Source: an uncultured Gammaproteobacteria bacterium (GTDB lineage: Bacteria > Patescibacteriota > Patescibacteriia > Magasanikbacterales > UBA922). From it: a DNA stretch of 64,000 nucleotides. Below the pieces are notes generated by a model. That model saw nothing but the letters and a program-made list of their open reading frames with translations. It was not told the DNA's origin and searched no databases. Both the position numbers and the translations under genes were made by a program. This document shows positions 1 through 64,000 of this stretch, one piece after another (position 1 is the stretch's first letter; every line of letters starts with the position of its first letter). Where the stretch lies: positions 21,963 through 85,962 of the forward strand of contig CAZMHV010000001.1 of assembly GCA_964566225.1 (NCBI GenBank), read 5' to 3'.

Positions 1-1
1 G

Positions 2-304
2 TTTGAAGGCTGCGTGCGATACAAAGAATCAAAATATGCCAAGATGTATACACAAGAAGAGGCAAGTGCGATGCTTGAAAATTTTCCTCGTGTTGACGTG
101 ATGCTCGTGCATTGTCCACCGTATGGTATTAATGATGATACGACTGATATTGCGCATACTGGTTATAAAGGTTTATTAGATTATATTACTGTCCAAGAAC
201 CTCAATATTTATTTCATGGTCACACCTACCCAGATGTCCCAGTAAAAAAATGGCAAAATACAAATATTGAATATGTGTATGGAGATAAAATTATAACCAT
301 ATAG
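2..304 (+). CDS. metallophosphoesterase (calcineurin-like), C-terminal fragment; 5' end lies outside the window
   Basis: Frame is open to the window edge with no upstream stop. Motifs HCPPYG and LFHGHTY are typical of a metallophosphatase C-terminus. Confidence 0.5.
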   Translation, partial: FEGCVRYKESKYAKMYTQEEASAMLENFPRVDVMLVHCPPYGINDDTTDIAHTGYKGLLDYITVQEPQYLFHGHTYPDVPVKKWQNTNIEYVYGDKIITI

Positions 305-305
305 T

Positions 306-1532
306 ATGTTTCCGCCAAAACCAAAAAAAATAAAAACAATATATTTGGATCATGCTGCTGCGACACCTCTTCACGAACGAGTGTTGCGTGCTATGAAACC
401 ATATTTTTCAACGGATTTTGCAAATCCGTCTTCTTTGTATTCACTTGGAGTGAAGGCAAAAAAGGCGGTTGAAGCAGCACGGAGAACTGTGGCGGAAATT
501 TTGTTTACACAGCCAGATACGATTGTGTTCACGAGTGGTGGAACTGAGTCAAACAATATGGCGATTTTTGGAGTGGCACAAAAAGTAAAACGTGGACATG
601 TTATTACAACGAAAATTGAACATGACAGTGTGCTTCGCGCTGTGGAAGAACTGGAAAAACAAGGATTTGAAGTGACATACCTTGATGTGGATGAATATGG
701 TTTTGTTTCGGTTGATCAAGTGAAAAAAGCTTTGAAAAAAGAGACGGTTTTGGTTTCGGTGATGTATGCCAATAATGAAATTGGAACCATTGAACCGATT
801 GCAGATATTGGCCGCGAAATTGTGAAGTGGAGAAAAGAAAATAAAACTGCGTACCCATATTTTCATACCGATGCCTGTCAGGCAGCAGGAGCGCTGGAGC
901 TTTCGGTTGAAAAATTGCATGTGGATTTGCTTACTTTGAATGGCAGTAAAATCTATGGACCAAAAGGTGTTGGTGTTTTGTACAAACGACGCGGGGTGAA
1001 ACTTGGTTCACTCATGTTTGGTGGCAGACAAGAATTTGGAATGCGCGCAGGGACAGAAAATGTGTCTGGCATTGTTGGATTTGTGAAGGCTCTTGAACTG
1101 GTGCAAGAAAAAAAAGAAAAAGAAAATAAACGACTGGTGGAACTGCGAGATTATTTTATTACCAATATTTTAAAAATGATTCCGCAGGTTGAACTCAATG
1201 GTCCAAGTATTGTTTCAAATTCAAAAAAATACAAAAAAGAAAAAGAACAAATGATTCGTTTGCCAAACAACATAAATCTTTCTTTCAAAAATATTGAAGC
1301 CGAAGCACTCATGTTTTATCTCGATTCGTATGGAATTTTGTGTTCCACGGGTTCTGCATGTTCGACTGAATCAAATGAGCCGTCCCATGTGTTGACTGCT
1401 TGTGGATATTCCAAACAAAGAGCAGAAGCAAGTTTGCGTTTTACGCTTGGAAAAGATACGACGAAAAAAGATATTGATACTGTGTTGAAATATTTGTCAA
1501 CAATTGTGAAAGAATTTCGTTTGTTGAAATAA
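306..1532 (+). CDS. iscS: cysteine desulfurase, class V aminotransferase (IscS/NifS type)
   Basis: TSGGTESNN, LTLNGSKIYGPKGVGVLY (PLP-Lys region), C-terminal CSTGSACS active-site Cys loop. Lys-rich internal insertion. Confidence 0.8.
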   Translation: MFPPKPKKIKTIYLDHAAATPLHERVLRAMKPYFSTDFANPSSLYSLGVKAKKAVEAARRTVAEILFTQPDTIVFTSGGTESNNMAIFGVAQKVKRGHVITTKIEHDSVLRAVEELEKQGFEVTYLDVDEYGFVSVDQVKKALKKETVLVSVMYANNEIGTIEPIADIGREIVKWRKENKTAYPYFHTDACQAAGALELSVEKLHVDLLTLNGSKIYGPKGVGVLYKRRGVKLGSLMFGGRQEFGMRAGTENVSGIVGFVKALELVQEKKEKENKRLVELRDYFITNILKMIPQVELNGPSIVSNSKKYKKEKEQMIRLPNNINLSFKNIEAEALMFYLDSYGILCSTGSACSTESNEPSHVLTACGYSKQRAEASLRFTLGKDTTKKDIDTVLKYLSTIVKEFRLLK

Positions 1533-1624
1533 AAAACACCACTCAGTGGGTTCTCCACCTCGACTTTCTAAATGTTAGAAAAGCGAGGCGGGACACTGAG
1601 GGGTGTTTGTGGGGCAGCGGTGGA

Positions 1625-1849
1625 TCAGATCCACGCGCCGGGTCGGTTCGCCGCGAAGGGCTTGTCCGTCATGATGGACAGGAGGAGCGTCCCTGCACAG
1701 GCGCGATCCTCGCTGAGCTTGCTGTGGTATTTCTGGTGTTCTTCCTCGAGACCCCTGCGGGATTTCGGTTTGAAGAACAGGAACAGATCCACGGGCCATG
1801 ATGACTGAGTAAGATGGCCGCAATTGCCAGAACATTGACACAAAATCAT
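1625..1849 (-). CDS. small GC-rich hypothetical protein (74 aa), Cys/His-rich N-terminus (CQCSGNCGH)
   Basis: GGAGGT SD 6 nt upstream of ATG. Own TTGACT-17-TAAAGT promoter. Composition much GC-richer than flanks. No recognisable homology. Confidence 0.4.
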   Translation of the reverse strand: MILCQCSGNCGHLTQSSWPVDLFLFFKPKSRRGLEEEHQKYHSKLSEDRACAGTLLLSIMTDKPFAANRPGAWI

Positions 1850-1866
1850 GTGATACCTCCGGCACT

Positions 1867-1895
1867 ACTTTAGTTTCAAATTATAAAAAAGTCAA
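1867..1895 (-). promoter_or_regulatory. sigma70-like promoter (TTGACT-17nt-TAAAGT) for the 74-aa ORF; its -35 overlaps the sufB start region
   Basis: Hexamers read directly on the minus strand with exact 17-nt spacing. Confidence 0.4.
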
Positions 1896-1902
1896 GTATT
1901 GT

Positions 1903-3309
1903 ATGAAGCCCAAAAAAGCACAAATCACGCTCGATCGATCTCTCTACGACGACGCCAACACCGATCGATCCGTCTACAAAGCCAAACCAGGTGTTTCACG
2001 CGAGGTGATTTTGGAAATCAGTAAACAAAAAAATGAACCAGCGTGGATGCTCGAAAAGCGTCTCAAGGCTTTTGGGTATTACGAAGAAACTCCTGTGCCA
2101 ACATGGGGACCAGATTTATCAAAGTTAAATTTAGACGAAATTATTTATTTTATTCGTCCAAACGCGCAAGAAGAAAAAAAATGGGAAGACGTGCCAGAAG
2201 ACATTAAAAAAACTTTTGAAAAACTTGGAATTCCTGAGGCCGAAAAAAAAGCACTCGCTGGCGTGGGGGCGCAATATGATAGTGACGTGGTGTATCACAA
2301 CATCAAAGAAGATCTGAAAGCAAAAGGTGTTATTTTTGAAAACATGGATGTGGCGGTGCAAAAATATCCAGAGCTCGTGCAAAAATATTTTATGACGAGC
2401 TGCGTGCCGATCAATGATCACAAATTTGTGATGCTGCACGGCGCTGTGTGGAGTGGGGGAACATTTATTTATGTTCCAAAAAATGTGAAAGTTGGTTTGC
2501 CTTTGCAAGCATATTTTCGCATGAACGCAGAAAGTGGGGGACAGTTTGAACATACGCTTATTATTGCAGACGAAGGAAGTGAACTCGAATATATCGAAGG
2601 CTGCAGTGCTCCACGTTATACTACAAATTCTTTGCACGCGGGATGCGTAGAAATTTTTGTTCACAAAAATGCCAAAGTAAAATATTTTTCGATTGAAAAT
2701 TGGTCCAAGAATACATATAACCTCAATACGAAGCGTGCGCTCGTTGACCAAGATGCAAGTATTGAATGGGTTTCGGGAAATATGGGAAGTGGCGTCACCA
2801 TGCTTTATCCATGTTCAATTTTGCGTGGCCGAGGAGCACATTCTGATTCGCTCGGAATTGCATTCGCTGGTCCAGGTCAACACCAAGACACTGGTGCCAA
2901 AGCCATTCATGTGGCACCAAACACATCGTCAATTATTCGTTCACGTTCTATTTCGGTCGGTGGTGGTATTGCCGGATTCCGCGGACTCATTAAAGTAACA
3001 AAAAATGCAGTCCAGTCGACTGCATCCATGAGCTGCGATGCTTTGCTTCTTGATGAAGGTTCAAAAGCCGATACGTATCCTGCTTTGAAAATTGATACCA
3101 ACGATGTGTCTGTGGCACACGAAGCGCGTATTGGAAAAATTGGTGACGAACAATTATTTTATCTCATGAGTCGTGGCATGAGTGCAGAGCAGGCAATGCA
3201 GTTGATTGTGTCTGGATTTGTGGAACCGATTGTGAAGGCGTTGCCGCTTGAATATGCCATTGAGCTCTCTAAACTCATTGAACTTGAAATGGATGGGGCG
3301 GTGGGGTAA
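1903..3309 (+). CDS. sufB: Fe-S cluster assembly protein SufB
   Basis: 468 aa. Typical SufB sequence throughout (e.g. GAVWSGGTFIYVPKNVKV, C-terminal region). Confidence 0.9.
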   Translation: MKPKKAQITLDRSLYDDANTDRSVYKAKPGVSREVILEISKQKNEPAWMLEKRLKAFGYYEETPVPTWGPDLSKLNLDEIIYFIRPNAQEEKKWEDVPEDIKKTFEKLGIPEAEKKALAGVGAQYDSDVVYHNIKEDLKAKGVIFENMDVAVQKYPELVQKYFMTSCVPINDHKFVMLHGAVWSGGTFIYVPKNVKVGLPLQAYFRMNAESGGQFEHTLIIADEGSELEYIEGCSAPRYTTNSLHAGCVEIFVHKNAKVKYFSIENWSKNTYNLNTKRALVDQDASIEWVSGNMGSGVTMLYPCSILRGRGAHSDSLGIAFAGPGQHQDTGAKAIHVAPNTSSIIRSRSISVGGGIAGFRGLIKVTKNAVQSTASMSCDALLLDEGSKADTYPALKIDTNDVSVAHEARIGKIGDEQLFYLMSRGMSAEQAMQLIVSGFVEPIVKALPLEYAIELSKLIELEMDGAVG

Positions 3310-3318
3310 TTACTTTCT

Positions 3319-4515
3319 ATGAAAAACATAAAGTCACAATTTCCCATTTTTTTGAACCACGTAGATCTGGTCTATCTTGATAGTGCTGCGTCAACACAAA
3401 CACCACAAGTTGTTTTGGATGCGATGAATGAATACTACATGCAGTATCGTTCCAACATTCATCGGGGTCTGTATGACCTCAGTGCTACTGCAACCGAAAA
3501 ATATGAAGAAGCCCGAAAAAAAATTGCAAATTTTATTGGCGCAGAAAAAAATGAAATTGTTTTTACTTCTGGCACGACGCATGGACTCAATTTTTTGGCC
3601 TCCTCACTCGGTAAAAATTTAAAAAAAGGGGACAACATTGTTCTCACTCAATTAGAACACCATGCAAATTTGGTGCCATGGCAAATGGTGGCAAAAGAAA
3701 AAGGAGTGGAGCTTCGATTTATCAAAGTAGAAAATTTTGAAGTGAGTATTGAATCTGCAAAAAAATTGATTGATGAAAATACAAAAATTGTTTCGTTTGC
3801 ACTTGTGTCAAATGCACTCGGAACTCTTACTCCTGCAAAAGAAATTATTGAACTCGCAAAAAATGTTGGTGCAACAACAGTGGTTGATGCTGCTCAGGCC
3901 GTTGCACACATGCCAATTGACGTGAAAGAACTTGATTTTGATTTTTTGGTTTTTTCTGGACACAAAATGTATGGCCCAACGGGCATTGGTGTACTGCACG
4001 GAAAAAAAGAAAAACTCGCAACGCTCGAGCCATATTTTTATGGCGGTGACATGATTCGTGAAGTCACCTATGAAAATTCAACCTGGGCAGATATTCCTGA
4101 GCGTTTTGAAGGGGGAACACCAAATATTGCTGGTGCGATTGGACTTGGTGCTGCGGTAGATTTTATCAATTCAATAGGCTTTGAAAAAATAGTCGAACAT
4201 GAAAAAAATCTTACACAAAAATTTCTTTTGGAGTTACAAAAAATTGAAGGAATAAAAATTATTGGTCTAACAAAATCAGAAAAAAGAATTGGAGTTATTT
4301 CGTTTACTCTTGATGGCGTTCACCCACACGACGTAGCAGAAATTTTGAATCGTGACAACATTGCTGTGCGAGTTGGTCACCACTGCTGCATGCCACTCAT
4401 GAAACTGCTTGGACTTTCGGGTACGGTGCGAGTTTCGGTTGGGGTGTATACAACAGAACAAGAAGTTATAAAAGTTATTGAAGGAATTCAAAAAATAAAA
4501 AATATATTTTTATGA
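3319..4515 (+). CDS. sufS: cysteine desulfurase SufS (group II)
   Basis: LDSAASTQTP, FSGHKMYGPTGIGVLHG, RVGHHCCMPL active-site region. Stop overlaps next start (ATGA). Confidence 0.85.
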   Translation: MKNIKSQFPIFLNHVDLVYLDSAASTQTPQVVLDAMNEYYMQYRSNIHRGLYDLSATATEKYEEARKKIANFIGAEKNEIVFTSGTTHGLNFLASSLGKNLKKGDNIVLTQLEHHANLVPWQMVAKEKGVELRFIKVENFEVSIESAKKLIDENTKIVSFALVSNALGTLTPAKEIIELAKNVGATTVVDAAQAVAHMPIDVKELDFDFLVFSGHKMYGPTGIGVLHGKKEKLATLEPYFYGGDMIREVTYENSTWADIPERFEGGTPNIAGAIGLGAAVDFINSIGFEKIVEHEKNLTQKFLLELQKIEGIKIIGLTKSEKRIGVISFTLDGVHPHDVAEILNRDNIAVRVGHHCCMPLMKLLGLSGTVRVSVGVYTTEQEVIKVIEGIQKIKNIFL

Positions 4516-4904
4516 AACATATAATTTATACAATCATTTGGACGGTCGTAACCTCAACAATCGGATTGTTCGCGGGGCTCACCGGAGGAATGCTTCTTAC
4601 CCAATTTAGTGCATTGTCACTTCGCATTGGTGGGCTTGTGGGTTATGAAGCAAATGGATTTTTCCTTTCTCTTGTGGGATTATCCTTGGGTGGATTTTTG
4701 GGTGCGTGGAGTAGTCAAAAAATTTTAAAACAAAAAGGACAAAAATTCGTAGGAGCTCTTTTTGCTTTGCTCGGTCTTTTGTTTAACTTTTATTTTTCAG
4801 AAACTTTCGTCTATTTTCTTTTTCCAGTAGCGGTGGCAACGGCAATGAGTTTATATGGCTTTTATATGAAAAATATAACAACTGCATTTTTAAAAATGAA
4901 ATAG
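4512..4904 (+). CDS. small integral membrane protein (about 4 TM helices), function unknown
   Basis: Hydrophobic segments throughout. Translationally coupled inside the suf cluster. Confidence 0.5.
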   Translation: MKHIIYTIIWTVVTSTIGLFAGLTGGMLLTQFSALSLRIGGLVGYEANGFFLSLVGLSLGGFLGAWSSQKILKQKGQKFVGALFALLGLLFNFYFSETFVYFLFPVAVATAMSLYGFYMKNITTAFLKMK

Positions 4905-4905
4905 T

Positions 4906-5283
4906 GTGAGTGACCTTGACCCCCTGTACAAAGAAATCATCCTGGACCTCTATCGAAATCCGCTCAACAAAAAAGTGGTTCCTGAGGCAACCCACAAACA
5001 CAAAGAATTCAATCCAAGTTGTGGCGATGAAATTGAAATCATGATACAGTTTGACGAAGAGGGAAATGTGATTGATGTTGGGCACCAAGGACACGGCTGT
5101 GCCATTTCGCAGGCTGCGGTGTCACTTTTGACAGAAGAAATAAAAAATAAAAAAATACAAGATATTCAAAATTTTACCGAACAACAAAGTTTAGGACTCT
5201 TACCAATTGAGGTTTCTCCTAACCGCATAAAATGTGCTTTGCTCGGGTATAAAACACTTCTATCTATTACCTATGAAAAGTGA
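4906..5283 (+). CDS. sufU: Fe-S scaffold/sulfur acceptor SufU (IscU/NifU-like N-domain)
   Basis: NPSCGDEIEI and HGCAIS motifs carrying the three conserved Cys. Confidence 0.75.
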   Translation: MSDLDPLYKEIILDLYRNPLNKKVVPEATHKHKEFNPSCGDEIEIMIQFDEEGNVIDVGHQGHGCAISQAAVSLLTEEIKNKKIQDIQNFTEQQSLGLLPIEVSPNRIKCALLGYKTLLSITYEK

Positions 5284-6295
5284 AATTCCACCAATAAGAG
5301 AATATCAATTTACTCCTTTTCAAAAACAACTTCTTGATGTGGCAGAAAATTTTCAGCCTGGCTTAAGAGCTGAATTAGAGAATAACGTTTCATTATTGGA
5401 TCTTGAAGTTCGAGAAAAAAGACGTGCACTTATTATACTGGTAGAAAAAGTATATGAGGGAATAAACTTAGAAGATATCGCTCCAGAGATTCTTTCAAAA
5501 GCTGGAGTTGAAAAAATTTCTGAAACAGTATATCGAATCCAAATTGATTCACCCAAAGACATTCCTTTGCTCCCTACTGAGTTTGTATATGCCGGAGGCA
5601 CGGCACGGGCTTTGCTCCTGAGGTCACTTGGCATCGATGAAACTGCTTATCCTCGAGATTTTGATATTTTAACTTCGTTTCCTCTCGATCAAAATAATAA
5701 TTCTCCTCAAACCAAAGAAGTCGCTGAATTAGTGGGACATCCCGATATTGACTTTCAGCAGATGAAAAGTATTGAACATTATTTATCGACACGTGATTTT
5801 ACTATAAATGAATTATATGTGAGTGGTAATTCGTTGGTTGCCACCAAACAATGTATTCTCGATACAATTCGTGGGATTATTCGACTCACTGATTATGAAT
5901 ACAATGCATATGTAGAAGAAGGATTTTCGGATAATAAGCTTATTCTCAAAATGCTTCGATTTTATTCAGATGCACTTTCACGGGGTTTTGAAATGAATAT
6001 TGAGGAGCCAATGCAAATTGAACCCTATGGCTTATCATTATTTTGGATTGCTGTGAATATTGATAAAGCAATGGGTGTTGGGGACAAATCATTAGAGACG
6101 TTAATTATTACATTGAAAGCTGAGAAAGTTTTACCTGAGCATTTATTGACAACGGATGATATCTTACATTGGATTTATAAAGAAATGGAACCTCGAGGAT
6201 TTTATTTTCGGTATGTACCTAAGTCAGTATATAAACAGGAAGAAAATCTCATCCACCAAGATTTGCAAGATGAATATGATAAAAGATATGCTTAA
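5273..6295 (+). CDS. hypothetical protein, possible nucleotidyltransferase (Pol-beta-like GG..AR...D.D head motif); not SufD
   Basis: YAGGTARALLLRSLGIDETAYPRDFDIL resembles the CCA/poly(A) polymerase head domain. The start is ambiguous (5234 or 5273) and overlaps the sufU end. Confidence 0.4.
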   Translation: MKSEIPPIREYQFTPFQKQLLDVAENFQPGLRAELENNVSLLDLEVREKRRALIILVEKVYEGINLEDIAPEILSKAGVEKISETVYRIQIDSPKDIPLLPTEFVYAGGTARALLLRSLGIDETAYPRDFDILTSFPLDQNNNSPQTKEVAELVGHPDIDFQQMKSIEHYLSTRDFTINELYVSGNSLVATKQCILDTIRGIIRLTDYEYNAYVEEGFSDNKLILKMLRFYSDALSRGFEMNIEEPMQIEPYGLSLFWIAVNIDKAMGVGDKSLETLIITLKAEKVLPEHLLTTDDILHWIYKEMEPRGFYFRYVPKSVYKQEENLIHQDLQDEYDKRYA

Positions 6296-7016
6296 AATAA
6301 AAAACCTCCACGCCAGCGCCTCCGAAAAAGAAATCCTCCACGGGATTGATTTGACCATCAATCCTGGTGAAGTGCATGCTATTATGGGGCCAAATGGTTC
6401 AGGAAAATCCACTTTGGTGAACGTCCTCATGGGCCATCCAAATTATACCGTTCAAACCGGAGAAATTTTGTTGAATGGTGAAGATATTACCACTGCCAAG
6501 GTGACGGATCGTGCACGAAAAGGATTGTTTCTCTCCATGCAATATTTGCCAGAAATTGCTGGCGTTACGGTATCAAATTTTTTACGTACTGCAGTGACGG
6601 CACTCACGGGTGAAAAACAACATCCCGTGCAATTTCACAAAAGGTTGCTTGCCATTTTGGACGAGCTTGGGTTTGATGCGTCTTTTGCAGCGCGATATTT
6701 GAATGTTGGATTTTCTGGCGGTGAAAAAAAACGCCTTGAAACATTGCAGCTCAAAGTGTTGAAGCCTCAGTATGCACTCCTTGATGAAACAGATTCCGGA
6801 CTTGATGTGGATGCACTCAAAGTAGTAGGAAAGGGAATCAATGATTTTCGCTCACCCGAAAAAGGAATTTTGATCATCACTCACTACAATCGGCTCCTCG
6901 AATACGTGGTTCCAGATTTTGTGCACATCATGTATAATGGAAAAATCGTGAAAAGTGGGGGCAAAGAGTTGGCGCTCGAGATTGAAAAAAACGGATATGA
7001 AAAATATACCAAATAA
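6288..7016 (+). CDS. sufC: Fe-S assembly ATPase SufC
   Basis: MLKIKNLHASA...GEVHAIMGPNGSGKSTL Walker A, ABC signature SGGEKKR, Walker B LLDETDSGLD. The ORF-track N-extension overlaps the upstream gene, so the ATG at 6288 is chosen. Confidence 0.85.
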   Translation: MLKIKNLHASASEKEILHGIDLTINPGEVHAIMGPNGSGKSTLVNVLMGHPNYTVQTGEILLNGEDITTAKVTDRARKGLFLSMQYLPEIAGVTVSNFLRTAVTALTGEKQHPVQFHKRLLAILDELGFDASFAARYLNVGFSGGEKKRLETLQLKVLKPQYALLDETDSGLDVDALKVVGKGINDFRSPEKGILIITHYNRLLEYVVPDFVHIMYNGKIVKSGGKELALEIEKNGYEKYTK

Positions 7017-7017
7017 T

Positions 7018-7305
7018 ATGATTACCAAAGAAAGAGTCATCGAAGAACTCGAAACAATTTATGATCCGGAAATTAGTTTGGACCTGTGGACACTGGGACT
7101 CATTTACAATATTGAAATTGAAAGTGAAACCCATGTCAAAATTACCATGACGTACACGACGCCGCTGTGTCCATTTGGGCCGGCGATTAAAAACGAAGTA
7201 GAGGACGCTATGCATGATATTGGTTTCAAAACTGCAGAAATTGATGTGACGTTTGACCCACCTTGGAAACCACCAGAAAATCTCCGTACCATGCTTGGTT
7301 TGTAA
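7018..7305 (+). CDS. sufT: DUF59/MIP18-family Fe-S assembly protein (SufT-like)
   Basis: ETIYDPEISLDLWTLGLIYNIEI...TPLCPFGP is the conserved DUF59 core. Starts 2 nt after the sufC stop. Confidence 0.7.
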   Translation: MITKERVIEELETIYDPEISLDLWTLGLIYNIEIESETHVKITMTYTTPLCPFGPAIKNEVEDAMHDIGFKTAEIDVTFDPPWKPPENLRTMLGL

Positions 7306-7378
7306 AAAGAAAAAACAGCCGGTGAAGACTGTTTATTCTTATAAAAAAGATTCCAAATTTTTAGAACATTTTTGATAC

Positions 7379-7400
7379 GGGGCGGCTTTTACACCGCCCC
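7379..7400. terminator. strong GC hairpin (GGGGCGG-8nt-CCGCCCC) downstream of the 51-aa ORF; no adjacent U-tract
   Basis: 7-bp all-GC stem read directly. Lies 10 nt past the ORF stop on the minus strand. Confidence 0.4.
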
Positions 7401-7410
7401 AGAGTGAGGC

Positions 7411-7566
7411 TCAGGGCCCGCCGAAGAGGCGGAGCAGAGTCGTCAACCAGCCACCGTTGCACCCGATGGCGAACTCGCTGGCCTGGGCCGCGGTCGCCGT
7501 CAAGATGACGGTAGCGCCGGCGAGGACGTCGGCGTTCTCCTTGATCAGATTCATCAAATTTTTCAT
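7411..7566 (-). CDS. GC-rich small ORF, 51 aa (MKNLMNLIKENADVLAGATVILTATAAQASEFAIGCNGGWLTTLLRLFGGP), unknown function
   Basis: AGGAAA SD 5 nt before ATG. Very high GC3. Below the ORF-track length cutoff. Canonical promoter 120 nt upstream. Confidence 0.4.
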   Translation of the reverse strand: MKNLMNLIKENADVLAGATVILTATAAQASEFAIGCNGGWLTTLLRLFGGP

Positions 7567-7683
7567 GTCGTTTCCTAATCACTGTAGGATGTCGAAGAGA
7601 AAAAAACGAACTCTCCCGATGCCTCCTATTACGGAGGCCCTCGAATATACCTCATCACCGCTCCTTCTGCTGAGGTTCAACGC

Positions 7684-7712
7684 ACCATATCAAATTTATT
7701 TAATTTTGTCAA
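7684..7712 (-). promoter_or_regulatory. sigma70-like promoter (TTGACA-17nt-TATGGT) feeding a roughly 120-nt leader and then the 51-aa ORF
   Basis: Hexamers read on the minus strand. The leader holds an SD+ATG mini-ORF (MRYIRGPP), a GCCTCC/GGAGGC hairpin and a U-run. Confidence 0.35.
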
Positions 7713-7732
7713 GGAGTACTGTGGAAGAGTAT

Positions 7733-8038
7733 ATGAAACAAATTCGAGTCTGTGACAGCCGTTCGTGTACGGTTTTTGGCGCCCATTCTGTGATGGATGC
7801 AATTACCGAAGAAACTGGTTTAAAACCAGGCGAAAAAAACGAAAACTATGATGTGGATTGGTGTGGATGCCTTGGCTGGTGTTCTAATTCGCCAAATGTT
7901 GAAGTGGATGAAAAGCGAATTATTATGGAGGCTGACCCCAAAAACATTGTGCAGAGGATAGATAAAAACGAGGGTGAAGATATTACCGGAGAAATCATCG
8001 ATATTTTCAAAATGGATAATTTTTTGGGTGATTTATAA
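7733..8038 (+). CDS. thioredoxin-like [2Fe-2S] ferredoxin (NuoE/HoxF-N family)
   Basis: VCDSRSCTVFGAHSV...VDWCGCLGWCSNSP gives the four-Cys pattern. The real start is taken at 7733, not the upstream GC-rich extension. Confidence 0.6.
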   Translation: MKQIRVCDSRSCTVFGAHSVMDAITEETGLKPGEKNENYDVDWCGCLGWCSNSPNVEVDEKRIIMEADPKNIVQRIDKNEGEDITGEIIDIFKMDNFLGDL

Positions 8039-8095
8039 AGGTTGAAAAGTACTTGATGGTATGGTACTCTAGGTATCGTAAAAATAATTTTTTGT

Positions 8096-8440
8096 ATGTC
8101 TCTTGATGCTGAAAAAATAATGAAAGACAATAATGATAAGGCTGCAGCCGACGCCAGTGTGGCAGTGCCAGCAGATTTGCCAGAAAACATGTCACAGGGC
8201 ACTCGCAAAGCTGGTGGCAAAATTCGCCGTATTGTGATTGATCGTGCCATGTGTATTGGTGCCCAATCGTGTGTTGTGGTTGCCGACAAACTGTTTCAAA
8301 TGGACGATCAAAATCTCGCTTACATTGTTGACCCAGATGCGCACAACGAAGATGAAGTGTTGCTGGCTGCGCAAGCATGTCCAGTGCTCGCCATTTTACT
8401 CTACGATGAAAATGGAAAGAAAATTTTTCCTGAAAGTTAA
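8096..8440 (+). CDS. small ferredoxin (single [Fe-S] cluster, divergent type)
   Basis: IDRAMCIGAQSCVVVA...AAQACPVLAI. The 3' end carries a 28-bp sequence repeated at 9884. Confidence 0.55.
   Translation: MSLDAEKIMKDNNDKAAADASVAVPADLPENMSQGTRKAGGKIRRIVIDRAMCIGAQSCVVVADKLFQMDDQNLAYIVDPDAHNEDEVLLAAQACPVLAILLYDENGKKIFPES
8408..8435. repeat. 28-bp direct repeat copy 1 (GAAAATGGAAAGAAAATTTTTCCTGAAA)
   Basis: 27/28 identical to 9884..9911. The two copies are read in different frames at the 3' ends of two unrelated genes. Confidence 0.6.
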
Positions 8441-8526
8441 AATTCTTTTGGACAATACATTTTTCAAATTTCTAGATAATTTTTGGTTTTTGTGGTATTC
8501 TCTGATGAGAAAAATCTCATAAAAGT

Positions 8527-9909
8527 ATGCCTTTTTTTACAAAAAAATTATTATTTTTATATTTTTGTTTCGTTTTGTTGCTTTTTGCTACACCTGTTCA
8601 TGCTGATTATACAGACGATTCGCAGGCTGAGTTTGATGCTGGTACCCATACCAATACACAGTGGGATAGTAGTAATAACTGGCTTGAAATGAGTGCAACG
8701 GGACAGACCAATACCTTTGCTACCTATACATCCAGAATTATTGATTCAAATTCTGCAACGACGAATTGGAATACCTTTTCTTGGGTTCCTCAGTATCCCT
8801 ACTTGAAAGAACTTCCAAATTCAGGTGCAACAGAAACATCGTATACTTCTGGAAACATGAACATGAATCAAAATGTTTTGTTGTTACACCTCAACGATAC
8901 TTCTGGAGTTATCACTGATAGTTCTGGTAATTCCAATAATTTGACTAATTCAGGGGCCACTTACTCAGCTGCTGGGCAGTTCAATACAGCAATGAGTTTT
9001 AATGGAAGTTCGTCATATATGTATGTGGCTGATACGAGTAGTTTAAATGCTACCAGTTCGCTTACTGTCTCTGCCTGGTTTAAGATTTCAGCAGATCAAT
9101 CAAACTATTCAACTTTAGTAAGTAAGTTTGCAAGTGGTTCGAGTAATGGTTGGAACTTAGCGGTAGATAATGGAGCCGGCAGTGCTCGTTTTTGGGTAAA
9201 GGTTGGGGCTACAAATAAAGTAGTTACTTTTTCCAATAATCTTATTTCATTAAATGTTTGGCATAACCTTACTGGTGTGTATGATGGTTCTGCTGTAAAA
9301 ATATATTTGGATGGAGTTGAAAAAAGTACCGTAGCTGCAGCGGGGACGATTACGAACTCATCAGATAGTCTTTTGGTTGGAAGGTTATACCCGGCAACGA
9401 GTGATTTCTATTTTTCTGGGTCTATTGATGAAGTGGCTGTTTGGACAAGAGGTTTGAGTCCTACTGAGGTGTTAAATTTATATAAACGTGGGGCCTTGCG
9501 ACTTCGTCTTCAGGTTCGCAGTTGTAATGATGCTCTTTGTTCAGGAGAAAGTTTTGTTGGACAAAGTAGTTCTACTGATGCTCAATTCGAAGAACAAGAT
9601 ACAAACACAACTTCGTTACCTTCATTTAGTTTGGCAAGTGCTGTCAGTGCAAATGAATTTTTTCAATATAGGGTTGTCTATGAAACGTCAAGTTCTACTC
9701 TTACCTCAGAGTTAAAGTCAGTAACCGTAGCAACTACTGATTCAGGGGGTGGCGGAGGTGGAGACACTGCTGTTCCAGAGTTTAGTGATTTTGTATTTTT
9801 TTCGTCAGTTCTTTTTTCATTGTTCTTTTTTGTAAAAAGAATACTTCCCAAATATGCTGCGTATAGTCTTATTTTTTTGCGACGAAAATGGAAACAAAAT
9901 TTTTCCTGA
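8527..9909 (+). CDS. secreted LamG/concanavalin-like domain protein, paralog A, with VPEF + hydrophobic + basic C-terminal sorting-signal-like tail
   Basis: Signal peptide. LamG_3-like core (VSAWFK..WHNLTGVYDG..IYLDGV..SGSIDEVAVW). C-terminus GGDTAVPEFSD + TM + VKR. Confidence 0.7.
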   Translation: MPFFTKKLLFLYFCFVLLLFATPVHADYTDDSQAEFDAGTHTNTQWDSSNNWLEMSATGQTNTFATYTSRIIDSNSATTNWNTFSWVPQYPYLKELPNSGATETSYTSGNMNMNQNVLLLHLNDTSGVITDSSGNSNNLTNSGATYSAAGQFNTAMSFNGSSSYMYVADTSSLNATSSLTVSAWFKISADQSNYSTLVSKFASGSSNGWNLAVDNGAGSARFWVKVGATNKVVTFSNNLISLNVWHNLTGVYDGSAVKIYLDGVEKSTVAAAGTITNSSDSLLVGRLYPATSDFYFSGSIDEVAVWTRGLSPTEVLNLYKRGALRLRLQVRSCNDALCSGESFVGQSSSTDAQFEEQDTNTTSLPSFSLASAVSANEFFQYRVVYETSSSTLTSELKSVTVATTDSGGGGGGDTAVPEFSDFVFFSSVLFSLFFFVKRILPKYAAYSLIFLRRKWKQNFS

Positions 9910-9911
9910 AA
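9884..9911. repeat. 28-bp direct repeat copy 2
   Basis: See 8408..8435. Confidence 0.6.
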
Positions 9912-9953
9912 TAGAATGATTTCCCCGCCTGGTGGTAAATTCTCTGCTTCATA

Positions 9954-9985
9954 AAAAAAACGACTCACAAGTCGTTTTTTTATAT
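9954..9985 (+). terminator. rho-independent terminator (CGACT-CACA-AGTCG hairpin + T-run)
   Basis: Flanking A-run and T-run read directly. Confidence 0.45.
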
Positions 9986-10065
9986 TTTTGAGGCAAATTT
10001 TTTTTAGTATACGTCTATATTTTTTTCAAAAAATGTTGTATACTTATATACATAAAGTAGTAAGT

Positions 10066-11445
10066 ATGGGTGAATTAAAAAAAATTATTCTTTTTTTATA
10101 CTCAATCTTCATTGGTGTATTTTTCTTTTTTGATACTACGCAGGCTAGTTATATAGATGATACCCAATCAGAATTTGATTTGGGTACGTATGCTGACATC
10201 CAGTGGGATCAGGTAAATTCATGGTTAGAGTTGGATGCAACGGGTTTATCTACAAAAGTTGGAACCTATACCTCCAAAATTTTTGACTCTACGTATAGTT
10301 CTACGGTATGGAACACGTTGTCCTGGAGTCCACATTTTCCTTATAATAAACCACTTCCAAATTCAAACGCTACAGAGACAGCCTACTCATCTGGAAATTT
10401 TGCAATGACGAGTAATGTACTTTTATTGCATATGGATGAGTCCAGTGGAAATTTGGTTGATAGCTCTGCTTCAGGGGGAAGTTGTACTGCTTCTAATCTA
10501 GCATATGGTACCAGTGGGCGATTGTCATCAAGTATTGACTTAGAACGAACCAATTCAGCAAAGGCGAGCTGTGGCGATAGTACTGACTATTCTTTTACCA
10601 ATGGAAGTGGTACAGATTTACCGATGAGCATATGTACCTGGTTTAATTTGGAGTCAACCCAAGCTGCTGATGGTCAAGAAATTATTTCAAAGATAAGTAC
10701 TGGTGCTTACGAATGGCAGATGTTAATAGCGCCAAGTAATAGAATCAACTTTTGGGCATATGGAGGGGGTTCTAGTGCAAATTATATAGGAGGAAGATCT
10801 GATGTAAATGCGTTTACGAGTACTGGAGTATGGTATCATCTTTGTGTTACCTACAGTGGAAATGAGGCATCAAGTGGTTTTAAAATGTATTTAAATGGAA
10901 GTCAAATCAACTTTACAGGGTCTTCTGGTGGTACCTATACTGGTATGTCAAATACTGCTGCACCAGCGGTTGTCGGAGCCTTAAATATTGGAGCTGATCC
11001 CGAATACTTTGATGGAAAACTCGATGAATTAGTTGTGTTCAAAGACAGAGTACTTACTGACTCTGAGATTCTCAACATGTATAGGAGAGGAACACTCAAT
11101 CTCAAATTTCAAGTACGCAGTTGTGACGATGCTTCGTGTGTTGGTGAAAATTTTGTAGGACAGGATGGTCTTACGAGTAATTATTATGAAGAATCTGACG
11201 TCACAAGTTTGGGGCTCCCTTCATTTGATATTTCTACGGCTGTTTCTACCAATCGATATTTTCAATATAGAGTTCAATATGTGACGACCGATTCATCGTA
11301 TTCTCCTGAAATATTATCAATTACCATTGATAATACAAATGGTGGAGATACGGCTGTGCCAGAGATGAGCGATGTTTTGATATCTCTGAGTGTTGTTTTT
11401 TCTCTGTTATTTTTGAGCAGAAAAAAGTTTCTTGAGGCACAATAA
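10066..11445 (+). CDS. secreted LamG/concanavalin-like domain protein, paralog B, VPEM + TM + RKK C-terminus
   Basis: Shares long motifs with paralog A (DDTQSEFD.GT...QWD..NWLE.DATG; WNT.SW.P..PY; RSC.DA.C; YFQYRV; GGDTAVPE). Start chosen at the signal-peptide ATG. Confidence 0.7.
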   Translation: MGELKKIILFLYSIFIGVFFFFDTTQASYIDDTQSEFDLGTYADIQWDQVNSWLELDATGLSTKVGTYTSKIFDSTYSSTVWNTLSWSPHFPYNKPLPNSNATETAYSSGNFAMTSNVLLLHMDESSGNLVDSSASGGSCTASNLAYGTSGRLSSSIDLERTNSAKASCGDSTDYSFTNGSGTDLPMSICTWFNLESTQAADGQEIISKISTGAYEWQMLIAPSNRINFWAYGGGSSANYIGGRSDVNAFTSTGVWYHLCVTYSGNEASSGFKMYLNGSQINFTGSSGGTYTGMSNTAAPAVVGALNIGADPEYFDGKLDELVVFKDRVLTDSEILNMYRRGTLNLKFQVRSCDDASCVGENFVGQDGLTSNYYEESDVTSLGLPSFDISTAVSTNRYFQYRVQYVTTDSSYSPEILSITIDNTNGGDTAVPEMSDVLISLSVVFSLLFLSRKKFLEAQ

Positions 11446-11460
11446 ATATACTGTATAAAT

Positions 11461-11492
11461 AAAAAAACTCGGACAAATAGTCCGAGTTTTTT
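11461..11492. terminator. bidirectional intrinsic terminator (CTCGGAC-AAATA-GTCCGAG, A-run/T-run flanks) between the LamG gene and clpB
   Basis: Perfect 7-bp stem read directly. Confidence 0.6.
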
Positions 11493-11502
11493 AAAAGTTT
11501 CT

Positions 11503-14184
11503 TTACTTCACACTCATTACGGCCTCCCGCTTCACTTCACTCTTTTTCTTTACAATCTCTAGCACATCTTTATCAACATCAACTTTCACCGTATCACCCT
11601 CGTGAATTTTTCCTTCAATAATTTGCATGGCCAGTGGATCAAGCACTTCAGATTGCAACACACGCTTCAAAGGTCGTGCACCGAGGTCTGCATCAAAGCC
11701 TTTTTTGCCGAGCCAGTCCTTGGCGCGAGCGGTCACTTCCACCGTAATACGTTTTTCTTGCAAACGTGTCATCACGTGTTGCAATTGCAAATCCACAATT
11801 AAGCGAATTTGTTCTTGGTCGAGTGGGTGGAACATAATAATGTCGTCGATGCGGTTCAAAAATTCTGGTTTGAACTGTTCTTTCAAAGATTCCATTACTT
11901 TGCCTTTGATTTCTTTTTCATTGGCGTGTACACCTTCAACACGAGATTCACCAAATCCAAATGATCCACGTTTACTCATAGCCACAATGGCTTCTGATCC
12001 AATGTTACTGGTCATAATAATCACCGTGTTTTTGAAATTGACTTTGCGTCCTTTGCTATCAGTCAAATGTCCGTCTTCAAGAATCTGTAACATGATGTTA
12101 AACACTTCTGGGTTTGCCTTTTCAATTTCATCAAACAAAATAACAGAGTAGGGTCGTCGACGAACTTTTTCTGTGAGCTGTCCACCTTCTTCGTATCCAA
12201 CATAGCCAGGAGGGGATCCAATCAATTTTGAAACAGAATGTTTTTCCATCAGTTCACTCATGTCCACACGAATCAGCGCATCATCATCGTTGAACAAAAA
12301 TCCTGCGAGCGCGCGAGCCATTTCTGTTTTACCCACACCGGTTGGTCCCATAAAAATAAATGAACCAATCGGACGTTTTTCTTCAGATACTCCGGCACGA
12401 GATCGACGAATAGCATTACTCACCGCTTTAATCGCTTCTTCTTGCCCCACCACACGGTGTTGCAATTCTTCTTCCATCCGTGCCAATTTTTTCATGTCGT
12501 CTTCGAGCATTTTAATAACTGGAATTCCAGTCCAACGTGCTACCACCGCAGCAATATCTTGTTCTGTCACTTCTTCTTTCAAAATAGCACGGCCTTTTTG
12601 CACGTCGCCAAGTTTTTTCTCTGCATTTTTAATTTCCAATTCTTTTTGAGGAATAGCACCATAGCGAATCTCGGCAACTTTTTGAAGTTCACCACGACGT
12701 TCAGCAATTTCGGCCTCTTGTTTCAATCGGTCAATTTGCTTTTTTTGATCACGAATATTGGTAATAATTTCTTTTTCATTTTTCCAGTGCACTTCAAGTG
12801 CATTACTTTTTTCACGCAAATTTTCCAATTCTTCTTTGAGTTTTTTCAAGCGTTGTTTCGAATCTGGATCAGATTCTTTTTTGAGTGCTTGTTGTTCAAT
12901 TTCCAGTTTCATCATTTTGCGTTTCATTTTGTCGAGCTCATCTGGCATAGAGTCAATTTCCATACGCAGAGCAGACGTTGCTTCGTCGATCAAATCAATG
13001 GCTTTGTCTGGTAAAAAGCGATCAGTAATATAACGAGAAGACAATTCTACCGCGGCCACAATCGCAGGGTCAGTAATACGCACACCATGATGCACTTCAT
13101 ATTTTTCTTTGATACCACGGAGGATGGCAATGGCATCGTCCTTTGAAGGTTCAGTCACAAACACTGGCTGAAAACGTCGTTCAAACGCAGCATCTTTTTC
13201 AATATATTTTTGGTATTCTTTGAGTGTGGTTGCACCAATGGTGTGGAGTTCACCACGAGCGAGCGCAGGCTTGAGCATGTTCGATGCATCGATCGCACCC
13301 TCCGAAGAACCTGCGCCTACAATAGTATGCAACTCATCAATAAACAAAACAATTTTTCCCGCAGACTCGGTTACTTCTTTTAAAACAGCCTTGAAACGTT
13401 CTTCAAATTCACCACGGAATTTTGTTCCGGCCACGAGTGCCCCTACGTCAAGTCCAATAATTTCTTTTTCGCGTAAAGACTCGGGCACATCGCCTTTGAC
13501 AATTCGTTGTGCCAATCCTTCCACAATTGCAGTTTTACCCACGCCTGGTTCACCAATCAAAACAGGATTATTTTTGGTTCGGCGAGAGAGCACCTGCATC
13601 ACACGGCGTACTTCGTCATCGCGTCCAATCACTGGGTCAAGTTTTTCTTGACGAGCTTTTTCTGTAAAATTTTGTCCGTATTTTTCAAGCGCCTGATATT
13701 TACTTTCGGGTTCTGGTGAGTCAACGCGTTGGTTGCCACGCACTTGCACGAGCACTTTCAAAACATTGTCATAATCCACTCCCATTTTGGCAAGTAAGTC
13801 ACTAATTGGATTGTGTCCACGCAAAAAGGCGAGCAATAAATGTTCGACACTAATAAAGTCATCACCCATTTTTTTGGATTCTTCTTGGGCGTATTGCAAA
13901 ATATACATCATGGGCTGTCCCATGAGAATTTGACCAAAGCCACTGCCTGGCATGCCACCAAACTGTTTGGGCAGGGCATTAACCATGGCTTGAATGTGAT
14001 CTTCGAGCAGGGCAATATTCACATTCATTTTTTTCAAAACCGAAATCACCACGCCTTCGTCTTGTTCAAGGAGTGACAAAAACAAATGCGGTGGTTCCAC
14101 CTGCGGCTGACCATTTTCATTACTTATATGCCCAGCGCGTTGCAGGGCTTCTTGGGATTTGTGGGTAAATTGTTGTGGATTCAT
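11503..14184 (-). CDS. clpB: ATP-dependent chaperone ClpB
   Basis: Two AAA+ modules (GEPGVGKT; GPTGVGKT), long coiled-coil M-domain, Clp N-domain. Start taken at ATG (MNPQQF) rather than the upstream GTG. Confidence 0.9.
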
Positions 14185-14192
14185 AGGGAATA

Positions 14193-14219
14193 TTATCACT
14201 CAATATGATAGAGTGCTAA
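14193..14219. promoter_or_regulatory. CIRCE element (HrcA operator) TTATCACTC-N9-GAGTGCTAA, immediately downstream of the clpB promoter -10
   Basis: Matches CIRCE consensus TTAGCACTC-N9-GAGTGCTAA with one mismatch. Confidence 0.7.
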
Positions 14220-14222
14220 TTT

Positions 14223-14251
14223 ACTGTACCATGCTTGAAAAAGACTGTCAA
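14223..14251 (-). promoter_or_regulatory. clpB promoter (TTGACA-17nt-TACAGT); overlaps the divergent wecG promoter TTGAAA-18-TAGTAT on the + strand
   Basis: Hexamers read on both strands. Confidence 0.5.
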
Positions 14252-14286
14252 GGTATGGTAGTATTGTAACATAATTTGGCTTATTT

Positions 14287-15060
14287 ATGGATATTTTAGG
14301 AGTTCGAGTTGACAACCTAGCCAAAAATGATGCCCTGAGCAAAGCCAGGGAGTTTTTGCAATCCACCACGCAGCACATGATTTTTACCCCCAACCCCGAA
14401 ATGATCGTCGCTGCCCAAACAGATACATACTTTCAAGAAGTTTTGCAAAAAGGGGATTTAAACCTGTGTGATGGCAAAGGTATTCAATTTGTGGCAGAGC
14501 AAAAAATTGAACGGATACCAGGAGTGGACTTCATGATTTCACTCTGTTCATTGGCAGAAAAAGAAAATACGTCTGTTTATTTACTCGGATCAGGTTTCTC
14601 CGAAGTTCTCGAAAAATGCAGACAAAATCTGCAACAACAATTTCCCAATCTTCACATAGCAGGAGTTCATCCAGGTATTCCACTCACCAACTTGTCAAAT
14701 GGGCAACTGGCCTATGATTCAGATCAAAATGATGAAATGCTCAGCAACATTATTTTGAGTTCCCCAGATATTCTTTTTGTGGCTTTTGGTCACACCAAGC
14801 AAGAAAAATGGATCTACGAAAATTTGCCTCAGCTCCCCAGTGTCAAAATTGCCATGGGAGTGGGGGGAGCGTTTGATTATATTTCAGGAAACATCTCGCG
14901 TGCCCCACAGTGGATGCAAAAGCTTGGTTTGGAGTGGCTGTATCGTCTTTTGGTGCAACCACAGCGAATAAAAAGAATGTGGAATGCCACGGCTGTATTT
15001 TTGATGATTTTTTTGAAGTCCAAGTTCAAAAGCAAATCTGGACTTGAAAAAAGTTCATAA
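14287..15060 (+). CDS. WecB/TagA/CpsF-family glycosyltransferase (UDP-N-acetyl-D-mannosaminuronic acid transferase-like)
   Basis: Family-typical length and motifs (LCDGKGIQFV...FVAFGHTKQEKWI...MGVGGAFD). Confidence 0.7.
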   Translation: MDILGVRVDNLAKNDALSKAREFLQSTTQHMIFTPNPEMIVAAQTDTYFQEVLQKGDLNLCDGKGIQFVAEQKIERIPGVDFMISLCSLAEKENTSVYLLGSGFSEVLEKCRQNLQQQFPNLHIAGVHPGIPLTNLSNGQLAYDSDQNDEMLSNIILSSPDILFVAFGHTKQEKWIYENLPQLPSVKIAMGVGGAFDYISGNISRAPQWMQKLGLEWLYRLLVQPQRIKRMWNATAVFLMIFLKSKFKSKSGLEKSS

Positions 15061-15088
15061 CCCTGATATATTGTTTTTTTAGAGAATA

Positions 15089-16576
15089 ATGCCTTCTTTT
15101 ATGGTAAAGACACGTTTTGCCCCAAGTCCTACTGGATACTTGCACGTGGGTGGTCTGCGTACCGCTCTTTTTTCATACCTCCTCGCCAAAAGTCAGGGGG
15201 GCAAGTTTTTGCTCCGCGTAGAAGATACGGACCAAGGCAGATTTGTGGAAGGCTCTATTGAAAACATGCTCGAATCTTTGGCCTGGGCAGGAATCAGTCC
15301 AGACGAAGGTGTGGTACTCGATAGTGAGGGCAAAGTAGATCAAAAAGGTGAAAATGGCTCTTACATCCAATCACAACGTCTTGATATCTACCATAAGTAT
15401 GCCAATCAACTGCTTGAAGAAGGCCACGCATACTATTGTTTTTGTACCAAAGAGCGTCTTGATGAATTGCGCAAAATGCAAGAGCTCAACAAAAAGGGAA
15501 CCGGGTATGATGGATTTTGCCGCGGTGTGTCTCTCGAAGAAGCTCGTACTCGTATTGCTGCTGGTGAAATTGCCGTGGTGCGCATGAAAATGCCTCGTGA
15601 AGGCGTGACCGAATGTCATGATTTGATTCGTGGAACCGTAGAATTTCAAAATGCATTGGTAGATGATCAGGTCCTTCTCAAGTCTGATGGATTTCCAACG
15701 TATCACTTGGCACTCGTGATTGATGATCACCACATGGAAATTACGCATGTGATTCGTGGTGAAGAATGGCTTTCATCAACTCCGAAACACATTCATTTGT
15801 ATAAATTGTTTGGTTGGGAAGCTCCACAATTTGCTCACTTGCCACTTTTGGTCAATAAAGAAAAACAAAAATTGAGTAAGCGTCATGGCGATGTAGCAGT
15901 GAAAGATTTTCAAGAAAAAGGATATCTGCCCGAAGCCATGGTGAATTTTGTGGCATTTTTGGGTTGGAACCCAGGCGACGAACGTGAAATTTTTAATTTA
16001 CAACAATTAGCACAAACTTTTTCTCTCGATCGTGCGAGTAAATCTGCGGCCGTATTTAATGAAGAGAAACTTGTGTGGTATAATAAAGAGTATATAAAAA
16101 CTTTAGATGCGGTTGATCTCGCAAAACGTGCGTTGCCATATTTAGTCAAAGCCGGACTGGTGGATCAAAGCATGGACCTTTCAAAACTTGCTGAAATTGT
16201 AGCTCTCGAAAAAGAACGCATGAACATACTTTCAGAATTACCCGAAACACTGGCCTTTGTGTTTGCGAGTGAGTTGGTCTACGAACCCGAAATGCTGATT
16301 TGGAAAAAAGATACCCAAGAAGGCAGTAAGCAAAAACTCGCGCTGGTGCAAGAAAAATTACAACAAATTGATGCTGCAAATTGGAACAAAGCATCTATCG
16401 AAGCCTTGCTCATGCCTTGGATTCAAGAAAAAGAACTCGGAACCGGAAATGTACTCTGGCCACTGCGTGTGGCACTCTCGGGTCAAAAAAATTCTCCTGG
16501 ACCATTTGAAATTGCTGGAGTGCTGGGCAAAGAAATAACGCTCAGTCGAATCAACAAAGCCATTCAAAGTCTCTAA
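15089..16576 (+). CDS. gltX: glutamyl-tRNA synthetase
   Basis: HIGH motif (PSPTGYLHVGG), KLSKR (KMSKS). Class I catalytic core and anticodon-binding domain. Confidence 0.9.
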   Translation: MPSFMVKTRFAPSPTGYLHVGGLRTALFSYLLAKSQGGKFLLRVEDTDQGRFVEGSIENMLESLAWAGISPDEGVVLDSEGKVDQKGENGSYIQSQRLDIYHKYANQLLEEGHAYYCFCTKERLDELRKMQELNKKGTGYDGFCRGVSLEEARTRIAAGEIAVVRMKMPREGVTECHDLIRGTVEFQNALVDDQVLLKSDGFPTYHLALVIDDHHMEITHVIRGEEWLSSTPKHIHLYKLFGWEAPQFAHLPLLVNKEKQKLSKRHGDVAVKDFQEKGYLPEAMVNFVAFLGWNPGDEREIFNLQQLAQTFSLDRASKSAAVFNEEKLVWYNKEYIKTLDAVDLAKRALPYLVKAGLVDQSMDLSKLAEIVALEKERMNILSELPETLAFVFASELVYEPEMLIWKKDTQEGSKQKLALVQEKLQQIDAANWNKASIEALLMPWIQEKELGTGNVLWPLRVALSGQKNSPGPFEIAGVLGKEITLSRINKAIQSL

Positions 16577-16597
16577 ACATTTTTGTTGCTTGTCACA

Positions 16598-17821
16598 ATG
16601 AAACGCCTGCCTGTCAAAATTTTACTCGCTGCAAGCCTGTGTGTTGGCCTGCTTTTTTATATTCCAACCTTTGCGGCCAACCAAGAAATTGATACTTTGC
16701 AACAAAAGATCAAAGAAAAACAAGAACGCGTTGCAGAACTTGAAAAATCTATTGCTGAATATAATAGTAAAATTAAACAAACACAGCTTCAGGCAAATAG
16801 TTTGCATAACCAACTGTCAATTTTGGATAACCGTATTAGTGAAGTACAATTGGATATTGAGGCAACCGTAAATACATTGGCAGCCATAGAATATGAGATT
16901 CAACGAGATAATCTGCTGATTGGTCAAAAAGAAGCTAGTTTAAAAAAACAAAAAAGGATGTTGGGTGAGATGCTGAGAACCATACATTATAATGATAACA
17001 AAAATTATTTAGAAATTGCTTCTAATTTTGAAAATTTTTCAGACTTTTATAATCAGGTTCAATACTTAAAAACGGTTGAAAGAGATATTTATACATCGGT
17101 GAATGCTATTCGACTCGCCAAAGAAGATTTGGAACGACAAAAAAAAGAAATGAACGATCGTAAACTTTCATACGAAAATGTAAAGTTATCACTTGATGAA
17201 AAAAAGACTGACTTCAAAGAACAGGTTGTCCTGAAGGAAGATCTTTTGGAACAAACACATCAATCTGAACTTACCTACAAAACACTTTTGGGAAGTTTAA
17301 AGTCTCAACACCAACAAATTGAAGGTGAGATCATGGGTATTGAAAAAGAAGTTCGTAAAAAGTTGGCAGAAAAAGACAAACTCAAAAATATTGACGCAGA
17401 CAATGCGGCGTTGTTTTCTTGGCCTGTACCAAGTAAAAAGGTAACTGCTTTGTTTCATGATCCAGACTATCCATATCGAAACGTTTTTGAACACAGTGGT
17501 ATTGATATTCGTGCCAGTCAGGGAACGCCTGTTCGAGCGGCTGGTTCTGGATATATTGCACAGGCCAAACGGTGTTCTGCTGCATCTTGTTATTCTTACG
17601 TCATGATTGTGCACTCAAATGGTATTTCGACACTCTATGGTCACTTAAGTGGCATTGGTGTAAAAACCGACCAATTTGTCACTCGTGGTGATGTGATTGG
17701 TTATTCGGGGGGTACTCCAGGTACGGTTGGAGCAGGTCCATTTGTAACAGGGGCACATCTTCACTTTGAAGTTCGTAAAAATGGTATTCCAACTAACCCA
17801 GCACCATTTTTGGGACAATAA
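16598..17821 (+). CDS. M23 family metallopeptidase with N-terminal signal/TM and coiled-coil (EnvC-like)
   Basis: C-terminal LytM/M23 motifs (HSGIDI..., GHLHFEVR), long coiled-coil N-half. Confidence 0.8.
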   Translation: MKRLPVKILLAASLCVGLLFYIPTFAANQEIDTLQQKIKEKQERVAELEKSIAEYNSKIKQTQLQANSLHNQLSILDNRISEVQLDIEATVNTLAAIEYEIQRDNLLIGQKEASLKKQKRMLGEMLRTIHYNDNKNYLEIASNFENFSDFYNQVQYLKTVERDIYTSVNAIRLAKEDLERQKKEMNDRKLSYENVKLSLDEKKTDFKEQVVLKEDLLEQTHQSELTYKTLLGSLKSQHQQIEGEIMGIEKEVRKKLAEKDKLKNIDADNAALFSWPVPSKKVTALFHDPDYPYRNVFEHSGIDIRASQGTPVRAAGSGYIAQAKRCSAASCYSYVMIVHSNGISTLYGHLSGIGVKTDQFVTRGDVIGYSGGTPGTVGAGPFVTGAHLHFEVRKNGIPTNPAPFLGQ

Positions 17822-17827
17822 CATTAT

Positions 17828-18964
17828 ATGGTCAAATCATCTTTTGCCGCTTCACTCAAAACGCTCCAGGGAGTGGCGTTTATTGGAGGGATTGGGGCCG
17901 GTATTTTGGGACTTCCTTTTGCTGTTGCGAAAGTAGGGCTTCCTTTGGGTATTCCCTATATCATTGGTATTGGGTTTCTCATGATGGGGATCAATTTTAT
18001 TATTGGTGAAATTGTTATTCGTTCCAAAAAGAAGTTACAGCTTGCTGGTATTGCCAAAATGTATGTGGGTTCATTTGGTGAGAGTCTCATGGTACTCCTC
18101 ACGTATAGCATGCTTTTTGGCTCGTTACTTATTTATATTGTGGGAGTGGGTCAGACACTCCAGACCCTTTTGGGAGGCAACTCTCTCAACTGGAGCATGG
18201 GATTTTTTGTAGTAGCATCTACGTGTGTGCTCATGGGCATGCAATTTATCAAAAAAATAGATATCTTTTTACTTTTTTTGCTCACACTGTGTATTAGTCT
18301 TATCATTGGAAATGGTTTTTTGCATTTACAAACAGATGCGGTGAGTTATACCAATTGGGGTAATATTTTTCTTCCGTACGGGATTCTTATTTTTGCGTAT
18401 CACACTTCTACCTCTATTCCTGAGGCTTTTGACGTGGTAGAAAAAGATCCTCGTATTTTTCGTCGTTCTATTTTTTTGGGGACACTGTTTAATATAATTA
18501 TTTACACGTTGTTTGCAATAGCCACGGTTGGAGTCATGGGACAAAGCACTACTTCCATCGCTACCATAGGACTTGGCCAAAAAATTGGTACGCATGTTTT
18601 GGTATTTGGAAATGTTTTTGCCATTATTGCTATGAGCATGTCATACCTCAATATTGCTTCATCACTTCGTGATTCACTTCGTTGGGATTTTGGCTTTGGT
18701 CATACCCCTGCTGGGGTAGTAGCCTGTATGTTGCCATTTCTTATTTTTATGGCAGGTATCCGTCAATTTATAGAGCTTATTGACCTTGTGGGGGGTGTTG
18801 TAATGAGTGTTGAGCTTTTATTACTCTTATATATTTATTGGAAGATGGAACATGCCAAGAAAAAACATACGGATTCAATTATCCACCACTCTGCTTGGCT
18901 TTTTATTGTTTTACTTCTTGCATTTTCTTTTGGCACAGTGTATAGTTTGATAAAGTTGTTTTAG
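17828..18964 (+). CDS. polytopic membrane transporter (amino-acid permease-like, about 11 TM)
   Basis: Hydrophobicity pattern and length only; family assignment is tentative. Confidence 0.45.
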   Translation: MVKSSFAASLKTLQGVAFIGGIGAGILGLPFAVAKVGLPLGIPYIIGIGFLMMGINFIIGEIVIRSKKKLQLAGIAKMYVGSFGESLMVLLTYSMLFGSLLIYIVGVGQTLQTLLGGNSLNWSMGFFVVASTCVLMGMQFIKKIDIFLLFLLTLCISLIIGNGFLHLQTDAVSYTNWGNIFLPYGILIFAYHTSTSIPEAFDVVEKDPRIFRRSIFLGTLFNIIIYTLFAIATVGVMGQSTTSIATIGLGQKIGTHVLVFGNVFAIIAMSMSYLNIASSLRDSLRWDFGFGHTPAGVVACMLPFLIFMAGIRQFIELIDLVGGVVMSVELLLLLYIYWKMEHAKKKHTDSIIHHSAWLFIVLLLAFSFGTVYSLIKLF

Positions 18965-19116
18965 AGATTATGGTGTTCGTTGTAGGTTGGTTTTAAAAGG
19001 GGAGGTCGATCGTCTTTTTACTGCTCTACAATGCCCGTTTTTTGGAAATTACCAAAAACTTCTATATTTTTTAAAACAACGGATTTTACTCAGTTGTTTT
19101 TTTGTATAAAAAAATT

Positions 19117-20265
19117 ATGTCCAAATATATTTTTACATCCGAATCAGTAACCGAAGGTCATCCAGATAAAATTTGTGATCAAATCTCTGATGCTGTCCTC
19201 GATGCCATTTTTACTCAGGATCCAAATTCTAAAGTTGCCGTTGAATCTTTCACCACCACCGGTCTCGTGATTGTTGGGGGTGAAGTAACTACCAAAGCAA
19301 CTGTCGACGTGCAAAAAATTACTCGTGAAGTGATTCAAGATATTGGGTACACTGATCCAGACTATGGTATTGATTCAGAACATGCTGGTATCCTCATTTC
19401 TATTCACGAACAATCACCAGATATTGCCCAGGGTGTCACACAAGAAAAAGTAGAAGAACAAGGAGCCGGGGACCAAGGTCTCATGTTTGGCTATGCGTGT
19501 ACTGAAACAGAAGAACTCATGCCACTGCCGATTTCACTCGCACACAAATTAGCACGACGCTTGGCAGAAGTTCGCAAAAATGGAACTTTGAAATACTTGC
19601 GTCCAGATGGAAAAACACAAGTTGCTGTTGAATACGTTGATGGCAAACCAACTCGTTTACAAAATGTGGTTGTGGCTGCGCAGCATCATGACACGGTTAC
19701 TACCGAGCAACTCCGCGAAGATATTTTGCGTGAAGTTATTAAACCAGTCTGTGAAAAATACATTGATGCAAGTACAGAATTTTTTATCAACATGACAGGA
19801 CGTTTTGTCGTGGGTGGTCCACACGGTGACACTGGTCTCACTGGTCGCAAGATTATCGTTGACACCTACGGCGGCATGGGTCGTCATGGTGGTGGATGTT
19901 TTTCTGGAAAAGATCCAAGTAAAGTTGATCGCTCTGGTGCCTACATGGCTCGTCATGTTGCCAAAAATATTGTGGGTGCAGGCTTGGCAGAAAAGTGTGA
20001 AGTACAAGTTTCATACGTTATTGGCCGCGCACTTCCAACCAGTGTTCATGTGAATACTTTTGGTACAGGTACAGTAAGTGATGAAAAACTCGAAGCCGCT
20101 ATTACTGAAATTTTTGACTTCCGTCCAGGAAAGATTATTGAATACCTCAACCTCCGTCGTCCTATTTATCGCGCCACAGCTGCGTATGGACATTTTGGAC
20201 GAAATGAATTCCCTTGGGAACAACTTACTAAAGTTGAAGAACTCAAAACAAAGGTGCAAGCATAA
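19117..20265 (+). CDS. metK: S-adenosylmethionine synthetase
   Basis: [40 protein letters not shown]. An alternative start at 19102 is possible. Confidence 0.9.
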
Positions 20266-20285
20266 TACAGAGTGAAGTTACATCG

Positions 20286-20360
20286 TTTCAGGTGTGACAC
20301 ATACTTTTTGCGCAGCCCGCGAAGGCGATAGCAAGCAAAAGGTATGTGTCACACCTGAAA
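20286..20360. repeat. long inverted repeat: 19-bp perfect arms (TTTCAGGTGTGACACATAC / GTATGTGTCACACCTGAAA) around a 37-nt GC-rich loop, in the metK 3' region
   Basis: Arms 20286-20304 and 20342-20360 are exact reverse complements. Confidence 0.7.
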
Positions 20361-20393
20361 CACATCGCAGCAAACGCAAAAAGCAATAAAAAA

Positions 20394-20429
20394 ACCCGAC
20401 CGCAGAAAAACGGTCGGGTTTTGTTGTTT
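20394..20429. terminator. bidirectional intrinsic terminator (CCCGACCG-CAGAAAAA-CGGTCGGG, T-run on both strands) shared by metK and the convergent REC gene
   Basis: 8-bp GC stem with flanking poly-A/T. Confidence 0.7.
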
Positions 20430-20453
20430 GAACGTCCGGGTGGCTGCCTGGGT

Positions 20454-20822
20454 TCAGTTGAGAAGTTTCTCGAGGATCCGTGGAAGGTCATCTTGCACGT
20501 AATCCTTGCGGCACACTCCTTGTGCCACATTTCTGCTCGTGAGCGCTGCGACCTCACGGTCGATGTCGGTTCCGAGCGTGCTGACCATGATGACGATGGG
20601 AATTTCGAGTCTCCTGTTTCGAAATTCCCAAATCAGGTTGAGGCCCTCTCTGTCAGGCATGATGCTATCGACCAGGATGAGGTCGAACATCACCGTGCTT
20701 TGCAGCTGTAGGGCTTGGTAGGAGTTCCGGGCGGTGTCCACCTCATGTCCTGCCGAAGCAAGGAACGAGGTGATCCATCGCGTTGGGAGTGGATCGTCGT
20801 CGATGACAAGAATTCTTGCCAT
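20454..20822 (-). CDS. stand-alone response-regulator receiver (REC/CheY-like) domain protein, GC-rich
   Basis: ILVIDDD (acid pocket), DLILVDSIMPDREG (phospho-Asp), typical REC length. SD GAAAGGA; alternative upstream ATG at 20846. No kinase nearby. Confidence 0.6.
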   Translation of the reverse strand: MARILVIDDDPLPTRWITSFLASAGHEVDTARNSYQALQLQSTVMFDLILVDSIMPDREGLNLIWEFRNRRLEIPIVIMVSTLGTDIDREVAALTSRNVAQGVCRKDYVQDDLPRILEKLLN

Positions 20823-20857
20823 GGGTAAGTCCTTTCCGGCAGCCATCCGGATGTTTG

Positions 20858-20886
20858 TTTATACCAAAAATATATTTTTTTGTCAA
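20858..20886 (-). promoter_or_regulatory. sigma70-like promoter (TTGACA-17nt-TATAAA) for the REC gene, back-to-back with the uppP promoter
   Basis: Hexamers read on the minus strand. Confidence 0.45.
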
Positions 20887-20924
20887 TCTTGTCTTTTTCT
20901 ATTTTTCTGCTATACTAAGCCCAT

Positions 20925-21749
20925 ATGTCAATTTTTCATGCCATTACCCTTGGGCTTATCCAAGGAATTACTGAGTTTCTCCCTATTTCGTCATCGGGCC
21001 ATCTTATTTTTTTGCCTCGTCTTTTTGGCTGGGCAGACCAGGGGATTGAGTTTGATGCGGTTTTGAATCTGGGTACACTCATTGCTGTGGTCTTTTATTT
21101 TCGCAAGGAATTGTGGCGCATTGCACAGAGTTTTTTGGTTCTTCCTCAAAAACAAAACGAGCAGCAAAAACAAAATTTTGCTCTTGGAATATTGCTCATG
21201 GTTGCCACCATTCCTGCAGCACTCGTGGGAGTTTTGTGGGGAGATTACTTGCAAGAAATTTTTCGTTCACCACTTTCTATTGCCATTACCATGAGTTTTT
21301 GGGGCATTGTTTTGTACGCGGCGCAAAAATATTTTGAAACAATGCAAGCGCAAAAAAAATTGCGTAGTATTGAAAAACTCACTATCAAAGATGCTCTGTT
21401 TGTGGGTACGGCTCAAGCACTGTCGCTTATCCCGGGCACATCACGTTCTGGTATTACCATGACAGCATCGCTCTTTGCCAAACTCAACAAATCTGATGCT
21501 GCCAAATTTGCATTTTACATGAGTGTGCCAATTACTGCATTGGCTGTTGCACACAAAATGCTTGACCTCGTGCATACTGGAATTGCTGCAAACTTGTATA
21601 CACCACTCATCATTGGGTTTATTACTTCACTCATTACTGCCTTGCTTACGATTCGATTTTTGCTCACCATGATCAAAAAATATAGCTTCACACCATTTGT
21701 GTGGTATCGAATTATCATGAGTATTGTTATTCTCATGTATTTTGTATAG
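20925..21749 (+). CDS. uppP: undecaprenyl-diphosphatase
   Basis: ITLGLIQGITEFLPISSSGHL plus the BacA-family TM pattern. An extended -10 (TGCTATACT) lies only 8 nt upstream of the ATG, so the mRNA is near-leaderless. Confidence 0.85.
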   Translation: MSIFHAITLGLIQGITEFLPISSSGHLIFLPRLFGWADQGIEFDAVLNLGTLIAVVFYFRKELWRIAQSFLVLPQKQNEQQKQNFALGILLMVATIPAALVGVLWGDYLQEIFRSPLSIAITMSFWGIVLYAAQKYFETMQAQKKLRSIEKLTIKDALFVGTAQALSLIPGTSRSGITMTASLFAKLNKSDAAKFAFYMSVPITALAVAHKMLDLVHTGIAANLYTPLIIGFITSLITALLTIRFLLTMIKKYSFTPFVWYRIIMSIVILMYFV

Positions 21750-21752
21750 CCT

Positions 21753-22742
21753 ATGAAAAAACAATCTGTTGCTGTGCTTGGCGCAGGAAATATGGGAACC
21801 GCACTTGCGTTTGTGCTTGCTCAAAATGGACATGCGGTAGATATTTGGAATTGGGAAGGCGAACAACAACCCCTCACCGATATTTTGGAAACTCATGAAA
21901 ATAAAAAATATTTGCCAGGCGTGACGCTCACCAAAAAAATTCGACCTGTTTTTGATCTTGCCCAGGCTGTGGCACAAAAGAAAATTATTTTTTTGTGTGT
22001 GAGTACAGTGGCCATGAAATCAGTGGTGAAAAATTGCGCCAAATATGTATCTGCAGGAACCATTTTGGTCGATGTATCCAAAGGTCTTGATCCACAAACT
22101 GGTAAAACTATTCCACAAATTATTCAGGGACTCACCAAAAAAAACAAAACACATATTGTTGGAATTTCTGGTCCTGCCGTAGCATCACAAATGGTTGCGG
22201 GTGAATACACGGCTTTGGTTTTGGGTGGAGAGAACAAAAAAGCCTGTGTGGCCGTGCAACAAGTTTTACAAAATGCCTTTTTAAAATTAGAAATTGCTGA
22301 CGATGTGCAGGGAGTTGAATATGTTCAAACACTCAAAAATGTGTATGCGCTCGGACTCGGTATTGTAGAAGGTCTTGGGTTTGGCAAAAATACACAAGCC
22401 ATATTTTTTGCAGAAGCAGTGAAAGAAATGATGCAAATTTTGGAGTGGAAAAAATGCAACCCTGACACAGTACTTGGACTCTGTGGAATTGGAGATTTGT
22501 TTACCACCTCTCAAAGTACCGAGGGACGAAATAGACAGTGTGGTGTACTCGTAGGAAAAGGGGATACGGTGCATAAAGCCATGCGTGAAGTGTGTCAAAC
22601 CGTAGAAGGCTACACAGCACTCGTAACCTTTTACAAAATGCTTGGTACCAAAGCAAATAAACTTCGTTTTTTTTCTTTTATCTATAGTGTGGTAGAAAAA
22701 AAGGTTTCTTCGGAAAAAGCACTTAAAAAGTTTTTTGCGTAA
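21753..22742 (+). CDS. gpsA: NAD(P)H-dependent glycerol-3-phosphate dehydrogenase
   Basis: VAVLGAGNMGTALAFVLAQNGH Rossmann motif; family-typical remainder. Confidence 0.85.
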   Translation: MKKQSVAVLGAGNMGTALAFVLAQNGHAVDIWNWEGEQQPLTDILETHENKKYLPGVTLTKKIRPVFDLAQAVAQKKIIFLCVSTVAMKSVVKNCAKYVSAGTILVDVSKGLDPQTGKTIPQIIQGLTKKNKTHIVGISGPAVASQMVAGEYTALVLGGENKKACVAVQQVLQNAFLKLEIADDVQGVEYVQTLKNVYALGLGIVEGLGFGKNTQAIFFAEAVKEMMQILEWKKCNPDTVLGLCGIGDLFTTSQSTEGRNRQCGVLVGKGDTVHKAMREVCQTVEGYTALVTFYKMLGTKANKLRFFSFIYSVVEKKVSSEKALKKFFA

Positions 22743-22776
22743 GGGAAGAGTTATACTTTTAAGTATAAAATATTGT

Positions 22777-24255
22777 ATGGATGAAAAAGAAATTTTTAAA
22801 CTCATAAGCGATGTCTCGCAAAAAATAAAAACACCAGCATATGTTGTTGGTGGGTATGTTCGTGATCAACTACTACAAAAAGAACACAAAAAAGATTTTG
22901 ATTTTGTGGTACTTGGGAGTGGTGTAGACTTTGCACAGGCCTTTGCACAGCATGTCAATGAAATCGCTGGTGTACCACATGATGTCTCTACTGAAGTTGG
23001 GACACTGATTGAATTTCCAGAATTTCACACAGCACGTTTTGTATTTACACAAACACACGAAGACGGGAGCAAAACAAAAATATGTGAAGTAGAGTTTGCT
23101 GGGGCTCGTAATGAAAGTTATCGCAGTGACTCACGTAAACCGGTAGTACAACTTGCAACGCTCGAAGAAGATTTGTCTCGTCGTGATTTTACGGTCAATG
23201 CCATGGCACGAGAAGTTATGGACAATGGGGAACTGGGGGGTATTGTGGATCCATTTGATGGACTTACAGATTATAAAAATAAAATTTTGCGCACTCCACT
23301 TGATGCAGACGAGACATTTTCTGATGATCCACTTCGTATGCTGCGTGCGGCTCGTTTTGCCGCGCAGCTTGAATTTACGATTGATCCAGATACATACCAA
23401 GCGATAGAACGAAATGCCGATAGACTCAAAATTATTTCAGCAGAACGTATCAGTGAAGAGCTTATGAAGCTGCTCAAAGCGCCGATTCCTTCCCTTGGAT
23501 TGTGGATTTTGTATAACACCAAACTTTTTGAAAAATTTTTACCAGAGGTCAATGAACTCGCGGGGGTAGAAGAAGTCTTTGGGTATTCACACAAAGATAA
23601 TTTGTCACACACGTTTGCTGTGGTAGATAACATTGCCGAGCAGAGTGACAAGCCACTCTTGCGCCTCGCTGGCCTCATGCATGATATTGCCAAACCTCAA
23701 ACCAAAAAATTTGAACCTGGTCGTGGTTGGACATTTGACTTGCACGAACATTTGGGTAAAAAAATGACACGTGATATTTTTCGCCGACTTCGAATTGGTA
23801 AAAAGGAAGCAGAGTATGTTGCCAAGCTAGTGCGATGGCATTTGCAACCCATTGGTCTCATGGACGAAGGTATTACCGACAGTGCCGTGCGACGTCTCAT
23901 TGTAAACGCGGGTGAAGAACTCAGTGATCTATTGATTTTGTGTCGCAGTGACATCACTACTGGCAATCAAAAGAAAAAAGCACAACGACTCAAAAATTAT
24001 GATATTTTGGAACAACGTATTGCTGAGGTGATTGAAAAAGATAAAATGAGAGCATTTCAGTCACCAGTTCGTGGTGAAGAAATTATGCTGTTGTGTGGAC
24101 TTAAACCAGGGCCTACTATTGGAAAGATAAAAATCGCTATAGAAGAAGCTATTTTGGAAGGAGAAATTCCCAACGAATACGAAGCCGCCAAAAAATATTT
24201 TGAAGCGATCAAAGAAGAATATTTGGCACAGGCCAAGGAGTGGGAAAAACAATAG
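22777..24255 (+). CDS. cca: CCA-adding enzyme / tRNA nucleotidyltransferase with HD domain
   Basis: YVVGGYVRDQLL...DFDFVV head motif, HD motif (LMHDIAKP). Confidence 0.75.
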   Translation: MDEKEIFKLISDVSQKIKTPAYVVGGYVRDQLLQKEHKKDFDFVVLGSGVDFAQAFAQHVNEIAGVPHDVSTEVGTLIEFPEFHTARFVFTQTHEDGSKTKICEVEFAGARNESYRSDSRKPVVQLATLEEDLSRRDFTVNAMAREVMDNGELGGIVDPFDGLTDYKNKILRTPLDADETFSDDPLRMLRAARFAAQLEFTIDPDTYQAIERNADRLKIISAERISEELMKLLKAPIPSLGLWILYNTKLFEKFLPEVNELAGVEEVFGYSHKDNLSHTFAVVDNIAEQSDKPLLRLAGLMHDIAKPQTKKFEPGRGWTFDLHEHLGKKMTRDIFRRLRIGKKEAEYVAKLVRWHLQPIGLMDEGITDSAVRRLIVNAGEELSDLLILCRSDITTGNQKKKAQRLKNYDILEQRIAEVIEKDKMRAFQSPVRGEEIMLLCGLKPGPTIGKIKIAIEEAILEGEIPNEYEAAKKYFEAIKEEYLAQAKEWEKQ

Positions 24256-24288
24256 GCAATTTTTTTGTTTTTGTGTTATAATTTATTC

Positions 24289-24699
24289 ATGAAACACAAA
24301 GATCAACAATCCGTTATACGGCGTTTTTTTCAATCTCGCCTTTTTTTGGTAATTACGTCGCTGATTTTGCTTTTGATTGGCTTTAATTATGGCCGAGCGT
24401 ACTACGAAGAGTACCAAGTACAGCAAAAAATTAGAGAATTAGAACAGCAGGTACAGTCACTCCAGGGCAAAAAATTGGAATCTCTTGAGTTATTGCAGTA
24501 TGTGAAGAGTGACAATTTTATTGAAGAAAAAGCCAGAACAGAGCTGAATTTGAAAAAACCAGGCGAAAATGTTGTTTTTGTTGAGGGGGTTCCGACCGTG
24601 AGTACTACACCGTCACTTCCATCACAACCTGTGGATGAATACCCCTTGAGTAATCCACAAAAATGGTGGTATTATTTTACTCGAACCCAAGAAAAATAA
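24289..24699 (+). CDS. cell-division protein FtsB/DivIC family (TM + coiled coil)
   Basis: TM helix, leucine-zipper-like coil, SDNFIEEKARTELNLKKPGE signature. Extended -10 TGTGTTATAAT sits 7 nt upstream of the ATG (leaderless). Confidence 0.6.
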   Translation: MKHKDQQSVIRRFFQSRLFLVITSLILLLIGFNYGRAYYEEYQVQQKIRELEQQVQSLQGKKLESLELLQYVKSDNFIEEKARTELNLKKPGENVVFVEGVPTVSTTPSLPSQPVDEYPLSNPQKWWYYFTRTQEK

Positions 24700-24759
24700 A
24701 GAGCCGAGAGAAGTTGAAACAAAGTTTGTTTTTATTTCTTTATACTTATTTGTATTTCT

Positions 24760-25887
24760 ATGGAAGAAGAAAAGAAAGAAATGTCATCATCCGAAGTACC
24801 GGCTGAAGGCACAGGAGCAAAAGAAGAACATGCTGGTGTACAGATGTCTGAATCAAAAAAATTTAATCTTTCTGTCCTGTTTTTTGGATTGGTGGGCGCT
24901 TTGGTCGTAGTGCTTTTCCTGTTTTATGTTGGTTTATCTGCACAGGTAAGAAAACTTTCAAATAATCCAATGGTTATTCGTGCGGCGACGGTTCTTCATT
25001 TGCCTGCAGTGAAAGTAAATGGAGAAACTCTTACATACGTAGATTATTTAAATGATGTAAGTTCTCTCAAAAAATTATCAAGTAATCCTTCTTTTTCATT
25101 TGGTACAACCTCTGATCAAGATATTTCAGATTTGGTAGTAGCCAATTTTTTTACTACAGCCAAAGTACATGAAATTGCCAAAAAATATAATGTAACCGTA
25201 ACTCCCGAAGAAGTTGAAAACAAAAGAAAAGAATTGGTCGCACAGTTTGGTGAAGAAGACGTGAAAAAAAGTATCCAAGAAAACTATGGGTGGGATGTTG
25301 AAACATTTCTTAAGAAAATTATCGAACCAAGTTTGTTGAATACCAAAGTAAAAGAAGCTTTTGAGAATGATACTCAGGGTACTGAAGGCGCAGAGTTCTC
25401 ACGTGAAGAAGCCAATGTGAGTCACATTCTTTTGAAAGTAGATGATCCAAATAATGCAAAAGTAAAAGCAGAACAAAAGAAAAAAGCTCTTATGGTACTT
25501 GCTCGTTTGAAAAAAGGTGAAGACTTTGCCACTTTGGCCAAACAATTTTCTGACGATGGCAGTAAAGACAATGGTGGAAGTCTTGGATGGGTACCTCGTG
25601 GTGCTACCGTAGAATCATTTGACAAAGTTGCCTTTGCTTTGGAAGCAGGTAAAATAAGTGACATTGTAGAGTCAACTTACGGTTTTCACATTATCAAAGG
25701 TGGAGAAAAAAGAACTGTCCATGATTTTGAGAAATATATTGAAAGTGAAGTGAAAAAAATGCAACCAAAATTTTATATCCCTATTCACAATCCTTTGGAT
25801 ACTTTTGCAGCTCAGGCAGCTCCACAAGCAGATCCAAATCAAGACATGGCTGCACCAGCAGACGTGGCTCCGGCTCCAACCAAGTAA
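24760..25887 (+). CDS. membrane-anchored parvulin-type peptidyl-prolyl isomerase (PrsA/SurA-like)
   Basis: Rotamase motifs SHILL...GEDFATLAKQFSDDGSKDNGGSLGW...YGFHIIK. N-terminal TM. Confidence 0.7.
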   Translation: MEEEKKEMSSSEVPAEGTGAKEEHAGVQMSESKKFNLSVLFFGLVGALVVVLFLFYVGLSAQVRKLSNNPMVIRAATVLHLPAVKVNGETLTYVDYLNDVSSLKKLSSNPSFSFGTTSDQDISDLVVANFFTTAKVHEIAKKYNVTVTPEEVENKRKELVAQFGEEDVKKSIQENYGWDVETFLKKIIEPSLLNTKVKEAFENDTQGTEGAEFSREEANVSHILLKVDDPNNAKVKAEQKKKALMVLARLKKGEDFATLAKQFSDDGSKDNGGSLGWVPRGATVESFDKVAFALEAGKISDIVESTYGFHIIKGGEKRTVHDFEKYIESEVKKMQPKFYIPIHNPLDTFAAQAAPQADPNQDMAAPADVAPAPTK

Positions 25888-25999
25888 ATAAATTTCTATC
25901 GACCTCCTCACCAGGAGGTCGATGTACGCGGGTGTACTTCGTGCATCCTCTGCGTTCGGAGAAAATACAAAAATATATTTTTGTATTTTCTCCTCTCTT

Positions 26000-26070
26000 G
26001 CGGGTGTAGTATAATGGTAGTATGCGACCTTCCCAAGGTTGAGGCACGGGTTCGATTCCCGTCATCCGCT
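26000..26070 (+). tRNA. tRNA-Gly (anticodon CCC)
   Basis: Cloverleaf folded by hand: acceptor GCGGGTG/CATCCGC, anticodon loop TTCCCAA, T-loop TTCGATT; no encoded CCA. Confidence 0.8.
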
Positions 26071-26199
26071 CAGGTTAAAACATCGCTTCATTGAGCGGTG
26101 TTTTTTTGTATCCATTGGTGAGGATCGAACTCATAGACAAAAATTTTGTGAATTGTTACAATTAGTGAGTAATTTATTTACATTTAAGTTAAGGCTCAT

Positions 26200-27198
26200 A
26201 TGTCTGAAGGAATACATGAACAGAATAAAGAAGCGATTTTGTCAATTGCAGAGAAATATCTCTCTGATCTTTTAAAAACATTGAGGTTTGAAAGTAGTAT
26301 GGCGGATGTAAATTTATCTTCCCTAGACCCTAGTTTGTCTGCTGATAAAACTCAAGAAATAATAAATAAAGTTCGACTTACTTTAGGAAAAAAATTTCTT
26401 TATATTTCTCGTAAAGATATCCTGGATAATGCGGCATCCTATGTTTTTCCAAAACAAGTTGCACGATTAAAAATAGAAGATGGGAAAACTGTTGAACTCT
26501 TTATTGATGAAGAGAAGTTTCTCTCGGATACATTCAAAATTCTTGAATCTTCAATCTTTTTCCGAATTCTCAAGGAGCAATTTAATATCGCTGACCCTGC
26601 AGCAGGAGAACAAGAAGCATTATCTCATGAAATAAATTTGGGCAATGCTCAGATTCAAGAAAAGGAAAGAAGAATTCGAGAAATGGAAGAGCTCTCTTTA
26701 TCTAATAGAACTGTGAGAGAAACACTTAACGTCCCAGACAGTACTCAAGTAAAAGTTGTAAAACAAGGAGAAATAGGTTTTATCGATGAATCTGATAGCC
26801 GTAAATATCTTGAAACTATAGGAGCGGATTCTTGTATTGTGGTAGTAGCTTTTAACCCTGAAAAACAGATTTTAGGACTTACACACATGGATGCATTGAC
26901 TGATTCTCTTTTAACCATCCAGAAACTTTTACAAAAAGTTGGTGTTCGAGAAGTCTCTATTTTAGGAGGGGATAGTACCACTTTAGATATACTCCTCGAA
27001 ATAAAAAATTTTCTTGAGGCACAAGATATTTCTGTTAAAGAATGGGATGTTTTAAATACAGTAAAAAGTGTAATCGTTGATAAGCAAACAGGAAAAATTT
27101 ACGATGTCTTAATCCCTACCCAAGGTGGAACTAACATTACGATTGCTGATATATTTTCGAAAGTAGGTCGAAGACAAGTTGCTAAAGAAGTTAAATAA
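26200..27198 (+). CDS. hypothetical protein (332 aa)
   Basis: Native low-GC codon usage. No recognisable motifs. Confidence 0.45.
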   Translation: MSEGIHEQNKEAILSIAEKYLSDLLKTLRFESSMADVNLSSLDPSLSADKTQEIINKVRLTLGKKFLYISRKDILDNAASYVFPKQVARLKIEDGKTVELFIDEEKFLSDTFKILESSIFFRILKEQFNIADPAAGEQEALSHEINLGNAQIQEKERRIREMEELSLSNRTVRETLNVPDSTQVKVVKQGEIGFIDESDSRKYLETIGADSCIVVVAFNPEKQILGLTHMDALTDSLLTIQKLLQKVGVREVSILGGDSTTLDILLEIKNFLEAQDISVKEWDVLNTVKSVIVDKQTGKIYDVLIPTQGGTNITIADIFSKVGRRQVAKEVK

Positions 27199-27310
27199 AT
27201 AGCTTTTAGTTCTAGGATGCCTATACCGCCGCGTGGAGTTCTGGTATACTATAAACCAACTGCCGATTCACCATCACCTCAGTTCGAACATCATCTACCA
27301 ACCCGCTCAA

Positions 27311-27342
27311 GAAAATATCCCTAAAATAAGGGATATTTTTTC
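27311..27342. terminator. AT-rich bidirectional hairpin (ATATCCCT-AAAATA-AGGGATAT + T-run)
   Basis: 8-bp stem read directly. Confidence 0.4.
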
Positions 27343-27409
27343 ATTTGACCCGCAGCTATGGTGGTGTTATGATATAAATCAATACTGAATTGAGTCACGA
27401 GAGAGGCTA

Positions 27410-27426
27410 TGGTACAAATTGTACCA
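27410..27426. promoter_or_regulatory. 17-bp perfect palindrome TGGTACAA-A-TTGTACCA between a -10-like TATGATATAAAT and the KilA-N gene start; candidate operator
   Basis: Arms are exact reverse complements. Confidence 0.4.
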
Positions 27427-27450
27427 CTCCTTTTATGAATTTATATCTCT

Positions 27451-28266
27451 ATGAAGAAAATTATCACCCATGGTTTGCAGATATCAGTTATAAAGGATAA
27501 CCAAGAAGAATATATTTCTTTGACGGATATGGCAAAATTCAAAGATCGTGAAGCTACTGGAATCGTAATTGCAAATTGGTTATCAACGAAATATACTATT
27601 CAATTCATGGGAGCTTGGGAACAAGTACATAATCCTGGTTTTAATGTTATGGAATTCCATAACATTAAAAATGAGGCTGGTTCCAATGGATTCATACTGT
27701 CTTCTTCAAAATGGATTCAAAAAACAAATGCAATCGGTATAAGATCCTCCGCCGGTAGATATGGAGGAACTTTTGCGCATCGAGATATTGCCTTTGAATT
27801 TGCAACTTGGCTATCACCAGAGTTTAAACTCTATTTGATCAAAGAATTTCAAAGGTTGAAACTCGAAGAAAATAAAAAATTAGAACTTGGTTGGGATACC
27901 AAAAGAATGCTTACTAAAATAAATTATCGCATTCATACAGATGCTATTCAAAAAAATCTCATACCAAAAGAAATTACTAAGGCACAGGCAAACGTTATTT
28001 TTGCGAGTGAGGCCGATGTACTCAATAAGGCACTTTTTGGTATGACTGCAAAAGAATGGCGTGACAAAAATTCAAAATTAAAAGGTAATATCCGCGATTA
28101 TTCGGATGTAACACAACTTATTTGTCTTGCAAATTTAGAGTCTTTTAATGCGGAATTTATACGGCAAGGTCTTTCTCAAGCTGAACGTTTATTAAAACTC
28201 AATGAGATTGCCATTATTCAAATGAAGTCTTTGCTGGGAAATAATTCCTTGAAAAAATTGAGTTAA
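27451..28266 (+). CDS. KilA-N domain protein (phage/MGE-associated DNA-binding domain) with C-terminal extension
   Basis: The N-terminal approximately 110 aa match the KilA-N pattern (ISLTDMAKF...WLS...GTFAHRDIAFEFATWLSPEF). Confidence 0.65.
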   Translation: MKKIITHGLQISVIKDNQEEYISLTDMAKFKDREATGIVIANWLSTKYTIQFMGAWEQVHNPGFNVMEFHNIKNEAGSNGFILSSSKWIQKTNAIGIRSSAGRYGGTFAHRDIAFEFATWLSPEFKLYLIKEFQRLKLEENKKLELGWDTKRMLTKINYRIHTDAIQKNLIPKEITKAQANVIFASEADVLNKALFGMTAKEWRDKNSKLKGNIRDYSDVTQLICLANLESFNAEFIRQGLSQAERLLKLNEIAIIQMKSLLGNNSLKKLS

Positions 28267-28282
28267 TTACTGATAAAATTTT

Positions 28283-28861
28283 ATGGAAATTCAACGACCT
28301 CCTTCAAAACAATCCCTCCCATCAAATGCGAAACTAGTATTTAAGGGAACAATTTTTGATGTATACCAGTGGAAACAAGAAGGATATGATGGGAAAATAA
28401 AAATTTTTGAAAAAATAAAAAGACCTGACACTGTGGTGATTCTTCCAATCTTAGAAGATGGTAAAATACTCTTAGCTCGGCAAGAACAACCAGGCAAGGA
28501 ACCTTTCTTGGGTACAGTAGGCGGAAGAGTCGACGAAGGCGAGACCCCACTTGAAGCAGCAAAAAGGGAACTTTTGGAGGAAAGTGGATATGAAGCAGAA
28601 GAATGGTCTCTCTTTCATTCTGTCCAACCTGTCAGTAAAATGGAATGGGCTGTTTACATATTTATTGCCAAACAATGTAAAAAAGTTGCAGATCAGAATC
28701 TTGATGGTGCTGAGAAAATAGATCTGATGCCTGTTGACTTTAATACATTCACAAATTTGGTGTTGGATAAAGATTTTGTAGATTTGGAATTAAAAGTAAA
28801 ATTTTGGGAGGCTAAATTGGATCCCAATCTTATGGAAGAGTATAAAAAAATGTTGTCTTAA
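28283..28861 (+). CDS. NUDIX hydrolase
   Basis: Nudix box GGRVDEGETPLEAAKRELLEESGY. Confidence 0.8.
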   Translation: MEIQRPPSKQSLPSNAKLVFKGTIFDVYQWKQEGYDGKIKIFEKIKRPDTVVILPILEDGKILLARQEQPGKEPFLGTVGGRVDEGETPLEAAKRELLEESGYEAEEWSLFHSVQPVSKMEWAVYIFIAKQCKKVADQNLDGAEKIDLMPVDFNTFTNLVLDKDFVDLELKVKFWEAKLDPNLMEEYKKMLS

Positions 28862-29047
28862 TATAAATATTTTTGTATGAGCGAAATGCCCCACGTTTAG
28901 AAAAATCATTTATAAGAGAAGTGCTGGACGGACCATTGAATTTAAATCAGAAATCAATTTTTTATTTCATGATGCATTTAAAAAAGGGGAAGTTGCTACT
29001 TTGGATACAAGTTCAACTGCTTCAGAAAAAGCAGCATAATAAACACT

Positions 29048-29380
29048 ATGCTTATTGAATCCAATTTTTTCAAAATTCAAGTAATTGTACCTCTGACTCA
29101 TGCAGATGTTGTTCGCAGTGCACTTGGAAGTGCTGGCGCTGGAAGACAAGGAAACTATGATTATTGCACAGGTTCTGTTCGCCAAACAGGGCGTTTTCGT
29201 CCACTGGCGGGGGCAGAGCCATCTATTGGTGAAGTAGGAAAGTTCGAAGAAATTGAAGAAGAAATCATTTCAACATTGTGTCATAAAGATTTGGTAGAAG
29301 TGGTCGTTGCAGAGGTAAAAAAAGTACATCCATACGAAGAACCACCAATTGACATTCTTCCTCGTTTTGAGATACAATAG
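29048..29380 (+). CDS. small CutA/PII-fold-like protein (putative divalent-cation tolerance protein family)
   Basis: C-terminal EVKKVHPYEEPPIDILP resembles the CutA HPYEVPEI motif. Assignment is tentative. Confidence 0.4.
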   Translation: MLIESNFFKIQVIVPLTHADVVRSALGSAGAGRQGNYDYCTGSVRQTGRFRPLAGAEPSIGEVGKFEEIEEEIISTLCHKDLVEVVVAEVKKVHPYEEPPIDILPRFEIQ

Positions 29381-29405
29381 CGCCACTTTGCTGGTCAAAG
29401 TGCGC

Positions 29406-29476
29406 GCCTCTTTGGTTCAGTGGTAGAACGGCGGTATCGTAAACCGCATGCGCCAGTTCGATTCTGGCAAGAGGCT
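29406..29476 (+). tRNA. tRNA-Thr (anticodon CGU)
   Basis: Acceptor GCCTCTT/AAGAGGC, D-arm GTTC-AGTGGTA-GAAC, anticodon loop ATCGTAA, T-arm GCCAG-TTCGATT-CTGGC. Confidence 0.8.
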
Positions 29477-29492
29477 CTGAATATATTTTTTT

Positions 29493-29990
29493 ATGGCAGA
29501 ATCTAAAAATAAAACATCATGGGAAGGTCTTGTTGAAGATCATAAAATTCGCAACTCAGCAGAAGCTATTCTTCCTGATTATGAAGAAGAAACGCCTCTT
29601 GCTGCTTTGGCTTACGAGAGACAGGAACAAAATTCATTTGGTCTCAATGATGATAGTGTCGCATCAGAGTTTGATGTTTTTAAGACTCTTATCACTCAAA
29701 AGAAAGGATTTCCGGAAATAGACATTGAAGGAAATATTTTTCATATTTTGAAACAATCACTTGAAATGGATGAAGGTGGAGAAAGTGGGGTTTTGGTTCT
29801 TGTGTTGGATGCGCAAATAAATGATAGAGAAGAAGTTTATTGGATTTATGAGATAGGAATTCAAAAATATCAAAAAATCTTTCAAAAGAGAAGTATGAGC
29901 CCGGTATTTGAAAATATAGAGCAAGGTCCTGTGGAAAAATCTGGTGAGTATAAGTTTTTATTCAAATTTTCAACTATAAAATTAAATTGA
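29493..29990 (+). CDS. hypothetical acidic protein (165 aa)
   Basis: ORF with native composition only. Confidence 0.4.
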   Translation: MAESKNKTSWEGLVEDHKIRNSAEAILPDYEEETPLAALAYERQEQNSFGLNDDSVASEFDVFKTLITQKKGFPEIDIEGNIFHILKQSLEMDEGGESGVLVLVLDAQINDREEVYWIYEIGIQKYQKIFQKRSMSPVFENIEQGPVEKSGEYKFLFKFSTIKLN

Positions 29991-29998
29991 ACACCTTT

Positions 29999-30035
29999 CG
30001 TCCGACCCCCACAAACAGGGTCGGATTTTTTATTT
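29999..30035 (+). terminator. intrinsic terminator (CCGACCC-CCACAAACA-GGGTCGG + T-run)
   Basis: 7-bp GC stem followed by TTTTTTATTTTTT. Confidence 0.6.
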
Positions 30036-30071
30036 TTTAGCAAAATATGGTATACTATTTCCATTGCATAT

Positions 30072-30752
30072 ATGATCAAACTTTCTGGCGTTACCAAACA
30101 ATACACACGAGACTCCACAGGACTCAAAGATGTCCATCTTTTTATTGATGCAGGTGAGTTTGTGTCTGTGGTAGGTCAGAGTGGCACTGGCAAAACTACA
30201 CTGGTAAAGTTGCTTATTGCTGAGGAACGTCCCACCAAAGGCAAAATTGAAATTGGTGGTTGGGATATTACCAAAATTGGGCAACGAGATATTCCACTTT
30301 TGCGCAGACAAATTGGTGTTATTTTTCAAGACTTCAAATTATTGCCCAAAAAAACCGTAGCTGAAAATGTGGAGTTTGCCATGCAGGTGGCAGGGGAGTC
30401 ACCCTGGCGTATGCGTACCGTAGTCCCTCGTGTACTCGATATCGTGGGCTTAGATCACAAAAAACATCGATACCCCTATCAACTTTCTGGTGGAGAACAG
30501 CAGCGTGTAGCCATTGCTCGTTCTTTGGTACACAGGCCCAAAATTCTTGTTGGAGATGAACCTACTGGAAATTTAGATGCCGTGAATACTCAAGAAATTA
30601 TTGAAATGCTCAAAAAAATTAATGAATTTGGTACTACTATTGTACTCGTTACGCACAACAAAGACGTGGTCAACCAACTTCGTAAACGTGTTATTACGTT
30701 GCACAATGGAGAGATTGTCTCCGACGAAGTTGAGGGAAAATATCGACTATAA
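30072..30752 (+). CDS. ftsE: cell-division ABC ATPase FtsE
   Basis: Walker [13 protein letters not shown] signature [13 protein letters not shown], Walker [13 protein letters not shown]. Immediately upstream of ftsX. Confidence 0.9.
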
Positions 30753-30761
30753 AATACAACT

Positions 30762-31670
30762 ATGTTTTCTTTTTTCCGTGTTGTAAAATTTGCATTTCAA
30801 GATTTTTTTCGAAACTTTAGTTTGTCATTCATGACTATTGTCATGCTTATACTCATGCTTTTGTCGGTGAATGTGTTTATTGTCGTACGAGTACTTACTG
30901 ACAAAGCAGTGGCTGCTGTCAAAGATCAAATTGATGTCAGTATTTATTTTCGTCCAGACATTTCAGATCAACAAATTGGTGAGGTTCGCAATCATCTCAA
31001 AACCTTTCCAGAAGTGACTACTACTACGTTTCTTTCACAAAAAGAAGTACTTGAAAAATTTAAAGAAACTCACAAGGGCAACAAAGAAATTCTCTCTTCT
31101 CTCGATGAAATTGGTGAAAATCCACTTGGTGCCACACTGATTGTAAAAACTCGTGACCCGAGTGATTACAAAAAAATTATTACTGCTATCAATGTTCCAG
31201 AGTACGAAAAAATTATTGAAGACAAAACTTTTGCCACAACTCAAAACACTATTGAAAACATTCATGTTATTACTACCAATGTACAAAAGTTTGTTCTCTT
31301 TATTGGTATTTTATTTACTTTTATTTCTCTCCTCGTTATTTTCAATACTATTCGTGTGGGCATTTATACCCACAGAATGGAGATTGCCGTCAAAAAGCTC
31401 GTAGGGGCCACCAACTGGTTTATCCAGGGTCCATATTTTGTCCAAAGTTTTATTTTTAGTCTGGTATCGGTCACCCTTACACTGCTTCTTATTTTTGTAT
31501 CCACTCGTTTTATTGACCCATATATTTCTGTAGTTTTCCACCAAAATCAATTCTTGACAAATTACTTTTTTTCGCATATACTAGTGCTGTTTGGAGCGCA
31601 GCTGGGGATAGTATTCTTTCTTACCCTGTGTACCTCTGGACTGGCTATGCGCAAGTATTTGCGTATATAA
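30762..31670 (+). CDS. ftsX: cell-division permease FtsX
   Basis: N-terminal TM, periplasmic domain, three C-terminal TM helices. Paired with ftsE. Confidence 0.8.
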   Translation: MFSFFRVVKFAFQDFFRNFSLSFMTIVMLILMLLSVNVFIVVRVLTDKAVAAVKDQIDVSIYFRPDISDQQIGEVRNHLKTFPEVTTTTFLSQKEVLEKFKETHKGNKEILSSLDEIGENPLGATLIVKTRDPSDYKKIITAINVPEYEKIIEDKTFATTQNTIENIHVITTNVQKFVLFIGILFTFISLLVIFNTIRVGIYTHRMEIAVKKLVGATNWFIQGPYFVQSFIFSLVSVTLTLLLIFVSTRFIDPYISVVFHQNQFLTNYFFSHILVLFGAQLGIVFFLTLCTSGLAMRKYLRI

Positions 31671-31744
31671 AAGGCAATTTTCACGTCATTAGAGAAGGCG
31701 CGAAAGCGCTTTTTTCAAATCTATTGCACCAAGTGTGCATACAT

Positions 31745-31815
31745 TCGGGGATCGTCTAATGGTAGGACAGTAGCCTTTGAAGCTATTTATCTTGGTTCGA
31801 ATCCAAGTCCCCGAG
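31745..31815 (+). tRNA. tRNA-Gln (anticodon UUG)
   Basis: Acceptor TCGGGGA/TCCCCGA, anticodon loop CTTTGAA, T-arm CTTGG-TTCGAAT-CCAAG. Confidence 0.7.
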
Positions 31816-31863
31816 CAACGTATATGAGTAAAAATTTTTTTGTAAGGGTTTGTACTCATAAAA

Positions 31864-31895
31864 AACCAAGCACTAAAAATGCTTGGTTTTTCATT
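31864..31895. terminator. bidirectional intrinsic terminator (ACCAAGCA-CTAAAAA-TGCTTGGT, A/T flanks)
   Basis: 8-bp stem read directly. Confidence 0.55.
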
Positions 31896-31997
31896 GTAAA
31901 CATTTTTGTGAATACTCGGAGTTTACATTACTTCACTCTTGATAATTTCTTTTATTCACTCTAAAATAGTCTCATAAGCATTTTTAAATATATTATT

Positions 31998-33032
31998 ATG
32001 ACGGATCGAAGATTTCACGAATATACCGACAAAATGGCTGATATAGATGATCAATTCGAATCATACGAAGGTAAGCAGATTCCTTTTTTTCAAGAATTTG
32101 AGAAAAATTTGGGTCGACCTCTTGATATACGAGCTTTAAGATGTAATGAAGAATATGTTAGATCCGTACAAAGACGTATTGCGCGCGAGCGTGCACTCGG
32201 ATGGGAAAGTCCACACGAAATAAAAAAAACGCCTGAGATGAAACAGATTTTAGAAAAAGCAATTGAGTGGGTAGTTGAAGAAATGAAGAGTATTGGCTAT
32301 CCTTTACAAATTGAATTATCTGAAGGACGCGTCCATTTTTTGAGACCCAAAGAGTATAATGAACTTGCCGGTCAAGAAAGTTGTGGATATGCTCAAGTTG
32401 CTTCAAATGAAGTATTTATTTCTTTTGATGATATGCATAAATCGAGTGTATATCTTTTTCAAAATGATCTTTTGGATGAAAGAGCAGAAGAGTCTTCTGT
32501 TGAAGAATACATGAAAAAATATATAGATATTTTAGCAACGACCATACATGAGTTTACGCATCTTGGGGGATATCAGAGATTTTATGCCCTAGCTTACGGA
32601 TATTATATGCGTACAGGATATACAACTCCAGGTCAAAATGGAGTAGAAGAAAAATTTTTAAGTTTAAATGAAGCTTTTGTTGAAAAATGGGCAAGAGAAA
32701 TATTGAAAAAAAATATTTCAAAGTTAGGAATAAGTAAATTTACTTCAGAATATATAGAAAGTTTTGATTTTGGATCTTATAATGGGGATGTCATGATATT
32801 AGAACATATTATTCGTGGTATAGCACAAAAACGTGGTGAAAGTGAAGAAAGTATATGGAAAACTTTTAAAGAAGGATATTGTGGTGGTGGCACCAAACAC
32901 TTGGTAGATATAGAAAAACATTTTGGAAAGGGAACATTAAAAAAATATGCGGACCTGAAACCAAGTGATGTCAAAGACAGAACAGATTTTTATTATGATT
33001 TTATAGACAAAATATTTACAGATAAATGGTAG
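31998..33032 (+). CDS. hypothetical protein with HEXXH motif (TIHEFTHLGG), possible zinc metallopeptidase
   Basis: Single HEFTH motif only. No wider family match recognised. Confidence 0.45.
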   Translation: MTDRRFHEYTDKMADIDDQFESYEGKQIPFFQEFEKNLGRPLDIRALRCNEEYVRSVQRRIARERALGWESPHEIKKTPEMKQILEKAIEWVVEEMKSIGYPLQIELSEGRVHFLRPKEYNELAGQESCGYAQVASNEVFISFDDMHKSSVYLFQNDLLDERAEESSVEEYMKKYIDILATTIHEFTHLGGYQRFYALAYGYYMRTGYTTPGQNGVEEKFLSLNEAFVEKWAREILKKNISKLGISKFTSEYIESFDFGSYNGDVMILEHIIRGIAQKRGESEESIWKTFKEGYCGGGTKHLVDIEKHFGKGTLKKYADLKPSDVKDRTDFYYDFIDKIFTDKW

Positions 33033-33236
33033 ATAAAATCAATGTTTGTCTCTCCTTCGTATAGGAAAAGGATTTTGGGCCTATCGTTCACTCCACAAAC
33101 AAACCATGCCTGTGTCGTATGTGCTTTCTTCTATCCAAATTTGAGTGATATTCAAGTTGGATCAAATAATCTTGTCTACGCAAATAAAAATAATCCTCGA
33201 ATTGTGGGGGTTATTTTTATTTGCGTAAAGGGGTCG

Positions 33237-33265
33237 TTGACTTTTGTCCAAAATTCATGTACATT
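33237..33265 (+). promoter_or_regulatory. sigma70-like promoter TTGACT-17nt-TACATT for the HAD gene
   Basis: Read directly. Followed by GGGGGAGG SD 7 nt before ATG. Confidence 0.45.
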
Positions 33266-33303
33266 TTTTTCACCCCACATTCCACAACCGGGGGAGGAGC
33301 ACC

Positions 33304-34017
33304 ATGCCGTTCGAACTCATGAGACAACGAGTTGCAGTCAGTCGGGCTGCGGGCAGAGACCCCGTGGTGGTCCTCGACCTGGACCACACCCTCTTCGACA
33401 ACGGTCCTCGGACCTGTGAGATTCTGCTCGAGTATGCCAACCAGCACAATCGCCCCGATCTGGGTGATGCGGTCATCGGTCTCGGCAACCTGCGCAATCT
33501 GCCGTATCTGTTCAAGGACATCGTGAACTTTGCCTTCAAGGGGCAGATTCCGAGTGATCTGGATCTCGGTGAGATCGGCAAGTTCTGGAAGGAGCGATTC
33601 TTCCAGGACGACTATATCAAGCATGACGTTCCCATCGAGGGGGCAGCCGAGTTCGCTCGGGGTATTCGCCTGGAGGGTGCACATCTGGTGTACCTGACTG
33701 GTCGTGATCGCCCCAACATGATGAAAGGCACTGTCAATAGCTTGTGGCATCACAGTTTTCCGGTGCCGGCGGACGGGGGGGTGACTCTCATCCTCAAGCC
33801 CTCGTTCGACCAGCCCGACGAGGACTTCAAGCGTGATGCCGTGTCCCAAATTCAGGGCATGGGTGAGGTGGTCGGGTTCGTCGACAACGAACCGGCCATG
33901 TGCCAGATCTTCAGGGACGCATTCCCCAAGGCCGTCATCATCTGCTACGGCGACATCTGCTTCAAGCCCATGGAGCTGCCGCCGAGCGTGTACCGGGTGA
34001 AGTCCTTCCCGGTCTGA
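33304..34017 (+). CDS. HAD-superfamily phosphatase/hydrolase, GC-rich
   Basis: Motif I VVLDLDHTLFDN (DxDxT), motif II LTGR, motif IV GFVDNE. High GC3. Confidence 0.6.
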   Translation: MPFELMRQRVAVSRAAGRDPVVVLDLDHTLFDNGPRTCEILLEYANQHNRPDLGDAVIGLGNLRNLPYLFKDIVNFAFKGQIPSDLDLGEIGKFWKERFFQDDYIKHDVPIEGAAEFARGIRLEGAHLVYLTGRDRPNMMKGTVNSLWHHSFPVPADGGVTLILKPSFDQPDEDFKRDAVSQIQGMGEVVGFVDNEPAMCQIFRDAFPKAVIICYGDICFKPMELPPSVYRVKSFPV

Positions 34018-34151
34018 CCGTCACCGCGACGGATTCAACCCCACTGAGGGGACATGGACGGCACAAAAAACCGTTCGCGCAGCTTGCTGTGTTACTTTAA
34101 AAAAAGTGGCAGAGCAGGAGGCAAGCGAACGGTTTTTTTGTTTGAAATTTG

Positions 34152-34180
34152 TTGACTTTTAACATAAATAAAGGTAGTAT
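34152..34180 (+). promoter_or_regulatory. sigma70-like promoter TTGACT-17nt-TAGTAT for the 71-aa ORF
   Basis: Read directly. Confidence 0.4.
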
Positions 34181-34251
34181 TTTTTCAGAAAGGAGTCTCT
34201 AGTACGACTTTTACTCGAGAGTGTCTCACCCAAGAAAAAGGAAGATATCCC

Positions 34252-34467
34252 ATGGGGATTAGTCCGGAAGAACTCAGAAGGTTGAGAGAAGAAATCGGCC
34301 AGGTCGGCAGGGGCGAGCCGGTCGACGGGGTCTATGTGCTCATGCACAACGGTGTGGTGCACAGAGATCACAACGGTCAGTCCGTCGCTCCCGATGATCC
34401 ATTCTGGAACAGCGACGAAGCCGTCCTCGAGCGCCGGCGTGTCGAGCGCGAAAAGGCAGGATCCTGA
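34252..34467 (+). CDS. GC-rich small hypothetical protein (71 aa)
   Basis: AAAGGAAG SD and canonical promoter. No homology recognised. The antisense ORF 34159..34479 is rejected. Confidence 0.35.
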   Translation: MGISPEELRRLREEIGQVGRGEPVDGVYVLMHNGVVHRDHNGQSVAPDDPFWNSDEAVLERRRVEREKAGS

Positions 34468-34638
34468 ATCCACACGCACCGTCCTCTTCAGCCCCGCGAG
34501 TGGCTGGCGTCAAGAGGAATTTTTTCAACTCGCCTAGGGGGCGCCCGGATCATGAAGACGCACATTGATCCGGCACTGACTATTTATTTTATTTGTTAGA
34601 ATAAATTGAGGTGACTTCTTTAAGAGTACATTGAGGTA

Positions 34639-35447
34639 TGTCTGCCACGTTTAACATCGCCATAGTTCAATTCTCAATCGTCCATCTTCAGCCCAAAAAA
34701 AATATTTTTTGAATTGAAGATTTTATCCAAAAGGCAAAAAAACAAGATGTACAAATCATTATTTTTCCAGAAGACTGCATGACCAGTTCTATTTTTGGTG
34801 ATCTTTCTCACTTAGAATGTGAAGATAAATTTTTACACTGGTTTCAAGATCTCGCTCGTAAATACAAGATAGATATTGTCACTGGGTCATGGATGAAAAA
34901 AACTCCAACAGGTGCGGTGAATAGTTCAAGTTATATCAATTCGTCTGGTGAAGTACTTGGAACATATCACAAAAATTATTTATATTTGTCAGAAATAAAA
35001 TTTTTGAATGCAGGGACAGAAGTTTGTGTGTTCGATACTGCTTACGGAAAGGCGGGTATTATTATTTGTTGGGATATTTTGTTTCCAGAAATTTTTGAAC
35101 GGATGAAAAATTTGGGCGTACAAATTGTGTATTGTCCAAGTTATTGGTTTAAAGAAATTGCAGGTGAAGGATTAAAATTTAATCCAAAGTGTGAAGAACA
35201 ACACCTTGATGCACTGTGTGTTGCTCGAGCTGTGGAAAATAATATTGTGTTTGTCTATGCGAATGCGGCCGGAGTTATGACTTTTCCCAATGGAAGTACA
35301 GACACGCTGGTAGGTCACTCTCAAATTGCCTTACCATTCGCTGGAACTGTTGTAAAGTTAAATCATAATCAAGAAGAATTGATAATTCAAAAAGTTGATA
35401 TATCATTCCTTGAAATGGCTGAGAGAGAATATAAATTAACCCTGTGA
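34639..35447 (+). pseudogene. carbon-nitrogen hydrolase (nitrilase superfamily), frameshifted in an A8 homopolymer near 34700
   Basis: Frame 1 from 34639 gives MSATFNIAIVQFSIVHLQPKKNIF* (the typical KIALVQ start). After the A-run the +1 frame continues IEDFIQKAKKQDVQIIIFPEDCMTSS... (catalytic Glu). It joins ORF 34779..35447, which carries GIIICWDILFPE (catalytic Cys). Confidence 0.6.
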
Positions 35448-35568
35448 CCACTTAACTTAAAGCAAAAGAACTTCCTCTCAAAAATAAGAGATGGAAAGTT
35501 GTTTGACAAAATTCAATACTTGCTATATACTTGACAACTCAAGCACTTATCAATGATATATACAGAAT

Positions 35569-35997
35569 ATGCAGCCCATCAGTCCTCACCTCAAGTTTTT
35601 TTTGAACCTGGCCAAAATTCAGGCTGTGCTTACGCGTCGTTTTGATTCTGGTCTTGGAGGACTTGGGTTTACTGACTTTATGATTTTGTTTCATCTCAGT
35701 CATGCCGAAGGTGAAAAGTTGCGCCGTGTGGACTTGGCCGAAAAAATTGGTCTCACTGCTTCGGGGGTAACAAGACTCTTGGCACCCATGGAAAAAGTGG
35801 GACTGGTCAAAAGAGAAGCCCACGAAGGCGATGCGCGTGTGAGTTATGTATTACTTGCATCTGGTGGCAAACGTCGTTTCCAAGAAACACTCGAACGCGC
35901 AGAATTTTTATCCGAAGAATTATTGCCAGCGGTTAAAAATAAAAAAATGAAAGAAGTGTGCGAAGTATTCCACGAACTTGGTGCCACTATTAAATAA
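35569..35997 (+). CDS. MarR-family transcriptional regulator
   Basis: Winged-helix region LAEKIGLTASGVTRLLAPMEKVGLVKRE..DARVSYVLLASGG. Sits 5' of the ABC exporter pair. Confidence 0.7.
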   Translation: MQPISPHLKFFLNLAKIQAVLTRRFDSGLGGLGFTDFMILFHLSHAEGEKLRRVDLAEKIGLTASGVTRLLAPMEKVGLVKREAHEGDARVSYVLLASGGKRRFQETLERAEFLSEELLPAVKNKKMKEVCEVFHELGATIK

Positions 35998-36002
35998 ATA
36001 CT

Positions 36003-37766
36003 ATGAGTACAAATTCTCCTGTTGAAGAAAAAGAAAAAAAATCCAAACGCCCGCAAGGCCCCAATATTTTTGGCATTTTAAAACCCTATCGCAAATGGGT
36101 GTTTTTGCTTATTGGTCTTGCCCTCGCCAGTAATATTACCAACTTGTTTATCCCCAAAACTATTGGAAAGGGAATCGACGCATTTGTACACGGCACGCTC
36201 GACAAAGATGCGCTCATGCTCAAATTTATTTTCATGGCTGTGGCTATTTTGATTTTCACCGCACTGCAAAACATTGTACAAACCTATACTTCCGAACGCG
36301 TGGCTCGTGATTTGCGGGGTCAACTGGCCGCAAAAATTTCTCGCCAAAGTTATTCGAGTATTCAGGAGCTCACTCCAGCGCGCCTCTTGACCAACCTCAC
36401 TTCAGACATGGACGCCATCAAAATGTTTGTGTCCATGGCCATTGTGTCGATTGTTTCATCACTCTGTCTTATTATTGGTGCGAGTATTTTGCTCATTTCT
36501 ATTGATTGGAAACTCGCTCTTGCGGTGCTCACCATCATACCACTCATTGGTGTCAGTTTTTTCTATATTTTTTCCAAAATTGGATCATTGTTCAAAGTTT
36601 CTCAGGGAGTGATTGATAAACTCAACAAAGTCATTAACGAAAGTATTTTGGGTTCTTCACTTATTCGTGTGCTCAACTCACAAACTGACGAATACAATAA
36701 ATTTATTGTCGTCAATGGTGAAGCCAAAGATGTGGGGCTCAAAATTTTGCGTTTGTTTTCGTCCCTCATTCCTGTGGTAATTTTTATTTCCAACATGGCC
36801 CTCCTTATTATTTTGGCGCTTGGTGGAAAGTTTGTGATTAATGGTGACATGACACTCGGCAGCATGAGTGCATTTTTGAGTTATGTAGGACTTTTGATTT
36901 TCCCTATTATTATGCTTGGTTTCATGAGTAATCTCATTGCTCGTTCTTCGGCATCGTATGCACGTATTGCCGAAGTCCTCAGTCGTCCGGAACTCCCACC
37001 GACTGGCACTCTCACCAATACATTGCGTGGTGATGTAGTGGTTGAAAATCTCTCACTTGAACTCAATAAAAAACCGGTGCTCAAAGAAGTTTTTTTTGCT
37101 GTCCCTGCGGGCACCAAAACGGCTATTATTGGTCCCACGGCTGCTGGCAAAACACAACTGCTCTATGTGCTCACTGGACTTTTGCCAGCAAACTCTGGAA
37201 AAATTTTGTTTGATGGACAATCTCTTGAAACCTATAATCCAGAATCATTGCACGAGCAAATTGGATTTGTGTTTCAGGATAGTATTATTTTCAATTTGAG
37301 TGTGCGCGAAAACATTGCGTTTAGTGACACTGTGCAAGATGCAGATTTGCAAAAGGCGATTGAAACTGCAGAACTTCAAGACCTCATTGAATCACTTCCC
37401 GAAAAACTGAACACGGTTATTTCTGAACGTGGTACGACTTTGTCCGGTGGCCAAAAACAACGTATTATGCTCGCTCGTGCACTCGCACTGAACCCAAAAA
37501 TATTATTGCTCGATGATTTTACCGCGCGTGTGGATAGTCTCACCGAAAAGAAAATTCTCGAAAACATTGAAAAAAATTATCCTGGCCTCACACTCATTTC
37601 TGTGACGCAAAAAATTTCTTCCATTGAACACTACAACCAAATTGTGCTGCTTATGGAAGGAGAAGTTTTGGCCAAAGGAACGCATGATGAATTGACTCAT
37701 TCTTCAACAGAATACATGCAAATTTATCAGTCACAAAGAAGTACGAGTCACTACGAAGAAGTATGA
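36003..37766 (+). CDS. ABC exporter, fused permease/ATPase (ABCB type), subunit 1
   Basis: 6-TM N-half. NBD with Walker A GPTAAGKT, LSGGQKQR, Walker B LLLDDFTARVD. Confidence 0.85.
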   Translation: MSTNSPVEEKEKKSKRPQGPNIFGILKPYRKWVFLLIGLALASNITNLFIPKTIGKGIDAFVHGTLDKDALMLKFIFMAVAILIFTALQNIVQTYTSERVARDLRGQLAAKISRQSYSSIQELTPARLLTNLTSDMDAIKMFVSMAIVSIVSSLCLIIGASILLISIDWKLALAVLTIIPLIGVSFFYIFSKIGSLFKVSQGVIDKLNKVINESILGSSLIRVLNSQTDEYNKFIVVNGEAKDVGLKILRLFSSLIPVVIFISNMALLIILALGGKFVINGDMTLGSMSAFLSYVGLLIFPIIMLGFMSNLIARSSASYARIAEVLSRPELPPTGTLTNTLRGDVVVENLSLELNKKPVLKEVFFAVPAGTKTAIIGPTAAGKTQLLYVLTGLLPANSGKILFDGQSLETYNPESLHEQIGFVFQDSIIFNLSVRENIAFSDTVQDADLQKAIETAELQDLIESLPEKLNTVISERGTTLSGGQKQRIMLARALALNPKILLLDDFTARVDSLTEKKILENIEKNYPGLTLISVTQKISSIEHYNQIVLLMEGEVLAKGTHDELTHSSTEYMQIYQSQRSTSHYEEV

Positions 37767-39523
37767 AAAACTATACCTTAAATACAACTCAAAACAAAAA
37801 AAGTAGCATGTGGGGAGCCCTGCGCAAAATGTATGCGTACATGAGTGATGAAAAGGGAACACTGCTTGTGGCGCTTGTAGCTACCATTATCAACTCCAGT
37901 TCTAATTTGTTGGGGCCATATATTTTTGGTCTTACGATTGATAAATTTATTATCAAAAAAGATTATGATGGAGTTTTGTATTACTCCCTTATTTTGTTTG
38001 GCATTTACGTTATTTCTTTTCTTGCACACAACGTACAAATGCGTCTCACTGGTGGAGTTGGACAGCGAGTGCTCTTTAAACTGCGCAATACTATTTTCAA
38101 TAAATTGCAATCTTTGCCAGTATCATTTTTTAACTCCAACAAAATTGGGGACTTGATTTCCCGCATCAACAATGACACAGATAAACTCAATCAATTTTTT
38201 TCTGAAACCCTCACCAGATTTATTGGAAGTATCTTTATTATTGGTGGTGCCGGTGCTTTTGTTGTGATTATTCATCCTCGACTTGGGCTTGCAGCACTTG
38301 TGCCTGCGCTTCTTATTTTAATTTTCACTCGTGTCATGTCACCACTTGTCAAAAGAAAAAATACCAAAGCATTGCAATCGACCGGCGTCATGAGTGCAGA
38401 GATTCAAGAAAGTTTGAATAACTTCAAAGTGATTGTGGCCTTTCACCGTCAGGATTATTTTCAAAAGAAATTTAGTGAAGTGAACCAAAAGAATTTTGAT
38501 GCGTCGATTGGTTCAGGTATTGCCAACACGATTTTTACCCCAATTTATGACTTTGCGGCCAACGCCGCACAGCTGATTGTGTTTGGCTATGGTGTGTACC
38601 TAATCATGCAAGGAGATTTGACTGTGGGACTCATGATTAGTTTTATTTCATACATGAATCGTTTTTACGATCCACTCAAACAAATGGCCATGCTGTGGGC
38701 GTCATTTCAAACAGCACTCGCAGGATGGGATCGTGTGGCTGAAATTTTGGCACTCGAATCTGACCTTACGGTGAGTGGCCAAGAGAACAATGTGTTGCCA
38801 GGGGCCAAATTACTCGAATTTCGTGATGTATCATTTCGGTATATTCCCGAAAAAGACGTGTTGAAACATTTTAATTTTCATTTGGAAAAAGGAAAAACCT
38901 ATGCACTTGTGGGACCAACCGGTGGTGGCAAAACAACCACGGCTTCACTCATGGCACGTTTGTTTGATCCAAGCGAAGGACAAATTCTTTTGAATGGCAA
39001 AGACTTGCGTGATTACACCGAAGAAGAACGCACCCAAAAAATTGGTTTTATTTTGCAAGAACCATTTTTGTTCACTGGCACGGTGGCGGAAAATATTGTC
39101 TATGGAAACAAAAAGTACGAGGGACTTGCCGGAGACGAATTATTGAAAGTTTTGCAAGACCATAACTTTGAAACATTGCTCGCACGTTTTGACGAAGGAC
39201 TCGAAACCAAAATTACAACCAGTTCAGATACCATGAGTCTTGGTCAAAGACAGCTCATTGCTTTCATGCGCGCAGTACTTCGTCACCCAGAAATTTTGAT
39301 TCTTGACGAAGCCACCGCCAACATTGATACAGTCACCGAACAACAACTCGAAGATATTTTGAGCAAGCTTCCAGCCGAGACCACCAAGGTTATTATTGCA
39401 CACCGTCTCAACACCATTGAAAATGCTGACGATATATTTTTTATCAACGACGGTCAGCTCACCGAAGCTGGATCACTTGACCATGCCGTGAGTATGCTGC
39501 TCGAGGGCAAGCGGGTGAGTTAA
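37763..39523 (+). CDS. ABC exporter, fused permease/ATPase (ABCB type), subunit 2
   Basis: Walker A GPTGGGKTT, LSLGQRQL, Walker B LILDEATANID. Overlaps subunit 1 by 4 nt, suggesting a heterodimer. Confidence 0.85.
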   Translation: MKNYTLNTTQNKKSSMWGALRKMYAYMSDEKGTLLVALVATIINSSSNLLGPYIFGLTIDKFIIKKDYDGVLYYSLILFGIYVISFLAHNVQMRLTGGVGQRVLFKLRNTIFNKLQSLPVSFFNSNKIGDLISRINNDTDKLNQFFSETLTRFIGSIFIIGGAGAFVVIIHPRLGLAALVPALLILIFTRVMSPLVKRKNTKALQSTGVMSAEIQESLNNFKVIVAFHRQDYFQKKFSEVNQKNFDASIGSGIANTIFTPIYDFAANAAQLIVFGYGVYLIMQGDLTVGLMISFISYMNRFYDPLKQMAMLWASFQTALAGWDRVAEILALESDLTVSGQENNVLPGAKLLEFRDVSFRYIPEKDVLKHFNFHLEKGKTYALVGPTGGGKTTTASLMARLFDPSEGQILLNGKDLRDYTEEERTQKIGFILQEPFLFTGTVAENIVYGNKKYEGLAGDELLKVLQDHNFETLLARFDEGLETKITTSSDTMSLGQRQLIAFMRAVLRHPEILILDEATANIDTVTEQQLEDILSKLPAETTKVIIAHRLNTIENADDIFFINDGQLTEAGSLDHAVSMLLEGKRVS

Positions 39524-39570
39524 CAAGAGAAACAAAAACCAAAAACTGCTCCACAAGGGCAGTTTTTGTA

Positions 39571-39599
39571 TTGACATTTTTGTGTTTTGGGTGTACTGT
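39571..39599 (+). promoter_or_regulatory. sigma70-like promoter TTGACA-17nt-TACTGT for the GC-rich ORF; preceded by a weak terminator hairpin (39545-39563)
   Basis: Read directly. Confidence 0.45.
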
Positions 39600-39636
39600 C
39601 CGAGCATCACCAACCATCGCCCGAAAGGGGCAAACC

Positions 39637-40062
39637 ATGGCACGCGAAGATTGGAATGAGATTCAGCTCGGCCTCGTCGAGCGGATGAAGCGGGCTTTTG
39701 AGCACTGGCTCACCAAGAACAGCTGGAACGAGGAAGGTCCGTACAAGAAGGACATTCCGGAGCTTCGTCGCATTGTGGAGCGGAGCTTCAACTTGCTCCG
39801 CCTCTACAAGACGGAGGATCACCCGGGAGTCAAGTTCCTGATCATCCTGGGGGACCAGTACCTCGCGCGCTACGGGCAGTTGGCCCTGCCCACGGACGAG
39901 GACTGCTCGGCCCACAACTCCTCCTACCAGATGGAGAACCGGCTCATCCGCATGTTCATCCACGCGGGTTTCGAGCTGTGGGGCTTCTGCGTCATCCCGC
40001 AGATCAATAACCCCAAAACCAGCGCCGAGCCGTACTACATCGTGGTGGTGAAGATGCCCTGA
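39637..40062 (+). CDS. GC-rich hypothetical protein (141 aa)
   Basis: GGGG SD. Very high GC3 in this frame only. No homology recognised. Confidence 0.5.
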   Translation: MAREDWNEIQLGLVERMKRAFEHWLTKNSWNEEGPYKKDIPELRRIVERSFNLLRLYKTEDHPGVKFLIILGDQYLARYGQLALPTDEDCSAHNSSYQMENRLIRMFIHAGFELWGFCVIPQINNPKTSAEPYYIVVVKMP

Positions 40063-40182
40063 GCATCGACGTCCAAGGGGGGAGGAGGGGACGCATAAAG
40101 ATCATCAATTTTGGTGGTCTTTTTTGTTTGTGGGGATAACTCCCCTTGACTCTCACGTTACGTCATGGTTTAAAGTAGGTAT

Positions 40183-40938
40183 ATGAAAGAGTATTCTATT
40201 CAACAACTGGCCACCCTCGCAGGAGTCAGTGTGCGCACACTGCACTACTACCATGAAATTGGCCTGCTCACTCCTGCCCATGTCAAAAGCAATGGGTATC
40301 GTTACTATGGTGAAAAGCAATTGCTCTTGCTGCAACAAATTCTTTTTTTCAAAGAGCTCGAATTTCCACTTGATGAAATAAAAAGAATTGTGAAGTCGCC
40401 GTATTTTGATATGGAAACTGCTTTGCAGGAGCAAAAAAAAATGCTCTTGCTCAAAAGGAAACGAGTAGAAAAACTTATTCAAACCATTCATAAAACTTTA
40501 CAAAGTATGAAACAAGATGAAAAACTCCAAGACGAAGAATTGTATGATGCCTTCAAAGACGATGATGTCAAACAGTACCAAGACGAAGTCAAACAGCGTT
40601 GGGGCAACACCGATGCGTACAAACAAAGCATGGCGCGCGTGGGCAAAATGACCAAAGCGCAAATGGATAAATTTAAAGAAGATGGAAAAAAATTTACACA
40701 AAAACTTGCTGACGCAATGGATAAAGATATACAGAGTAAAGAAGTACAAGACCTGATTGTCGAGCACTACAAAGGCATTCAATTTTTTTATGACTGTCCA
40801 CTCGATATGTATCGTAACCTCGGAAAAATGTATGTCGATGATGCACGATTCACTGCGTACTATGATACGTTTCGGCCAGGGCTTGCCGTGTTTGTGCGTG
40901 ATGCGATTGAATATTTTTGTGAGGTAAATAAAAAGTAA
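40183..40938 (+). CDS. MerR-family transcriptional activator with C-terminal TipAS-like drug-binding domain (TipA/Mta type)
   Basis: N-terminal HTH YSIQQLATLAGVSVRTLHYYHEIGLL, followed by a coiled coil and C-terminal domain. Confidence 0.75.
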   Translation: MKEYSIQQLATLAGVSVRTLHYYHEIGLLTPAHVKSNGYRYYGEKQLLLLQQILFFKELEFPLDEIKRIVKSPYFDMETALQEQKKMLLLKRKRVEKLIQTIHKTLQSMKQDEKLQDEELYDAFKDDDVKQYQDEVKQRWGNTDAYKQSMARVGKMTKAQMDKFKEDGKKFTQKLADAMDKDIQSKEVQDLIVEHYKGIQFFYDCPLDMYRNLGKMYVDDARFTAYYDTFRPGLAVFVRDAIEYFCEVNKK

Positions 40939-40944
40939 AGAGAA

Positions 40945-40985
40945 AATAAAAAACTCCACTGATATATTTCAGTGGAGTTTTTAAA
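40945..40985. terminator. bidirectional intrinsic terminator (ACTCCACTGA-TATATT-TCAGTGGAGT, A/T flanks)
   Basis: 10-bp perfect stem read directly. Confidence 0.7.
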
Positions 40986-41178
40986 TTTTGGAATTTCGTC
41001 CTGGCTCCGTATTGGCTGTGGACTCATCAGATTCTGCATCACAGAATGATTCCCCCAGATGCTTGCCGAGTCAAGCTTCTGGGTCATGCTTCTTTCTCCT
41101 TAGTGAGAAGCATCCTTGTTGTGGGTGATCAATGAAGATCATTGTTGCCAAGAGGTCTCGGTGTCTCTTGGCAGGTGC

Positions 41179-41520
41179 TCACGTGCCGGTGGCTTGCCGC
41201 AGGTCCTCGTGGAACTGCGCGCCGTCGAACAGGCGCTCACTCTGCGCGGGCTGGGCGTGGTGGCCCACGAGGGAGTCGAACATCCCCTCGCGGTCGTCAT
41301 CGACCAGTTCCACCTCCCCGGGCCAGCCGTCTTCGTGTCCGTCGACCCGGTCCGTGGTCACGCTCACCTCGGTGTCCACGTCCATCACGTGCGGGGCGGC
41401 GTTGGCCGGCTGGGTGTGGACCACCTGCACGACCACGGTTTCGGCCGGGGGCGTGGCGAGGTAGGCGGGCGTTCCGCGCATGGCGGGGCGGGGGGCGTCG
41501 TCGCTCATCCAAGGAAACAT
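41179..41520 (-). CDS. GC-rich acidic hypothetical protein (113 aa: MFPWMSDDAPRPAMRG...)
   Basis: GGAGAG SD 5 nt before ATG. GC3 about 90% in this frame. Overlapping ORFs in the other five frames are treated as GC shadows. Confidence 0.45.
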   Translation of the reverse strand: MFPWMSDDAPRPAMRGTPAYLATPPAETVVVQVVHTQPANAAPHVMDVDTEVSVTTDRVDGHEDGWPGEVELVDDDREGMFDSLVGHHAQPAQSERLFDGAQFHEDLRQATGT

Positions 41521-41581
41521 GGTTCTCTCCGTCTCGTGAAGGCAAGCTCTCGCTCGCCGTTGGGTTCGCCCGTCGATCGCG

Positions 41582-41628
41582 GGCACCAAAAAATTTTTGT
41601 CTCCGAGACTTAAAAATTTTTTGGTGCC
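41582..41628. repeat. 47-nt near-perfect palindrome: 17-bp perfect arms GGCACCAAAAAATTTTT / AAAAATTTTTTGGTGCC around an inner GTCTC-CGA-GAC mini-hairpin
   Basis: Arms are exact reverse complements. Lies between two co-directional GC-rich ORFs. Confidence 0.75.
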
Positions 41629-41716
41629 TACGATTTTTTTTGAGAAATTGAAATGGCGGGCGGTGCAGTTCTCCTTTCTATTGATGCACCGTGTTTGCCA
41701 CCCCGAAATGGGAAGA

Positions 41717-42085
41717 TCAGTGGACGTCGGCGTCGCCCTTGGGGAGGTACGAGCCCTCCTCCAGGGTGAACTCGTCGTCGATCACGGAGGTGATCTGGTA
41801 GCGGATTTCGCCCGTCACCATATCCCGTTTCACGATCATGCGCGTCTCCACTGGGCGACATGTCTCGAAGTCGTCGTACTGGTGGTTCTTCACCGCCTGC
41901 TTGACGATGTCTTCGCCAGCGTCGTGCTCGTCGCACTTGGGCGACACATCCACGGTCGGCGCGGGCCGACGGATGAACGTGATGGCCTCGTCCTTTTGGG
42001 GCTGCAGCGGGTTCATCACCTGCCACAGGCCGAAGAAGAACATGGCCATCAGCGCCGCAATCTGGGCAAAGAGCTTCCAGCTCAT
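41717..42085 (-). CDS. GC-rich membrane-anchored hypothetical protein (122 aa; N-terminal TM MSWKLFAQIAALMAMFFFGLWQVM)
   Basis: GGAGAGGG SD. High GC3. One TM helix then a soluble domain. Confidence 0.45.
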   Translation of the reverse strand: MSWKLFAQIAALMAMFFFGLWQVMNPLQPQKDEAITFIRRPAPTVDVSPKCDEHDAGEDIVKQAVKNHQYDDFETCRPVETRMIVKRDMVTGEIRYQITSVIDDEFTLEEGSYLPKGDADVH

Positions 42086-42306
42086 GTAAATCCCTCTCCA
42101 GTCAACATGGTTGTCAAACAAACGGTGACATCGCACCGCCATTTCAACTTCTCAATATAAATGCCAAAATACAGCAATTTCGCTGTACCGTTTGAGTTGT
42201 AAGAAACTGAGATGGGTGCGGCGCGACAGACAGAAGATCCTCCTGGATTCTTCTGCTGTATCGCTTACCCCCACCACCTGCTCGAGTCGCCGTTCGTCCG
42301 TGAGGA

Positions 42307-42480
42307 CTACTGGCGGCGGCTGGGCAGGTCGCCCGCCGGACGCGTCCGGGGCGGGCTGTTGAACCAGGCCTCTTCGACGGGGTCGAACCCGTCCTTCTCA
42401 CCCGGGTTGTTCGGACCCTCCGGACCGGGGATCTCGATGCAGGGGGTGGCGTCGGTGGTGATGTTCCTCTCGGGGGCCAT
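42307..42480 (-). CDS. GC-rich Pro/Gly-rich small ORF (57 aa)
   Basis: GGAGA SD, high GC3, downstream hairpin. The antisense ORF 42212..42628 is a competing call. Confidence 0.3.
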   Translation of the reverse strand: MAPERNITTDATPCIEIPGPEGPNNPGEKDGFDPVEEAWFNSPPRTRPAGDLPSRRQ

Positions 42481-42587
42481 TGGGGGTCTCCGTATTCTAG
42501 TTCCCGTTACCACGGGAGGGGCGGGGGTAAGTGCGATTGGTATCGCGCCGCCATCTCAATTTCCTTCAATTGTAAACGGGAAAGGAT

Positions 42588-42616
42588 ATCACAAAACAAA
42601 GTTTTTGTCAAGTCCT
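42588..42616 (-). promoter_or_regulatory. sigma70-like promoter TTGACA-17nt-TATCCT on the minus strand, heading a roughly 110-nt leader into the GC-rich cluster
   Basis: Read on the minus strand. Coordinates are approximate (within a few nt). Confidence 0.35.
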
Positions 42617-42743
42617 GGGAGTGGATAAAATAAAATTATTTACCTAAAATAAGCAAAAAAGTGAAATATTGAAAGAAATTTTGGTACCCTCCTGTAGTAT
42701 ACATAGAACCGGCTAGCCAACAACTTATCTTTAATTATTTCGT

Positions 42744-43199
42744 ATGAAGACACCATTCAATAAAAAGTATATAGCTATTCCAGCCATTGCAGCCCTCGGC
42801 ATATTTGCCGGCGGCACAGCCTTGGCTCATGGTGGACCAAGTTTTCTATGGAAGACCGACCCTGCAACTGCGGCCACTCAGTGGGAACAAAAACTCACGC
42901 AAGAAGCAGATATTTTGGGCATTAGTGTCGATGAAATGAAAACCAATTGGGCAGCGGGCAAAGGTGTGCGTGAAATTGCCAAAGAAAAAGGCATCAGTGA
43001 TGCTGATCTGCAAAAAAAATTTCAAGTAGCACGTGAACAACACCAAAAAGATATGCTTCAGAGTTTGGTGAGCCAAGGAAAAATTACACAGGCGCAGGCA
43101 GATGCCAGGCTCAAATTTATGAAAGATAATCAAGGAAAAAAACAAAATAAATCTGTTCATGGGCGAATGATGCATTCACCAGGCTCCATGATGCAATAA
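42744..43199 (+). CDS. secreted hypothetical protein with His/Met-rich C-terminus (HGRMMHSPGSMMQ)
   Basis: Signal peptide MKTPFNKKYIAIPAIAALGIFAGGTALA. Helical repeats. Confidence 0.5.
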   Translation: MKTPFNKKYIAIPAIAALGIFAGGTALAHGGPSFLWKTDPATAATQWEQKLTQEADILGISVDEMKTNWAAGKGVREIAKEKGISDADLQKKFQVAREQHQKDMLQSLVSQGKITQAQADARLKFMKDNQGKKQNKSVHGRMMHSPGSMMQ

Positions 43200-43328
43200 A
43201 TATATAGCCCTGCCAGGACTGAACATCTTGACAGGGCAAAAGAGCCTACTCAGAATGATTCACTAAATTTCTGTGTAGGCTCTTGTCTTTGTATGTAAAC
43301 ATCACGTATACTAAAGAGTATGATGTGA

Positions 43329-43892
43329 TTGAATTCCGTAGACAATTTTATGCCTCCTGCAGAGTTTTCTGATGAGCAGATAGTGGTTCTGGTAAGAGAA
43401 AAAAATAAAGAACTGTATAGTGAAATTATTTCGCGTTACCACATTAAGCTTACCCATTATTTGCGAAAATTTATTCATGATAGAGATGAACTTGAAGACG
43501 TGCTTCAGGCGGTTTTTATTAAGGCCTATGAAAACTTGTATGGGTTTGACGAAAAAAGAAAATTTTCTTCGTGGATTTATCGTATTGCACACAATGAAGC
43601 TATCAATCATATTAAAAAGTACGCCAAAATTTCTGTATCAGTTGACGAGGTTGAACATTTGATGGTTGATGAAAAAGTTGATTTGTCTCGTGGTGTAGAT
43701 CAAGGAATTCTCAAAGAAAAAGTTGAAAATGCTTTGTACCAAATGAAAGATAATTATCGTGAAGCGCTTATTTTGTACTTTTTTGAAGAAAAATCCTATG
43801 AAGAAATGAGTGATATTTTGCGAGTTCCCATAAATACCGTGGGAACACTCATTGCCAGGGGCAAAAAGAACTTGAAAAAATTTTTAGAGTAG
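43329..43892 (+). CDS. ECF-type RNA polymerase sigma factor (sigma-70 regions 2 and 4)
   Basis: Region 2 (VFIKAYENLYGFDEKRKFSSWIYRIAHNEAINHIKK) and region 4 HTH (YREALILYFFEEKSYEEMSDILRVPINTVGTLIARGKKNL). Confidence 0.8.
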   Translation: MNSVDNFMPPAEFSDEQIVVLVREKNKELYSEIISRYHIKLTHYLRKFIHDRDELEDVLQAVFIKAYENLYGFDEKRKFSSWIYRIAHNEAINHIKKYAKISVSVDEVEHLMVDEKVDLSRGVDQGILKEKVENALYQMKDNYREALILYFFEEKSYEEMSDILRVPINTVGTLIARGKKNLKKFLE

Positions 43893-43893
43893 T

Positions 43894-44649
43894 ATGGAAA
43901 AACACAAAATCACAATTGAAGAAAAAATAATGAAAGAAATACAGACCGGTAAAGTAAAGGTTCGTTCTCGGTATGTATTTCTTGCCGAAAAGCTTGGACT
44001 GGGGAGTGTTATTGTGCTCAGTATTTTGCTTGGTGCACTTTTTTTTCACCTTTTATTCTACTATTTAGACCAAACAGATAATTTAGTTTTTTTGAGTTTT
44101 GGCAGATCTGGATGGTATGCTTTTTTGGAATCATTTCCGTATTTGTTAGTAGTATCTTTTATTTTACTCGTCTTTGTTGCTGGATACTTACTCAAAAAAA
44201 CAGATTTTTCATACCAAAAGCCATTTGCGTATTCTTCTGTTACATTATTGGTAGTGGTTATGGTGGGGGGAGCTGTGCTTACTTTTACGGGTGTTGCACA
44301 GTCTCTTGAAATGCGTGGATTTTTGCATGGGAGGGGTGCTGGTATTATTCGTCCATTTTTGCACAACTGTTTTTCGCATAAAAAATATGGTATTTCTGGT
44401 CAGATTTTGGAAGTACGAGGGCAGTCGCTTATTTTGCTCACTCCGGATGGAGTACAACAAATTAACTTTTTTAATGCGCCACCGCTTGATCCTCAGGCTG
44501 TTGGCAAATATATTATTGTCGTCGGAGAAAGAAAAGGGGAGACTTTTCAGGGGGTCCATGTGCAGGTAGTGCCTCAAGAGAGAATTCCTGCTATTCATCG
44601 GGGAGTACGCATGCGTTTTCCTCTTCCACCAGGTATTTTGGTACAGTAA
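43894..44649 (+). CDS. membrane protein, putative anti-sigma factor
   Basis: Starts 2 nt after the sigma gene. Short cytoplasmic N-terminus then TM helices. Confidence 0.45.
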   Translation: MEKHKITIEEKIMKEIQTGKVKVRSRYVFLAEKLGLGSVIVLSILLGALFFHLLFYYLDQTDNLVFLSFGRSGWYAFLESFPYLLVVSFILLVFVAGYLLKKTDFSYQKPFAYSSVTLLVVVMVGGAVLTFTGVAQSLEMRGFLHGRGAGIIRPFLHNCFSHKKYGISGQILEVRGQSLILLTPDGVQQINFFNAPPLDPQAVGKYIIVVGERKGETFQGVHVQVVPQERIPAIHRGVRMRFPLPPGILVQ

Positions 44650-44699
44650 AAGCATGATTTTGAAAAAATGAAATATTTTGCTCGGCAGGTTGTAGTATA

Positions 44700-44870
44700 A
44701 ATAGATGACACTACTGTCATTCTCGGACTGCATGGGGTGTATATATCCTGCATATGTTCACCTCTTTTTGACTCGGCTGGGCGAGGTCCGTACCTATATG
44801 CTTCGCATGGGGAGCATCGCACGGATTCTATCGCCAGCCTGGTCGTCAGTTGTTTTTTGTAATTGAAGTT
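44700..44870 (+). ncRNA. candidate structured RNA / leader (moderately GC-rich, multiple long-range complementarities), class unknown
   Basis: No convincing ORF. GGCTGGGCGA...TCGCCAGCC long-range stem, ATGC-TTC-GCAT hairpin. A U-run at 44860s and a terminator at 44888-44915 follow. Confidence 0.2.
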
Positions 44871-44938
44871 TTGAAAAAATGATCCGAGGCCCGGGTCATT
44901 TTTTCATTTCATAAAAATTTTTATCCACAGGCGTTGTC

Positions 44939-44967
44939 TTGACTAATGCAACTTAGTTGCATATACT
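44939..44967 (+). promoter_or_regulatory. znuA-like gene promoter TTGACT-18-TATACT with embedded palindromic operator AATGCAAC-TTA-GTTGCATA (44945-44963)
   Basis: Read directly. The same module recurs at 46117-46146. Confidence 0.6.
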
Positions 44968-45009
44968 AAATACATACTTTGATATTTGTCTGTCAAAGTT
45001 ATACATAGG

Positions 45010-45037
45010 GAGAAAAAGAGCTTTGGCTCTTTTTCTC
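45010..45037 (+). promoter_or_regulatory. perfect 12-bp hairpin (GAGAAAAAGAGC-TTTG-GCTCTTTTTCTC) in the znuA-like 5' leader; possible attenuator
   Basis: Read directly. Lies between the promoter and the start codon. Confidence 0.4.
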
Positions 45038-45063
45038 TCTACAAAAAATTTAATATCCAAACT

Positions 45064-46047
45064 ATGAAAAAATATATACTGGGTGTCGTAATTATTCTTG
45101 TCGTGGGTTTTGGCATGGTTCTTGCCTTTCAAAAAAAATCATCGACTCCTGCCCAAAAACAAAATGAACAAAAAATAGATGTGGTGGTTACTTTTTATCC
45201 ACTCGAGTACATTGCAACACAGGTTGGTGGAGACTTGGTGAATGTGTCAATGCTTACTCCAGCTGGGGGAGAGCCGCATGATTATGATCCAACCGCACAA
45301 GACATTATCAAAATCCGTACGAGTGATCTTTTTGTCATGAATGGTGCAGACTTTGAACCTTGGGCCGAAAAACTCTTGCCAGAATTAGAAAAAGAAAAGG
45401 TACACTTTATTGAAATGTCAGAACATGTTGAGTTGCTCAAAGCAACCGAACATGGAGATGAACACACTGAAGAAGGTGAAGCCACCGAAGAAGTTGGACA
45501 CCATCATGAAATGGGGGAGTTTGATCCACATTTTTGGCTCAGTCCTACTCGATTGCAACAAGAGGTAAAAATACTTGCAACAACACTTTCAGAAATTGAC
45601 CCACAAAACGCAAGTACGTATCAAAAAAATGCAGAAGTGTTATTGAATAAAATTGTGAGTATTGAAAATGAATATAAAAAAGGACTTGCAAATTGTACAA
45701 AAAAAGAAGTTGTGACTTCTCATAATGCTTTTTCATATCTTGCAAGTGATTATAACTTTGAGGTTCACGGGATTGCAGGACTTTCTGTATCTGAAGAACC
45801 ATCAGCACAGCACCTTGCAGAGTTGACTCAACTGGTGAAAGATGAAGGTATTGAATATATTTTTACTGAGACTTTGGTAAGTCCAAAGTTTGCAAATACT
45901 CTGGCAAAGGAAACAGGAGTAATGGTAGCTATATTAAATCCACTTGAAGGTTTGAACGAGCAAGAAAAAAAAGAAGGAAAAAATTTGGAAACAATTCTTT
46001 TTGAAAATTTAAAAAATCTTCAAAAGGGATTAGATTGTCGTGGATAA
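45064..46047 (+). CDS. znuA: periplasmic metal-binding protein of ABC transporter (TroA/ZnuA family, likely zinc) with His/acidic-rich loop
   Basis: Lipoprotein-like signal. Cluster-9 SBP fold motifs. Loop HGDEHTEEGEATEEVGHHHEMGEFDPHFW is typical of ZnuA/AdcA. No adjacent znuBC. Confidence 0.7.
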   Translation: MKKYILGVVIILVVGFGMVLAFQKKSSTPAQKQNEQKIDVVVTFYPLEYIATQVGGDLVNVSMLTPAGGEPHDYDPTAQDIIKIRTSDLFVMNGADFEPWAEKLLPELEKEKVHFIEMSEHVELLKATEHGDEHTEEGEATEEVGHHHEMGEFDPHFWLSPTRLQQEVKILATTLSEIDPQNASTYQKNAEVLLNKIVSIENEYKKGLANCTKKEVVTSHNAFSYLASDYNFEVHGIAGLSVSEEPSAQHLAELTQLVKDEGIEYIFTETLVSPKFANTLAKETGVMVAILNPLEGLNEQEKKEGKNLETILFENLKNLQKGLDCRG

Positions 46048-46116
46048 ACAAAATAAATATAAAAATAGCAAAAAAGACTTTCCGTTGGGAGGTCTTTTTT
46101 TGTCCACAGGGGAGTA

Positions 46117-46146
46117 TTGACAAATGCAACTGAGTTGCATTAGTAT
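46117..46146 (+). promoter_or_regulatory. second copy of promoter/operator module: TTGACA-18-TAGTAT with palindrome AATGCAAC-TGA-GTTGCATT (46123-46141)
   Basis: Nearly identical to 44939-44967, including the upstream TCCACAGG. Confidence 0.6.
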
Positions 46147-46197
46147 GTAATTGAGAATAATCCGTCAATTATCCACGACCAACAGGGAGTAGTCCAC

Positions 46198-46818
46198 ATG
46201 CACTGGTTTTTTATTGCCATTATTGTCGTTTGTCTGTTTCCGATGAGCGTCTTGGCTCAGGTTCAGGCATATATCGTCGGTCGTACTCAGGCCGAGATTC
46301 TTTTGGAACTGCCGTGGAACTATGAAACCAGCGGTGGTTGGGAATTCAATCACTATGTTCTCACTGAGTCGGAGAATGTCACTGAAGGATTCCTGGGGCT
46401 TGGGACGGGAATCGGGATCGTTGGAGACGATATGGAATTGGAGGTGGGGCCACTGTGGCATGCAGATGAAGGTGAACTCGCTGTTTCGGCAGCTCTGTTC
46501 ATTTTGATGCATGACAAGGTCCGACTCGATTTTCATGGGCATGCGTCTTTGGAGGAATCGCATGGTGTGGCTGCTTTGGGGTATGTCTTTACCGATTGGT
46601 TTTTTGCGGGTTTGGTTGCCGAAGTGAGCCGAAATCCAGAGGCGATTCTTTCTCTTGGTGGTGCTTATCTGGCAGGGGTGTATCACCACCATTCTCGTGT
46701 GAAATTCTCAATGCTTTTTGGTACGTTTGCCTCTGGTTATGAAATCCCCGAGGATAAGCGTTTTCGGATCGCGTATATCGTTCCGACCTTGACGCTGGAA
46801 TTTCACTTTCATTTGTAG
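46198..46818 (+). CDS. GC-richer secreted beta-rich protein (206 aa), His-containing; possible small beta-barrel/OMP-like fold
   Basis: Signal peptide MHWFFIAIIVVCLFPMSVLAQVQA. Alternating hydrophobic pattern. C-terminal TLTLEFHFHL. Terminator hairpin at 46822-46845. Confidence 0.5.
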   Translation: MHWFFIAIIVVCLFPMSVLAQVQAYIVGRTQAEILLELPWNYETSGGWEFNHYVLTESENVTEGFLGLGTGIGIVGDDMELEVGPLWHADEGELAVSAALFILMHDKVRLDFHGHASLEESHGVAALGYVFTDWFFAGLVAEVSRNPEAILSLGGAYLAGVYHHHSRVKFSMLFGTFASGYEIPEDKRFRIAYIVPTLTLEFHFHL

Positions 46819-46871
46819 CATGCCGGGGCAGAACCTCGGCATGCCAGTGACTTGCTTTTTTCACTTTTTTT

Positions 46872-48665
46872 TTGTACCATAAAAAGATGAAAGACGTAAA
46901 ACTCTCTACTGGTCCTATTGTAATGTACTCAACCAAACAACTATTGGTTGATTTGTTTTTTTATCTTCATCCGTTTCGTGTTAAATTTTTTTGTGCTGTT
47001 ATATTTCGTCTGGTAAGTGATATTGTTTGGTTGTATCCATTTTATGCACTCTCACAAATTGTAAATTTTTTCTCTCACTATCAATCAGGTGATTCACTTG
47101 CAAATTTTTGGAAAATTTTTTCAATGTGGATTATTGCTGCTCTTTTATATTATAGTGGGCATTATTTTTCTAAATTTTTGGGATTTCGCATGGCCGAGCA
47201 AACCAATAGTCGGGCTCGTATTTTGGTGCTCAAACATCTTTTTTCTCTCGACTTGCATTGGCATGAAAAAGAAAATGCGGGGAATAAAATAAAGCGTATT
47301 GAAAAAGGTGCAGAAGGTCTCAACAGAATTTTACGCATGGTCATTGCCAATGTTATTGAGATAAGTGTGAATTTTGTGGGTATGACTTGGATTGTGGGAA
47401 GTATTGATAGGGTAGTGGGTCTTTGTTTAGTGGTATTTTTATCAACGTATTCTTGTATTTCTATATATTTACTCAAAAAGGCTCACCAGGCATCACAGCT
47501 GGTAGACATGAAAGACGAAGAAATTCATGGGCTTGCTTTTGAAGGAATGAATAATATTCGCAGTGTAAAAGTTTTGGGCATGGCAGATTCACTCTTTGAA
47601 ATTATTGAAAAAAATATCAAAGAATACGTACGGAGAATCTATAAACGGATTTTTTTCTTTCAAACTCGTGGAATCGTACAGGGTATTTGGTCCCAGAGTT
47701 GGTTACTTATTTCTTTGGTAGTAATTGTGTTTGGTATTATGAGTGGAAAGTACGAGGTTGGTTTTTTGGTGCTTTTCATGGGATATTTTCGTCGTATTAT
47801 TGAGTCACTCAATGAGTTATCCGAAGTTTCTCAAGATTTTGTTGTAGCCAAATATGGTGTTGGTCGAATGCAGTCAATAATGAATGAAAAAATTAATATT
47901 GATAATGATGAAGGAAAAGTTAATTTTCCGACTTCGTGGAAAAAAATCTCTCTTCGAGATGTATCATTTGCGTATGATCAAGATAAGGTACTCAGTCATA
48001 TATCGCTTGATATTCACAGAGGAGAAAAAGTAGGAATTGTAGGACTTTCTGGTGCCGGTAAATCGACTTTATTTAAATTGCTTCTCAAAGAAATAGAAAA
48101 TTATTCTGGAGAAATTCTTATTGATAACATACCTCTCAAAAACATAAAACGATCAGATTATTTTCACTACTCTGCTGTAGTGCTCCAAGAGACTGAAGTT
48201 TTTAACTTTACATTAGAACAAAACATTACTCTGGCCAATAAAAAGAAAGAAAAAAATTCTCAGTTGGTAGATCGTGCTCTTGCCATAGCTCATGTCTCTG
48301 ATTTTTTACAAAAATTTCCTTTGGGTAAGAAAACAGTGATTGGAGAAAAGGGGATAAAACTTTCGGGTGGAGAAAAACAGCGACTTGGCATTGCTCGTGC
48401 TGTGTTCAAACAACCTCAGTTGCTTTTTTTGGACGAAGCAACTTCGCATCTAGATATTGAATCCGAAGAAAAAATTCAAGATTCCTTGCATCAGTTTTTT
48501 CAAAATGTTACGGCGGTAGTCATTGCTCACAGACTTACGACCCTGCGTGAAATGGATAGAATTTTGGTGCTTGAGCATGGTAAAATTATTGAAGAAGGCT
48601 CATTTGAAGAACTCTCTGCCCAAAAAGGAAGATTCTTTGATTTATGGGAGAAACAAAAACTGTGA
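46872..48665 (+). CDS. ABC exporter, fused permease/ATPase
   Basis: Walker A GLSGAGKST, LSGGEKQRLGIAR, Walker B LFLDEATSHLD. 6-TM N-half. Confidence 0.8.
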   Translation: MYHKKMKDVKLSTGPIVMYSTKQLLVDLFFYLHPFRVKFFCAVIFRLVSDIVWLYPFYALSQIVNFFSHYQSGDSLANFWKIFSMWIIAALLYYSGHYFSKFLGFRMAEQTNSRARILVLKHLFSLDLHWHEKENAGNKIKRIEKGAEGLNRILRMVIANVIEISVNFVGMTWIVGSIDRVVGLCLVVFLSTYSCISIYLLKKAHQASQLVDMKDEEIHGLAFEGMNNIRSVKVLGMADSLFEIIEKNIKEYVRRIYKRIFFFQTRGIVQGIWSQSWLLISLVVIVFGIMSGKYEVGFLVLFMGYFRRIIESLNELSEVSQDFVVAKYGVGRMQSIMNEKINIDNDEGKVNFPTSWKKISLRDVSFAYDQDKVLSHISLDIHRGEKVGIVGLSGAGKSTLFKLLLKEIENYSGEILIDNIPLKNIKRSDYFHYSAVVLQETEVFNFTLEQNITLANKKKEKNSQLVDRALAIAHVSDFLQKFPLGKKTVIGEKGIKLSGGEKQRLGIARAVFKQPQLLFLDEATSHLDIESEEKIQDSLHQFFQNVTAVVIAHRLTTLREMDRILVLEHGKIIEEGSFEELSAQKGRFFDLWEKQKL

Positions 48666-48729
48666 TTGAATTTTTTTTTGGTCTGTGGTAGAGTGATTCC
48701 ACGACAATTTTATTTAAGAACCTTTTTGT

Positions 48730-48810
48730 ATGTATAAAAAGAAAAAAATTGCACTGCGCAAGCACCGCAAAAATAAAGGTAAAAATTTGGTAAGTCTGGC
48801 AAATCGTTAA
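48730..48810 (+). CDS. very small basic ORF (26 aa: MYKKKKIALRKHRKNKGKNLVSLANR) followed by its own terminator
   Basis: ORF plus hairpin terminator (48818-48850, TCCCC...GGGGGA + T-run). Weak SD. Speculative. Confidence 0.25.
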   Translation: MYKKKKIALRKHRKNKGKNLVSLANR

Positions 48811-49000
48811 ATCTTTCAAAAATCCCCTCTGTATGGGGGATTTTTGTTTTCTGTGGATAAGCAGGGAAGTGAGTAGCTTTTTACCCTGTGTACCGATTAT
48901 TTTTCTTGTTAAATTGTTTGTATACAGCCAATTTTTGGGTTGACCACGGTACTTTAGAAAAATTTCATATAAAGTATGGTAAAATACTTCTTATCTCTGT

Positions 49001-50851
49001 ATGTCTACTACACTTAGCCTTCTCAAAACTTACTTTGGTTATCAAGAATTTCGACCTCTCCAAGAGGATATCATTCATGCGGTTACGTCCAAGAATGACA
49101 CGGTTGTGCTCATGCCAACTGGTGGTGGAAAGTCACTGTGCTATCAGCTCCCGGCGCTTATGTTGCCTGGGGTTACTTTGGTTATTTCCCCACTTATTGC
49201 GCTTATGAAAGACCAGGTAGATGCACTTTTGGCCAATGGAATTTCAGCAGCTTTTTTGAATAGTAGTTTGAACGCGGTTGAAATGAATGCCGTGATACAA
49301 AAGGTGCAGTCTGGAAATATTAAAATTTTGTATGTGGCGCCAGAACGTTTGGCGGTGAGTTCATTTCGACAACTTTTGCAAAATTTGCCCATGAGTCTTT
49401 TTGCTATTGATGAAGCACATTGTATTTCAGAGTGGGGGCATGATTTTCGTCCGGATTATAGGAATCTCAAAACACTTCGTGATCAGTTCCCTGCAGTGCC
49501 ATTTGTCGCATTGACGGCGACTGCGACAGAGCGAGTGAAACAAGATATTATTCGCGAGCTCCATTTGCGTGAACCGCAAGTATTTTTTTCTACTTTCAAC
49601 CGCAATAATTTGCATTATAGTGTGGTTCCCAAAAAAGAATCTTTTGAAAGATTGGTGGCTTTGCTGCAGCGACACAAAGGCGAGTCTTCTATTATTTATT
49701 GTTTTTCACGCAAAGATACCGAGGAGCTGGCTGCGGACTTGCGCAAGTATGGCATGAAAGCGCTTGCGTATAATGCAGGACTCGAACCAGAACTGCGCAA
49801 AAGCACACAAGAAAAATTTATACGGGACGAAATACATATTATTGTGGCTACCATTGCCTTTGGCATGGGCATTGATAAACCCAATGTGCGTTTGGTGGTG
49901 CACTATGATTTGCCTAAGTCGATTGAAGGATATTATCAAGAAACCGGACGTGCTGGCCGTGATGGGCTGAGGAGTGACTGTGTATTATTTTATTCATCTG
50001 CAGATTTGCGCAAGCATAAATTTTTTTTGGACCAAATGTCTGATGGCGAAGAAAAACAAAACACGGCCAAAAAATTGTATCAAATGGTTGATTTTTGTGA
50101 ACAAATTGAGTGTCGACGTAAAACACTCATTGAATATTTTGGTGAAAATTGGAATACAGAAAATTGTAGTGGTTGTGACAATTGTTTACTCCAAAAAGAA
50201 ACCTTTGACGGTACCACGGTGGCGCAAAAAGTTTTGTCTGCGGTGTATAAACTGGGGGAGCACTATGGTGCAGGGTATGTGATTAAAGTTTTGACGGGGA
50301 AAAAAGACAAAAAAGTGCGAGAAAAATATCATGATGAGCTTTCGGTGTTTGGTATCGTCAATGACTTTTCTACCACGCAGCTACAAAGTATTGTCAATCA
50401 ATTGCTGCAAAAAAATTTATTGATTAAAAATACAGAACATTCTACTCTTGAGTTATCAAATGAGGGAAAAATTTTTTTGAAAGAACGTCAGAGGGTTGAG
50501 CTTATTCGAGTGAAGAAAACCGAAGACCTGCGTGAATTTGCATCTGCTGAATATGATGAAATTTTGTTTGAGAGACTTCGCAAATTGCGTTTGCGTTTGG
50601 CAGGGGAGCTTGGGGTCCCACCATTTGTGGTGTTTGGAGATGTGAGTTTGCGCCAAATGGCACAGTACTATCCACAAAGTGAAGCCAGCTTTTTGAATAT
50701 TTCTGGAGTTGGTGATGAAAAATTGCGACGATTTGGAGCTGACTTTTTGGGCGTGATTAGAGAATATGCAAATGAAAAGGGCATTGAAGAAAAACAAAAT
50801 GTGCAACGCAAAAGACAAAGACGATCAAGCTATGTTGGAAATGCTCTGTAA
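49001..50851 (+). CDS. recQ: ATP-dependent DNA helicase RecQ
   Basis: Walker A MPTGGGKS, DEAH (AIDEAHCISEWGHDFR), Zn-finger Cys (CRR...CSGCDNC), RQC and C-terminal HRDC region. Confidence 0.9.
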   Translation: MSTTLSLLKTYFGYQEFRPLQEDIIHAVTSKNDTVVLMPTGGGKSLCYQLPALMLPGVTLVISPLIALMKDQVDALLANGISAAFLNSSLNAVEMNAVIQKVQSGNIKILYVAPERLAVSSFRQLLQNLPMSLFAIDEAHCISEWGHDFRPDYRNLKTLRDQFPAVPFVALTATATERVKQDIIRELHLREPQVFFSTFNRNNLHYSVVPKKESFERLVALLQRHKGESSIIYCFSRKDTEELAADLRKYGMKALAYNAGLEPELRKSTQEKFIRDEIHIIVATIAFGMGIDKPNVRLVVHYDLPKSIEGYYQETGRAGRDGLRSDCVLFYSSADLRKHKFFLDQMSDGEEKQNTAKKLYQMVDFCEQIECRRKTLIEYFGENWNTENCSGCDNCLLQKETFDGTTVAQKVLSAVYKLGEHYGAGYVIKVLTGKKDKKVREKYHDELSVFGIVNDFSTTQLQSIVNQLLQKNLLIKNTEHSTLELSNEGKIFLKERQRVELIRVKKTEDLREFASAEYDEILFERLRKLRLRLAGELGVPPFVVFGDVSLRQMAQYYPQSEASFLNISGVGDEKLRRFGADFLGVIREYANEKGIEEKQNVQRKRQRRSSYVGNAL

Positions 50852-50889
50852 ACGTGATATAATTTTAGTTTCTTTGATGATTATTTTTT

Positions 50890-51759
50890 ATGCCAGATAA
50901 ATTTACCGCCGTGTGGGTGTCACACACATCCATCAGTGATTTTCTCAAGTGTCCTCGTGGATACTATTTGAAAAATGTGTACAAGGATCCACAAACGAAA
51001 CATAAAATGAAAGTGATGAGTGCGCCACTCGCACTTGGTCAGTCTGTGCATGAAGTTTTGGAGTCGCTGTCTGTGTTGCCTCGTGGGGAACGATTTGCTG
51101 AGCCGCTCACAGTGAAATTTGATCGTGCCTGGGCCAAAGTGAGTGGCAAAAAGGGTGGATTTTTGGACGAAGCCACTGAGTATAAATACAAAAAGCGTGG
51201 GCTGGATATGCTGGGTCGTGTGTGGAATCACCCAGGGCCAATTGCATTGCCAGCTGTCAAAATTCAAACTGACCTTCCGTATTATTGGCTCTCCGAAGAA
51301 GACAATATTATTTTGTGTGGTAAGGTCGATTGGCTTGAGTACTTGCCCGATGAAGATGCCGTACATATTATCGATTTCAAAACTGGTAAAAATGAAGAAG
51401 ATGGTGAATCGTTGCAGCTCCCTATTTATTGTTTGCTCGTCATGAATTGTCAAAAACGCAAAGTATCTAAGGCAAGTTATTGGTATTTGGATTCCAGTGA
51501 CACGCTGACCGAAAAAACATTGCCAAATGTAGAAGAAGCACGCGTAAAAGTTTTGGATATTGCACGTCAAATGAAATTGGCGCGTCAAATTAATCGGTTT
51601 AAGTGTCACAAAGGTGACGAAGGCTGCATGTGCTGCAAACCTTTTGAAGCCGTGCTGCGTGGTGAAGCAGAATTTGTGGGCGAAGACGATTACCATGCAG
51701 ACGTATATATTTTGCCTCAAGTAGCCAAAGAAGATGAAATGGTGAGTGTTATTTTATAA
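50890..51759 (+). CDS. PD-(D/E)XK nuclease, Cas4/AddB-like with 4-Cys Fe-S cluster signature
   Basis: N-terminal Cys (CPRGYY), motif D (GKVDWL), (I/V)IDFKTGK, QLPIY, C-terminal CHKGDEGCMCC. Confidence 0.65.
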   Translation: MPDKFTAVWVSHTSISDFLKCPRGYYLKNVYKDPQTKHKMKVMSAPLALGQSVHEVLESLSVLPRGERFAEPLTVKFDRAWAKVSGKKGGFLDEATEYKYKKRGLDMLGRVWNHPGPIALPAVKIQTDLPYYWLSEEDNIILCGKVDWLEYLPDEDAVHIIDFKTGKNEEDGESLQLPIYCLLVMNCQKRKVSKASYWYLDSSDTLTEKTLPNVEEARVKVLDIARQMKLARQINRFKCHKGDEGCMCCKPFEAVLRGEAEFVGEDDYHADVYILPQVAKEDEMVSVIL

Positions 51760-51765
51760 TTTTTT

Positions 51766-53745
51766 ATGCTCAAAAGAAATCCTTATACACCGCAAGATTT
51801 TGCCTGGACCCACTGGTCAGCGCAGGATATTGAAACCGTGGCGAACAATTTTTTGGCATATAAAAAACAGGAATATGCAAAAATAAAATCAATTCCTGCG
51901 GGTGAACGGACATTTGAAAACACTCTGTATGCCATTGAACGCACCTGTGCCAAAGCCGAAGATATTTACAAAATACCTTTTCTCATGAATGTGTCACCAA
52001 GTGAAGAACTTCGCAACAAGGCACAAGAGATGATGGACAGTATTGAAAAGGCACTCATTGAGGTGGAGTATGACGAGGGGATGTACCAAGCCGTGAAGGA
52101 ATTTGAAGCGCGGGGTTTGGTGCTTGAAGGTGAAGAAAAAAGATTGTTTGAGGTGATGCTGCGAGACTACCGTCGCATGGGTTTTGATTTGAAATCAGAA
52201 GATCGTGCCACTTTGCAAAAAAATTTACAAGAGCTGAGCGAGCTTGCCAATTTGTATAGTAAAAATATTAATGAATACAAAGATTGTATTTTGGTAACCG
52301 AACAAGAAATGCAGGGACTGCCCGAAGCATACAAGGCAGGGCGCAAAAAAGAAGGAGACAAATTTGTGGTTACCCTCGACTATCCAGATTATTTTCCATT
52401 TATGGAAAATGCGGTGAGTGGTGCCAAGCGTCAAGAACTCATGGATAAGTATTTACAAAAGGGTGGAGTGGAGAACGTAAAATTGTTACAAAATATTTTA
52501 AAACTTCGAGATGAAAATGCACGACTTCTTGGATACAAAAACCATGCCGAGTTTCAACTGGAAGTAAAAATGGCCAAAAAAAGTTCACACGTTTTTTCTT
52601 TTATCCACGATTTGGCAGGTAAACTTGAAGATGGTTTGCGTCGTGAAATGCAGTCACTTGAGCAGTTTAAGCAGACCCTTACCGGGAGTGGTGAAATGGT
52701 TCACTACTATGATGTTGCTTACCTCATCAATCAAAATCGCAAAGATGTGTTTTCGGTTGATACAGAAAAAGTACGTGAATATTTTCCACTCACATTTGTA
52801 CTCGCACAAATGTTTGAAATATATGGAACACTTTTTTCACTGCAGTTTCAAAAGGTAGAAGGCTATCAAACGTGGGAAAAGCAAGTTGATGTGTATACCA
52901 TCAAAGAAAAAAGTTCTGGTGAATTACTCGCGTATTTTTTTCTTGATTTGCATCCACGACCAGGCAAGTATGGCCATGCCGCCGTATTTAATATTACTTC
53001 ACCTTGTGAAGAATCGTACCAGAGTGAACAGGGGAGAACTCCGGTGGCAGCCCTGGTATGTAACTTTCCTGAGGGAACACCCGAACGTCCATCGCTGTTG
53101 AATCATAATGAAGTAGACACACTGTTTCATGAATTTGGACATGTGCTCCATGAAGTGTTGAGCAATGTGCGATTTGCTTCACACAGTGGTTTTAACGTAG
53201 CCCGAGATTTTGTAGAAGCTCCTTCACAAATGCTTGAGAACTGGGTGTGGAACAAAGAAATTTTGCAAAAAATTTCACGTCATTTTGAAACCGGTGAGAC
53301 ACTCCCTACCGAGATGATTGACAACATGATCAAAGCCAAGTATCACATGATTAATTATTCTACATTGCGTCAAGTTGTGTTTGGAATTTTTGATATGACA
53401 CTTCATACGCAGGAACTGCACACAAGTATTGATGAATTTTATAATGGACTCATGGCACAATATCTGCATATTCATTTGCCAGAAACCAGTTTGTTTTCGG
53501 CCGGCTTTGGACACCTTATGGGGTATGACGCTGGGTACTATGGATATTTGTGGTCCAAGGTGTATGCAGCAGATATGTTTACACGATTTGAACAAGAAGG
53601 AATTTTGAGTGAAACAGTTGGCTCTGCCTACCGAACGTGGATTTTGGAAAAGGGAAGCACACTTGATGAAACAGAATTAGTTCGTGGATTTTTGGGCCGT
53701 GAACCAAACTCAAAAGCATTTTTGCATGAACTTGGTGTGGAATAA
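51766..53745 (+). CDS. M3-family oligoendopeptidase (thimet/oligopeptidase A-like)
   Basis: HEFGHVLHEVL zinc motif plus downstream EAPSQ. Size and overall pattern typical of M3. Confidence 0.85.
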   Translation: MLKRNPYTPQDFAWTHWSAQDIETVANNFLAYKKQEYAKIKSIPAGERTFENTLYAIERTCAKAEDIYKIPFLMNVSPSEELRNKAQEMMDSIEKALIEVEYDEGMYQAVKEFEARGLVLEGEEKRLFEVMLRDYRRMGFDLKSEDRATLQKNLQELSELANLYSKNINEYKDCILVTEQEMQGLPEAYKAGRKKEGDKFVVTLDYPDYFPFMENAVSGAKRQELMDKYLQKGGVENVKLLQNILKLRDENARLLGYKNHAEFQLEVKMAKKSSHVFSFIHDLAGKLEDGLRREMQSLEQFKQTLTGSGEMVHYYDVAYLINQNRKDVFSVDTEKVREYFPLTFVLAQMFEIYGTLFSLQFQKVEGYQTWEKQVDVYTIKEKSSGELLAYFFLDLHPRPGKYGHAAVFNITSPCEESYQSEQGRTPVAALVCNFPEGTPERPSLLNHNEVDTLFHEFGHVLHEVLSNVRFASHSGFNVARDFVEAPSQMLENWVWNKEILQKISRHFETGETLPTEMIDNMIKAKYHMINYSTLRQVVFGIFDMTLHTQELHTSIDEFYNGLMAQYLHIHLPETSLFSAGFGHLMGYDAGYYGYLWSKVYAADMFTRFEQEGILSETVGSAYRTWILEKGSTLDETELVRGFLGREPNSKAFLHELGVE

Positions 53746-53788
53746 AATATATGATATACTTTGAATATATATTTCTTGAATAAAGTAT

Positions 53789-55138
53789 ATGAAATTGTTT
53801 CAAAAGGTCAGCACATTTACTTTTTTTGTGTCGGCCTTTTTTTTATTTCATGCTTCAATAGCACAGGCGAGTATTTTTACTGATACAAACTGTGCTTCAG
53901 AATTTGATAACGGTACACATAACAACACAGTTTGTGCTGGAGGCAATATGAAGCTCGATGCTACCGGACTTTCAAATGGTTCAGGTGTATTTACTTCTCG
54001 TGTTTTCAATACCCAGGCTGTTTTAAATACATTTTCATTTTTGAGTTGGGCATCACAGTATCCATATGGCAAAGAGTTGGTTGATTATGCACAGAATGAA
54101 AGTGGATATACCACTGGAAATATTTCAATGGAAAGCAATGTCTTGCTGCTTCACTTGAATTCGAACAGTACTTGGGGCGAAGGACTTGAAAGACAAAGTT
54201 TTGTCAATACTGCTACCTACTCAACATCATTCGCTGAGTGCTGGACAACTGATACTTGTCCTGTATCTGCAGACGGTAAATTAAGTTATGGATATAACTT
54301 TGATGGTGTCAATGATTTATTGGTCGTATCATCAACTTCTGAACTGCAACTTACGAATGCTTTTACCGTATCAGCATGGGTCAAACAGGATACTGCTGGC
54401 GACTCCAATAGTGATATGGTCGTAGTTGGAAAGGAAAGTGGCTCCAAAGGGTATTTGCTACGCACTGGTGGAAGAAAAGTAGAAGTGAGTGTTGGGGATG
54501 GAAGTAGTTGGCATACACTTACTGCGAGTAGTACATTTTCACTTGGAACTTGGCACCATATTGCGGCTACCCTGGAAAACAATGTTTTGAAAGTATATCT
54601 CGATGGATATCTCGACGGAATGGCTGACCAAGGTTCATCTACGGTGATTGCAACTTCTACAAGTCTCATCGCGATTGGGAACTCTCCTGCAGATAGTTCT
54701 CGTGCCTTTGATGGTACACTTGACGAAGTTGCGGTATTTAATAGTGCATTGACTGCTGATGATATTTTGAATATGTATATTCGTGGAGCACTCAATGTGA
54801 GATATCAGATCAAAATTTGTGATACTTCAAACTGCTCTGGTGGATATATTTTTACTGGTCCAAATAATACTGGTGAAACATATTATAGTGAACTGTTGAC
54901 CTTGTCAGAGAGTGCGCCAATGAAAAGTATTGGACAGAGTTATAACTATCCATATATTCAGTATAAAATGTATCTCGATACCGCCAGTACTACTTTATCT
55001 CCACAAATTGAAAGTGTTTCAATTTACTATAACATCTTTAGCACTGTTCCCGAAGGTATGACTTGGGCCTTTATTGGTGGTGCCATGTACATTATTTTTG
55101 TTATGAAGAAAAAATACCTCCAGGGCAAGGAGGTATAA
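53789..55138 (+). CDS. secreted LamG/concanavalin-like domain protein, paralog C, VPEG + TM + KKK C-terminus
   Basis: Shares SEFDNGT..., LSWASQYPYGKEL, VLLLHLN, LDEVAVFNSAL, IRGALNVRYQIKICDTSNCSG, YIQYKMY with paralogs A and B. Confidence 0.65.
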   Translation: MKLFQKVSTFTFFVSAFFLFHASIAQASIFTDTNCASEFDNGTHNNTVCAGGNMKLDATGLSNGSGVFTSRVFNTQAVLNTFSFLSWASQYPYGKELVDYAQNESGYTTGNISMESNVLLLHLNSNSTWGEGLERQSFVNTATYSTSFAECWTTDTCPVSADGKLSYGYNFDGVNDLLVVSSTSELQLTNAFTVSAWVKQDTAGDSNSDMVVVGKESGSKGYLLRTGGRKVEVSVGDGSSWHTLTASSTFSLGTWHHIAATLENNVLKVYLDGYLDGMADQGSSTVIATSTSLIAIGNSPADSSRAFDGTLDEVAVFNSALTADDILNMYIRGALNVRYQIKICDTSNCSGGYIFTGPNNTGETYYSELLTLSESAPMKSIGQSYNYPYIQYKMYLDTASTTLSPQIESVSIYYNIFSTVPEGMTWAFIGGAMYIIFVMKKKYLQGKEV

Positions 55139-55153
55139 AATCTGTAAGAGTAA

Positions 55154-55867
55154 TCAGAGGCTAAACCGCAAATAAAAAATCTTTTTTTCTTGGCGCACAA
55201 ATTTTTTTTCAAAGTTGGTGTGAATTCTGGTGAGTGCTTCTGGTGCTGCAGAATTTGTGAGTGCGGCAGAGAGGACAAAAAGGGGTGACTCAATCACTTC
55301 TTTTTTGTTTTCTGGAGTTATATCTGCGTAGACGTTTTCAATGGACTGTAGAATTTTGGCACCATATGTTTCTACTGTTTCTTTGGAATAAAAATAGAGT
55401 AGCTCGTTGTCTGTTTTCAAATTGATAACTCCACCAGGTTTCAATATTTTTTTGTACATATCCAAAAATTTTGGTGAGGTCAAACGCTTGCGTGCACTTT
55501 TTTTGCGTGGAAATGGGTCTGGGAAAGGAATCCAAATTTCATCAACTGAGTGTTCGGGTACATAGTCAAGCATAAATCGAATTGGTGCACGAAAAAAACG
55601 AATATTGTCGTTGTTATGTTCCTCAGCATATTTGGCTCCATGCCAAATGCGTTCGCCTTGAATATCTACGCCGAGGCAGTGAGCATCGGGGAAGAGCTGT
55701 GAAAGTCCAACCGTGTATTCACCACGGCCACATCCAAGTTCAAGCAGAACTTTTTGTGGAGTATCAAAAAATTTCTCAATGTATTGTTTTGCATCAGGGT
55801 CATCATGCTGAATCACGTTTGGCATGGTGAGGGTTTCTTGAATTCTGGGGAGTTTTTTGCGGGGCAT
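55154..55867 (-). CDS. trmB: tRNA (guanine-N7)-methyltransferase
   Basis: SAM-binding VLLELGCGRGEYTVGLS, GVDIQGERI. An alternative start at 55822 (MPNVIQ) is possible. Confidence 0.8.
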   Translation of the reverse strand: MPRKKLPRIQETLTMPNVIQHDDPDAKQYIEKFFDTPQKVLLELGCGRGEYTVGLSQLFPDAHCLGVDIQGERIWHGAKYAEEHNNDNIRFFRAPIRFMLDYVPEHSVDEIWIPFPDPFPRKKSARKRLTSPKFLDMYKKILKPGGVINLKTDNELLYFYSKETVETYGAKILQSIENVYADITPENKKEVIESPLFVLSAALTNSAAPEALTRIHTNFEKKFVRQEKKIFYLRFSL

Positions 55868-55872
55868 AGAAA

Positions 55873-56961
55873 TTATATTTTTTGAATCACACCACTGTTG
55901 GCATCGAGCAGTATCACGTCACCATTTTGTAATTTTTCAGTTGCATCTTTGGTACCCACTATACAGGGTTTGCCAAGTTCACGCGCCACAATTGCGGCAT
56001 GACTCAAAATTCCTCCACGGTTGGTGATAAATCCAGCCGCTTGTTTCATGAGGGGCAAATAACTTGGGTCAGTGACATCACACACCAAAATATCCGAAGA
56101 GGTGAGTGAAGTCTGTGCAATATCTTGGGGTGCAACAATTCGTACTGTTCCTTGAACTATGCCAGTATTTCCAATTTGACCTTGCAGGGCAAAAGATTCT
56201 TTATTTTGTGCGAGTGGAACGAGCAGTTGATAGTCCTTTCCCAAAATTCGATTATAGTCAATAAACCACACACCACGCTCCGGGTCATACGAAGTTTCAA
56301 AATATCCGCACAGATAGTTGTGAGCAAAGGTTGCATTCAGTTTTTCAGTGAGTTCTTGTTGTGTTTCTTTTTTTTCTATCACTAAATACTCTGTTATTTC
56401 CCGCGCATGATTTTGCAAAGCTTCATTGCCACCAACAAAATTCCAGTTCGTAAAGTCAAATGAAAAATACAATTTGTCTTCGTTTCCTGAATTTCCTTGT
56501 GTGAGGATACTGTGGGGCCCTTGCACCAACTCACCAAAAATTTCATGCGCATTCACCACAAAAATAGAAGCATAAAATGAATCAGCATGGGGCACAAATT
56601 CCACTTTGTATTTTTCTTTTTCAATGGTTTGTTCATTGAACCAATCCACTGAATCGCGAATACTTTTGCCGCGAATACGAAGTTTGGGGAGCGTTGGATC
56701 AAGTGGCACCAGTCGAATGGCGCAGAGTTCATCACCATGCTTCTGCAGAAAATTTTGAAATTCAGGTTTATCGAGGTCAACCTCCATTGCAGCAAAGTTA
56801 TACGGTTTATCAAAAGGAAGCCCAATGACTTGATTCAAAATGAAGAGCCGATCACGTTTGGTATTGTCTTCTTGTCGAAGCCTGGCCACATCGTAATGTT
56901 CAAGTTGTTCAAACCATTCTGTGAGGGAGTAGTTTTTTTCAAAAAAGTGTTGATTGTTCAT
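55873..56961 (-). CDS. PEP-utilising enzyme mobile-domain protein (pyruvate phosphate dikinase/PEP synthase C-terminal-like)
   Basis: C-terminal GFITNRGGILSHAAIVARELGKPCIVG motif. N-terminal region uncharacterised. Confidence 0.6.
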   Translation of the reverse strand: MNNQHFFEKNYSLTEWFEQLEHYDVARLRQEDNTKRDRLFILNQVIGLPFDKPYNFAAMEVDLDKPEFQNFLQKHGDELCAIRLVPLDPTLPKLRIRGKSIRDSVDWFNEQTIEKEKYKVEFVPHADSFYASIFVVNAHEIFGELVQGPHSILTQGNSGNEDKLYFSFDFTNWNFVGGNEALQNHAREITEYLVIEKKETQQELTEKLNATFAHNYLCGYFETSYDPERGVWFIDYNRILGKDYQLLVPLAQNKESFALQGQIGNTGIVQGTVRIVAPQDIAQTSLTSSDILVCDVTDPSYLPLMKQAAGFITNRGGILSHAAIVARELGKPCIVGTKDATEKLQNGDVILLDANSGVIQKI

Positions 56962-57061
56962 AGAAAAATTTTCTCTATGCTATCAGAAATTTAATACAAA
57001 ATCAAGCATTCACAGGATTTTGGATTTGTGTTAAAATACCTTCACAAGTTTATATATTTTT

Positions 57062-60000
57062 ATGGGATATAATGACAAACAACCAATACGAGGAAGAGGG
57101 TATGATGATTTTGGCGATGAACGTGATGTGAGTAGTGGGCGTAAAATCGCCGAACTCGCGGCGTATTTGGAAACTCAGGACTTCCCCATGAAGGCTGCCA
57201 ACGATGATGTCGTCGATGCACTTTTTGAATCTGCTGAGAGTGGAAGTAATGTCTTTTTTTTAGAAGCCTTAGCAGGAAGTGGCAAAACTGGGTATGGTCC
57301 ATCCGCACTTATTGAAATGCTCAAGCGTCGAGGTATAGAACATCCTCGAGTAATTGGTGCTGAACCACGTCGTGATGCCACGGTCGCAGCTGCCAATTTG
57401 AATGCCGCTGTTCGCAAAGCACAAGTGGGGCGAGATGTGGGATATTCCACTGGTGAAGGCAGAAGGATTCAGCCCACGGCTGATTTATTTTTTGTGACTC
57501 CAAGAATTTTATTGCGTTATTTTTTTGAAGGGAAAATTAATAAAAATATCAATGGATTGTTTGTTGATGAAGCGCATGATCGTTCAGTAGATTATGATAT
57601 GATTTGTGGAGCTTTGGAGTTACTTCGTCGAAAAGGGCAGGCTCCATTTACTGTGTTCACGAGTGCACGAGTAAACCCAGGACTCAAACAATTTTTTGAT
57701 CTCAAAGAAACCGATACCATGCAGGTAGAAGGGCGTCGGTTCCCTATTGAAACGAGATACTATCCACCAGAATTTGGGGTAGAAGAAGAACCACAAGGGT
57801 TTGACTATTTGAACAAGATCATGTTTAAAATGGAACAGATTTGTGACAGTGGGAAGCCTGGGGATATTCTTGTTTTTTTGCCAGGTGAGCCGGAGATAAA
57901 AAAAATAATGAATGAATATCAAGGCACTGACAGACTTCATGCCGAACTACTGCCTTTGTATGGAAAGCTTAAACAAGAAGAAAGACAAAAAGTTATTTTT
58001 GATAAACAAAGAACTCCTGGCAGAAGACGTGTTATTTTGTCTACCAACTATGCTGAGTCTTCGTATACTTTGCCACAAGTACGTTTTGTCATTGATTCTT
58101 GTCGGAAAAAAGTATCATATTATGACCCAGAAACTCACACGGATCATTTGGTAACCGAGTTTGTCTCTCAAGATGAAGCCGATCAACGGGCGGCTCGTTC
58201 GGGCAGAGTGGCCAACGGAGAAGTGCATCGTGCCGTTACCGAAGAAACTTATAAAAAGTTCAAAAAACATCCTCAGTCAGAAATACATCGCGTGAATCTT
58301 TCTCTTTATATTTTGCGTCTCAAAAGTTTGGGTATTAACTTTGAAGATTTTCCTCTGCCAGAAATGCCAGTGCAGAGTGCTATTGATGCTGGGCGCAAGG
58401 AATTGCAGGCACTGGGTGCCATGGATGAGCATGGTGAACTCACTGACCTGGGGAGAGAAATAGCCGAGACTACCTTTGAACCACGCGTCGCACGTATGGT
58501 GATTGAAGGCAAAAGGCGTGGTAAATTATTGCCTGCTTTGGTGATGGCTGCTTTTTCGAGAGAAAGTACTGTATTCCACAAAAAGGGAAATCAATCAGGT
58601 TTTGGACATGCCTGGGGTGACTCAGGTTGGATTTCCAAAGACGTTCAATCTGATTGGTATCGTAACATTCAAGTAATGAAGGGGGCTATACGGCATGGTG
58701 TTTTTGAACTCGTGAAAGAGTCCCATGAAGGTGCACTGGGGTATCGAGCTATCGATTTTCGTCGTTGGTGTGAAGAAGAGAACTTAAATCCAAATGCATT
58801 AAAACACATTGCGACTCGTCTCAAAGATTTTGCAGAGTTAGTAGGAGTTAATTTGGAGTCAGAAGATTTATTTGATACTTTGCAGCAAACGAAAGAAAGT
58901 GATATTACACCACTCCTGTTAACCGCATATGCAGATTGTTTGCTCGCCAAAGGGTTAGAAGATATAAAATATCACCGTTTACGTGAACAAGGGGCAAGTA
59001 ATATTTTGGTGGGTGAAAGTTCAGCCGCTTATGATAAAAATCCACAACTGTGTGTTGCTACTGAAATTACTGTGCCCAAAGGGAGTTTTGCTTCCTATGC
59101 CAATGGGGTGCATCCGGTAAGTTTGGCCGAGGTGCGCGAGATTTTGAAACAGTTTATCACTATTGGTGCTCCTCATCACTATGAATATAATAAAACAACA
59201 GGTACAGTGGTAGCTTTTTTCCCTTGTGAGTATAAAGTGCCAGGTATGGACAGGGGTGTTTTTTTGGCTGATGAAAAAGGCGAAGTACATGATGAAAAAG
59301 CAGCTCGGCTTTTTATTCAAAATCAAATTTTGGAACCTCGGATGCAGAACTCTGGACAAAGAACTCGGGGACTCAGTAATCGACTTTACGCAGATGCGCG
59401 GTGGGAACAAGAAATGTATGGAGGAGGGGATGATTTTGATCCAGAATCTTATGGTGAAAAAGATTTTGTCGGAGGTTTTGGTGGGATTTCAAAGATTGAT
59501 AGCACTCGGGAATACCTAGAGAAAATACATGCAGACAATTTAGGGGCGCTCGATGAATTGCGGAAGTTATTTACCAGAAGTGGGGGAGCTTTTCATTTAC
59601 CATCGGAAGTGTATGTTGATTGGTACTTGTCAAAACTGAAAAAAACAGATGGGACCTATGTGAGTTCTGTTGGAGAAGCCAAATCAATTTTGGAACAATT
59701 AAAATTTAAACCAGAGGTATATTGTTCGGCTGAACAACACGAAAAAATTGATAGAGAATTTCCAGCATTTGTACAAATACAAGGAGAACAGTATAGGGTT
59801 GGTTATGGATTATCAAATGAACAGCATAGTATTTCAATAAATTATCCAATTGAAAAACTTTTGAAACTCTCGCAAAGTGATATCCCAACTTTTGGACCTC
59901 CAGAACAAACGGTTCCTTGTACCGTACAAGTGAGGTCTGGTTTTGGAAAGGTTTTTTCTGGTATTGACGTTGAGGAGCTCAAAAAACAGGCGGAGCCAAC

Positions 60001-62866
60001 TATTTTGGAAGAGGTTGTATTTCCAGAATGGAAAAAAACTCAACAACAAAGGACTCAATTTATACAAGAGCCCTTTCGAACATTGCCAGAAATTGAGGCA
60101 GTTCAGTTTGCAACAAATTTGTCTGGTCAACCTGTTTATGCGTATCGTGGTTTAAGGTTTGAAAGAAGTTGGGGGGGTCGTGCATATCAACATTTTTTTT
60201 ATCGTCGTCATGATGCCGAGGCGGCCATGAAAGAAGTAAAAGATTATCAAAAACAAATTGAAGAAGGTGAAATACAAAACTTTACAGAAATACAAAAACT
60301 AAGAGACTTAGCAGGGAGAGTTGAAACTCGAATACAATCACTCTCTTTGGAATCAGAAAAATATGGACTTCCAGATGATGCCTGGATACAATTGTTGAAT
60401 GGAAAATTAGAATATGTAAAAGGACAGTTGGTCACAAAATCTCCAGATGAAAAATTTGACTATCGTCTTCTTTCTTCTCATCGAAGCCGTCTCGATGAAA
60501 TTTTGAGAATTATTGAAGCACGCCCTGCAGCGGTGGAGAGAAGACGGGTATTATTGCCAGAAATTGAAAGGGCAAGGGATATGGCACAGAGGGTTGTTAA
60601 GATTATAGAAGCCATTGTCCCAAATGATGCTCAGTGGAATATTGGTGCTACACAAATAAAATTGTGGAGTGCTGGCGTTGAACTTGCGTTGAAACAAGCA
60701 GAGTCAGACCCAGCAGATGCTTTGTTCCGTATTAATCGAGTTGAAAAAGAAATTGAACAAAGAAAAAAACAGTATGAAGAGCTTGAAAGTTTGTGGCAGA
60801 TGGTGCGAAACATGGCGAATATTATATTTATTGATCAAGCTGAAAAATATAAAGCATCTCATGAAGTAAAAAGTCATGCAAAACTAATTTTTGACACGGC
60901 TACTCGCTCTTTACATGGGACTTTGGTTTCGTTGGAGACTGCACAGACAAATTTACAGCAAGTATTTTATTTGCTTGATGATTTTTTGAATCCTGAAGTA
61001 GCCAAGCTTCGAAGGGAAGCTCTGGCTCTTGTGGAAAAAAGTCCCACGAGTGCACTTGGACCAGCAGGCAAAATTATTCACATTGAGCATGGAAAATTGG
61101 TTCGTGGTCTAGAATTCCCTGATGATGGAAGGGGTGGTGCTGTTGTGTATCAGAGAAACAATGGAGAAAAACTTCTTTTCACCAATAATAGAAGGTTGTC
61201 TTATATCAACCGAAATGGGGATATCTTGTATTCATATAATTTGCCAGATGGAATTTATGTGGTAGATAAAACGGCAAGTAATGTGATTGAACTTGAAATG
61301 GAATTGGCCGGTGCGGTGCGCCCTTTTCAAAAGTTAGAGAAGGAATTTACAGAAAGAGGAAATGCTGAAGCAATTGTTCTTTTGCATGCACAGAAAAAAT
61401 ATGGAGAGGTTGAAAGTTTACTTGCTGGCTTGAACGGGAAAGGTGATATATATCTTGGGACATTTGAAAGAAATTTGTCCAAACTAGAACCATGTATTTA
61501 TGACATTACACAGGCAGAAGAAGCTCTCAAAGGTTTGAAAAAATTAGAGGATTCTATAAATGAAGCTATAGCAGAGCAGGAAAAGAAAATTCAAAAACAA
61601 GAAAAACAATTTGACGAAGTAAAAAAACTCTATCAGCATATTCTTCAGACGGCAAGTCGGTTCCTCGATGAGTATACTTTTCGTGAAGAGTATGAATACA
61701 GTGGGAGATCTGTGTTCCGAGGAGTACGCAAAGACGAATTTGAACGGGCACTCCGAAATTGGCAGCAATTGAAGCCTATTTGTACACAAACACAGTTACC
61801 AAACACAACTTCAATTGAATCTGTACAAAATCAAATCCGCACTGTATTTGAAGTACTTTCCAAACTTGAAATATGGGATCGCAGCTATACTGACCGTGAA
61901 AATGAAAGGCAAATCCGTTTGCTCGAGGACATGAATAAAAATCTTCGACAAGGACAAATTTTGTTTATGAGTGCAGATAAGCGAGTGGAGCGTGCCACAA
62001 CGATCAATAATTTGGCAGGTGGAAATGCGAATCCAAAAATTATTTATTTGGGATCAAGTGGTGAACAGCTCAAATGTGATTTTGAAGGTGGTATGGTTGC
62101 CTTGCTGAGAGATAGACGTATTTTATTTACCTATAACTTAGCATATGGGGAATGTTTTGTTGTGTCATATGATGGTTATCAAATGATGGAAGTAAGGCCA
62201 GTACCTATGGGTCTATTTGAATTTGTTCGTGTTGTTGACGCCGAGCAATATATGCCGGGTAATTTACAGGTGAGAGATGAACGACGTGAGGCTCTTCCCC
62301 CAAGGCGAGAACCTTCTCCACCTCCACGTCGTGAACCACCACCTTTTGGCAGAGGGTCTGAAGGATTTATGTCTGTTGGACGGTTTGGGGACAGATCACG
62401 TACTTTTGAAGCTCCTCCACGACAGGTATTTGGTTCCCCCGATTCTGTTGGATCAAGTGCTTTGGCAGATGTACTGATGAAGTTCAAGGCAGAGAATCCT
62501 GTCTCACCGTCATCTGATCACCTCACTCCAACTTCCGCACCAGCAGAAGAAGTAAAAAAACAAATGGACGATAAGGGGGAAAAAATCATGACAGAAGAGC
62601 TGAGGGCTGCACTCATTGGTGATCTTGAACTTATTGAAATTATTTTACTTGAAATTGCAAGTGTTCGGCATGGAAATGATAAGGCGAAAATAAAGTTGAT
62701 GAGCGACGGTGAAAAAATTACAGAACGTTTGGGGGATATCACTGCCATGGTAAAAAGTTCAAATGATGTCGAAAGAGCCAGAAGTTCGGTTGCTGGAACT
62801 TTGGGAGAGGTAAAACGTATTGCTAAAAAGTTAAACTTAGAAGATAAATTAAAGGGGTACTTATAA
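57062..62866 (+). CDS. giant protein (1934 aa): N-terminal DEAH/RHA helicase (HrpA-like) + about 1200-aa uncharacterised coiled-coil/Pro-rich C-terminal region
   Basis: Walker A AGSGKTG, DEAH (VDEAHDRS), TNYAESSYT, QRAARSGR. The C-terminal part holds tandem PPRREPSPPPRREPPP and long predicted coils. Confidence 0.75.
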   Translation: MGYNDKQPIRGRGYDDFGDERDVSSGRKIAELAAYLETQDFPMKAANDDVVDALFESAESGSNVFFLEALAGSGKTGYGPSALIEMLKRRGIEHPRVIGAEPRRDATVAAANLNAAVRKAQVGRDVGYSTGEGRRIQPTADLFFVTPRILLRYFFEGKINKNINGLFVDEAHDRSVDYDMICGALELLRRKGQAPFTVFTSARVNPGLKQFFDLKETDTMQVEGRRFPIETRYYPPEFGVEEEPQGFDYLNKIMFKMEQICDSGKPGDILVFLPGEPEIKKIMNEYQGTDRLHAELLPLYGKLKQEERQKVIFDKQRTPGRRRVILSTNYAESSYTLPQVRFVIDSCRKKVSYYDPETHTDHLVTEFVSQDEADQRAARSGRVANGEVHRAVTEETYKKFKKHPQSEIHRVNLSLYILRLKSLGINFEDFPLPEMPVQSAIDAGRKELQALGAMDEHGELTDLGREIAETTFEPRVARMVIEGKRRGKLLPALVMAAFSRESTVFHKKGNQSGFGHAWGDSGWISKDVQSDWYRNIQVMKGAIRHGVFELVKESHEGALGYRAIDFRRWCEEENLNPNALKHIATRLKDFAELVGVNLESEDLFDTLQQTKESDITPLLLTAYADCLLAKGLEDIKYHRLREQGASNILVGESSAAYDKNPQLCVATEITVPKGSFASYANGVHPVSLAEVREILKQFITIGAPHHYEYNKTTGTVVAFFPCEYKVPGMDRGVFLADEKGEVHDEKAARLFIQNQILEPRMQNSGQRTRGLSNRLYADARWEQEMYGGGDDFDPESYGEKDFVGGFGGISKIDSTREYLEKIHADNLGALDELRKLFTRSGGAFHLPSEVYVDWYLSKLKKTDGTYVSSVGEAKSILEQLKFKPEVYCSAEQHEKIDREFPAFVQIQGEQYRVGYGLSNEQHSISINYPIEKLLKLSQSDIPTFGPPEQTVPCTVQVRSGFGKVFSGIDVEELKKQAEPTILEEVVFPEWKKTQQQRTQFIQEPFRTLPEIEAVQFATNLSGQPVYAYRGLRFERSWGGRAYQHFFYRRHDAEAAMKEVKDYQKQIEEGEIQNFTEIQKLRDLAGRVETRIQSLSLESEKYGLPDDAWIQLLNGKLEYVKGQLVTKSPDEKFDYRLLSSHRSRLDEILRIIEARPAAVERRRVLLPEIERARDMAQRVVKIIEAIVPNDAQWNIGATQIKLWSAGVELALKQAESDPADALFRINRVEKEIEQRKKQYEELESLWQMVRNMANIIFIDQAEKYKASHEVKSHAKLIFDTATRSLHGTLVSLETAQTNLQQVFYLLDDFLNPEVAKLRREALALVEKSPTSALGPAGKIIHIEHGKLVRGLEFPDDGRGGAVVYQRNNGEKLLFTNNRRLSYINRNGDILYSYNLPDGIYVVDKTASNVIELEMELAGAVRPFQKLEKEFTERGNAEAIVLLHAQKKYGEVESLLAGLNGKGDIYLGTFERNLSKLEPCIYDITQAEEALKGLKKLEDSINEAIAEQEKKIQKQEKQFDEVKKLYQHILQTASRFLDEYTFREEYEYSGRSVFRGVRKDEFERALRNWQQLKPICTQTQLPNTTSIESVQNQIRTVFEVLSKLEIWDRSYTDRENERQIRLLEDMNKNLRQGQILFMSADKRVERATTINNLAGGNANPKIIYLGSSGEQLKCDFEGGMVALLRDRRILFTYNLAYGECFVVSYDGYQMMEVRPVPMGLFEFVRVVDAEQYMPGNLQVRDERREALPPRREPSPPPRREPPPFGRGSEGFMSVGRFGDRSRTFEAPPRQVFGSPDSVGSSALADVLMKFKAENPVSPSSDHLTPTSAPAEEVKKQMDDKGEKIMTEELRAALIGDLELIEIILLEIASVRHGNDKAKIKLMSDGEKITERLGDITAMVKSSNDVERARSSVAGTLGEVKRIAKKLNLEDKLKGYL

Positions 62867-62880
62867 ATTGCGCATAAGTA

Positions 62881-62912
62881 AAAACAGACTTTTGAGGGGT
62901 CTGTTTTTATTT
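62881..62912 (+). terminator. intrinsic terminator (CAGAC-N9-GTCTG + T-run) after the giant gene
   Basis: Read directly. Confidence 0.5.
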
Positions 62913-62973
62913 GGTTTTAAACAGTTGAAACCCCCCACAAAATAGGGTACTATATGCTAGCTAAAGAACTTCT

Positions 62974-64000
62974 ATGGATTTTGTCCACCTCCACGTCCAC
63001 TCCCACTATTCGCTCCTCGACGGCCTCACCAAGGTGAAAACTTTGGTAAAAAAGGCTAAGGAAAGGGGATTTAGTGCTATTGCCCTCACTGATTATGGCT
63101 CCATGTATGGTGCCATTGAGTTTTATTCGGCTTGTAAAGATAATGGCATTAAGCCAATTATGGGGTTTGAGGCGTTTATTGCGCCCCGGGGGATGGAAGA
63201 TAAAGACCCTGCTCTTGATAAAGATGTGTACAATTTGATTTTGCTGGCCAAAGATTATAATGGATATCGCAATTTGATGAAGCTTTCGAGTGAAGGCCAT
63301 TTGCGTGGATTTTTCAATGGCAAACCTCGTCTTGATAAAGAAACACTCAAAAAATATAGCAGTGATATTATTGCACTTTCTGGACCAATTACTGGTGAAG
63401 TTCCAACACTTTTGAAACAAGGAAAAATTGAAGAGGCCAAAAAAGCTGCGTTGCAATATAAAGAAATTTTTGGTGACAAAGATTTTTTTCTCGAACTCGA
63501 GGATCATCCAGGAATTGAAGGTCAAATTGATGTAAATGCAAAACTCATCGAACTCTCCAAAGAAACAGATATACCGCTGGTGGTGACACGCGATGTGCAC
63601 TACCTCAATCCAGATGACGCCGAAGCGCAAGATATTTTGTGTTGTATCCGTGAAGGGTGGAAAGTGGGACAGAGTAATCGCGAAGATTTTCGCAGTGTTG
63701 ATCGATCACTCAATAGTGGAGACGATATTCTCTCACGTTTTCGCCATGTCAAAGAAGCGGTTGAAAATACGGTGAAAATCGCAGACCGAATTAACCTTGA
63801 AATTGAACTCAATAAATGGCACTTTGCACCAGTGGCACAGGAACCAGGGAAAACCTATGATGAAATGCTTCGCGAACAAGCCTTTGCGCGTGCACCGCAA
63901 TATTATTCTCCAGTGACAGATGAAATTACGCAGCGCCTCGAATACGAACTCGATATCATCAAAACCAAAGGCTACTCACCATACTTTTTGTGTGTAGCGG
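62974..64000 (+). CDS. dnaE: DNA polymerase III alpha subunit, N-terminal PHP domain (3' end outside window)
   Basis: MDFVHLHVHSHYSLLDGLTKV...IALTDYGSMYGAIEFY PHP motifs. Frame is open to the window end. Confidence 0.85.
   Translation, partial: MDFVHLHVHSHYSLLDGLTKVKTLVKKAKERGFSAIALTDYGSMYGAIEFYSACKDNGIKPIMGFEAFIAPRGMEDKDPALDKDVYNLILLAKDYNGYRNLMKLSSEGHLRGFFNGKPRLDKETLKKYSSDIIALSGPITGEVPTLLKQGKIEEAKKAALQYKEIFGDKDFFLELEDHPGIEGQIDVNAKLIELSKETDIPLVVTRDVHYLNPDDAEAQDILCCIREGWKVGQSNREDFRSVDRSLNSGDDILSRFRHVKEAVENTVKIADRINLEIELNKWHFAPVAQEPGKTYDEMLREQAFARAPQYYSPVTDEITQRLEYELDIIKTKGYSPYFLCVA

Follow-up and report, generated by a model that had tools for sequence, protein, structure and literature searches.

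Small GC-rich islands in a low-GC bacterial chromosome are probably horizontally acquired accessory transcription units

The window analysed here, a stretch of 64,000 nt, raises the question of why a low-GC chromosome should carry a scatter of small GC-rich genes, most of them behind a consensus promoter. Seven such islands had been named in the original prediction, and an unbiased GC scan of the whole window (threshold, median GC + 0.12, that is 12 points; length at least 300 nt) returned the same seven, as segments 1494-1875, 7297-7686, 20360-20874, 33194-34624, 39542-40172, 41000-42980, and 46254-46596. They make up 8.9% of the window; across 60 low-GC loci unrelated to it (1.08 Mb), the mean share was 0.9%. 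The islands are islets of 0.3-1.6 kb with one to three small genes each, seven per 64 kb, spread across 45 kb in both orientations and flanked by housekeeping genes (suf, uppP, gpsA, ABC exporters, merR, znuA). Neither integrase, transposase, nor phage structural genes were found within the 64-kb window. The host is probably an ultra-small Patescibacteria/CPR-like bacterium, judging only from the names of its best hits.

The composition is bimodal rather than uniform. The GC content of the whole window is 40.4%; host ORFs (n = 49) average 39.1 ± 3.2% GC with a GC3 of 0.33 ± 0.07, whereas the island ORFs (n = 10) range from 48.6% to 70.8% GC (mean 60%), with GC3 from 0.50 to 0.91 (mean 0.77). 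The coding payloads of the islands are thus compositionally foreign. The contrast is smaller than first described, since the flanks are at about 39-40% rather than 35% GC, and the GC3 near 90% that had been ascribed to the ORFs applies to five of the ten (islands 2, 5, 6a, 6b, and 6c), the others lying between 0.50 and 0.76. Island 7 is the weakest in composition, at 48.6% GC and GC3 0.50.

On the minus strand, island 1 (1534-1895) consists of a TTGACT-17-TAAAGT promoter (1895-1867), a GGAGG Shine-Dalgarno (SD) sequence, a 74-residue orphan ORF (1625-1849; 56% GC, GC3 0.69), and a compound hairpin (1534-1608) that it has in common with the end of sufS. Island 2 (7372-7712, minus) has a TTGACA-17-TATGGT promoter (7712-7684), a 117-nt leader containing an 8-codon uORF and an attenuator-like hairpin, a 51-residue orphan ORF (7411-7566, minus; 62% GC, GC3 0.87), and a GC hairpin (about 7379-7400, GGGGCGG..CCGCCCC). 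Island 3 (20285-20886, minus; promoter TTGACA-17-TATAAA at 20886-20858) encodes a stand-alone REC protein of 122 residues (20454-20822, minus), around which two inverted arms of 18 nt (5′ arm 20838-20855, 3′ arm 20431-20448; 89%) can pair; a terminator (20385-20428, minus) and a perfect 27-bp hairpin (20285-20361) lie beyond. Island 4 comprises two units on the plus strand: 4a (33237-34138), with promoter TTGACT-17-TACATT (33237-33265), a 237-residue HAD-like ORF (33304-34017; 58.5% GC, GC3 0.76), and a long-loop terminator (34065-34138); and 4b (34146-34600), with promoter TTGACT-17-TAGTAT (34152-34180) and a 71-residue orphan ORF (34252-34467; 60% GC) followed by two hairpins.

Island 5 (39571-40122, plus), which resembles a socket, has a TTGACA-17-TACTGT promoter (39571-39599), a 5′UTR reaching to the ATG at 39637, a 141-residue ORF (39637-40062; 59% GC, GC3 0.87), and a 3′UTR with terminator (40097-40122). 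Island 6 contains three units on the minus strand. 6a (41179-41634), without a consensus promoter of its own, holds a 113-residue orphan ORF (41179-41520; 71% GC, GC3 0.90) and a hairpin (41576-41634); 6b (41633-42162) holds a 122-residue ORFan with an N-terminal hydrophobic helix (41717-42085; 61% GC, GC3 0.89), framed by the 27-nt inverted repeat TTGAGAARTTGAAATGGCGG (arms 41633-41659 and 42136-42162, 89%); and 6c (42197-42611) holds a 57-residue orphan (42307-42480; 71% GC, GC3 0.91), a promoter, TTGACA-17-TATCCT (42611-42583), that probably drives 6c-6b-6a, and arms (42197-42220 and 42546-42569) that are a diverged copy of the 6b repeat. Island 7 (46117-46870, plus) has a TTGACA-18-TAGTAT promoter (46117-46146), a 206-residue orphan ORF with a signal-peptide-like N-terminus (46198-46818), and a hairpin with a T-run (about 46819-46870).

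A TTGAC[AT]-17/18-TAnnn[TA] promoter precedes eight of the ten island ORFs at a distance of 17-117 nt. All six hexamer pairs of the original prediction were located, each with its 17-nt spacer, and two further ones were identified, in 6c and island 7. The same architecture had been claimed for every island dissected; it holds for these eight ORFs, but no consensus promoter of their own was found for 6a and 6b, and the spacing in island 7 is 18 nt rather than exactly 17. A purine-rich, SD-like stretch lies 6-10 nt before the ATG of all ten ORFs, and the predicted hairpins or terminators follow islands 1, 3, 4a, and 5 and, by eye, 2 and 7. The strict promoter pattern matched 13 times in the window versus 6.0 ± 2.7 times in shuffles, with 7 of the 13 matches directly upstream of island ORFs. 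TTGACA/T-17/18-TAnnnT promoters are also carried by host units (the gene at 11503-14199 on the minus strand, tRNA-Thr, marR, and znuA) and occur in related and unrelated low-GC MAG loci. The promoter grammar therefore belongs to the host, and its uniformity, which had been singled out as the most striking property of the inserts, is not specific to them.

Comparison of orthologous loci showed that the islands differ in presence and payload between close strains. In a sister strain of about 94% nucleotide identity (SRR25018341, a sample from a different study), island 4a is retained at 91.6% nucleotide and 87% amino acid identity (L083) and island 6 at 93.8%, the flanks of both being at 94-95%. 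Island 4b is absent from L083, as part of a missing 1354-nt segment (34146-35498) that also holds a low-GC CN-hydrolase gene and has a 7-nt direct repeat, TTGTTTG, at the junction of the indel. At the island 3 site of the sister strain (L094) homology ends at 20862; the −35 side of the promoter persists, and the payload is a different GC-rich ORF of 123 residues. The promoter, 5′UTR, and terminator of island 5 are conserved in both L086 and L091, while the payload is an unrelated 263-residue ORF in the former and a 77% allele in the latter, from a third sample; homology breaks at the start codon and just past the stop. The 6a protein is 85% identical in L086. In an 80% relative (L087/L088), other GC-rich genes occupy the same sites, and none was found near merR in a 72% relative (L089). 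The islands change far more quickly than the backbone, and in three cases a host-like regulatory frame has outlasted its payload; this frame consists of inverted-repeat arms at 6b/c, of promoter, 5′UTR, and terminator at island 5, and of the −35 side at island 3. The island ORFs evolve fast, under relaxed or diversifying selection, with dN/dS of 0.53 for HAD (versus L083), 0.97 for 6a and 1.9 for 6b (both versus L086), and 0.22 for island 5 (versus L091, dS 0.69), compared with 0.025-0.084 for host genes. That several islands are swapped or missing in the sister strain marks them as natural, rapidly exchanged acquisitions and rules out engineering and assembly error. The original prediction had remarked neither on payload swaps within conserved promoter/UTR frames nor on inverted-repeat frames or fast protein evolution.

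The payloads are heterogeneous, with GC contents of 49-71% and functions that include REC, HAD, and orphans, together with CMAS-like and second HAD proteins in relatives. Of the two domains recognized originally, REC was confirmed (PF00072, E = 4e-15), whereas HAD fell under the Pfam cut-off (E = 7.5e-4 and 8e-3); homologues of the latter are nevertheless named HAD-like hydrolases. Its nearest outside relatives, at 44-49% identity, are MAG proteins named Myxococcales, Myxococcota, or Deltaproteobacteria, one of which is an ordinary gene on a contig of 62-70% GC. Homologue searches left most island ORFs as orphans: 6b had no homologue among 5.8e9 proteins besides the sister allele, and the island 5 ORF matched four cluster representatives (1.84e9 searched). 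No relatives of the payloads were found in IMG/VR and no donor was identified, the best outside match being below 50% amino acid identity.

We favor, with somewhat better than even confidence, the reading that the islands are moron-like, horizontally acquired accessory transcription units, of a single gene each and once of three, at intergenic hotspots of a low-GC chromosome. Repeated acquisition from GC-rich sources, one of the explanations offered originally, is supported by the bimodal composition, by payloads that are mostly orphans or only distantly related to proteins from GC-rich MAGs, and by presence, absence, and replacement between strains. Morons are defined by deviant GC and by their own promoter and terminator (PMC3594210); like those of HK97/HK022-type phages, the islands are independent units with a sigma70-type promoter, a terminator, and a GC content that deviates from their neighbors, inserted between genes adjacent in relatives and present, absent, or different in close genomes (PMC3594210). 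Unlike morons, they lie among housekeeping genes without phage context or IMG/VR relatives, and their payloads are exchanged within conserved regulatory frames. Patescibacteria contain many individually transferred genes and islands, mostly from within the phylum, for which competence has been proposed as a route (PMC12455944). The present islands likewise are accessory genes of deviant composition amid the core genes of a streamlined, probably CPR genome, but they are one-gene islets, each with promoter and terminator and a GC content far above that of the host, and are replaced at the level of the ORF; the word promoter does not occur in that study (PMC12455944).

A dedicated cassette system is the strongest competitor, though we regard it as unlikely. 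Fixed promoter/UTR sockets, some bounded by TTGAGAARTTGAAATGGCGG, would serve as substrates for recombination or transposition, and unrelated ORFs would be inserted and exchanged by an enzyme encoded elsewhere, in an integron-like or mobile-insertion-cassette-like manner. This would accommodate the very high turnover, the exchange at island 5 delimited by start and stop codons, and a TTGAGAARTTGAAATGGCGG-type frame around three unrelated ORFs (6b, 6c, and an 85-residue ORF of L088). Both 6c arms carry an identical A-to-G change, so pairing has been kept. Against it, the window is without integrase or transposase, no target-site duplications are visible by eye at the arm ends, and no frame was found at islands 1, 2, 4, 5, and 7. 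Within the 64 kb the motif occurs at one locus only, and again at the orthologous locus in relatives, and so looks vertically inherited rather than dispersed. A single 21-mer match in JGI metagenomes lies in an unrelated high-GC contig and does not exceed chance level. Integron cassettes and CALINs are similarly small, mostly single-ORF foreign units with many orphans, imperfect inverted repeats at their borders, and fast turnover; here, in contrast, no IntI is encoded in the window, the repeats lie on both sides of the ORF instead of in one 3′ attC, and most cassettes have their own promoter and are scattered in both orientations over 45 kb instead of forming a single array. A passenger gene without a transposase, enclosed by terminal inverted repeats of about 20 nt, is the arrangement of mobile insertion cassettes (MIC231-type) and of MITEs that carry cargo. 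The 6b, 6c, and L088 cassettes share this bracketed, transposase-free layout, but in the available data they have no target-site duplication, dispersed copies, or cognate IS, and the frame sits at an orthologous locus.

Somewhat less probable, and doubtful in our view, is non-functional debris: GC-rich fragments from neighboring or host cells, illegitimately recombined in and decaying, with promoters that are pre-existing host intergenic signals and ORFs that are open because GC-rich DNA is stop-poor. For 6a and 6b, substitutions fall evenly over the codon positions (9/6/5 and 10/8/8); with dN/dS of about 1 or more, from few substitutions, these two may not be functional genes. The many overlapping long ORFs in several frames of island 6 and the preponderance of orphans also fit debris. 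However, complete ORFs are present rather than random fragments, SD sequences (on every ORF) and promoters (on eight of ten) far exceed chance, and purifying selection acts on the gene of island 5. In REC, which is alignable, the acidic, Asp, Ser/Thr, and Lys residues lie by eye near their expected positions, and HAD has a DxDxT motif.

It is improbable that these are native genes whose high GC is upheld by selection, for instance in favor of very stable mRNAs with paired ends. Island ORFs did fold more stably than dinucleotide shuffles, with a mean z of about −1.7 and z < −3 for three, compared with about 0.0 for host and −0.1 for native high-GC genes; whole cassettes with 5′-3′ closing stems reached −5.0 and −9.7. 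Inverted repeats frame cassettes 3, 6b, and 6c such that the mRNA 5′ and 3′ ends pair, and those of 6b are closed in both MFE and centroid folds. In hok-type mRNAs of type I toxin-antitoxin systems the 5′ and 3′ ends pair by fold-back; islands 3, 6b, and 6c resemble these in pairing the 5′ end with the post-stop region, as do 6b and the L088 ORF in their hydrophobic N-termini, but their ORFs encode unrelated payloads of 57-122 residues rather than short toxins, and no antisense RNA was identified. The island 5 gene has kept a GC3 of 0.84-0.87 in two lineages despite a dS of 0.69, and C<->G changes account for 20 of its 47 third-position differences. This is not what neutral amelioration at a genomic GC of 40% would predict; it points either to a GC-rich pool that is sampled again and again or to a GC-maintaining force. 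Several results speak against selection on native genes: half of the ORFs lack excess structure, close strains have unrelated payloads at one and the same site, the 72% relative has none, and the HAD relatives belong to GC-rich lineages.

Abrupt composition steps in metagenome-derived sequence could suggest an assembly chimera or bin contamination, with GC-rich reads stitched into a low-GC contig. We reject this explanation as very improbable: junctions are base-for-base identical, with 0 mismatches, in per-run Logan assemblies from two runs (L001 and L002; the sufS-island 1-sufB segment is 100% identical to L001 over its full extent and island 4a is 100% identical in L002), islands 4a and 6 recur in a different sample with about 6-8% natural divergence and island 5 in a third, and the islands are embedded amid collinear host genes, exact host proteins also being found on an NCBI contig of 324 kb. 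Inserts of engineered or synthetic origin, for all their match to the textbook promoter-SD-ORF-terminator layout, have a negligible probability and were dismissed, given several environmental runs, natural allele divergence across samples at synonymous and non-synonymous sites, host genes driven by the same promoter type, and a host whose lineage is uncultured and lacks a close genome (no more than 61% identity, seen with an ABC transporter).

Under horizontal acquisition, the preferred reading, foreign DNA would enter plausibly via the DNA-uptake/competence machinery that has been described in Patescibacteria, or through recombination with related strains in which the site holds another payload. 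Its fixation at a small number of permissive sites between genes would come about through homologous recombination within conserved flanks or frames, or through illegitimate recombination at short repeats such as the TTGTTTG. Only payloads landing behind a host-type promoter and SD would be expressed, their transcripts probably stabilized by 5′/3′ UTR pairing and terminators. Some payloads are likely functional, to judge from the dN/dS of island 5 and the REC residues, and others (6a and 6b) may be in decay or subject to diversifying selection. Plain transfer leaves unexplained why AT-rich, host-type promoter, SD, and UTR sequences abut GC-rich ORFs so precisely, and why the island 5 breakpoints coincide with the start codon and with the position directly behind the stop. 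That an inverted-repeat frame is conserved around ORFs that are unrelated hints at a mechanism more specific than generic hotspots.

Using a blind GC scan, in which 200-nt windows exceeding the median GC by more than 0.12 were merged and segments of at least 300 nt were kept, we recovered seven segments in the window, and these are the seven islands of the original prediction. Together with the composition of the ORFs, the scan bears out the description of GC-rich islands in low-GC DNA. Overall, the window is 40.4% GC; its 49 host ORFs average 39.1 ± 3.2% GC with a GC3 of 0.33 ± 0.07, and the 10 island ORFs, or payloads (1, 2, 3, 4a, 4b, 5, 6a, 6b, 6c, and 7), span 48.6–70.8% GC (mean 60%) with a GC3 of 0.50–0.91 (mean 0.77). 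The flanks, originally put at roughly 35% GC, were computed at ~39–40%, and a GC3 near 90% holds for half of the island ORFs but not for the remainder. The islands, of which island 7 is a marginal member, make up 8.9% of the window versus a mean of 0.9% in 60 unrelated low-GC loci (1.08 Mb) subjected to the identical scan.

The islands occur naturally. Over 3458 nt, the stretch from sufS through island 1 to sufB matches, with 0 mismatches, a contig built only from the reads of run SRR16481186; a contig of SRR16481187 likewise matches island 4 and its flanks on both sides with 0 mismatches over 1596 nt, and a 324,723-nt NCBI contig also carries the exact host proteins. Islands 4a and 6 were found again, naturally diverged, in contigs of a different run (SRR25018341), and island 5 was found again in SRR13076510. 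Because the per-run contigs are identical and the islands recur elsewhere, we reject both chimeric assembly and engineered inserts, which leaves horizontal acquisition from among the three origins that had been proposed.

A scan of GTDB representatives with the ABC exporter (37763–39523) identified no close reference genome, the best matches (55–61% identity) coming from Bacteroidota and from Peribacteria, Magasanikbacteria, Saccharibacteria, and other CPR MAGs. Since identity to these representatives does not exceed 61%, orthologous loci could not be compared there, and all comparisons were drawn from Logan contigs. Relatives of a merR-like gene at 60–72% identity are named Gracilibacteria, Patescibacteria, Parcubacteria, or Magasanikbacteria, and the gene shares synteny with a Magasanikiibacteriota contig; going by the names of these matches, the host would be a Patescibacteria-like organism. 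Its genes in the window form a compact, mainly one-strand housekeeping array (suf, uppP, gpsA, cca, prsA-like, and znuA) that also includes recQ, an M3 peptidase, and ABC exporters. A 1934-aa protein (57062–62866) has only helicase-C/DEAD/HA2 matches, all within its first ~470 residues, and an ORF called at 62950–63630 on the minus strand is spurious, a Logan contig showing a plus-strand gene that runs from ~62974 past the window end.

All six promoter strings listed in the original prediction are present with 17-nt spacers, and we identified two more, TTGACA-17-TATCCT for 6c and TTGACA-18-TAGTAT for island 7, such that TTGAC[AT]-17/18-TAnnn[TA] lies 17–117 nt upstream of eight of the ten island ORFs. 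A strict form of the pattern occurs 13 times in the window versus 6.0 ± 2.7 times in shuffles, with 7 of the 13 matches directly upstream of island ORFs. Host transcription units carry TTGACA/T-17/18-TAnnnT as well: at 14251 (minus strand) for the gene at 11503–14199, at 29349 (plus strand) for tRNA-Thr, at 35503 (plus strand) for marR, and at 44939 (plus strand) for znuA. It is also found before GC-rich orphan ORFs of a distant relative (contig L092) and of two unrelated low-GC MAG loci (L057 and L024). The promoter grammar is thus the host's own, and its uniformity, regarded at the outset as the most striking point, is no signature of the inserts. No consensus promoter of their own was found for 6a and 6b, which are probably transcribed by read-through from 6c. 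A purine-rich SD-like stretch stands at the correct distance before all ten ORFs, hairpins followed by T-runs form terminators at island 3 (20385–20428), island 4a (34065–34138), and island 5 (40097–40122), and GC hairpins lie 3′ of islands 1, 2, and 7. The payloads are presumably expressed. The 117-nt leader of island 2 (7567–7683, minus strand) contains an SD and an 8-codon uORF (MRYIRGPP*) followed by a GGCCTCC..GGAGGC hairpin and a T-run, a layout like that of a leader-peptide attenuator.

We compared the islands with a sister strain (run SRR25018341) whose backbone is 93.8–94.8% identical to the window at the nucleotide level. Island 4a (91.6% nt and 87% aa identity) and island 6 (identity at the level of the backbone) are kept in the sister strain. 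A 1354-nt segment comprising 4b and a low-GC CN-hydrolase gene is missing from its contig L083; a 7-nt direct repeat, TTGTTTG, stands at both ends of this segment (34139–34145 and 35492–35498) and is consistent with short-repeat illegitimate recombination or target duplication. At island 5, the promoter, the 5′UTR up to the ATG, and the 3′UTR with its terminator are conserved in the sister contig L086, and between them the 141-aa ORF of the window has given way to a GC-rich ORF of 263 aa that is unrelated to it. At island 3, homology to the sister contig L094 ends at 20862, inside the promoter, and a different 123-aa GC-rich ORF takes the place of the REC payload. Regulatory frames therefore outlast the exchange of payloads, which would involve recombination within the frames or flanks. 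In a third strain (L091), the island 5 frame holds a 77% allele of the window's gene. Other GC-rich genes occupy these sites in a relative of 80% identity (L087/L088), namely an orphan of 223 aa, a HAD that differs from the window's, a CMAS-like fragment, and a membrane-anchored ORF of 85 aa, and in a relative of 72% identity no GC-rich ORF lies within 20 kb around merR. Variable, compositionally deviant genes thus sit between conserved core genes of close relatives, as at a hotspot of horizontal transfer. In each of the three related lineages examined, the merR/TipAS-type regulator (40183–40938) stands between islands 5 and 6, the two sites that vary most, and its promoter (TTGACT, 17-nt spacer, TTTAAA) leaves hardly any leader before the ATG.

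Some frames contain inverted repeats. Inverted copies of TTGAGAARTTGAAATGGCGG flank the unrelated ORFs of 6b, of 6c, and of the one cassette that L087/L088 carry at the orthologous position. The arms measure 27 nt (89%) in 6b and 24 nt (79%) in 6c, the motif is the same in L088, and an A-to-G change in 6c is common to both arms, so that pairing is kept. Island 3 has an unrelated 18-nt pair, formed by the 5′ end of the transcript and the sequence just 3′ of the stop codon. In predicted MFE and centroid folds, both cassettes are closed through the arms, with whole-cassette z-scores of −5.0 and −9.7, and we infer that 5′–3′ pairing of the cassette transcripts has a stabilising role. The island ORFs alone are modestly more structured than controls (mean z of about −1.7); with the signal real in only 3 of 10 ORFs (z below −3), RNA structure was rejected as a general payload property. 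The motif is found nowhere else in the window, being confined to this locus and the orthologous locus in L086–L088, and no direct repeats were seen by eye at the arm ends. A JGI metagenome scan with the 21-nt motif returned one match, upstream of a small ORF on an unrelated high-GC contig (L090, 845–865), which is most likely due to chance. Pfam and NCBIfam scans identified no recombinase or transposase among the window ORFs. Between the end of a host gene (20265) and the island 3 terminator lies a perfect 27-bp stem with a 23-nt loop (20285–20361); its sole Rfam signal is a sub-threshold mir-4679, and it is thus merely a long hairpin.

Island proteins evolve fast. By the Nei-Gojobori method, dN/dS between the window and the sister strain is 0.53 for the HAD payload, 0.97 for 6a, and 1.9 for 6b (the latter two from small counts), compared with 0.025–0.084 for seven host genes. 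Substitutions in 6a and 6b, again few, are spread nearly evenly over codon positions, and both genes may be either in decay or subject to diversifying selection. For the island 5 gene, comparison with its L091 allele gives a dN/dS of 0.22 and a dS of 0.69, and the adjoining host ABC gene gives 0.053 and 0.53, values that point to a constrained, functional gene whose divergence would be at least that of its flank. Its GC3 is 0.87 in the window and 0.84 in L091, and C↔G changes account for 20 of its 47 third-position differences versus 8 of 40 in the host gene. To judge from these alleles, the divergence looks to have arisen under a high-GC regime, and the retained GC3 would reflect alleles drawn repeatedly from a GC-rich pool or else a GC-maintaining force.

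The range of payload GC (49–71%) and their varied functions argue for several sources or several ages. The REC payload has a firm Pfam match (E = 4e-15). The HAD payload is below threshold in Pfam, but its homologues bear the HAD name; apart from the 87% sister allele, all its relatives are 34–49% identical, those with names being Myxococcales, Myxococcota, or Deltaproteobacteria MAG proteins, and one of them sits as a normal gene on a contig with 62–70% GC in the gene segments sampled. Among 5.8e9 proteins, 6b has no homologue beyond its sister allele, and for the island 5 ORF a set of 1.84e9 proteins yielded four cluster representatives. L092 (1290–1857), from another run, encodes a homologue of this protein at 33% identity, again in a GC-rich ORF (55% GC) behind TTGACT-17-TATTCT; it adjoins low-GC sequence in a different gene neighbourhood. 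GC-elevated orphan ORFs also occur in unrelated low-GC MAG loci fetched via the ABC exporter, at 4759–7659 in L057 and at 563–1117, 7500–7809, 12399–12872, and 17902–19196 in L024; two in L057 lie directly behind TTGACA-17/18 promoters and one in L024 behind TTGACT-16-TAGACT. The pattern may extend beyond the window's lineage. A tblastn search of plasmids with REC gave identities of at most 35%, PADLOC returned no meaningful defence-system match for the 10 payloads, and Rfam (gathering thresholds; E ≤ 1) returned three tRNAs and a meaningless mir-4679 hairpin match (20283–20363), so RNA families were set aside.

The hallmarks of phage morons, the known units that the islands most resemble in form, are a deviant GC and a promoter and terminator of their own (PMC3594210). 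The islands differ in GC from their neighbours, eight of the ten ORFs have their own promoter, islands 3, 4a, and 5 have their own factor-independent terminators, and there is extra DNA relative to collinear relatives (4b, missing in L083, and the differing payloads of islands 3 and 5 in L094 and L086). Unlike morons, they sit between chromosomal housekeeping genes rather than in a phage or prophage genome. A phage origin was rejected: a PHROGs search gave only generic REC and PNK-phosphatase-like matches, and IMG/VR, scanned with the inverted-repeat motif and three of the payload proteins, yielded no viral relatives. The only phage-flavoured domain in the window, a KilA-N protein (27451–28266), adjoins no island. 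It lies in a region (26000–33032) where three tRNA genes (Gly-CCC at 26000, Thr-CGT at 29406, and Gln-TTG at 31745) are interspersed with this protein, a NUDIX protein, and low-GC orphan ORFs (26200–27198 and 31998–33032); the region, distinct from the GC-rich islets, may be an accessory one of low GC or the remnant of a prophage.

Other known systems fit in part. Integron cassettes are promoterless and co-oriented with a single 3′ attC, whereas the islands are dispersed in both orientations, have repeats at both ORF ends, and mostly carry promoters; Pfam and NCBIfam scans of the large ORFs of the 64-kb window identified no tyrosine recombinase or IntI. The terminal inverted repeats of a mobile insertion cassette or a MITE with cargo are matched by 6b, 6c, and L088 (the island 3 pair being unrelated), but target-site duplications (arm ends, by eye) and dispersed copies (in the window and L086–L088) are lacking. 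Type I toxin-antitoxin systems of the hok kind combine a short hydrophobic toxin with an antisense RNA; the 5′–3′ pairing of their transcripts is seen here, but the ORFs are 57–122 aa and Rfam gave no match.

In the best-supported reading, the islands would be accessory transcription units that were gained horizontally and lie in intergenic hotspots; in form they would be the chromosomal equivalent of phage morons. The original observation is confirmed; of its interpretation, horizontal transfer stands and chimera and engineering fall, with the uniform promoters accounted for by the host. Individually transferred genes are reported to be abundant in Patescibacteria, with a role proposed for DNA uptake (PMC12455944); horizontal acquisition of moron-like units would fit both, the route of entry of the foreign DNA being one that we infer. 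The islands are unlike known morons in being chromosomal, very dense, and GC-rich in a low-GC streamlined genome, with payloads swapped in conserved frames. Plain horizontal transfer leaves unexplained the precise setting of AT-rich host-type signals against GC-rich ORFs, the ORF-level breakpoints at island 5, and the retention of GC3. These three features leave room for a more specific mechanism, a dedicated cassette-exchange system acting on the sockets, although we consider it unlikely. A still more speculative and rather improbable picture is that this Patescibacteria lineage runs an integron-like gene-sampling platform without an integron, in which fixed promoter–SD/5′UTR–terminator sockets, some bracketed by inverted repeats with paired transcript ends, would receive unrelated GC-rich ORFs swapped far faster than the backbone diverges. 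The source could be DNA of a high-GC organism that hosts or neighbours the epibiont, taken up via the epibiont's competence machinery, and the persistence of GC3 and the C↔G excess would reflect re-sampling of that pool.

If the moron-like reading is right, rapidly exchanged foreign mini-genes, ready for expression, would make up ~9% of the part of this streamlined, uncultured bacterium's chromosome that the window covers, and moron-type modular gene acquisition would be exemplified outside phages. Payload swapping in a conserved frame and end-pairing inverted repeats are testable leads to a mechanism. The fast-evolving payloads, which include small secreted or membrane proteins, a stand-alone receiver, and phosphatases, would be candidate strain-specific interaction factors. 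The islands would also offer a sequence-defined route to detect gene flow into Patescibacteria, possibly from their usually unidentified hosts, and payload phylogeny and GC could then indicate the host.

Follow-up and report, generated by a model that had tools for sequence, protein, structure and literature searches.

Likely exosortase-class sorting signals on predicted LamG-domain surface proteins of a probable CPR bacterium, and a separate ferredoxin-end relic in one of their genes

PGF-CTERM/ArtA is an experimentally studied member of the exosortase/archaeosortase class and serves here as the mechanistic model. In Haloferax volcanii it involves motif-dependent C-terminal cleavage and covalent lipid anchoring of Sec and Tat substrates, including the S-layer glycoprotein (PMC6098224). 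The PEP-CTERM/exosortase A (EpsH) system is Gram-negative and linked to EPS loci, often with an EpsI partner; its enzyme belongs to superfamily PF09721 and its signal has a tripartite layout. PEF-CTERM signals, which pair with archaeosortase C (TIGR03024/TIGR03762), have a P-E-F core directly followed by a TM helix and, at the very C-terminus, by basic residues in a cluster, and occur on secreted proteins; membership is defined by at least 23 bits and an archaeal host with archaeosortase C. Exosortase E, which pairs with VPEID-CTERM signals, is described (TIGR04162) as a 516-position exosortase/protease fusion with a cutoff of 150 bits.

The DNA analysed here, a stretch of 64 kb that we call the window, encodes three LamG proteins, A, B and C, which are predicted to be Sec-exported, lectin-fold proteins of the cell surface. 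We consider it likely that their C-terminal tails are exosortase-class sorting signals, and that a 32-nt repeat overlapping the end of A is a separate matter, the relic of a ferredoxin gene end. The genes and tails are as follows.

8527-9909, plus strand: gene of paralog A, 460 aa; signal peptide at 8527-8604, LamG domain at about 9001-9471, C-terminal module at about 9500-9770
9772-9840, plus strand: tail of A, VPEFSD, a 15-residue hydrophobic helix and KR (residues 416-438)
9841-9906, plus strand: post-anchor extension of A, ILPKYAAYSLIFLRRKWKQNFS, native up to ...IFL, its final 9 codons inside the second repeat copy
10066-11445, plus strand: gene of paralog B, 459 aa; LamG domain at about 10594-11070
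11356-11427, plus strand: tail of B, VPEMSD, a hydrophobic helix and RKK (residues 431-454), from alignments and the AF2 model
53789-55138, plus strand: gene of paralog C, a LamG protein of 449 aa
55046-55114, plus strand: tail of C, VPEG, a hydrophobic segment and KKK (residues 420-442), from the alignment and the tail catalogue

The initial annotation had proposed three LamG paralogs sharing a signal peptide, an RSC module and a VPE tail, and both the three-way alignment and the domain matches agree with it. Common to A, B and C are the signal peptide, a QVRSC[DN]DAxCxGE...[YF]FQYR module, an invariant V-P-E, a hydrophobic helix and a K/R cluster. Matches to Laminin_G_3 in Pfam (PF13385) were all above the gathering threshold of 27.6 bits, with 101.1 bits for A (E = 8.5e-29), 71.5 bits for B (E = 1.1e-19) and 104.7 bits for C (E = 6.5e-30). 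The N-termini of the three proteins are hydrophobic with A-x-A-like sites, a predicted secretion signal as judged from the sequence and hydropathy, and hydropathy places TM segments at both the N- and C-terminal ends of A and B. The ORFs lie at the coordinates first given, in agreement with gene calls on two independent same-strain Logan contigs. An AF2 model of B (mean pLDDT 88.9) resembles lectin-like receptor-binding domains, and LamG domains were found by PDB profile search. A TafC family fimbrial protein assignment (NF052521) was rejected, the scores being 54.9 and 51.2 bits, in the LamG region only, against a cutoff of 410. Since the nearest homologs of the window proteins in a scan of genome contigs are from CPR bacteria (best match 42% identical), the source bacterium is probably related to Peregrinibacteria, within the CPR/Patescibacteria.

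The likeness of the tripartite tail to exosortase/archaeosortase signals, first suggested in the initial annotation, is supported by its recurrence on homologs and on unrelated FG-GAP proteins. Further proteins ending in VPEx, a TM helix and K/R were found: the window holds three tail-bearing proteins (A, B and C), and LamG homologs with [VI]PE[FYM]S, a TM segment and a basic end occur in Peregrinibacteria, Peribacteria, Magasanikbacteria, Nomurabacteria and Nanoarchaeota. A scan of 2609 ORFs gave 17 distinct [VI]PE[FYMG] tails, among them those of three Nanoarchaeota proteins, one of which is an FG-GAP protein, and that of a CPR FG-GAP_2 protein without LamG (the FG-GAP and FG-GAP_2 carriers lie at loci L009 and L093). 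This distribution marks the VPE tail as a portable domain. In an alignment of 11 sequences, where the proteins are 32-42% identical to A, the P and E ahead of the TM helix (P417 and E418 of A) do not vary. The AF2 model of B shows residues 427-433 as disordered (pLDDT <50) and residues 436-458 as helical, which places the motif in a linker directly before the helix. In C the motif is VPEG and the hydrophobic segment is short, which counts against the sorting-signal reading.

Enzymes of the exosortase family were found in related genomes. The product of L014:4553-5476, from Peribacteria, scored 49.8 bits with PF09721 (cutoff 25.7) and 42.5 bits with TIGR04178 (cutoff 23), and its gene lies 4.4 kb from a LamG gene with a VPEFS tail (L014:9869-11650). 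A homolog of this enzyme, P0093, is encoded on a different contig next to a VPEMS-tailed FG-GAP gene whose product ends in DDVPEMSTYLYILVLVLFTGFMWK. Of five exosortase loci of the CPR type, three (L087, L097 and L099, searched over at most 10 kb per side; L097 measures only 3.7 kb in all) showed no tail-bearing gene nearby, so that the association between enzyme and tail rests on two cases and is, statistically, no more than suggestive. No exosortase was detected within 10 kb of the genes for P0003, P0005, P0022, P0048 and P0002. The enzymes P0057, P0058 and P0093 all match TIGR04178/PF09721, are polytopic and have the invariant Cys and Arg; P0057 is a protein of 307 aa with seven TM segments and no protease domain. 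A word-index homolog search returned two proteins when started from the exosortase alone and six with a 70-sequence profile.

The subfamily comprises 161 representatives at E<=1e-10, and C208, R258 and H279 are invariant among 70 of its members. The generic exosortase signature was matched by all 70, XrtE/VPEID by 62 and ArtC/PEF by 22. Against the specific models, E-values were about 1e-16 at best (6.9e-16 for ArtC), implying scores far under the cutoffs; P0057, for example, scored 59 bits with XrtE against 150 and 22.6 bits with ArtC against 100. None of the specific NCBIfam models claims the CPR enzyme subfamily or the VPE tail. By these matches, XrtE (VPEID-CTERM) and ArtC (PEF-CTERM) are the closest relatives of the subfamily.

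Since relatives bear the same tail beside an exosortase-family enzyme, the tail is probably a variant of a known sorting signal, a 'VPEFS-CTERM' between PEF-CTERM and VPEID-CTERM. The features of the general class are present, namely a tripartite tail and a predicted N-terminal secretion signal, on several proteins with unrelated ectodomains. We infer that this genome possesses the enzyme. After export, the TM helix would retain the protein in the membrane, where a polytopic exosortase-family enzyme of about 300 aa with invariant Cys, Arg and His would recognise VPEF at the outer face, within the disordered linker, and cut at the motif. The ectodomain would then be passed to an acceptor, presumably a lipid or another part of the envelope, and the outcome would be adhesin-like proteins that are anchored covalently.

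The tail could instead be the permanent TM anchor of type I membrane proteins, with VPEF as a hinge and no dedicated processing enzyme, a reading that we find unlikely. Consistent with it, neither Pfam nor the subfamily HMM detected an exosortase gene within the window, where the HMM was run over all ORFs together with about 1.4 Mb of loci and matched only L014 and L087. Nor did any curated NCBIfam sorting-signal model match the window tails, either in the full-length proteins or, even at E<=10, in the isolated tails, and A and P0003 continue for about 22 residues past the basic cluster, a long cytoplasmic extension that is atypical for such signals. A hinge, however, would have no need of a P-E that stays invariant and equally far from the helix in proteins that have diverged this far, and there would be no reason for it to recur on unrelated FG-GAP ectodomains from two domains of life. 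The two adjacent pairs of exosortase and tail-bearing genes, from two related lineages, also argue against it, as does an archaeal tail that reaches the PEF-CTERM cutoff: with TIGR03024 (cutoff 23) the tail of a nanoarchaeal homolog scored 23.4 bits as an isolated sequence and 16.7 bits as part of the whole protein. A divergent signal of the LPXTG type, handled by a classical sortase, is highly improbable. In its favour are the identical tripartite layout and the weak sub-threshold matches of the nanoarchaeal tail to LPXTG_anchor (13.2 bits, cutoff 15.9) and to a sortase B target model. Against it are the absence of an LPxTG-like T-G motif, the lack of sortase-signal matches for the window tails, and a Pfam scan of those window proteins with several TM segments or no other assignment, which found no sortase, exosortase or rhomboid.

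Exosortase-class sorting thus remains the reading that we prefer for the tails of A, B and C. The lifestyle assumed for CPR bacteria is one of attachment to host cells. To our knowledge, the means by which they fix adhesins to the envelope are largely unknown, and no paper linking exosortases or archaeosortases to CPR was found in the literature searched. If an exosortase-type system does operate in these bacteria, the VPEFS tail would provide a sequence rule for listing the surface proteome from genomes, and there would be one enzyme without which the cells should lose these surface proteins. Monoderm-like ultrasmall bacteria would also join archaea and Gram-negative bacteria in having such a sorting mechanism. 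A broader proposal, to which we give slightly less than an even chance, is that CPR bacteria and DPANN archaea share an undescribed exosortase/archaeosortase subfamily together with a 'VPEFS-CTERM' that covalently anchors lectin-like, probably host-binding adhesins, the same ectodomain being carried alternatively on type IV pilin N-termini. Both ultrasmall episymbiont radiations would then have exchanged cargo and sorting system alike.

The second subject concerns the 3' end of A and the ferredoxin gene upstream of it, for which the features are as follows.

8096-8440, plus strand: 4Fe-4S ferredoxin gene, 114 aa, with Fer4_13 and Fer4_15 matches; native C-terminus ...YDENGKKIFPES
8404-8435, plus strand: repeat copy 1, the native ferredoxin 3' end, matching the corresponding stretch of ortholog L088 at 30/32 positions
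9880-9911, plus strand: repeat copy 2, remnant of a ferredoxin 3' end, with DENGNKIFPEIE and a stop encoded in the ferredoxin frame (9881-9919)
9954-9981, plus strand: hairpin and T run resembling an intrinsic terminator, downstream of both A and the ferredoxin relic
11462-11492, minus strand: terminator-like hairpin between the convergent B and clpB

The initial annotation had described a direct repeat at the DNA level, read in different frames. This is confirmed, the repeat extending over 32 nt rather than 28. The copies are 30/32 identical and 1476 nt apart, and the frames give YDENGKKIFPES and a stop in the ferredoxin and RRKWKQNFS and a stop in A. Both mismatches between copy 1 and copy 2 (TGA to CGA and GAA to CAA) alter the reading of A; judging from L088, the T of TGA would be ancestral. 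With up to three mismatches allowed, the window contains the 28-mer exactly twice, and 100 shuffles contain it not once; a dispersed repeat, which the initial annotation had allowed for, was rejected since the window holds these two copies only. The sequences flanking the repeat on either side are no more similar than shuffled sequence, and the repeat as a trace of a larger duplication was rejected on this ground. A scan of 7300-11700 with Rfam found nothing above the gathering thresholds.

The ferredoxin C-terminus retains YDENGKKI[FW]P in orthologs L088-L092. We read copy 1 as the native, constrained ferredoxin 3' end and copy 2 as a relic fused to A in another frame, as the comparison with orthologs indicates. 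The idea that a new tail was fused onto A holds only in part. The copy in A does come from a ferredoxin 3' end, but the repeat encodes only the last 9 residues of A and the stop codon; the rest of the extension aligns with P0003, the BLASTP alignment reaching residue 457 of A with KRILPKYAAYSLIFL pairing with the P0003 tail, so that the whole extension as a fusion product was rejected. P0003 has no ferredoxin gene as a neighbour, and its native tail, ...FLAKKCKQK, is similar to ...FLRRKWKQN of A and has CAA at one of the two sites where the repeat copies differ. The relic would be a small example of a gene-end fragment co-opted as the last codons of a neighbour.

How the relic arose can be given only tentatively. 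A tandem duplication of ferredoxin and LamG genes may have produced an fdx1-A-fdx2-B arrangement from which a later microhomology-mediated deletion left the last ~13 codons of fdx2 fused to A; we see this as possible, though short of probable. It accounts for the tandem paralogs as well as the relic, which retains its ferredoxin-frame reading, its own stop and a terminator. Since coding constraint and AT-rich codon use hold the 32-mer at 30/32 between species, old duplicates could still match. On the other side, tandem LamG pairs without a ferredoxin occur repeatedly at other loci, no further ferredoxin similarity is present upstream of 9870, and the gene loss must be fairly recent for a relic at 30/32.

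It is doubtful that the ferredoxin 3' end was the target of an insertion of A (8436-9879) that duplicated 32 bp, in which case the original end would be the right copy together with ...PEIE, its stop and the terminator. In favour, the direct repeats enclose exactly one gene, the left copy lacks a terminator such as stands behind the right one, and in other lineages no ferredoxin ortholog has a LamG gene after it. The initial annotation had raised the possibility that 8436-9911 is an insertion, which the sequence does not show. A is the sole gene of this segment, the repeat has two copies, and transposase, integrase and terminal inverted repeats are absent. Moreover, target-site duplications are typically shorter than 32 bp, and the ferredoxin-free tandem pairs count here too. 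The GC content of A equals that of the neighbouring genes and its composition is not anomalous, which gives a foreign origin no support. The 30/32 identity gives the event no date and is no proof of a recent insertion, because the ferredoxin of another species (L088) is equally identical.

Also rather unlikely is a short patch of templated repair or gene conversion, for which the ferredoxin 3' end 1.5 kb upstream would have been the source and an already similar, A-rich 3' end of A the recipient. The P0003 tail with its CAA codon and the lack of homology in the repeat flanks fit such a patch; the P0003 similarity covers 6-9 residues, however, and may be compositional, and direct evidence in its favour is absent.

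Returning to the sorting signals that we propose, they share with PEF-CTERM the P-E-F core before a TM helix, the basic cluster and the secreted carriers, and a nanoarchaeal homolog and the 22 weak ArtC matches point the same way. The host here is bacterial (CPR), the motif is longer ([VI]PEFS[DNT]), and the window tails fall outside PEF-CTERM as defined. VPEID-CTERM has the same V-P-E start, and XrtE is the best specific match for the 62 members noted above; the motif is VPEFSD instead of VPEID, and the CPR enzymes, at 59 bits and 307 aa for P0057, are stand-alone proteins of ~300 aa rather than fusions. With PEP-CTERM/EpsH the superfamily and the tripartite layout are shared, but the CPR loci are without the EPS genes and the EpsI partner, which is seen at L096. 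PGF-CTERM/ArtA differs from the proposed CPR system in motif, enzyme subfamily and its archaeal lipids. The LamG type IV pilin-like proteins of CPR (PF07963 and PF13385) have a homologous ectodomain at 30-37% identity, including the N-terminal domain, LamG and RSCDD...YFQYR; they carry an N-terminal prepilin anchor and no VPEF tail, whereas the window proteins combine a cleavable signal peptide with a C-terminal tail.

The three LamG paralogs of the window, a tandem pair (A and B) and a distant copy (C), were all found where the initial annotation had placed them:

8527-9909, paralog A, 460 aa
10066-11445, paralog B, 459 aa
53789-55138, paralog C, 449 aa

Two Logan contigs from the same strain match the window at 99.99-100% identity, and separate gene calling on them yielded identical A and B. 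All three proteins matched Laminin_G_3 with E-values from 1e-19 to 7e-30; identity was 42% between A and B and 33% between A and C. The three-way alignment revealed a common N-terminal signal peptide, a conserved N-terminal domain and, following the LamG core, a QVRSC[DN]DAxCxGE...[YF]FQYR module. Alignment and hydropathy together placed a hydrophobic helix immediately after an invariant V-P-E, with a K/R cluster behind the helix, so that the architecture first described for A, B and C was borne out.

An AlphaFold model of B, obtained with an input alignment of 40 sequences, was confident (mean pLDDT 88.9, pTM 0.84) and showed an all-beta structure as far as residue ~423, then disorder at 427-433 (GDTAVPE) and a single long helix at 436-458. 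A fold search with this model found the lectin-like receptor-binding domains of clostridial neurotoxins (TM about 0.37), and the matches of a PDB profile search, which were confined to the LamG region, were to an S-layer protein, pappalysins, pentraxins and neurexin. Since the matches of both searches are of this kind, ectodomains of the A/B/C type are binding modules rather than enzymes.

If the tail serves as a sorting signal, as had been proposed, other proteins should carry it. The window and all retrieved loci together gave 2609 ORFs. We scanned them for [VI]PE[FYMG]-S/x followed by 13-20 hydrophobic residues and K/R, and detected 17 distinct tails; the remaining matches to the loose pattern were few and plainly unrelated. 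Carriers outside the window included those in the following loci:

Peregrinibacteria and Peribacteria: L010, L013, L014 and L037
Magasanikbacteria: L012 and L067
Nomurabacteria: L028 and L044
Nanoarchaeota: three proteins on a single contig, L009, including an FG-GAP protein

In 11 aligned tail-bearing homologs (32-42% identity to A) the P and E that precede the helix never varied, and F followed them in 9 of the 11. A 435-aa FG-GAP_2 protein without a LamG domain ended in DDVPEMSTYLYILVLVLFTGFMWK, the VPEMS version of the tail, as in B. By these sequences the tail is a domain both conserved and portable. Scanned by itself, the nanoarchaeal tail scored 23.4 bits against TIGR03024 PEF-CTERM (cutoff 23); the window tails matched none of the curated sorting-signal models, even at E<=10. 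On the same nanoarchaeal contig, the product of 10364-11326 (-) ended in ...PTPIPIILPLILFLISLIIIFIIIELFLKKRMKKK, a motif unlike the PEF tails, with a TM helix and a basic tail behind it; this may be a second sorting signal.

The overwhelming majority of sequence homologs came from CPR/Patescibacteria (CPR, candidate-phyla-radiation bacteria) and some from DPANN archaea, the closest genomic matches being in Peregrinibacteria, Peribacteria and Magasanikbacteria at ~40% identity. The host of the window is accordingly probably a CPR bacterium. Most of them had a prepilin-type N-terminus (PF07963) and lacked a C-terminal anchor, and a minority resembled A, B and C in having a signal peptide and the tail. 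Because the homologs split in this way, type IV pili and a C-terminal anchor appear to be alternative mounts for one binding module. The prepilin-type N-terminus (G|FTLxE) was seen in place of the signal peptide and VPEF tail in P0006, P0008, P0011-P0013, P0016 and others, and in loci L011, L016 and L019.

No exosortase was detected among the ORFs of the 64-kb window, and no sortase or rhomboid among its multi-TM and otherwise unassigned proteins that were scanned. Among the multi-TM proteins encoded near tail-bearing genes in other genomes we found an Exosortase_EpsH protein (49.8 bits) of Peribacteria (L014:4553-5476, 307 aa, 7 TM), 4.4 kb upstream of a VPEFS-tailed LamG gene (L014:9869-11650). 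It scored 42.5 bits against the generic exosortase/archaeosortase signature TIGR04178 (cutoff 23) and fell far under all specific models, the best being XrtE (VPEID-CTERM) with 59 of the 150 bits required. A profile built from this protein and its Peregrinibacteria homolog P0058 retrieved 993 representatives with a threshold of E<=1e-3 and 161 with one of E<=1e-10, almost all of ~300 aa. C208, R258 and H279 were invariant in 70 subfamily representatives, all of which matched the generic signature, 62 of them also XrtE (VPEID) and 22 ArtC (PEF); their best E-values to specific models, ~1e-16, correspond to scores far under the cutoffs, as directly seen for the protein scored in detail (P0057). 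By these match counts the nearest curated subfamilies, XrtE and ArtC, are those with signals most like VPEFSD.

On three contigs the VPEMS-tailed FG-GAP_2 gene had another exosortase-family gene, that of P0093, as its immediate neighbour. Three enzyme loci (L087, L097 and L099) had housekeeping neighbours and no tail-bearing gene in the recovered sequence, which for L097 was only 3.7 kb. With about five enzyme loci and some ten tail loci, two cases of enzyme-tail neighbourhood are more than expected for single-copy genes in ~1-Mb genomes; by themselves they are only suggestive. At L097 924-3568 the CPR-type exosortase gene lay directly 3' of an undecaprenyl-diphosphate-synthase-like prenyltransferase gene and beside a prepilin peptidase gene, an arrangement that may point to a lipid acceptor or to a connection with pilus biogenesis. 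P0207 (567 aa, from a 67.6-kb ENA contig), a distant relative of the CPR subfamily, fused an exosortase domain to a CPBP/Abi protease domain (PF09721 + PF02517), an XrtE-like architecture.

The direct repeat reported at the 3' ends of paralog A and of the upstream 4Fe-4S ferredoxin gene proved real, with a length of 32 nt rather than 28 (8404-8435 and 9880-9911, 30/32 identical). It is not a generic dispersed repeat, since the window holds only these two copies and shuffled sequence none. The ferredoxin C-terminus YDENGKKI[FW]P was conserved in five orthologous loci (protein identity 46-68%), and the copy in the ferredoxin gene is native. The 3' end of A in its own frame reads RRKWKQNFS and a stop; in the other frame it reads ...CDENGNKIFPEIE and a stop, beyond which lies one further feature:

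9954-9981, terminator-like hairpin, after the ferredoxin-frame reading at the 3' end of A

The copy in A is a ferredoxin relic. Both mismatches alter the reading in A: T8407 versus C9883 turns an in-frame TGA into CGA, and G8419 versus C9895 turns GAA (E) into CAA (Q). The C at 9883 is the derived state because the ortholog L088 has T. The proposal that the repeat fused a new tail onto A was overstated: the repeat supplies only the last 9 codons, and the tail of P0003 (...KKFVPALRLFL...) aligns with KRILPKYAAYSLIFL of A; P0003 is a 42%-identical LamG homolog whose gene comes after a ThiF gene and not a ferredoxin gene.

The window ferredoxin and L088 were 30/32 identical over the same 32 nt and only 68.75% identical over the whole genes, a match that peptide conservation together with AT-rich codon use would explain. 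Dating the repeat event by identity was ruled out, as this ortholog from another species is equally 30/32 identical. A larger duplicated unit was rejected, the flanks being unrelated. The repeat segment contained no mobile-element genes and no inverted repeats, its composition was unremarkable, and an Rfam scan around the locus matched no family.

Three origins of the repeat were considered, none of them demonstrated. Ranked slightly first is an older tandem duplication of ferredoxin plus LamG gene, with the second ferredoxin trimmed by deletion to a relic. Tandem VPEF-tailed LamG pairs recurred in other lineages and in differing genomic contexts, there without ferredoxin (L006 8589-11326, L009 1-4325 and L098 2158-5760). 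Within a lineage the pair members were 48-58% identical, more alike than either is to A or B; because such pairs recur and partners are closest to each other, tandem duplication of LamG genes is common, and the sequences would fit repeated local duplication or concerted evolution. In the other two, A would have been inserted and 32 bp duplicated in the process, or a short patch would have been templated from the ferredoxin 1.5 kb upstream.

Two further regions of the window stood out. A 1.5-kb island at 41050-42600 had 53-72% GC, against 40% for the window, and contained no credible ORF (no Pfam matches) and no Rfam family; the sole nearby signal was a sub-threshold Hammerhead_3 match at 40988-41055 (-), 26.8 bits against a gathering score of 48.5. 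Foreign DNA, an assembly chimera or an RNA of unknown kind could account for the island. The 313-nt intergenic region 7306-7618 (~50% GC), between an FeS-assembly gene and a thioredoxin-like 2Fe-2S ferredoxin gene, had no Rfam match and is possibly an unannotated RNA.

Our literature search found no paper connecting exosortases or archaeosortases with CPR, and the tail and its candidate enzyme would offer a way into the surface proteome of CPR. The enzyme of the related genomes belongs to the exosortase/archaeosortase superfamily, and no named subfamily claims it. Judged by its organisation, the A/B/C tail would work like PEF-CTERM, VPEID-CTERM and PGF-CTERM, the signals of ArtC, XrtE and ArtA, yet it is a member of no curated family. 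By analogy with ArtA and PGF-CTERM of Haloferax (PMC6098224), the tail would be cleaved and the protein transferred to an acceptor.

Follow-up and report, generated by a model that had tools for sequence, protein, structure and literature searches.

A variable slot of GC-rich orphan genes in a CPR chromosome, with predicted RNA panhandles and a candidate hammerhead ribozyme at its 3' end

In bacteria, hammerhead ribozymes are found next to individual genes or small blocks of genes within polycistronic transcripts, and their cleavage occurs both in vitro and in vivo (PMC3088659). Those of type III (Rfam RF00008) are often found in prophages (Perreault et al. 2011, PMC3088659). In the hok/sok and aapA1/isoA1 systems, the two ends of the toxin mRNA pair with each other over a small ORF. 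The sequences flanking 16S and 23S rRNA form RNase III processing stalks. Integron cassettes, cassette arrays without an integrase (CALINs) and invertons combine small co-oriented orphan ORFs of foreign composition with imperfect inverted repeats and variable slot content. To our knowledge, bacterial self-cleaving ribozymes have no established role yet. Herein, a locus resembling each of these systems in part is described. It lies in a 64-kb stretch of DNA that was analysed as a whole (the window), from a candidate-phyla-radiation (CPR) bacterium. CPR bacteria are generally regarded as symbionts.

The locus is a GC-rich islet between host genes. Its genes and their setting are as follows.
40183-40938, convergent to the islet: MerR/TipAS regulator (TipA-type gene), confirmed by Pfam
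40949-40982, bidirectional: intrinsic terminator common to the islet and the convergent TipA-type gene (terminator scan)
41179-41520, minus strand: ORF3, 113 aa, acidic, predicted to be largely disordered, GC3 0.904
41717-42085, minus strand: ORF2, 122 aa, one N-terminal transmembrane helix, then a poorly predicted soluble part, GC3 0.886
42307-42480, minus strand: ORF1, 57 aa, Pro/Gly/Asp-rich, without a transmembrane helix, GC3 0.914
42583-42611, minus strand: sigma-70-type promoter TTGACA-17-TATCCT with extended TG (promoter scan, 10/12 match)
42744-43199: DUF2680-like gene, 151 aa, between the islet and the sigma gene
43329-43892: ECF sigma factor, confirmed by Pfam

No GC-rich stretch in the window is longer or higher in GC than positions 41001-42500 (GC 0.56-0.64 vs 0.404 overall). 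An earlier note on this DNA had described the region as the largest GC island, with co-directional ORFs of foreign composition bracketed by a MerR/TipA regulator and an ECF sigma module, and all of these points were borne out. The three ORFs that it had proposed are present, and each carries its own GGAG-type Shine-Dalgarno sequence 4-7 nt upstream of the ATG. The codon positions follow the order GC3 > GC1 > GC2, and the GC3 of 0.89-0.91, close to the value first noticed, compares with 0.37-0.40 (about 0.40) in the neighbouring host genes. Expression of overlapping ORFs in other frames (e.g. 41142-41651 on the plus strand) would have spoken against these three ORFs; the GC3 of the overlapping ORFs is 0.35-0.71, and they look like shadow frames. 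The named homologues of a neighbouring gene are from Magasanikbacteria and Parcubacteria.

The three proteins could be assigned to no Pfam or PHROG family, housekeeping families included, and the earlier note had recognised no family in them. For ORF1, whose homologue checks comprised Pfam and the PHROGs, the single PHROG hit was marginal (E = 0.008) and fell in a family without known function. A k-mer search of 5.8 billion clusters with ORF2 returned only ORF2 itself and its orthologue in the sister strain L003, and an exhaustive HMMER search of 1.84 billion representatives returned only itself and two repeat-inflated matches. ORF3 had no homologue beyond its L003 orthologue in the same k-mer search and no match by tblastn against plasmids and phages. 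AlphaFold2 gave no confident fold for ORF2 (pLDDT 54, helix 4-24) or ORF3 (pLDDT 57).

The position between the TipA-type gene and the DUF2680-like/ECF-sigma operon was compared with the same position in related contigs. The sister strain L003 (about 95% identical) carries the same three ORFs. In L131 and L130, from a related species in which the neighbour protein is 73% identical, the promoter position and both repeat arms are the same; the arms enclose one unrelated GC-rich ORF of 70-85 aa (GC3 0.88), and the terminator follows directly. In L146, whose neighbour protein is also 73% identical, a different GC-rich ORF is accompanied by the hairpin P0 and the hammerhead described below, and no panhandle arms were found at the slot. 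Neither the arms nor the ribozyme is therefore obligatory, the ribozyme being absent from L131 and the arms from L146. Deviant composition is combined here with content that differs among relatives at a conserved site. No integrase or tRNA gene is adjacent to the islet, and neither donor homologues nor integration machinery could be identified for it. The lineage-dependent cargo in a conserved slot indicates that the islet is not the one compact, self-contained module that had been proposed. We tentatively favour the reading that it is a hypervariable accessory-gene slot in a CPR chromosome, and that RNA panhandles together with a ribozyme at the 3' end would shape its transcript; this is quite possible and is put no higher.

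The promoter named in the earlier note is conserved in the three related contigs as TTGACA-17-TATGAT, TTGACA-17-TAGACT and TTGACA-17-TATACT, and the -35 box and the 17-nt spacing are identical in L003, L131 and L146. It is the only promoter that a consensus scan detected for the islet. The predicted transcript start is near 42577. A leader does follow, but its length is about 95-100 nt rather than the roughly 110 nt first estimated. The shared terminator is kept in L003, L131 and L146.

The two upstream ORFs are flanked by inverted repeats, the strands of which are listed here.
42515-42578, minus strand: 5'UTR strand of the unit-1 panhandle (inverted repeat I5/I13), with outer arm R1 (about 42540-42571) and inner helix strand (42519-42539)
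42186-42285, minus strand: 3'UTR strand of the unit-1 panhandle (inverted repeat, duplex and whole-unit folds), with inner helix (42258-42276), a local hairpin (about 42226-42257) and outer arm L1 (about 42193-42224)
42100-42168, minus strand: 5'UTR strand of the unit-2 panhandle (inverted repeat I1, 27 nt at 89%), with outer arm R2 (42132-42162) and inner strand (42108-42131)
41628-41705, minus strand: 3'UTR strand of the unit-2 panhandle (inverted repeat and duplex folds), with inner strand (41676-41697) and outer arm L2 (41633-41665), ending in an A8 run that reads as T8 on the plus strand (41634-41641)

The 5'UTR and 3'UTR of each unit can pair over about 50 bp, which indicates that ORF1 and ORF2 are each enclosed in a predicted panhandle. 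The UTR duplexes comprise 54, 50 and 38 pairs, the first being that of unit 1 (-72.6 kcal/mol) and the second that of unit 2. The minimum-energy folds of the whole units join both ends (z = -7.65, for unit 1, and -5.27). The arms and inner helices are identical to those of L003 at 211 of 213 positions. In unit 1, the 5' strand is identical at 31/32 positions of the arm and 20/20 of the inner strand, and the annotated arm and inner-helix strands on the 3' side are 100% identical; in unit 2, the two 5' strands are identical at 54/55 positions and the 3'UTR strand at 100%. An arm almost identical to L2, GCACCGCCCGCCATTTCAATTYCTCA, is present in L131, which belongs to another species. No copy of the arm motif was found outside the slot in the 64-kb window or the related contigs, and a metagenome scan with a 19-nt arm gave 8 chance-like matches.

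Paired repeats of this length also occur at RNase III processing stalks. As in the rRNA stalks, the islet repeats lie at least a few hundred nt apart and are predicted to form a duplex of at least 25 bp that encloses a unit within a longer transcript. The islet units differ in being small protein-coding genes, and their cleavage would be by analogy.

An integron-type array was also considered: the islet ORFs are co-oriented, promoterless, small, mostly orphan and of foreign composition, and the intergenic imperfect palindromes have attC-like lengths (the IG1 hairpin is about 100 nt, z = -3.2). If the islet were a CALIN, these palindromes would be its attC sites. However, no RYYYAAC/GTTRRRY boxes are present, and the sole GTT candidate, GTTGAAA, pairs with TCTCAGT. 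An attC site lies wholly 3' of its own ORF, so L1 and R2 would be expected as the matched pair. Instead, the arms that flank the same ORF match best: the cognate duplexes R1-L1 and R2-L2 have energies of -41.2 and -40.8 kcal/mol, compared with -33.3 for R1-L2 and only -29.2 for the adjacent L1 and R2. Furthermore, a lone arm stands at the transcript start, and no intI gene is present in the window. With the attC consensus and geometry absent, the CALIN reading is disfavoured by the sequence and appears very improbable.

The arm duplexes are as stable in antisense as in sense, so the repeats could also act as DNA sites, for instance in recombination or inversion. Each R-ORF-L unit would then either be an invertible segment or form a non-autonomous cassette that ends in terminal inverted repeats. 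In the first form, a small surface protein would be switched ON and OFF by phase variation, with the promoter fixed outside; in the second, the cassette would be moved or exchanged by a recombinase or transposase from another locus. Inverted repeats of 25-55 nt that bracket stretches of a few hundred bp (roughly 370-530 bp per unit, end to end), a promoter outside the units, arms that match their own partner best, and arms kept across species around a different interior are all consistent with this. The cargo is fast-evolving, and one ORF carries a membrane anchor. Divergence from the sister strain is mosaic and clustered (index of dispersion 4.5), which suggests recombination. Against it, Pfam scans that covered almost every window ORF of 100 aa or more detected no invertase, integrase, transposase or reverse transcriptase, the arm motif is confined to the slot within the 64-kb window and the related contigs, and all five independent assemblies with repeat-bounded units (two lineages) show one orientation. 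No target-site duplications or flanking direct repeats were found. In addition, the first arm starts at the predicted transcript start and the last arm of L131 ends just before the terminator; arm ends that coincide with transcript ends are predicted by a role in RNA and not by a role in DNA. A DNA role is therefore considered unlikely, though it keeps a real share of the probability. A MITE or transposon with terminal inverted repeats is not supported, as the arm motif occurs only in the slot in the 64-kb window and the related contigs and no flanking direct repeats were found.

The 3' end of the islet contains a series of conserved RNA structures.
41147-41172, minus strand: hairpin just past the ORF3 stop, GCCAAGAG...CTCTTGGC (-13.9 kcal/mol, z = -4.9)
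41086-41113, minus strand: hairpin ATGCTTCT...AGAAGCAT with AAGGAGA in its loop (fold and L003 conservation)
41054-41083, minus strand: P0 hairpin, abutting hammerhead stem III (-18 kcal/mol, z = -3.5)
40988-41055, minus strand: type III hammerhead ribozyme candidate (Rfam RF00008)

The first hairpin is identical in L003, and the stem of the second is kept there via a U-A to C-G change. At the P0 position, likewise abutting stem III, L146 has a hairpin of different sequence (-19.4 kcal/mol, z = -5.5). A possible fourth ORF with a strong AAGGAGA Shine-Dalgarno sequence had been suggested here (40860-41087). This ORF is not a gene: its GC3 is 0.45, the sister strain has GTG in place of the ATG together with a 1-nt deletion, the AAGGAGA lies in a hairpin loop upstream of the hammerhead, and the ORF overlies conserved RNA hairpins and the hammerhead motif.

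The RF00008 model scored the window and L003 copies at 26.8 bits (for the window copy, E = 0.0096 when 3.4 kb were scanned and 0.00085 for 301 nt) and the orthologous L146 copy at 35.3 bits (E = 0.00018), all below the Rfam gathering score of 48.5 bits; the large insertions in loop II lower the score. All three sequences have the whole catalytic core, with CUGAUGA...GAAA and AUC before the cleavage site, and cleavage is predicted after C41048 (between 41048 and 41047). Three helices surround the core with no mispair at its flanks: stem I of 6 bp and stem II of 4 bp, both closed by loops, and stem III of 5-6 bp, which is open. All 15 pairs form in all three sequences (45/45 pair cells standard). 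Four compensatory changes (three in stem I and one in stem III) and no broken pairs were counted among these three sequences from two lineages. The observed covariation was reached by 6 of 500 shuffles; when the 3' partners were slid by 1-3 columns, 20-54% of cells paired and no compensatory changes appeared. The full hammerhead descriptor matched only this candidate in the 64-kb window, and outside loop II all 50 of 50 positions are identical in L003. These data indicate that the element is a probable self-cleaving type III hammerhead.

Compared with the bacterial type III hammerheads, the islet copy has the same core (CUGAUGA, GAAA, A15.1-U16.1, C17), the same three helices with an open stem III, and a stem I that is 2 bp longer than stem II; like them, it borders a short run of hypothetical genes and lies on their sense strand. 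It differs in that both slot copies are below the gathering threshold, with a large loop II of 18-21 nt and no evident loop-loop pseudoknot; by inspection, loop I (UGAUG or UCAUG) has no Watson-Crick complementarity to loop II, and non-canonical contacts are beyond what sequence can judge. The islet ribozyme is single instead of belonging to a flanking pair or triplet, and it has neither an integrase nor a prophage around it. The host is a CPR bacterium, and the ribozyme is placed directly between the conserved P0 hairpin and the intrinsic terminator. A hammerhead fixed after a protective hairpin and just before the terminator, at the end of a variable block, makes a role in 3'-end maturation directly testable.

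A processing element at the 3' end, together with predicted long-distance pairing of the 5' and 3' ends, is also what units of the hok/sok or aapA/isoA type would show, in which the mRNA for a small membrane peptide is kept inert by such pairing until it is processed at the 3' end. Two of the enclosed ORFs in the slot, ORF2 and the L131 ORF of about 70 aa, start with a transmembrane helix. ORF1 has no hydrophobic helix, and ORF2, with 122 aa, exceeds the typical type I toxins. The islet pairing is much longer (38-54 bp) and leaves the ribosome-binding site unmasked. The Shine-Dalgarno sequences are 0.31-0.68 unpaired in the panhandle folds, and removal of the 3' arm shifts this value by at most 0.17; the panhandles thus have no visible role in translation, and neither Shine-Dalgarno nor AUG is sequestered as a translation block would have it. 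Within the units, the consensus scan gave no promoter in antisense direction, although weak promoters could escape it. The ribozyme lies at the end of neither panhandle unit. Finally, toxins are normally under purifying selection, whereas the enclosed islet ORFs are GC-rich and have dN/dS of 1 or more. Type I toxin-antitoxin-like units are accordingly an improbable explanation.

The dN/dS values relative to L003 are 1.3 for ORF1, 1.9 for ORF2 and 1.3 for ORF3, compared with 0.03-0.08 in four flanking genes, and the ORFs are 88.5-94.6% identical between the strains. ORF1 is intact in L003, with a single in-frame 3-nt indel. Eight indel events occur in 747 nt of non-coding sequence and one, in frame, in 885 nt of coding sequence. 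The small, fast-evolving proteins appear to be kept open without constraint on their sequence. For the arms and the ribozyme, about 17 changes would be expected under neutrality at a dS of about 0.08. As judged from these comparisons, what is conserved and under selection in the islet is predicted RNA structure, not protein. The inverted repeats around ORF1 and ORF2 and the ribozyme, which are the parts under purifying selection, were missing from the earlier note.

A dN/dS near or above 1 is also expected of dead DNA. The islet could accordingly be decaying DNA from a high-GC donor, with unused ORFs and with hairpins that are incidental or serve the neighbours as terminators or insulators. 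The high dN/dS, a strain-to-strain divergence about 4 times that of the flanks, the lack of homologues and of confident folds, and a probability of 0.18 for neutral substitution to leave the three ORFs all open would fit this. On the other side, the identity of the arms (211/213) and ribozyme (50/50) is far above neutral conservation, the promoter, Shine-Dalgarno sequences and reading frames are all retained, and indels avoid the ORFs. Unused DNA in a 40%-GC genome is expected to ameliorate or be deleted, but the slot architecture persists where the neighbour protein is only 73% identical, with cargo in the L131 and L146 lineages still at GC3 0.77-0.88. Decay is hence unlikely.

Under the favoured reading of an accessory-gene slot, the single conserved sigma-70 promoter would drive transcription of high-GC orphan genes toward the terminator shared with the TipA-type gene. 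The transcript of this genome would carry the three small ORFs, with ORF1 and ORF2 each in a panhandle, the first of which would stand at the transcript's 5' end. Its unit-1 5'UTR strand begins within a few nt of the predicted start. At the 3' end, the P0 hairpin would be followed directly by the hammerhead, which would cut off the terminator and leave an mRNA that carries a 2',3'-cyclic phosphate six nucleotides past its last hairpin. The panhandles would shield the mRNA ends, and may in addition be processing stalks for a double-strand-specific enzyme of the RNase III type that would release single-gene mRNAs; the ribozyme would set the 3' end of the last cistron. The layout of the islet, its conservation, the covariation and the differing cargo are observations; a role of the repeats as RNA, RNase III cutting, ribozyme cleavage and translation of the ORFs are inferred.

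A further-reaching possibility, regarded as unlikely for now, is an undescribed CPR gene-cassette system with a fixed expression slot, interchangeable high-GC orphan genes, dual-role UTR arms and a hairpin-plus-hammerhead end. The complementary UTR arms of 40-55 nt would be both recombination handles for exchange and RNA panhandles, the conserved promoter and shared terminator would stay in place, and the hairpin-plus-hammerhead module would finish the last cistron. Fast evolution and high GC3 would then come from continual replacement out of an unsampled GC-rich pool, e.g. the symbiont's host or its mobile elements. The slot reading itself leaves unexplained why high GC3 persists across lineages with no identifiable donor.

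Selection seems to act on UTR structures rather than on proteins, and the same arms enclose unrelated ORFs across species. Both points suggest that small accessory genes are packaged or exchanged in a manner unlike that of integrons and of transposons. As a concrete example of orphan genes that keep a high GC content and codon periodicity in low-GC CPR genomes, the islet bears on where CPR bacteria get new genes.

One further structure lies between ORF2 and ORF3.
41576-41634, either strand: long hairpin holding a 17-bp palindrome at 41582-41628 (fold energy, L003 conservation)

The palindrome, first reported in the earlier note, is present; its arms span 41582-41598 and 41612-41628, with GTCTC-CGA-GAC nested between them. 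Folded as RNA, it reaches -30.5 kcal/mol (z = -7.1), a stability that no shuffle out of 200 attained; sense and antisense folds are about equal in stability. In the favoured slot reading, this hairpin would set ORF2 apart from ORF3. Two roles had been suggested for it. As a terminator, it could not serve the sense strand, as the ORF strand has no U-tract; a T8 follows directly on the plus strand, so it could terminate only antisense or TipA-side transcription. As a site for a dimeric regulator, it is less convincing: in L003 a 14-bp stem is kept via a compensatory A-T to G-C change while the loop differs, a pattern more in keeping with a nucleic-acid structure than with a fixed operator.

The islet, a GC-rich block between the gene of a TipA-type regulator (40183-40938) and the operon of a DUF2680-like protein and an ECF sigma factor, has a GC content of 56-64% at 41001-42500, compared with a window mean of 40.4%. 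It is the longest such island in the window. Bracketing by a MerR/TipAS regulator and an ECF sigma factor, as proposed in an earlier note on this DNA, was confirmed for both genes by Pfam. The three small minus-strand ORFs of that note were found at 42307-42480 (ORF1, 57 aa), 41717-42085 (ORF2, 122 aa) and 41179-41520 (ORF3, 113 aa). Their GC3 values of 0.91, 0.89 and 0.90 agree with the claimed 90%, with the order GC3 > GC1 > GC2; the neighbouring genes have a GC3 of 0.37-0.40. The overlapping frames, whose expression would have refuted that proposal, do not have this codon-position pattern. This indicates that the proposed frames are correct. The promoter TTGACA-17-TATCCT was located at 42611-42583 with an extended TG and is the best sigma-70 match of the region. 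The suggested fourth ORF (40860-41087) was abandoned: its GC3 is 0.45, and in L003, the sister-strain contig, GTG replaces ATG and the frame is broken. Its "Shine-Dalgarno sequence" is located in the loop of another conserved hairpin, and the region overlies a hammerhead ribozyme candidate. The named homologues of the 151-aa DUF2680-like neighbour come from Candidatus Magasanikbacteria and Parcubacteria, and from these names we infer that the host is a candidate-phyla-radiation bacterium.

The proteins had been described as unrecognised, and Pfam indeed gives no match for ORF1, ORF2 or ORF3; NCBIfam and PHROGs likewise returned nothing for the cargo proteins. The exact islet proteins were found only on two short public assemblies, both identical to the window. 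A k-mer search of 5.8 billion protein clusters with ORF2 and ORF3 returned only their orthologues in L003, a single syntenic contig from another sample that is about 95% identical. An exhaustive HMMER search with ORF2 against 1.84 billion representatives gave two additional matches, one to an RFKR-type repeat polyprotein and one to a giant, adhesin-like protein rich in repeats. Each was composed of 8-10 weak tandem-repeat matches, and both were rejected as repeat-inflated artefacts. No match was obtained by tblastn against plasmids and phages. The AlphaFold2 models were poor, with only an N-terminal helix in ORF2 (pLDDT 54) and a largely disordered ORF3 (pLDDT 57). Fold-search matches would carry no meaning at these values.

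Inverted copies of the motif GAARTTGARATGGCGG flank ORF1 and, likewise, ORF2. The arms in the 5' and 3' UTRs are termed R1 and L1 for ORF1, and R2 and L2 for ORF2. Cognate arms pair at -41.2 (R1-L1) and -40.8 kcal/mol (R2-L2), compared with -33.3 and -29.2 kcal/mol for the non-cognate combinations; among the differences is a covariation of GAGATGG/CCATCTC with GAAATGG/CCATTTC. The complementarity continues into the UTRs, giving 54 predicted pairs around ORF1 and 50 around ORF2. The minimum-energy folds of the whole units are panhandles, in which the 5' and 3' UTRs pair around one ORF (z = -7.65). No more than a few nucleotides separate the start of R1 from that predicted for the transcript.

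The slot, the position that the islet occupies, was then compared among related contigs. In the slot of L131/L130, a second species whose neighbour protein is 73% identical, the promoter position is unchanged, both arms recur almost unaltered, and one unrelated GC-rich ORF (GC3 0.88) lies between them. A relationship of this ORF to ORF2 was rejected, as the BLASTP match was not significant (E = 25). Since the arms surround an unrelated ORF, the unit is read from sequence comparison as arm-ORF-arm, in which the ends are conserved and the interior varies. The last arm in L131 ends just short of the terminator, with an A-rich run between them. The neighbourhood conservation raised in the earlier note was found in part: the slot is kept in L003, L131/L130 and L146, and in the more distant relatives L133, L149 and L150 synteny is lost and no GC-rich slot is present. 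The only return of a genome-collection scan with the TipA-type protein for an empty site was a MAG that is not syntenic (63% identity).

The main rival to a role of the arms in RNA is that they are DNA sites for inversion or cassette exchange. Arm-duplex stability was compared between the sense and antisense strands to separate the two roles, and no asymmetry was found. Overall, we consider the DNA-site explanation unlikely. Viral contigs gave only isolated matches to the 16-nt arm motif, and metagenomes 8 matches to the 19-nt arm; all of them look like chance. An active MITE or transposon was rejected, as no further arm copies were found in the window or the related contigs and Pfam scans of nearly all window ORFs of at least 100 aa showed no recombinase, transposase or reverse transcriptase. 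A retron was rejected for want of a reverse transcriptase, and a diversity-generating retroelement because neither a template/variable repeat pair nor a reverse transcriptase is present. Integron cassettes with attC sites would also place repeats beside small genes; the RYYYAAC/GTTRRRY boxes are absent and the arm-ORF-arm geometry speaks against them, so this extremely improbable explanation was rejected for its missing defining features. A type I toxin-like unit with hok-like translational control was given only a slight chance, because the panhandle leaves the ribosome-binding sites unmasked.

Divergence between the window and L003 was measured for the islet and its flanks. The dN/dS values are 0.03-0.08 for four flanking genes and 1.3, 1.9 and 1.3 for ORF1, ORF2 and ORF3, with similar dS. 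Islet divergence is about 4 times that of the flanks and is clustered and mosaic (index of dispersion 4.5). Only one indel, in frame, was found in 885 coding nucleotides, versus eight events in 747 non-coding nucleotides. The chance of all three ORFs staying open under neutral substitution is 18%. Together with the intact ORFs and the scarcity of indels, this suggests that the reading frames matter; the amino-acid sequences seem hardly to do so. The most conserved part of the islet is its non-coding elements: the arms and inner helices are identical at 211 of 213 positions, and the ribozyme at 50 of 50 outside one loop. That the islet is decaying foreign DNA, as the high dN/dS could suggest, is rather improbable given these frames and elements. 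The TipA-type gene itself (40183-40938, compared with 4537-5295 of L003) has a dS of 0.33, versus 0.07-0.13 in the remaining flanking genes; the two strains also differ at its C-terminus. A joint recombination of this gene and the variable sites flanking it is possible.

A focused Rfam scan identified one ribozyme candidate:

40988-41055, minus strand (the ORF strand), type III hammerhead candidate

Its score of 26.8 bits falls short of the gathering score, 48.5; E is 0.0096 when 3.4 kb are scanned and 0.00085 when 301 nt are. The candidate was missed by the filters of a permissive whole-window scan and was seen only in focused scans; the scan of the window at gathering scores returned only three tRNAs. 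The core is complete (CUGAUGA, GAAA, A15.1-U16.1 and C17), with a stem I of 6 bp, a stem II of 4 bp with an 18-nt loop, and a stem III of 5 bp. It is the only full match to the hammerhead descriptor in the window. The slot of a third lineage, L146 (neighbour protein 73% identical), contains a further, different GC-rich ORF. A second hammerhead (35.3 bits, E = 0.00018) directly precedes the shared terminator there, at the position orthologous to that in the window. All 15 pairs are formed in the window, L003 and L146. Both partners are changed in four pairs, of which three belong to stem I and one to stem III; no pair is broken. As a control, slid registers paired merely 20-54% of the cells. 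A hairpin, P0, lies directly 5' of stem III in both lineages with differing sequences (-18 and -19.4 kcal/mol). Because P0 abuts stem III, the predicted cleavage after C41048 would leave an mRNA end consisting of the hairpin and six nucleotides. Hammerheads of bacteria that lie beside genes of polycistronic transcripts, with cleavage both in vitro and in vivo, have been reported (PMC3088659). The hammerhead adds to a known ribozyme class and stands in a new, informative position. Two hammerhead patterns gave no additional copies, and with a custom covariance model neither the window nor 17 related loci yielded another ribozyme. On the L146 minus strand, the 10-nt direct repeat ACCGTTCTTT occurs at about 2290-2305, just after the -10 box, and at about 1495-1510, in the 3'UTR upstream of P0, bracketing the GC-rich cargo. 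It could be an insertion scar or chance.

The 17-bp palindrome between ORF2 and ORF3 was confirmed, and its fold is far more stable than those of shuffled sequences (z = -7.1). The earlier note had proposed a dimeric-regulator operator or a terminator switch. The operator has become less likely, as the hairpin persists in L003, where its loop is shorter and a compensatory change turns an A-T pair into G-C. The terminator likeness holds for the plus strand only: no U-tract follows on the ORF strand, and T8 follows directly on the plus strand, resembling an intrinsic terminator for transcription from the TipA side. Both strands fold about equally stably, and the hairpin may be either a sense-strand processing or stability element or an antisense terminator. 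The palindrome-to-hammerhead block (about 41000-41630) looks, on comparison with L131, like an addition between L2 and the terminator. A near-perfect hairpin of 21 + 6 bp (-49.7 kcal/mol, z = -7.5) also lies at 20283-20363 (minus strand), directly downstream of the gene for SAM synthetase (19102-20265), with a spurious Rfam microRNA match (E = 1e-4). These two hairpins suggest that long perfect intergenic hairpins recur in the genome.

The RNA-panhandle and 3'-ribozyme reading of the slot is the one we favour, tentatively and at slightly short of an even chance. The conserved promoter would transcribe variable high-GC cargo toward the shared terminator. The complementary UTRs would close the first and second cistrons into panhandles, the first including the 5' end, which would protect the mRNA ends and possibly form stalks for double-strand processing. 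Removing the terminator and setting the 3' end would fall to the P0-hammerhead module. Anatomy, conservation and covariation were observed; action at the RNA level, with cleavage, processing and translation of the cargo, is inferred. A narrow literature search found no description of an arm-bounded, ribozyme-ended slot with variable orphan cargo. Cargo GC3 is 0.77-0.91 across the three lineages, in genomes of about 40% GC, and the collections that were searched contain no donor homologue. This persistent high GC3 is not easily explained by a recent transfer from a sampled donor or by long residence; our best guess is that the cargo is replaced from an unsampled GC-rich pool.

Other features were observed in the window. 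In a second GC-rich islet (39571-40062, plus strand; flanks 39540-40180), which separates the ABC transporter from the TipA-type gene, an orphan ORF of about 141-163 aa (GC3 0.81) has a TTGACA promoter and a terminator to itself. A 27%-identical homologue (E = 7e-11) adjoins the DUF2680-like gene in another lineage, L144, and at this site L003 has another GC-rich sequence, which is longer (about 810 versus about 430 nt). An inverted repeat around this island (39514-39538 / 40121-40145) falls outside the transcript predicted for its gene. A third island (33244-34500, GC 0.53-0.58) encodes a HAD-like protein of about 237-257 aa, with a weak Pfam HAD/acid-phosphatase match and a match to PHROG 415 'polynucleotide kinase' (E = 5e-12), followed by a possible minus-strand ORF (34159-34479). 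Between the ZnuA-like and RecQ genes, a GC-richer stretch (46165-46818) with ambiguous ORFs on both strands precedes an ABC exporter gene (46872-48665). Because ZnuA and RecQ are adjacent in the related contig L148 (3744-3899), the interval 46165-48665 is read as another variable insertion site. The region 26000-31815 contains three tRNA genes (26000, 29406 and 31745) amid a KilA-N protein (27451-28266), a NUDIX protein and several orphan ORFs, and may be a mobile-element remnant. A 1934-aa ORF at 57062-62866 (plus strand) has Helicase_C, near the N-terminus, as its sole Pfam match.
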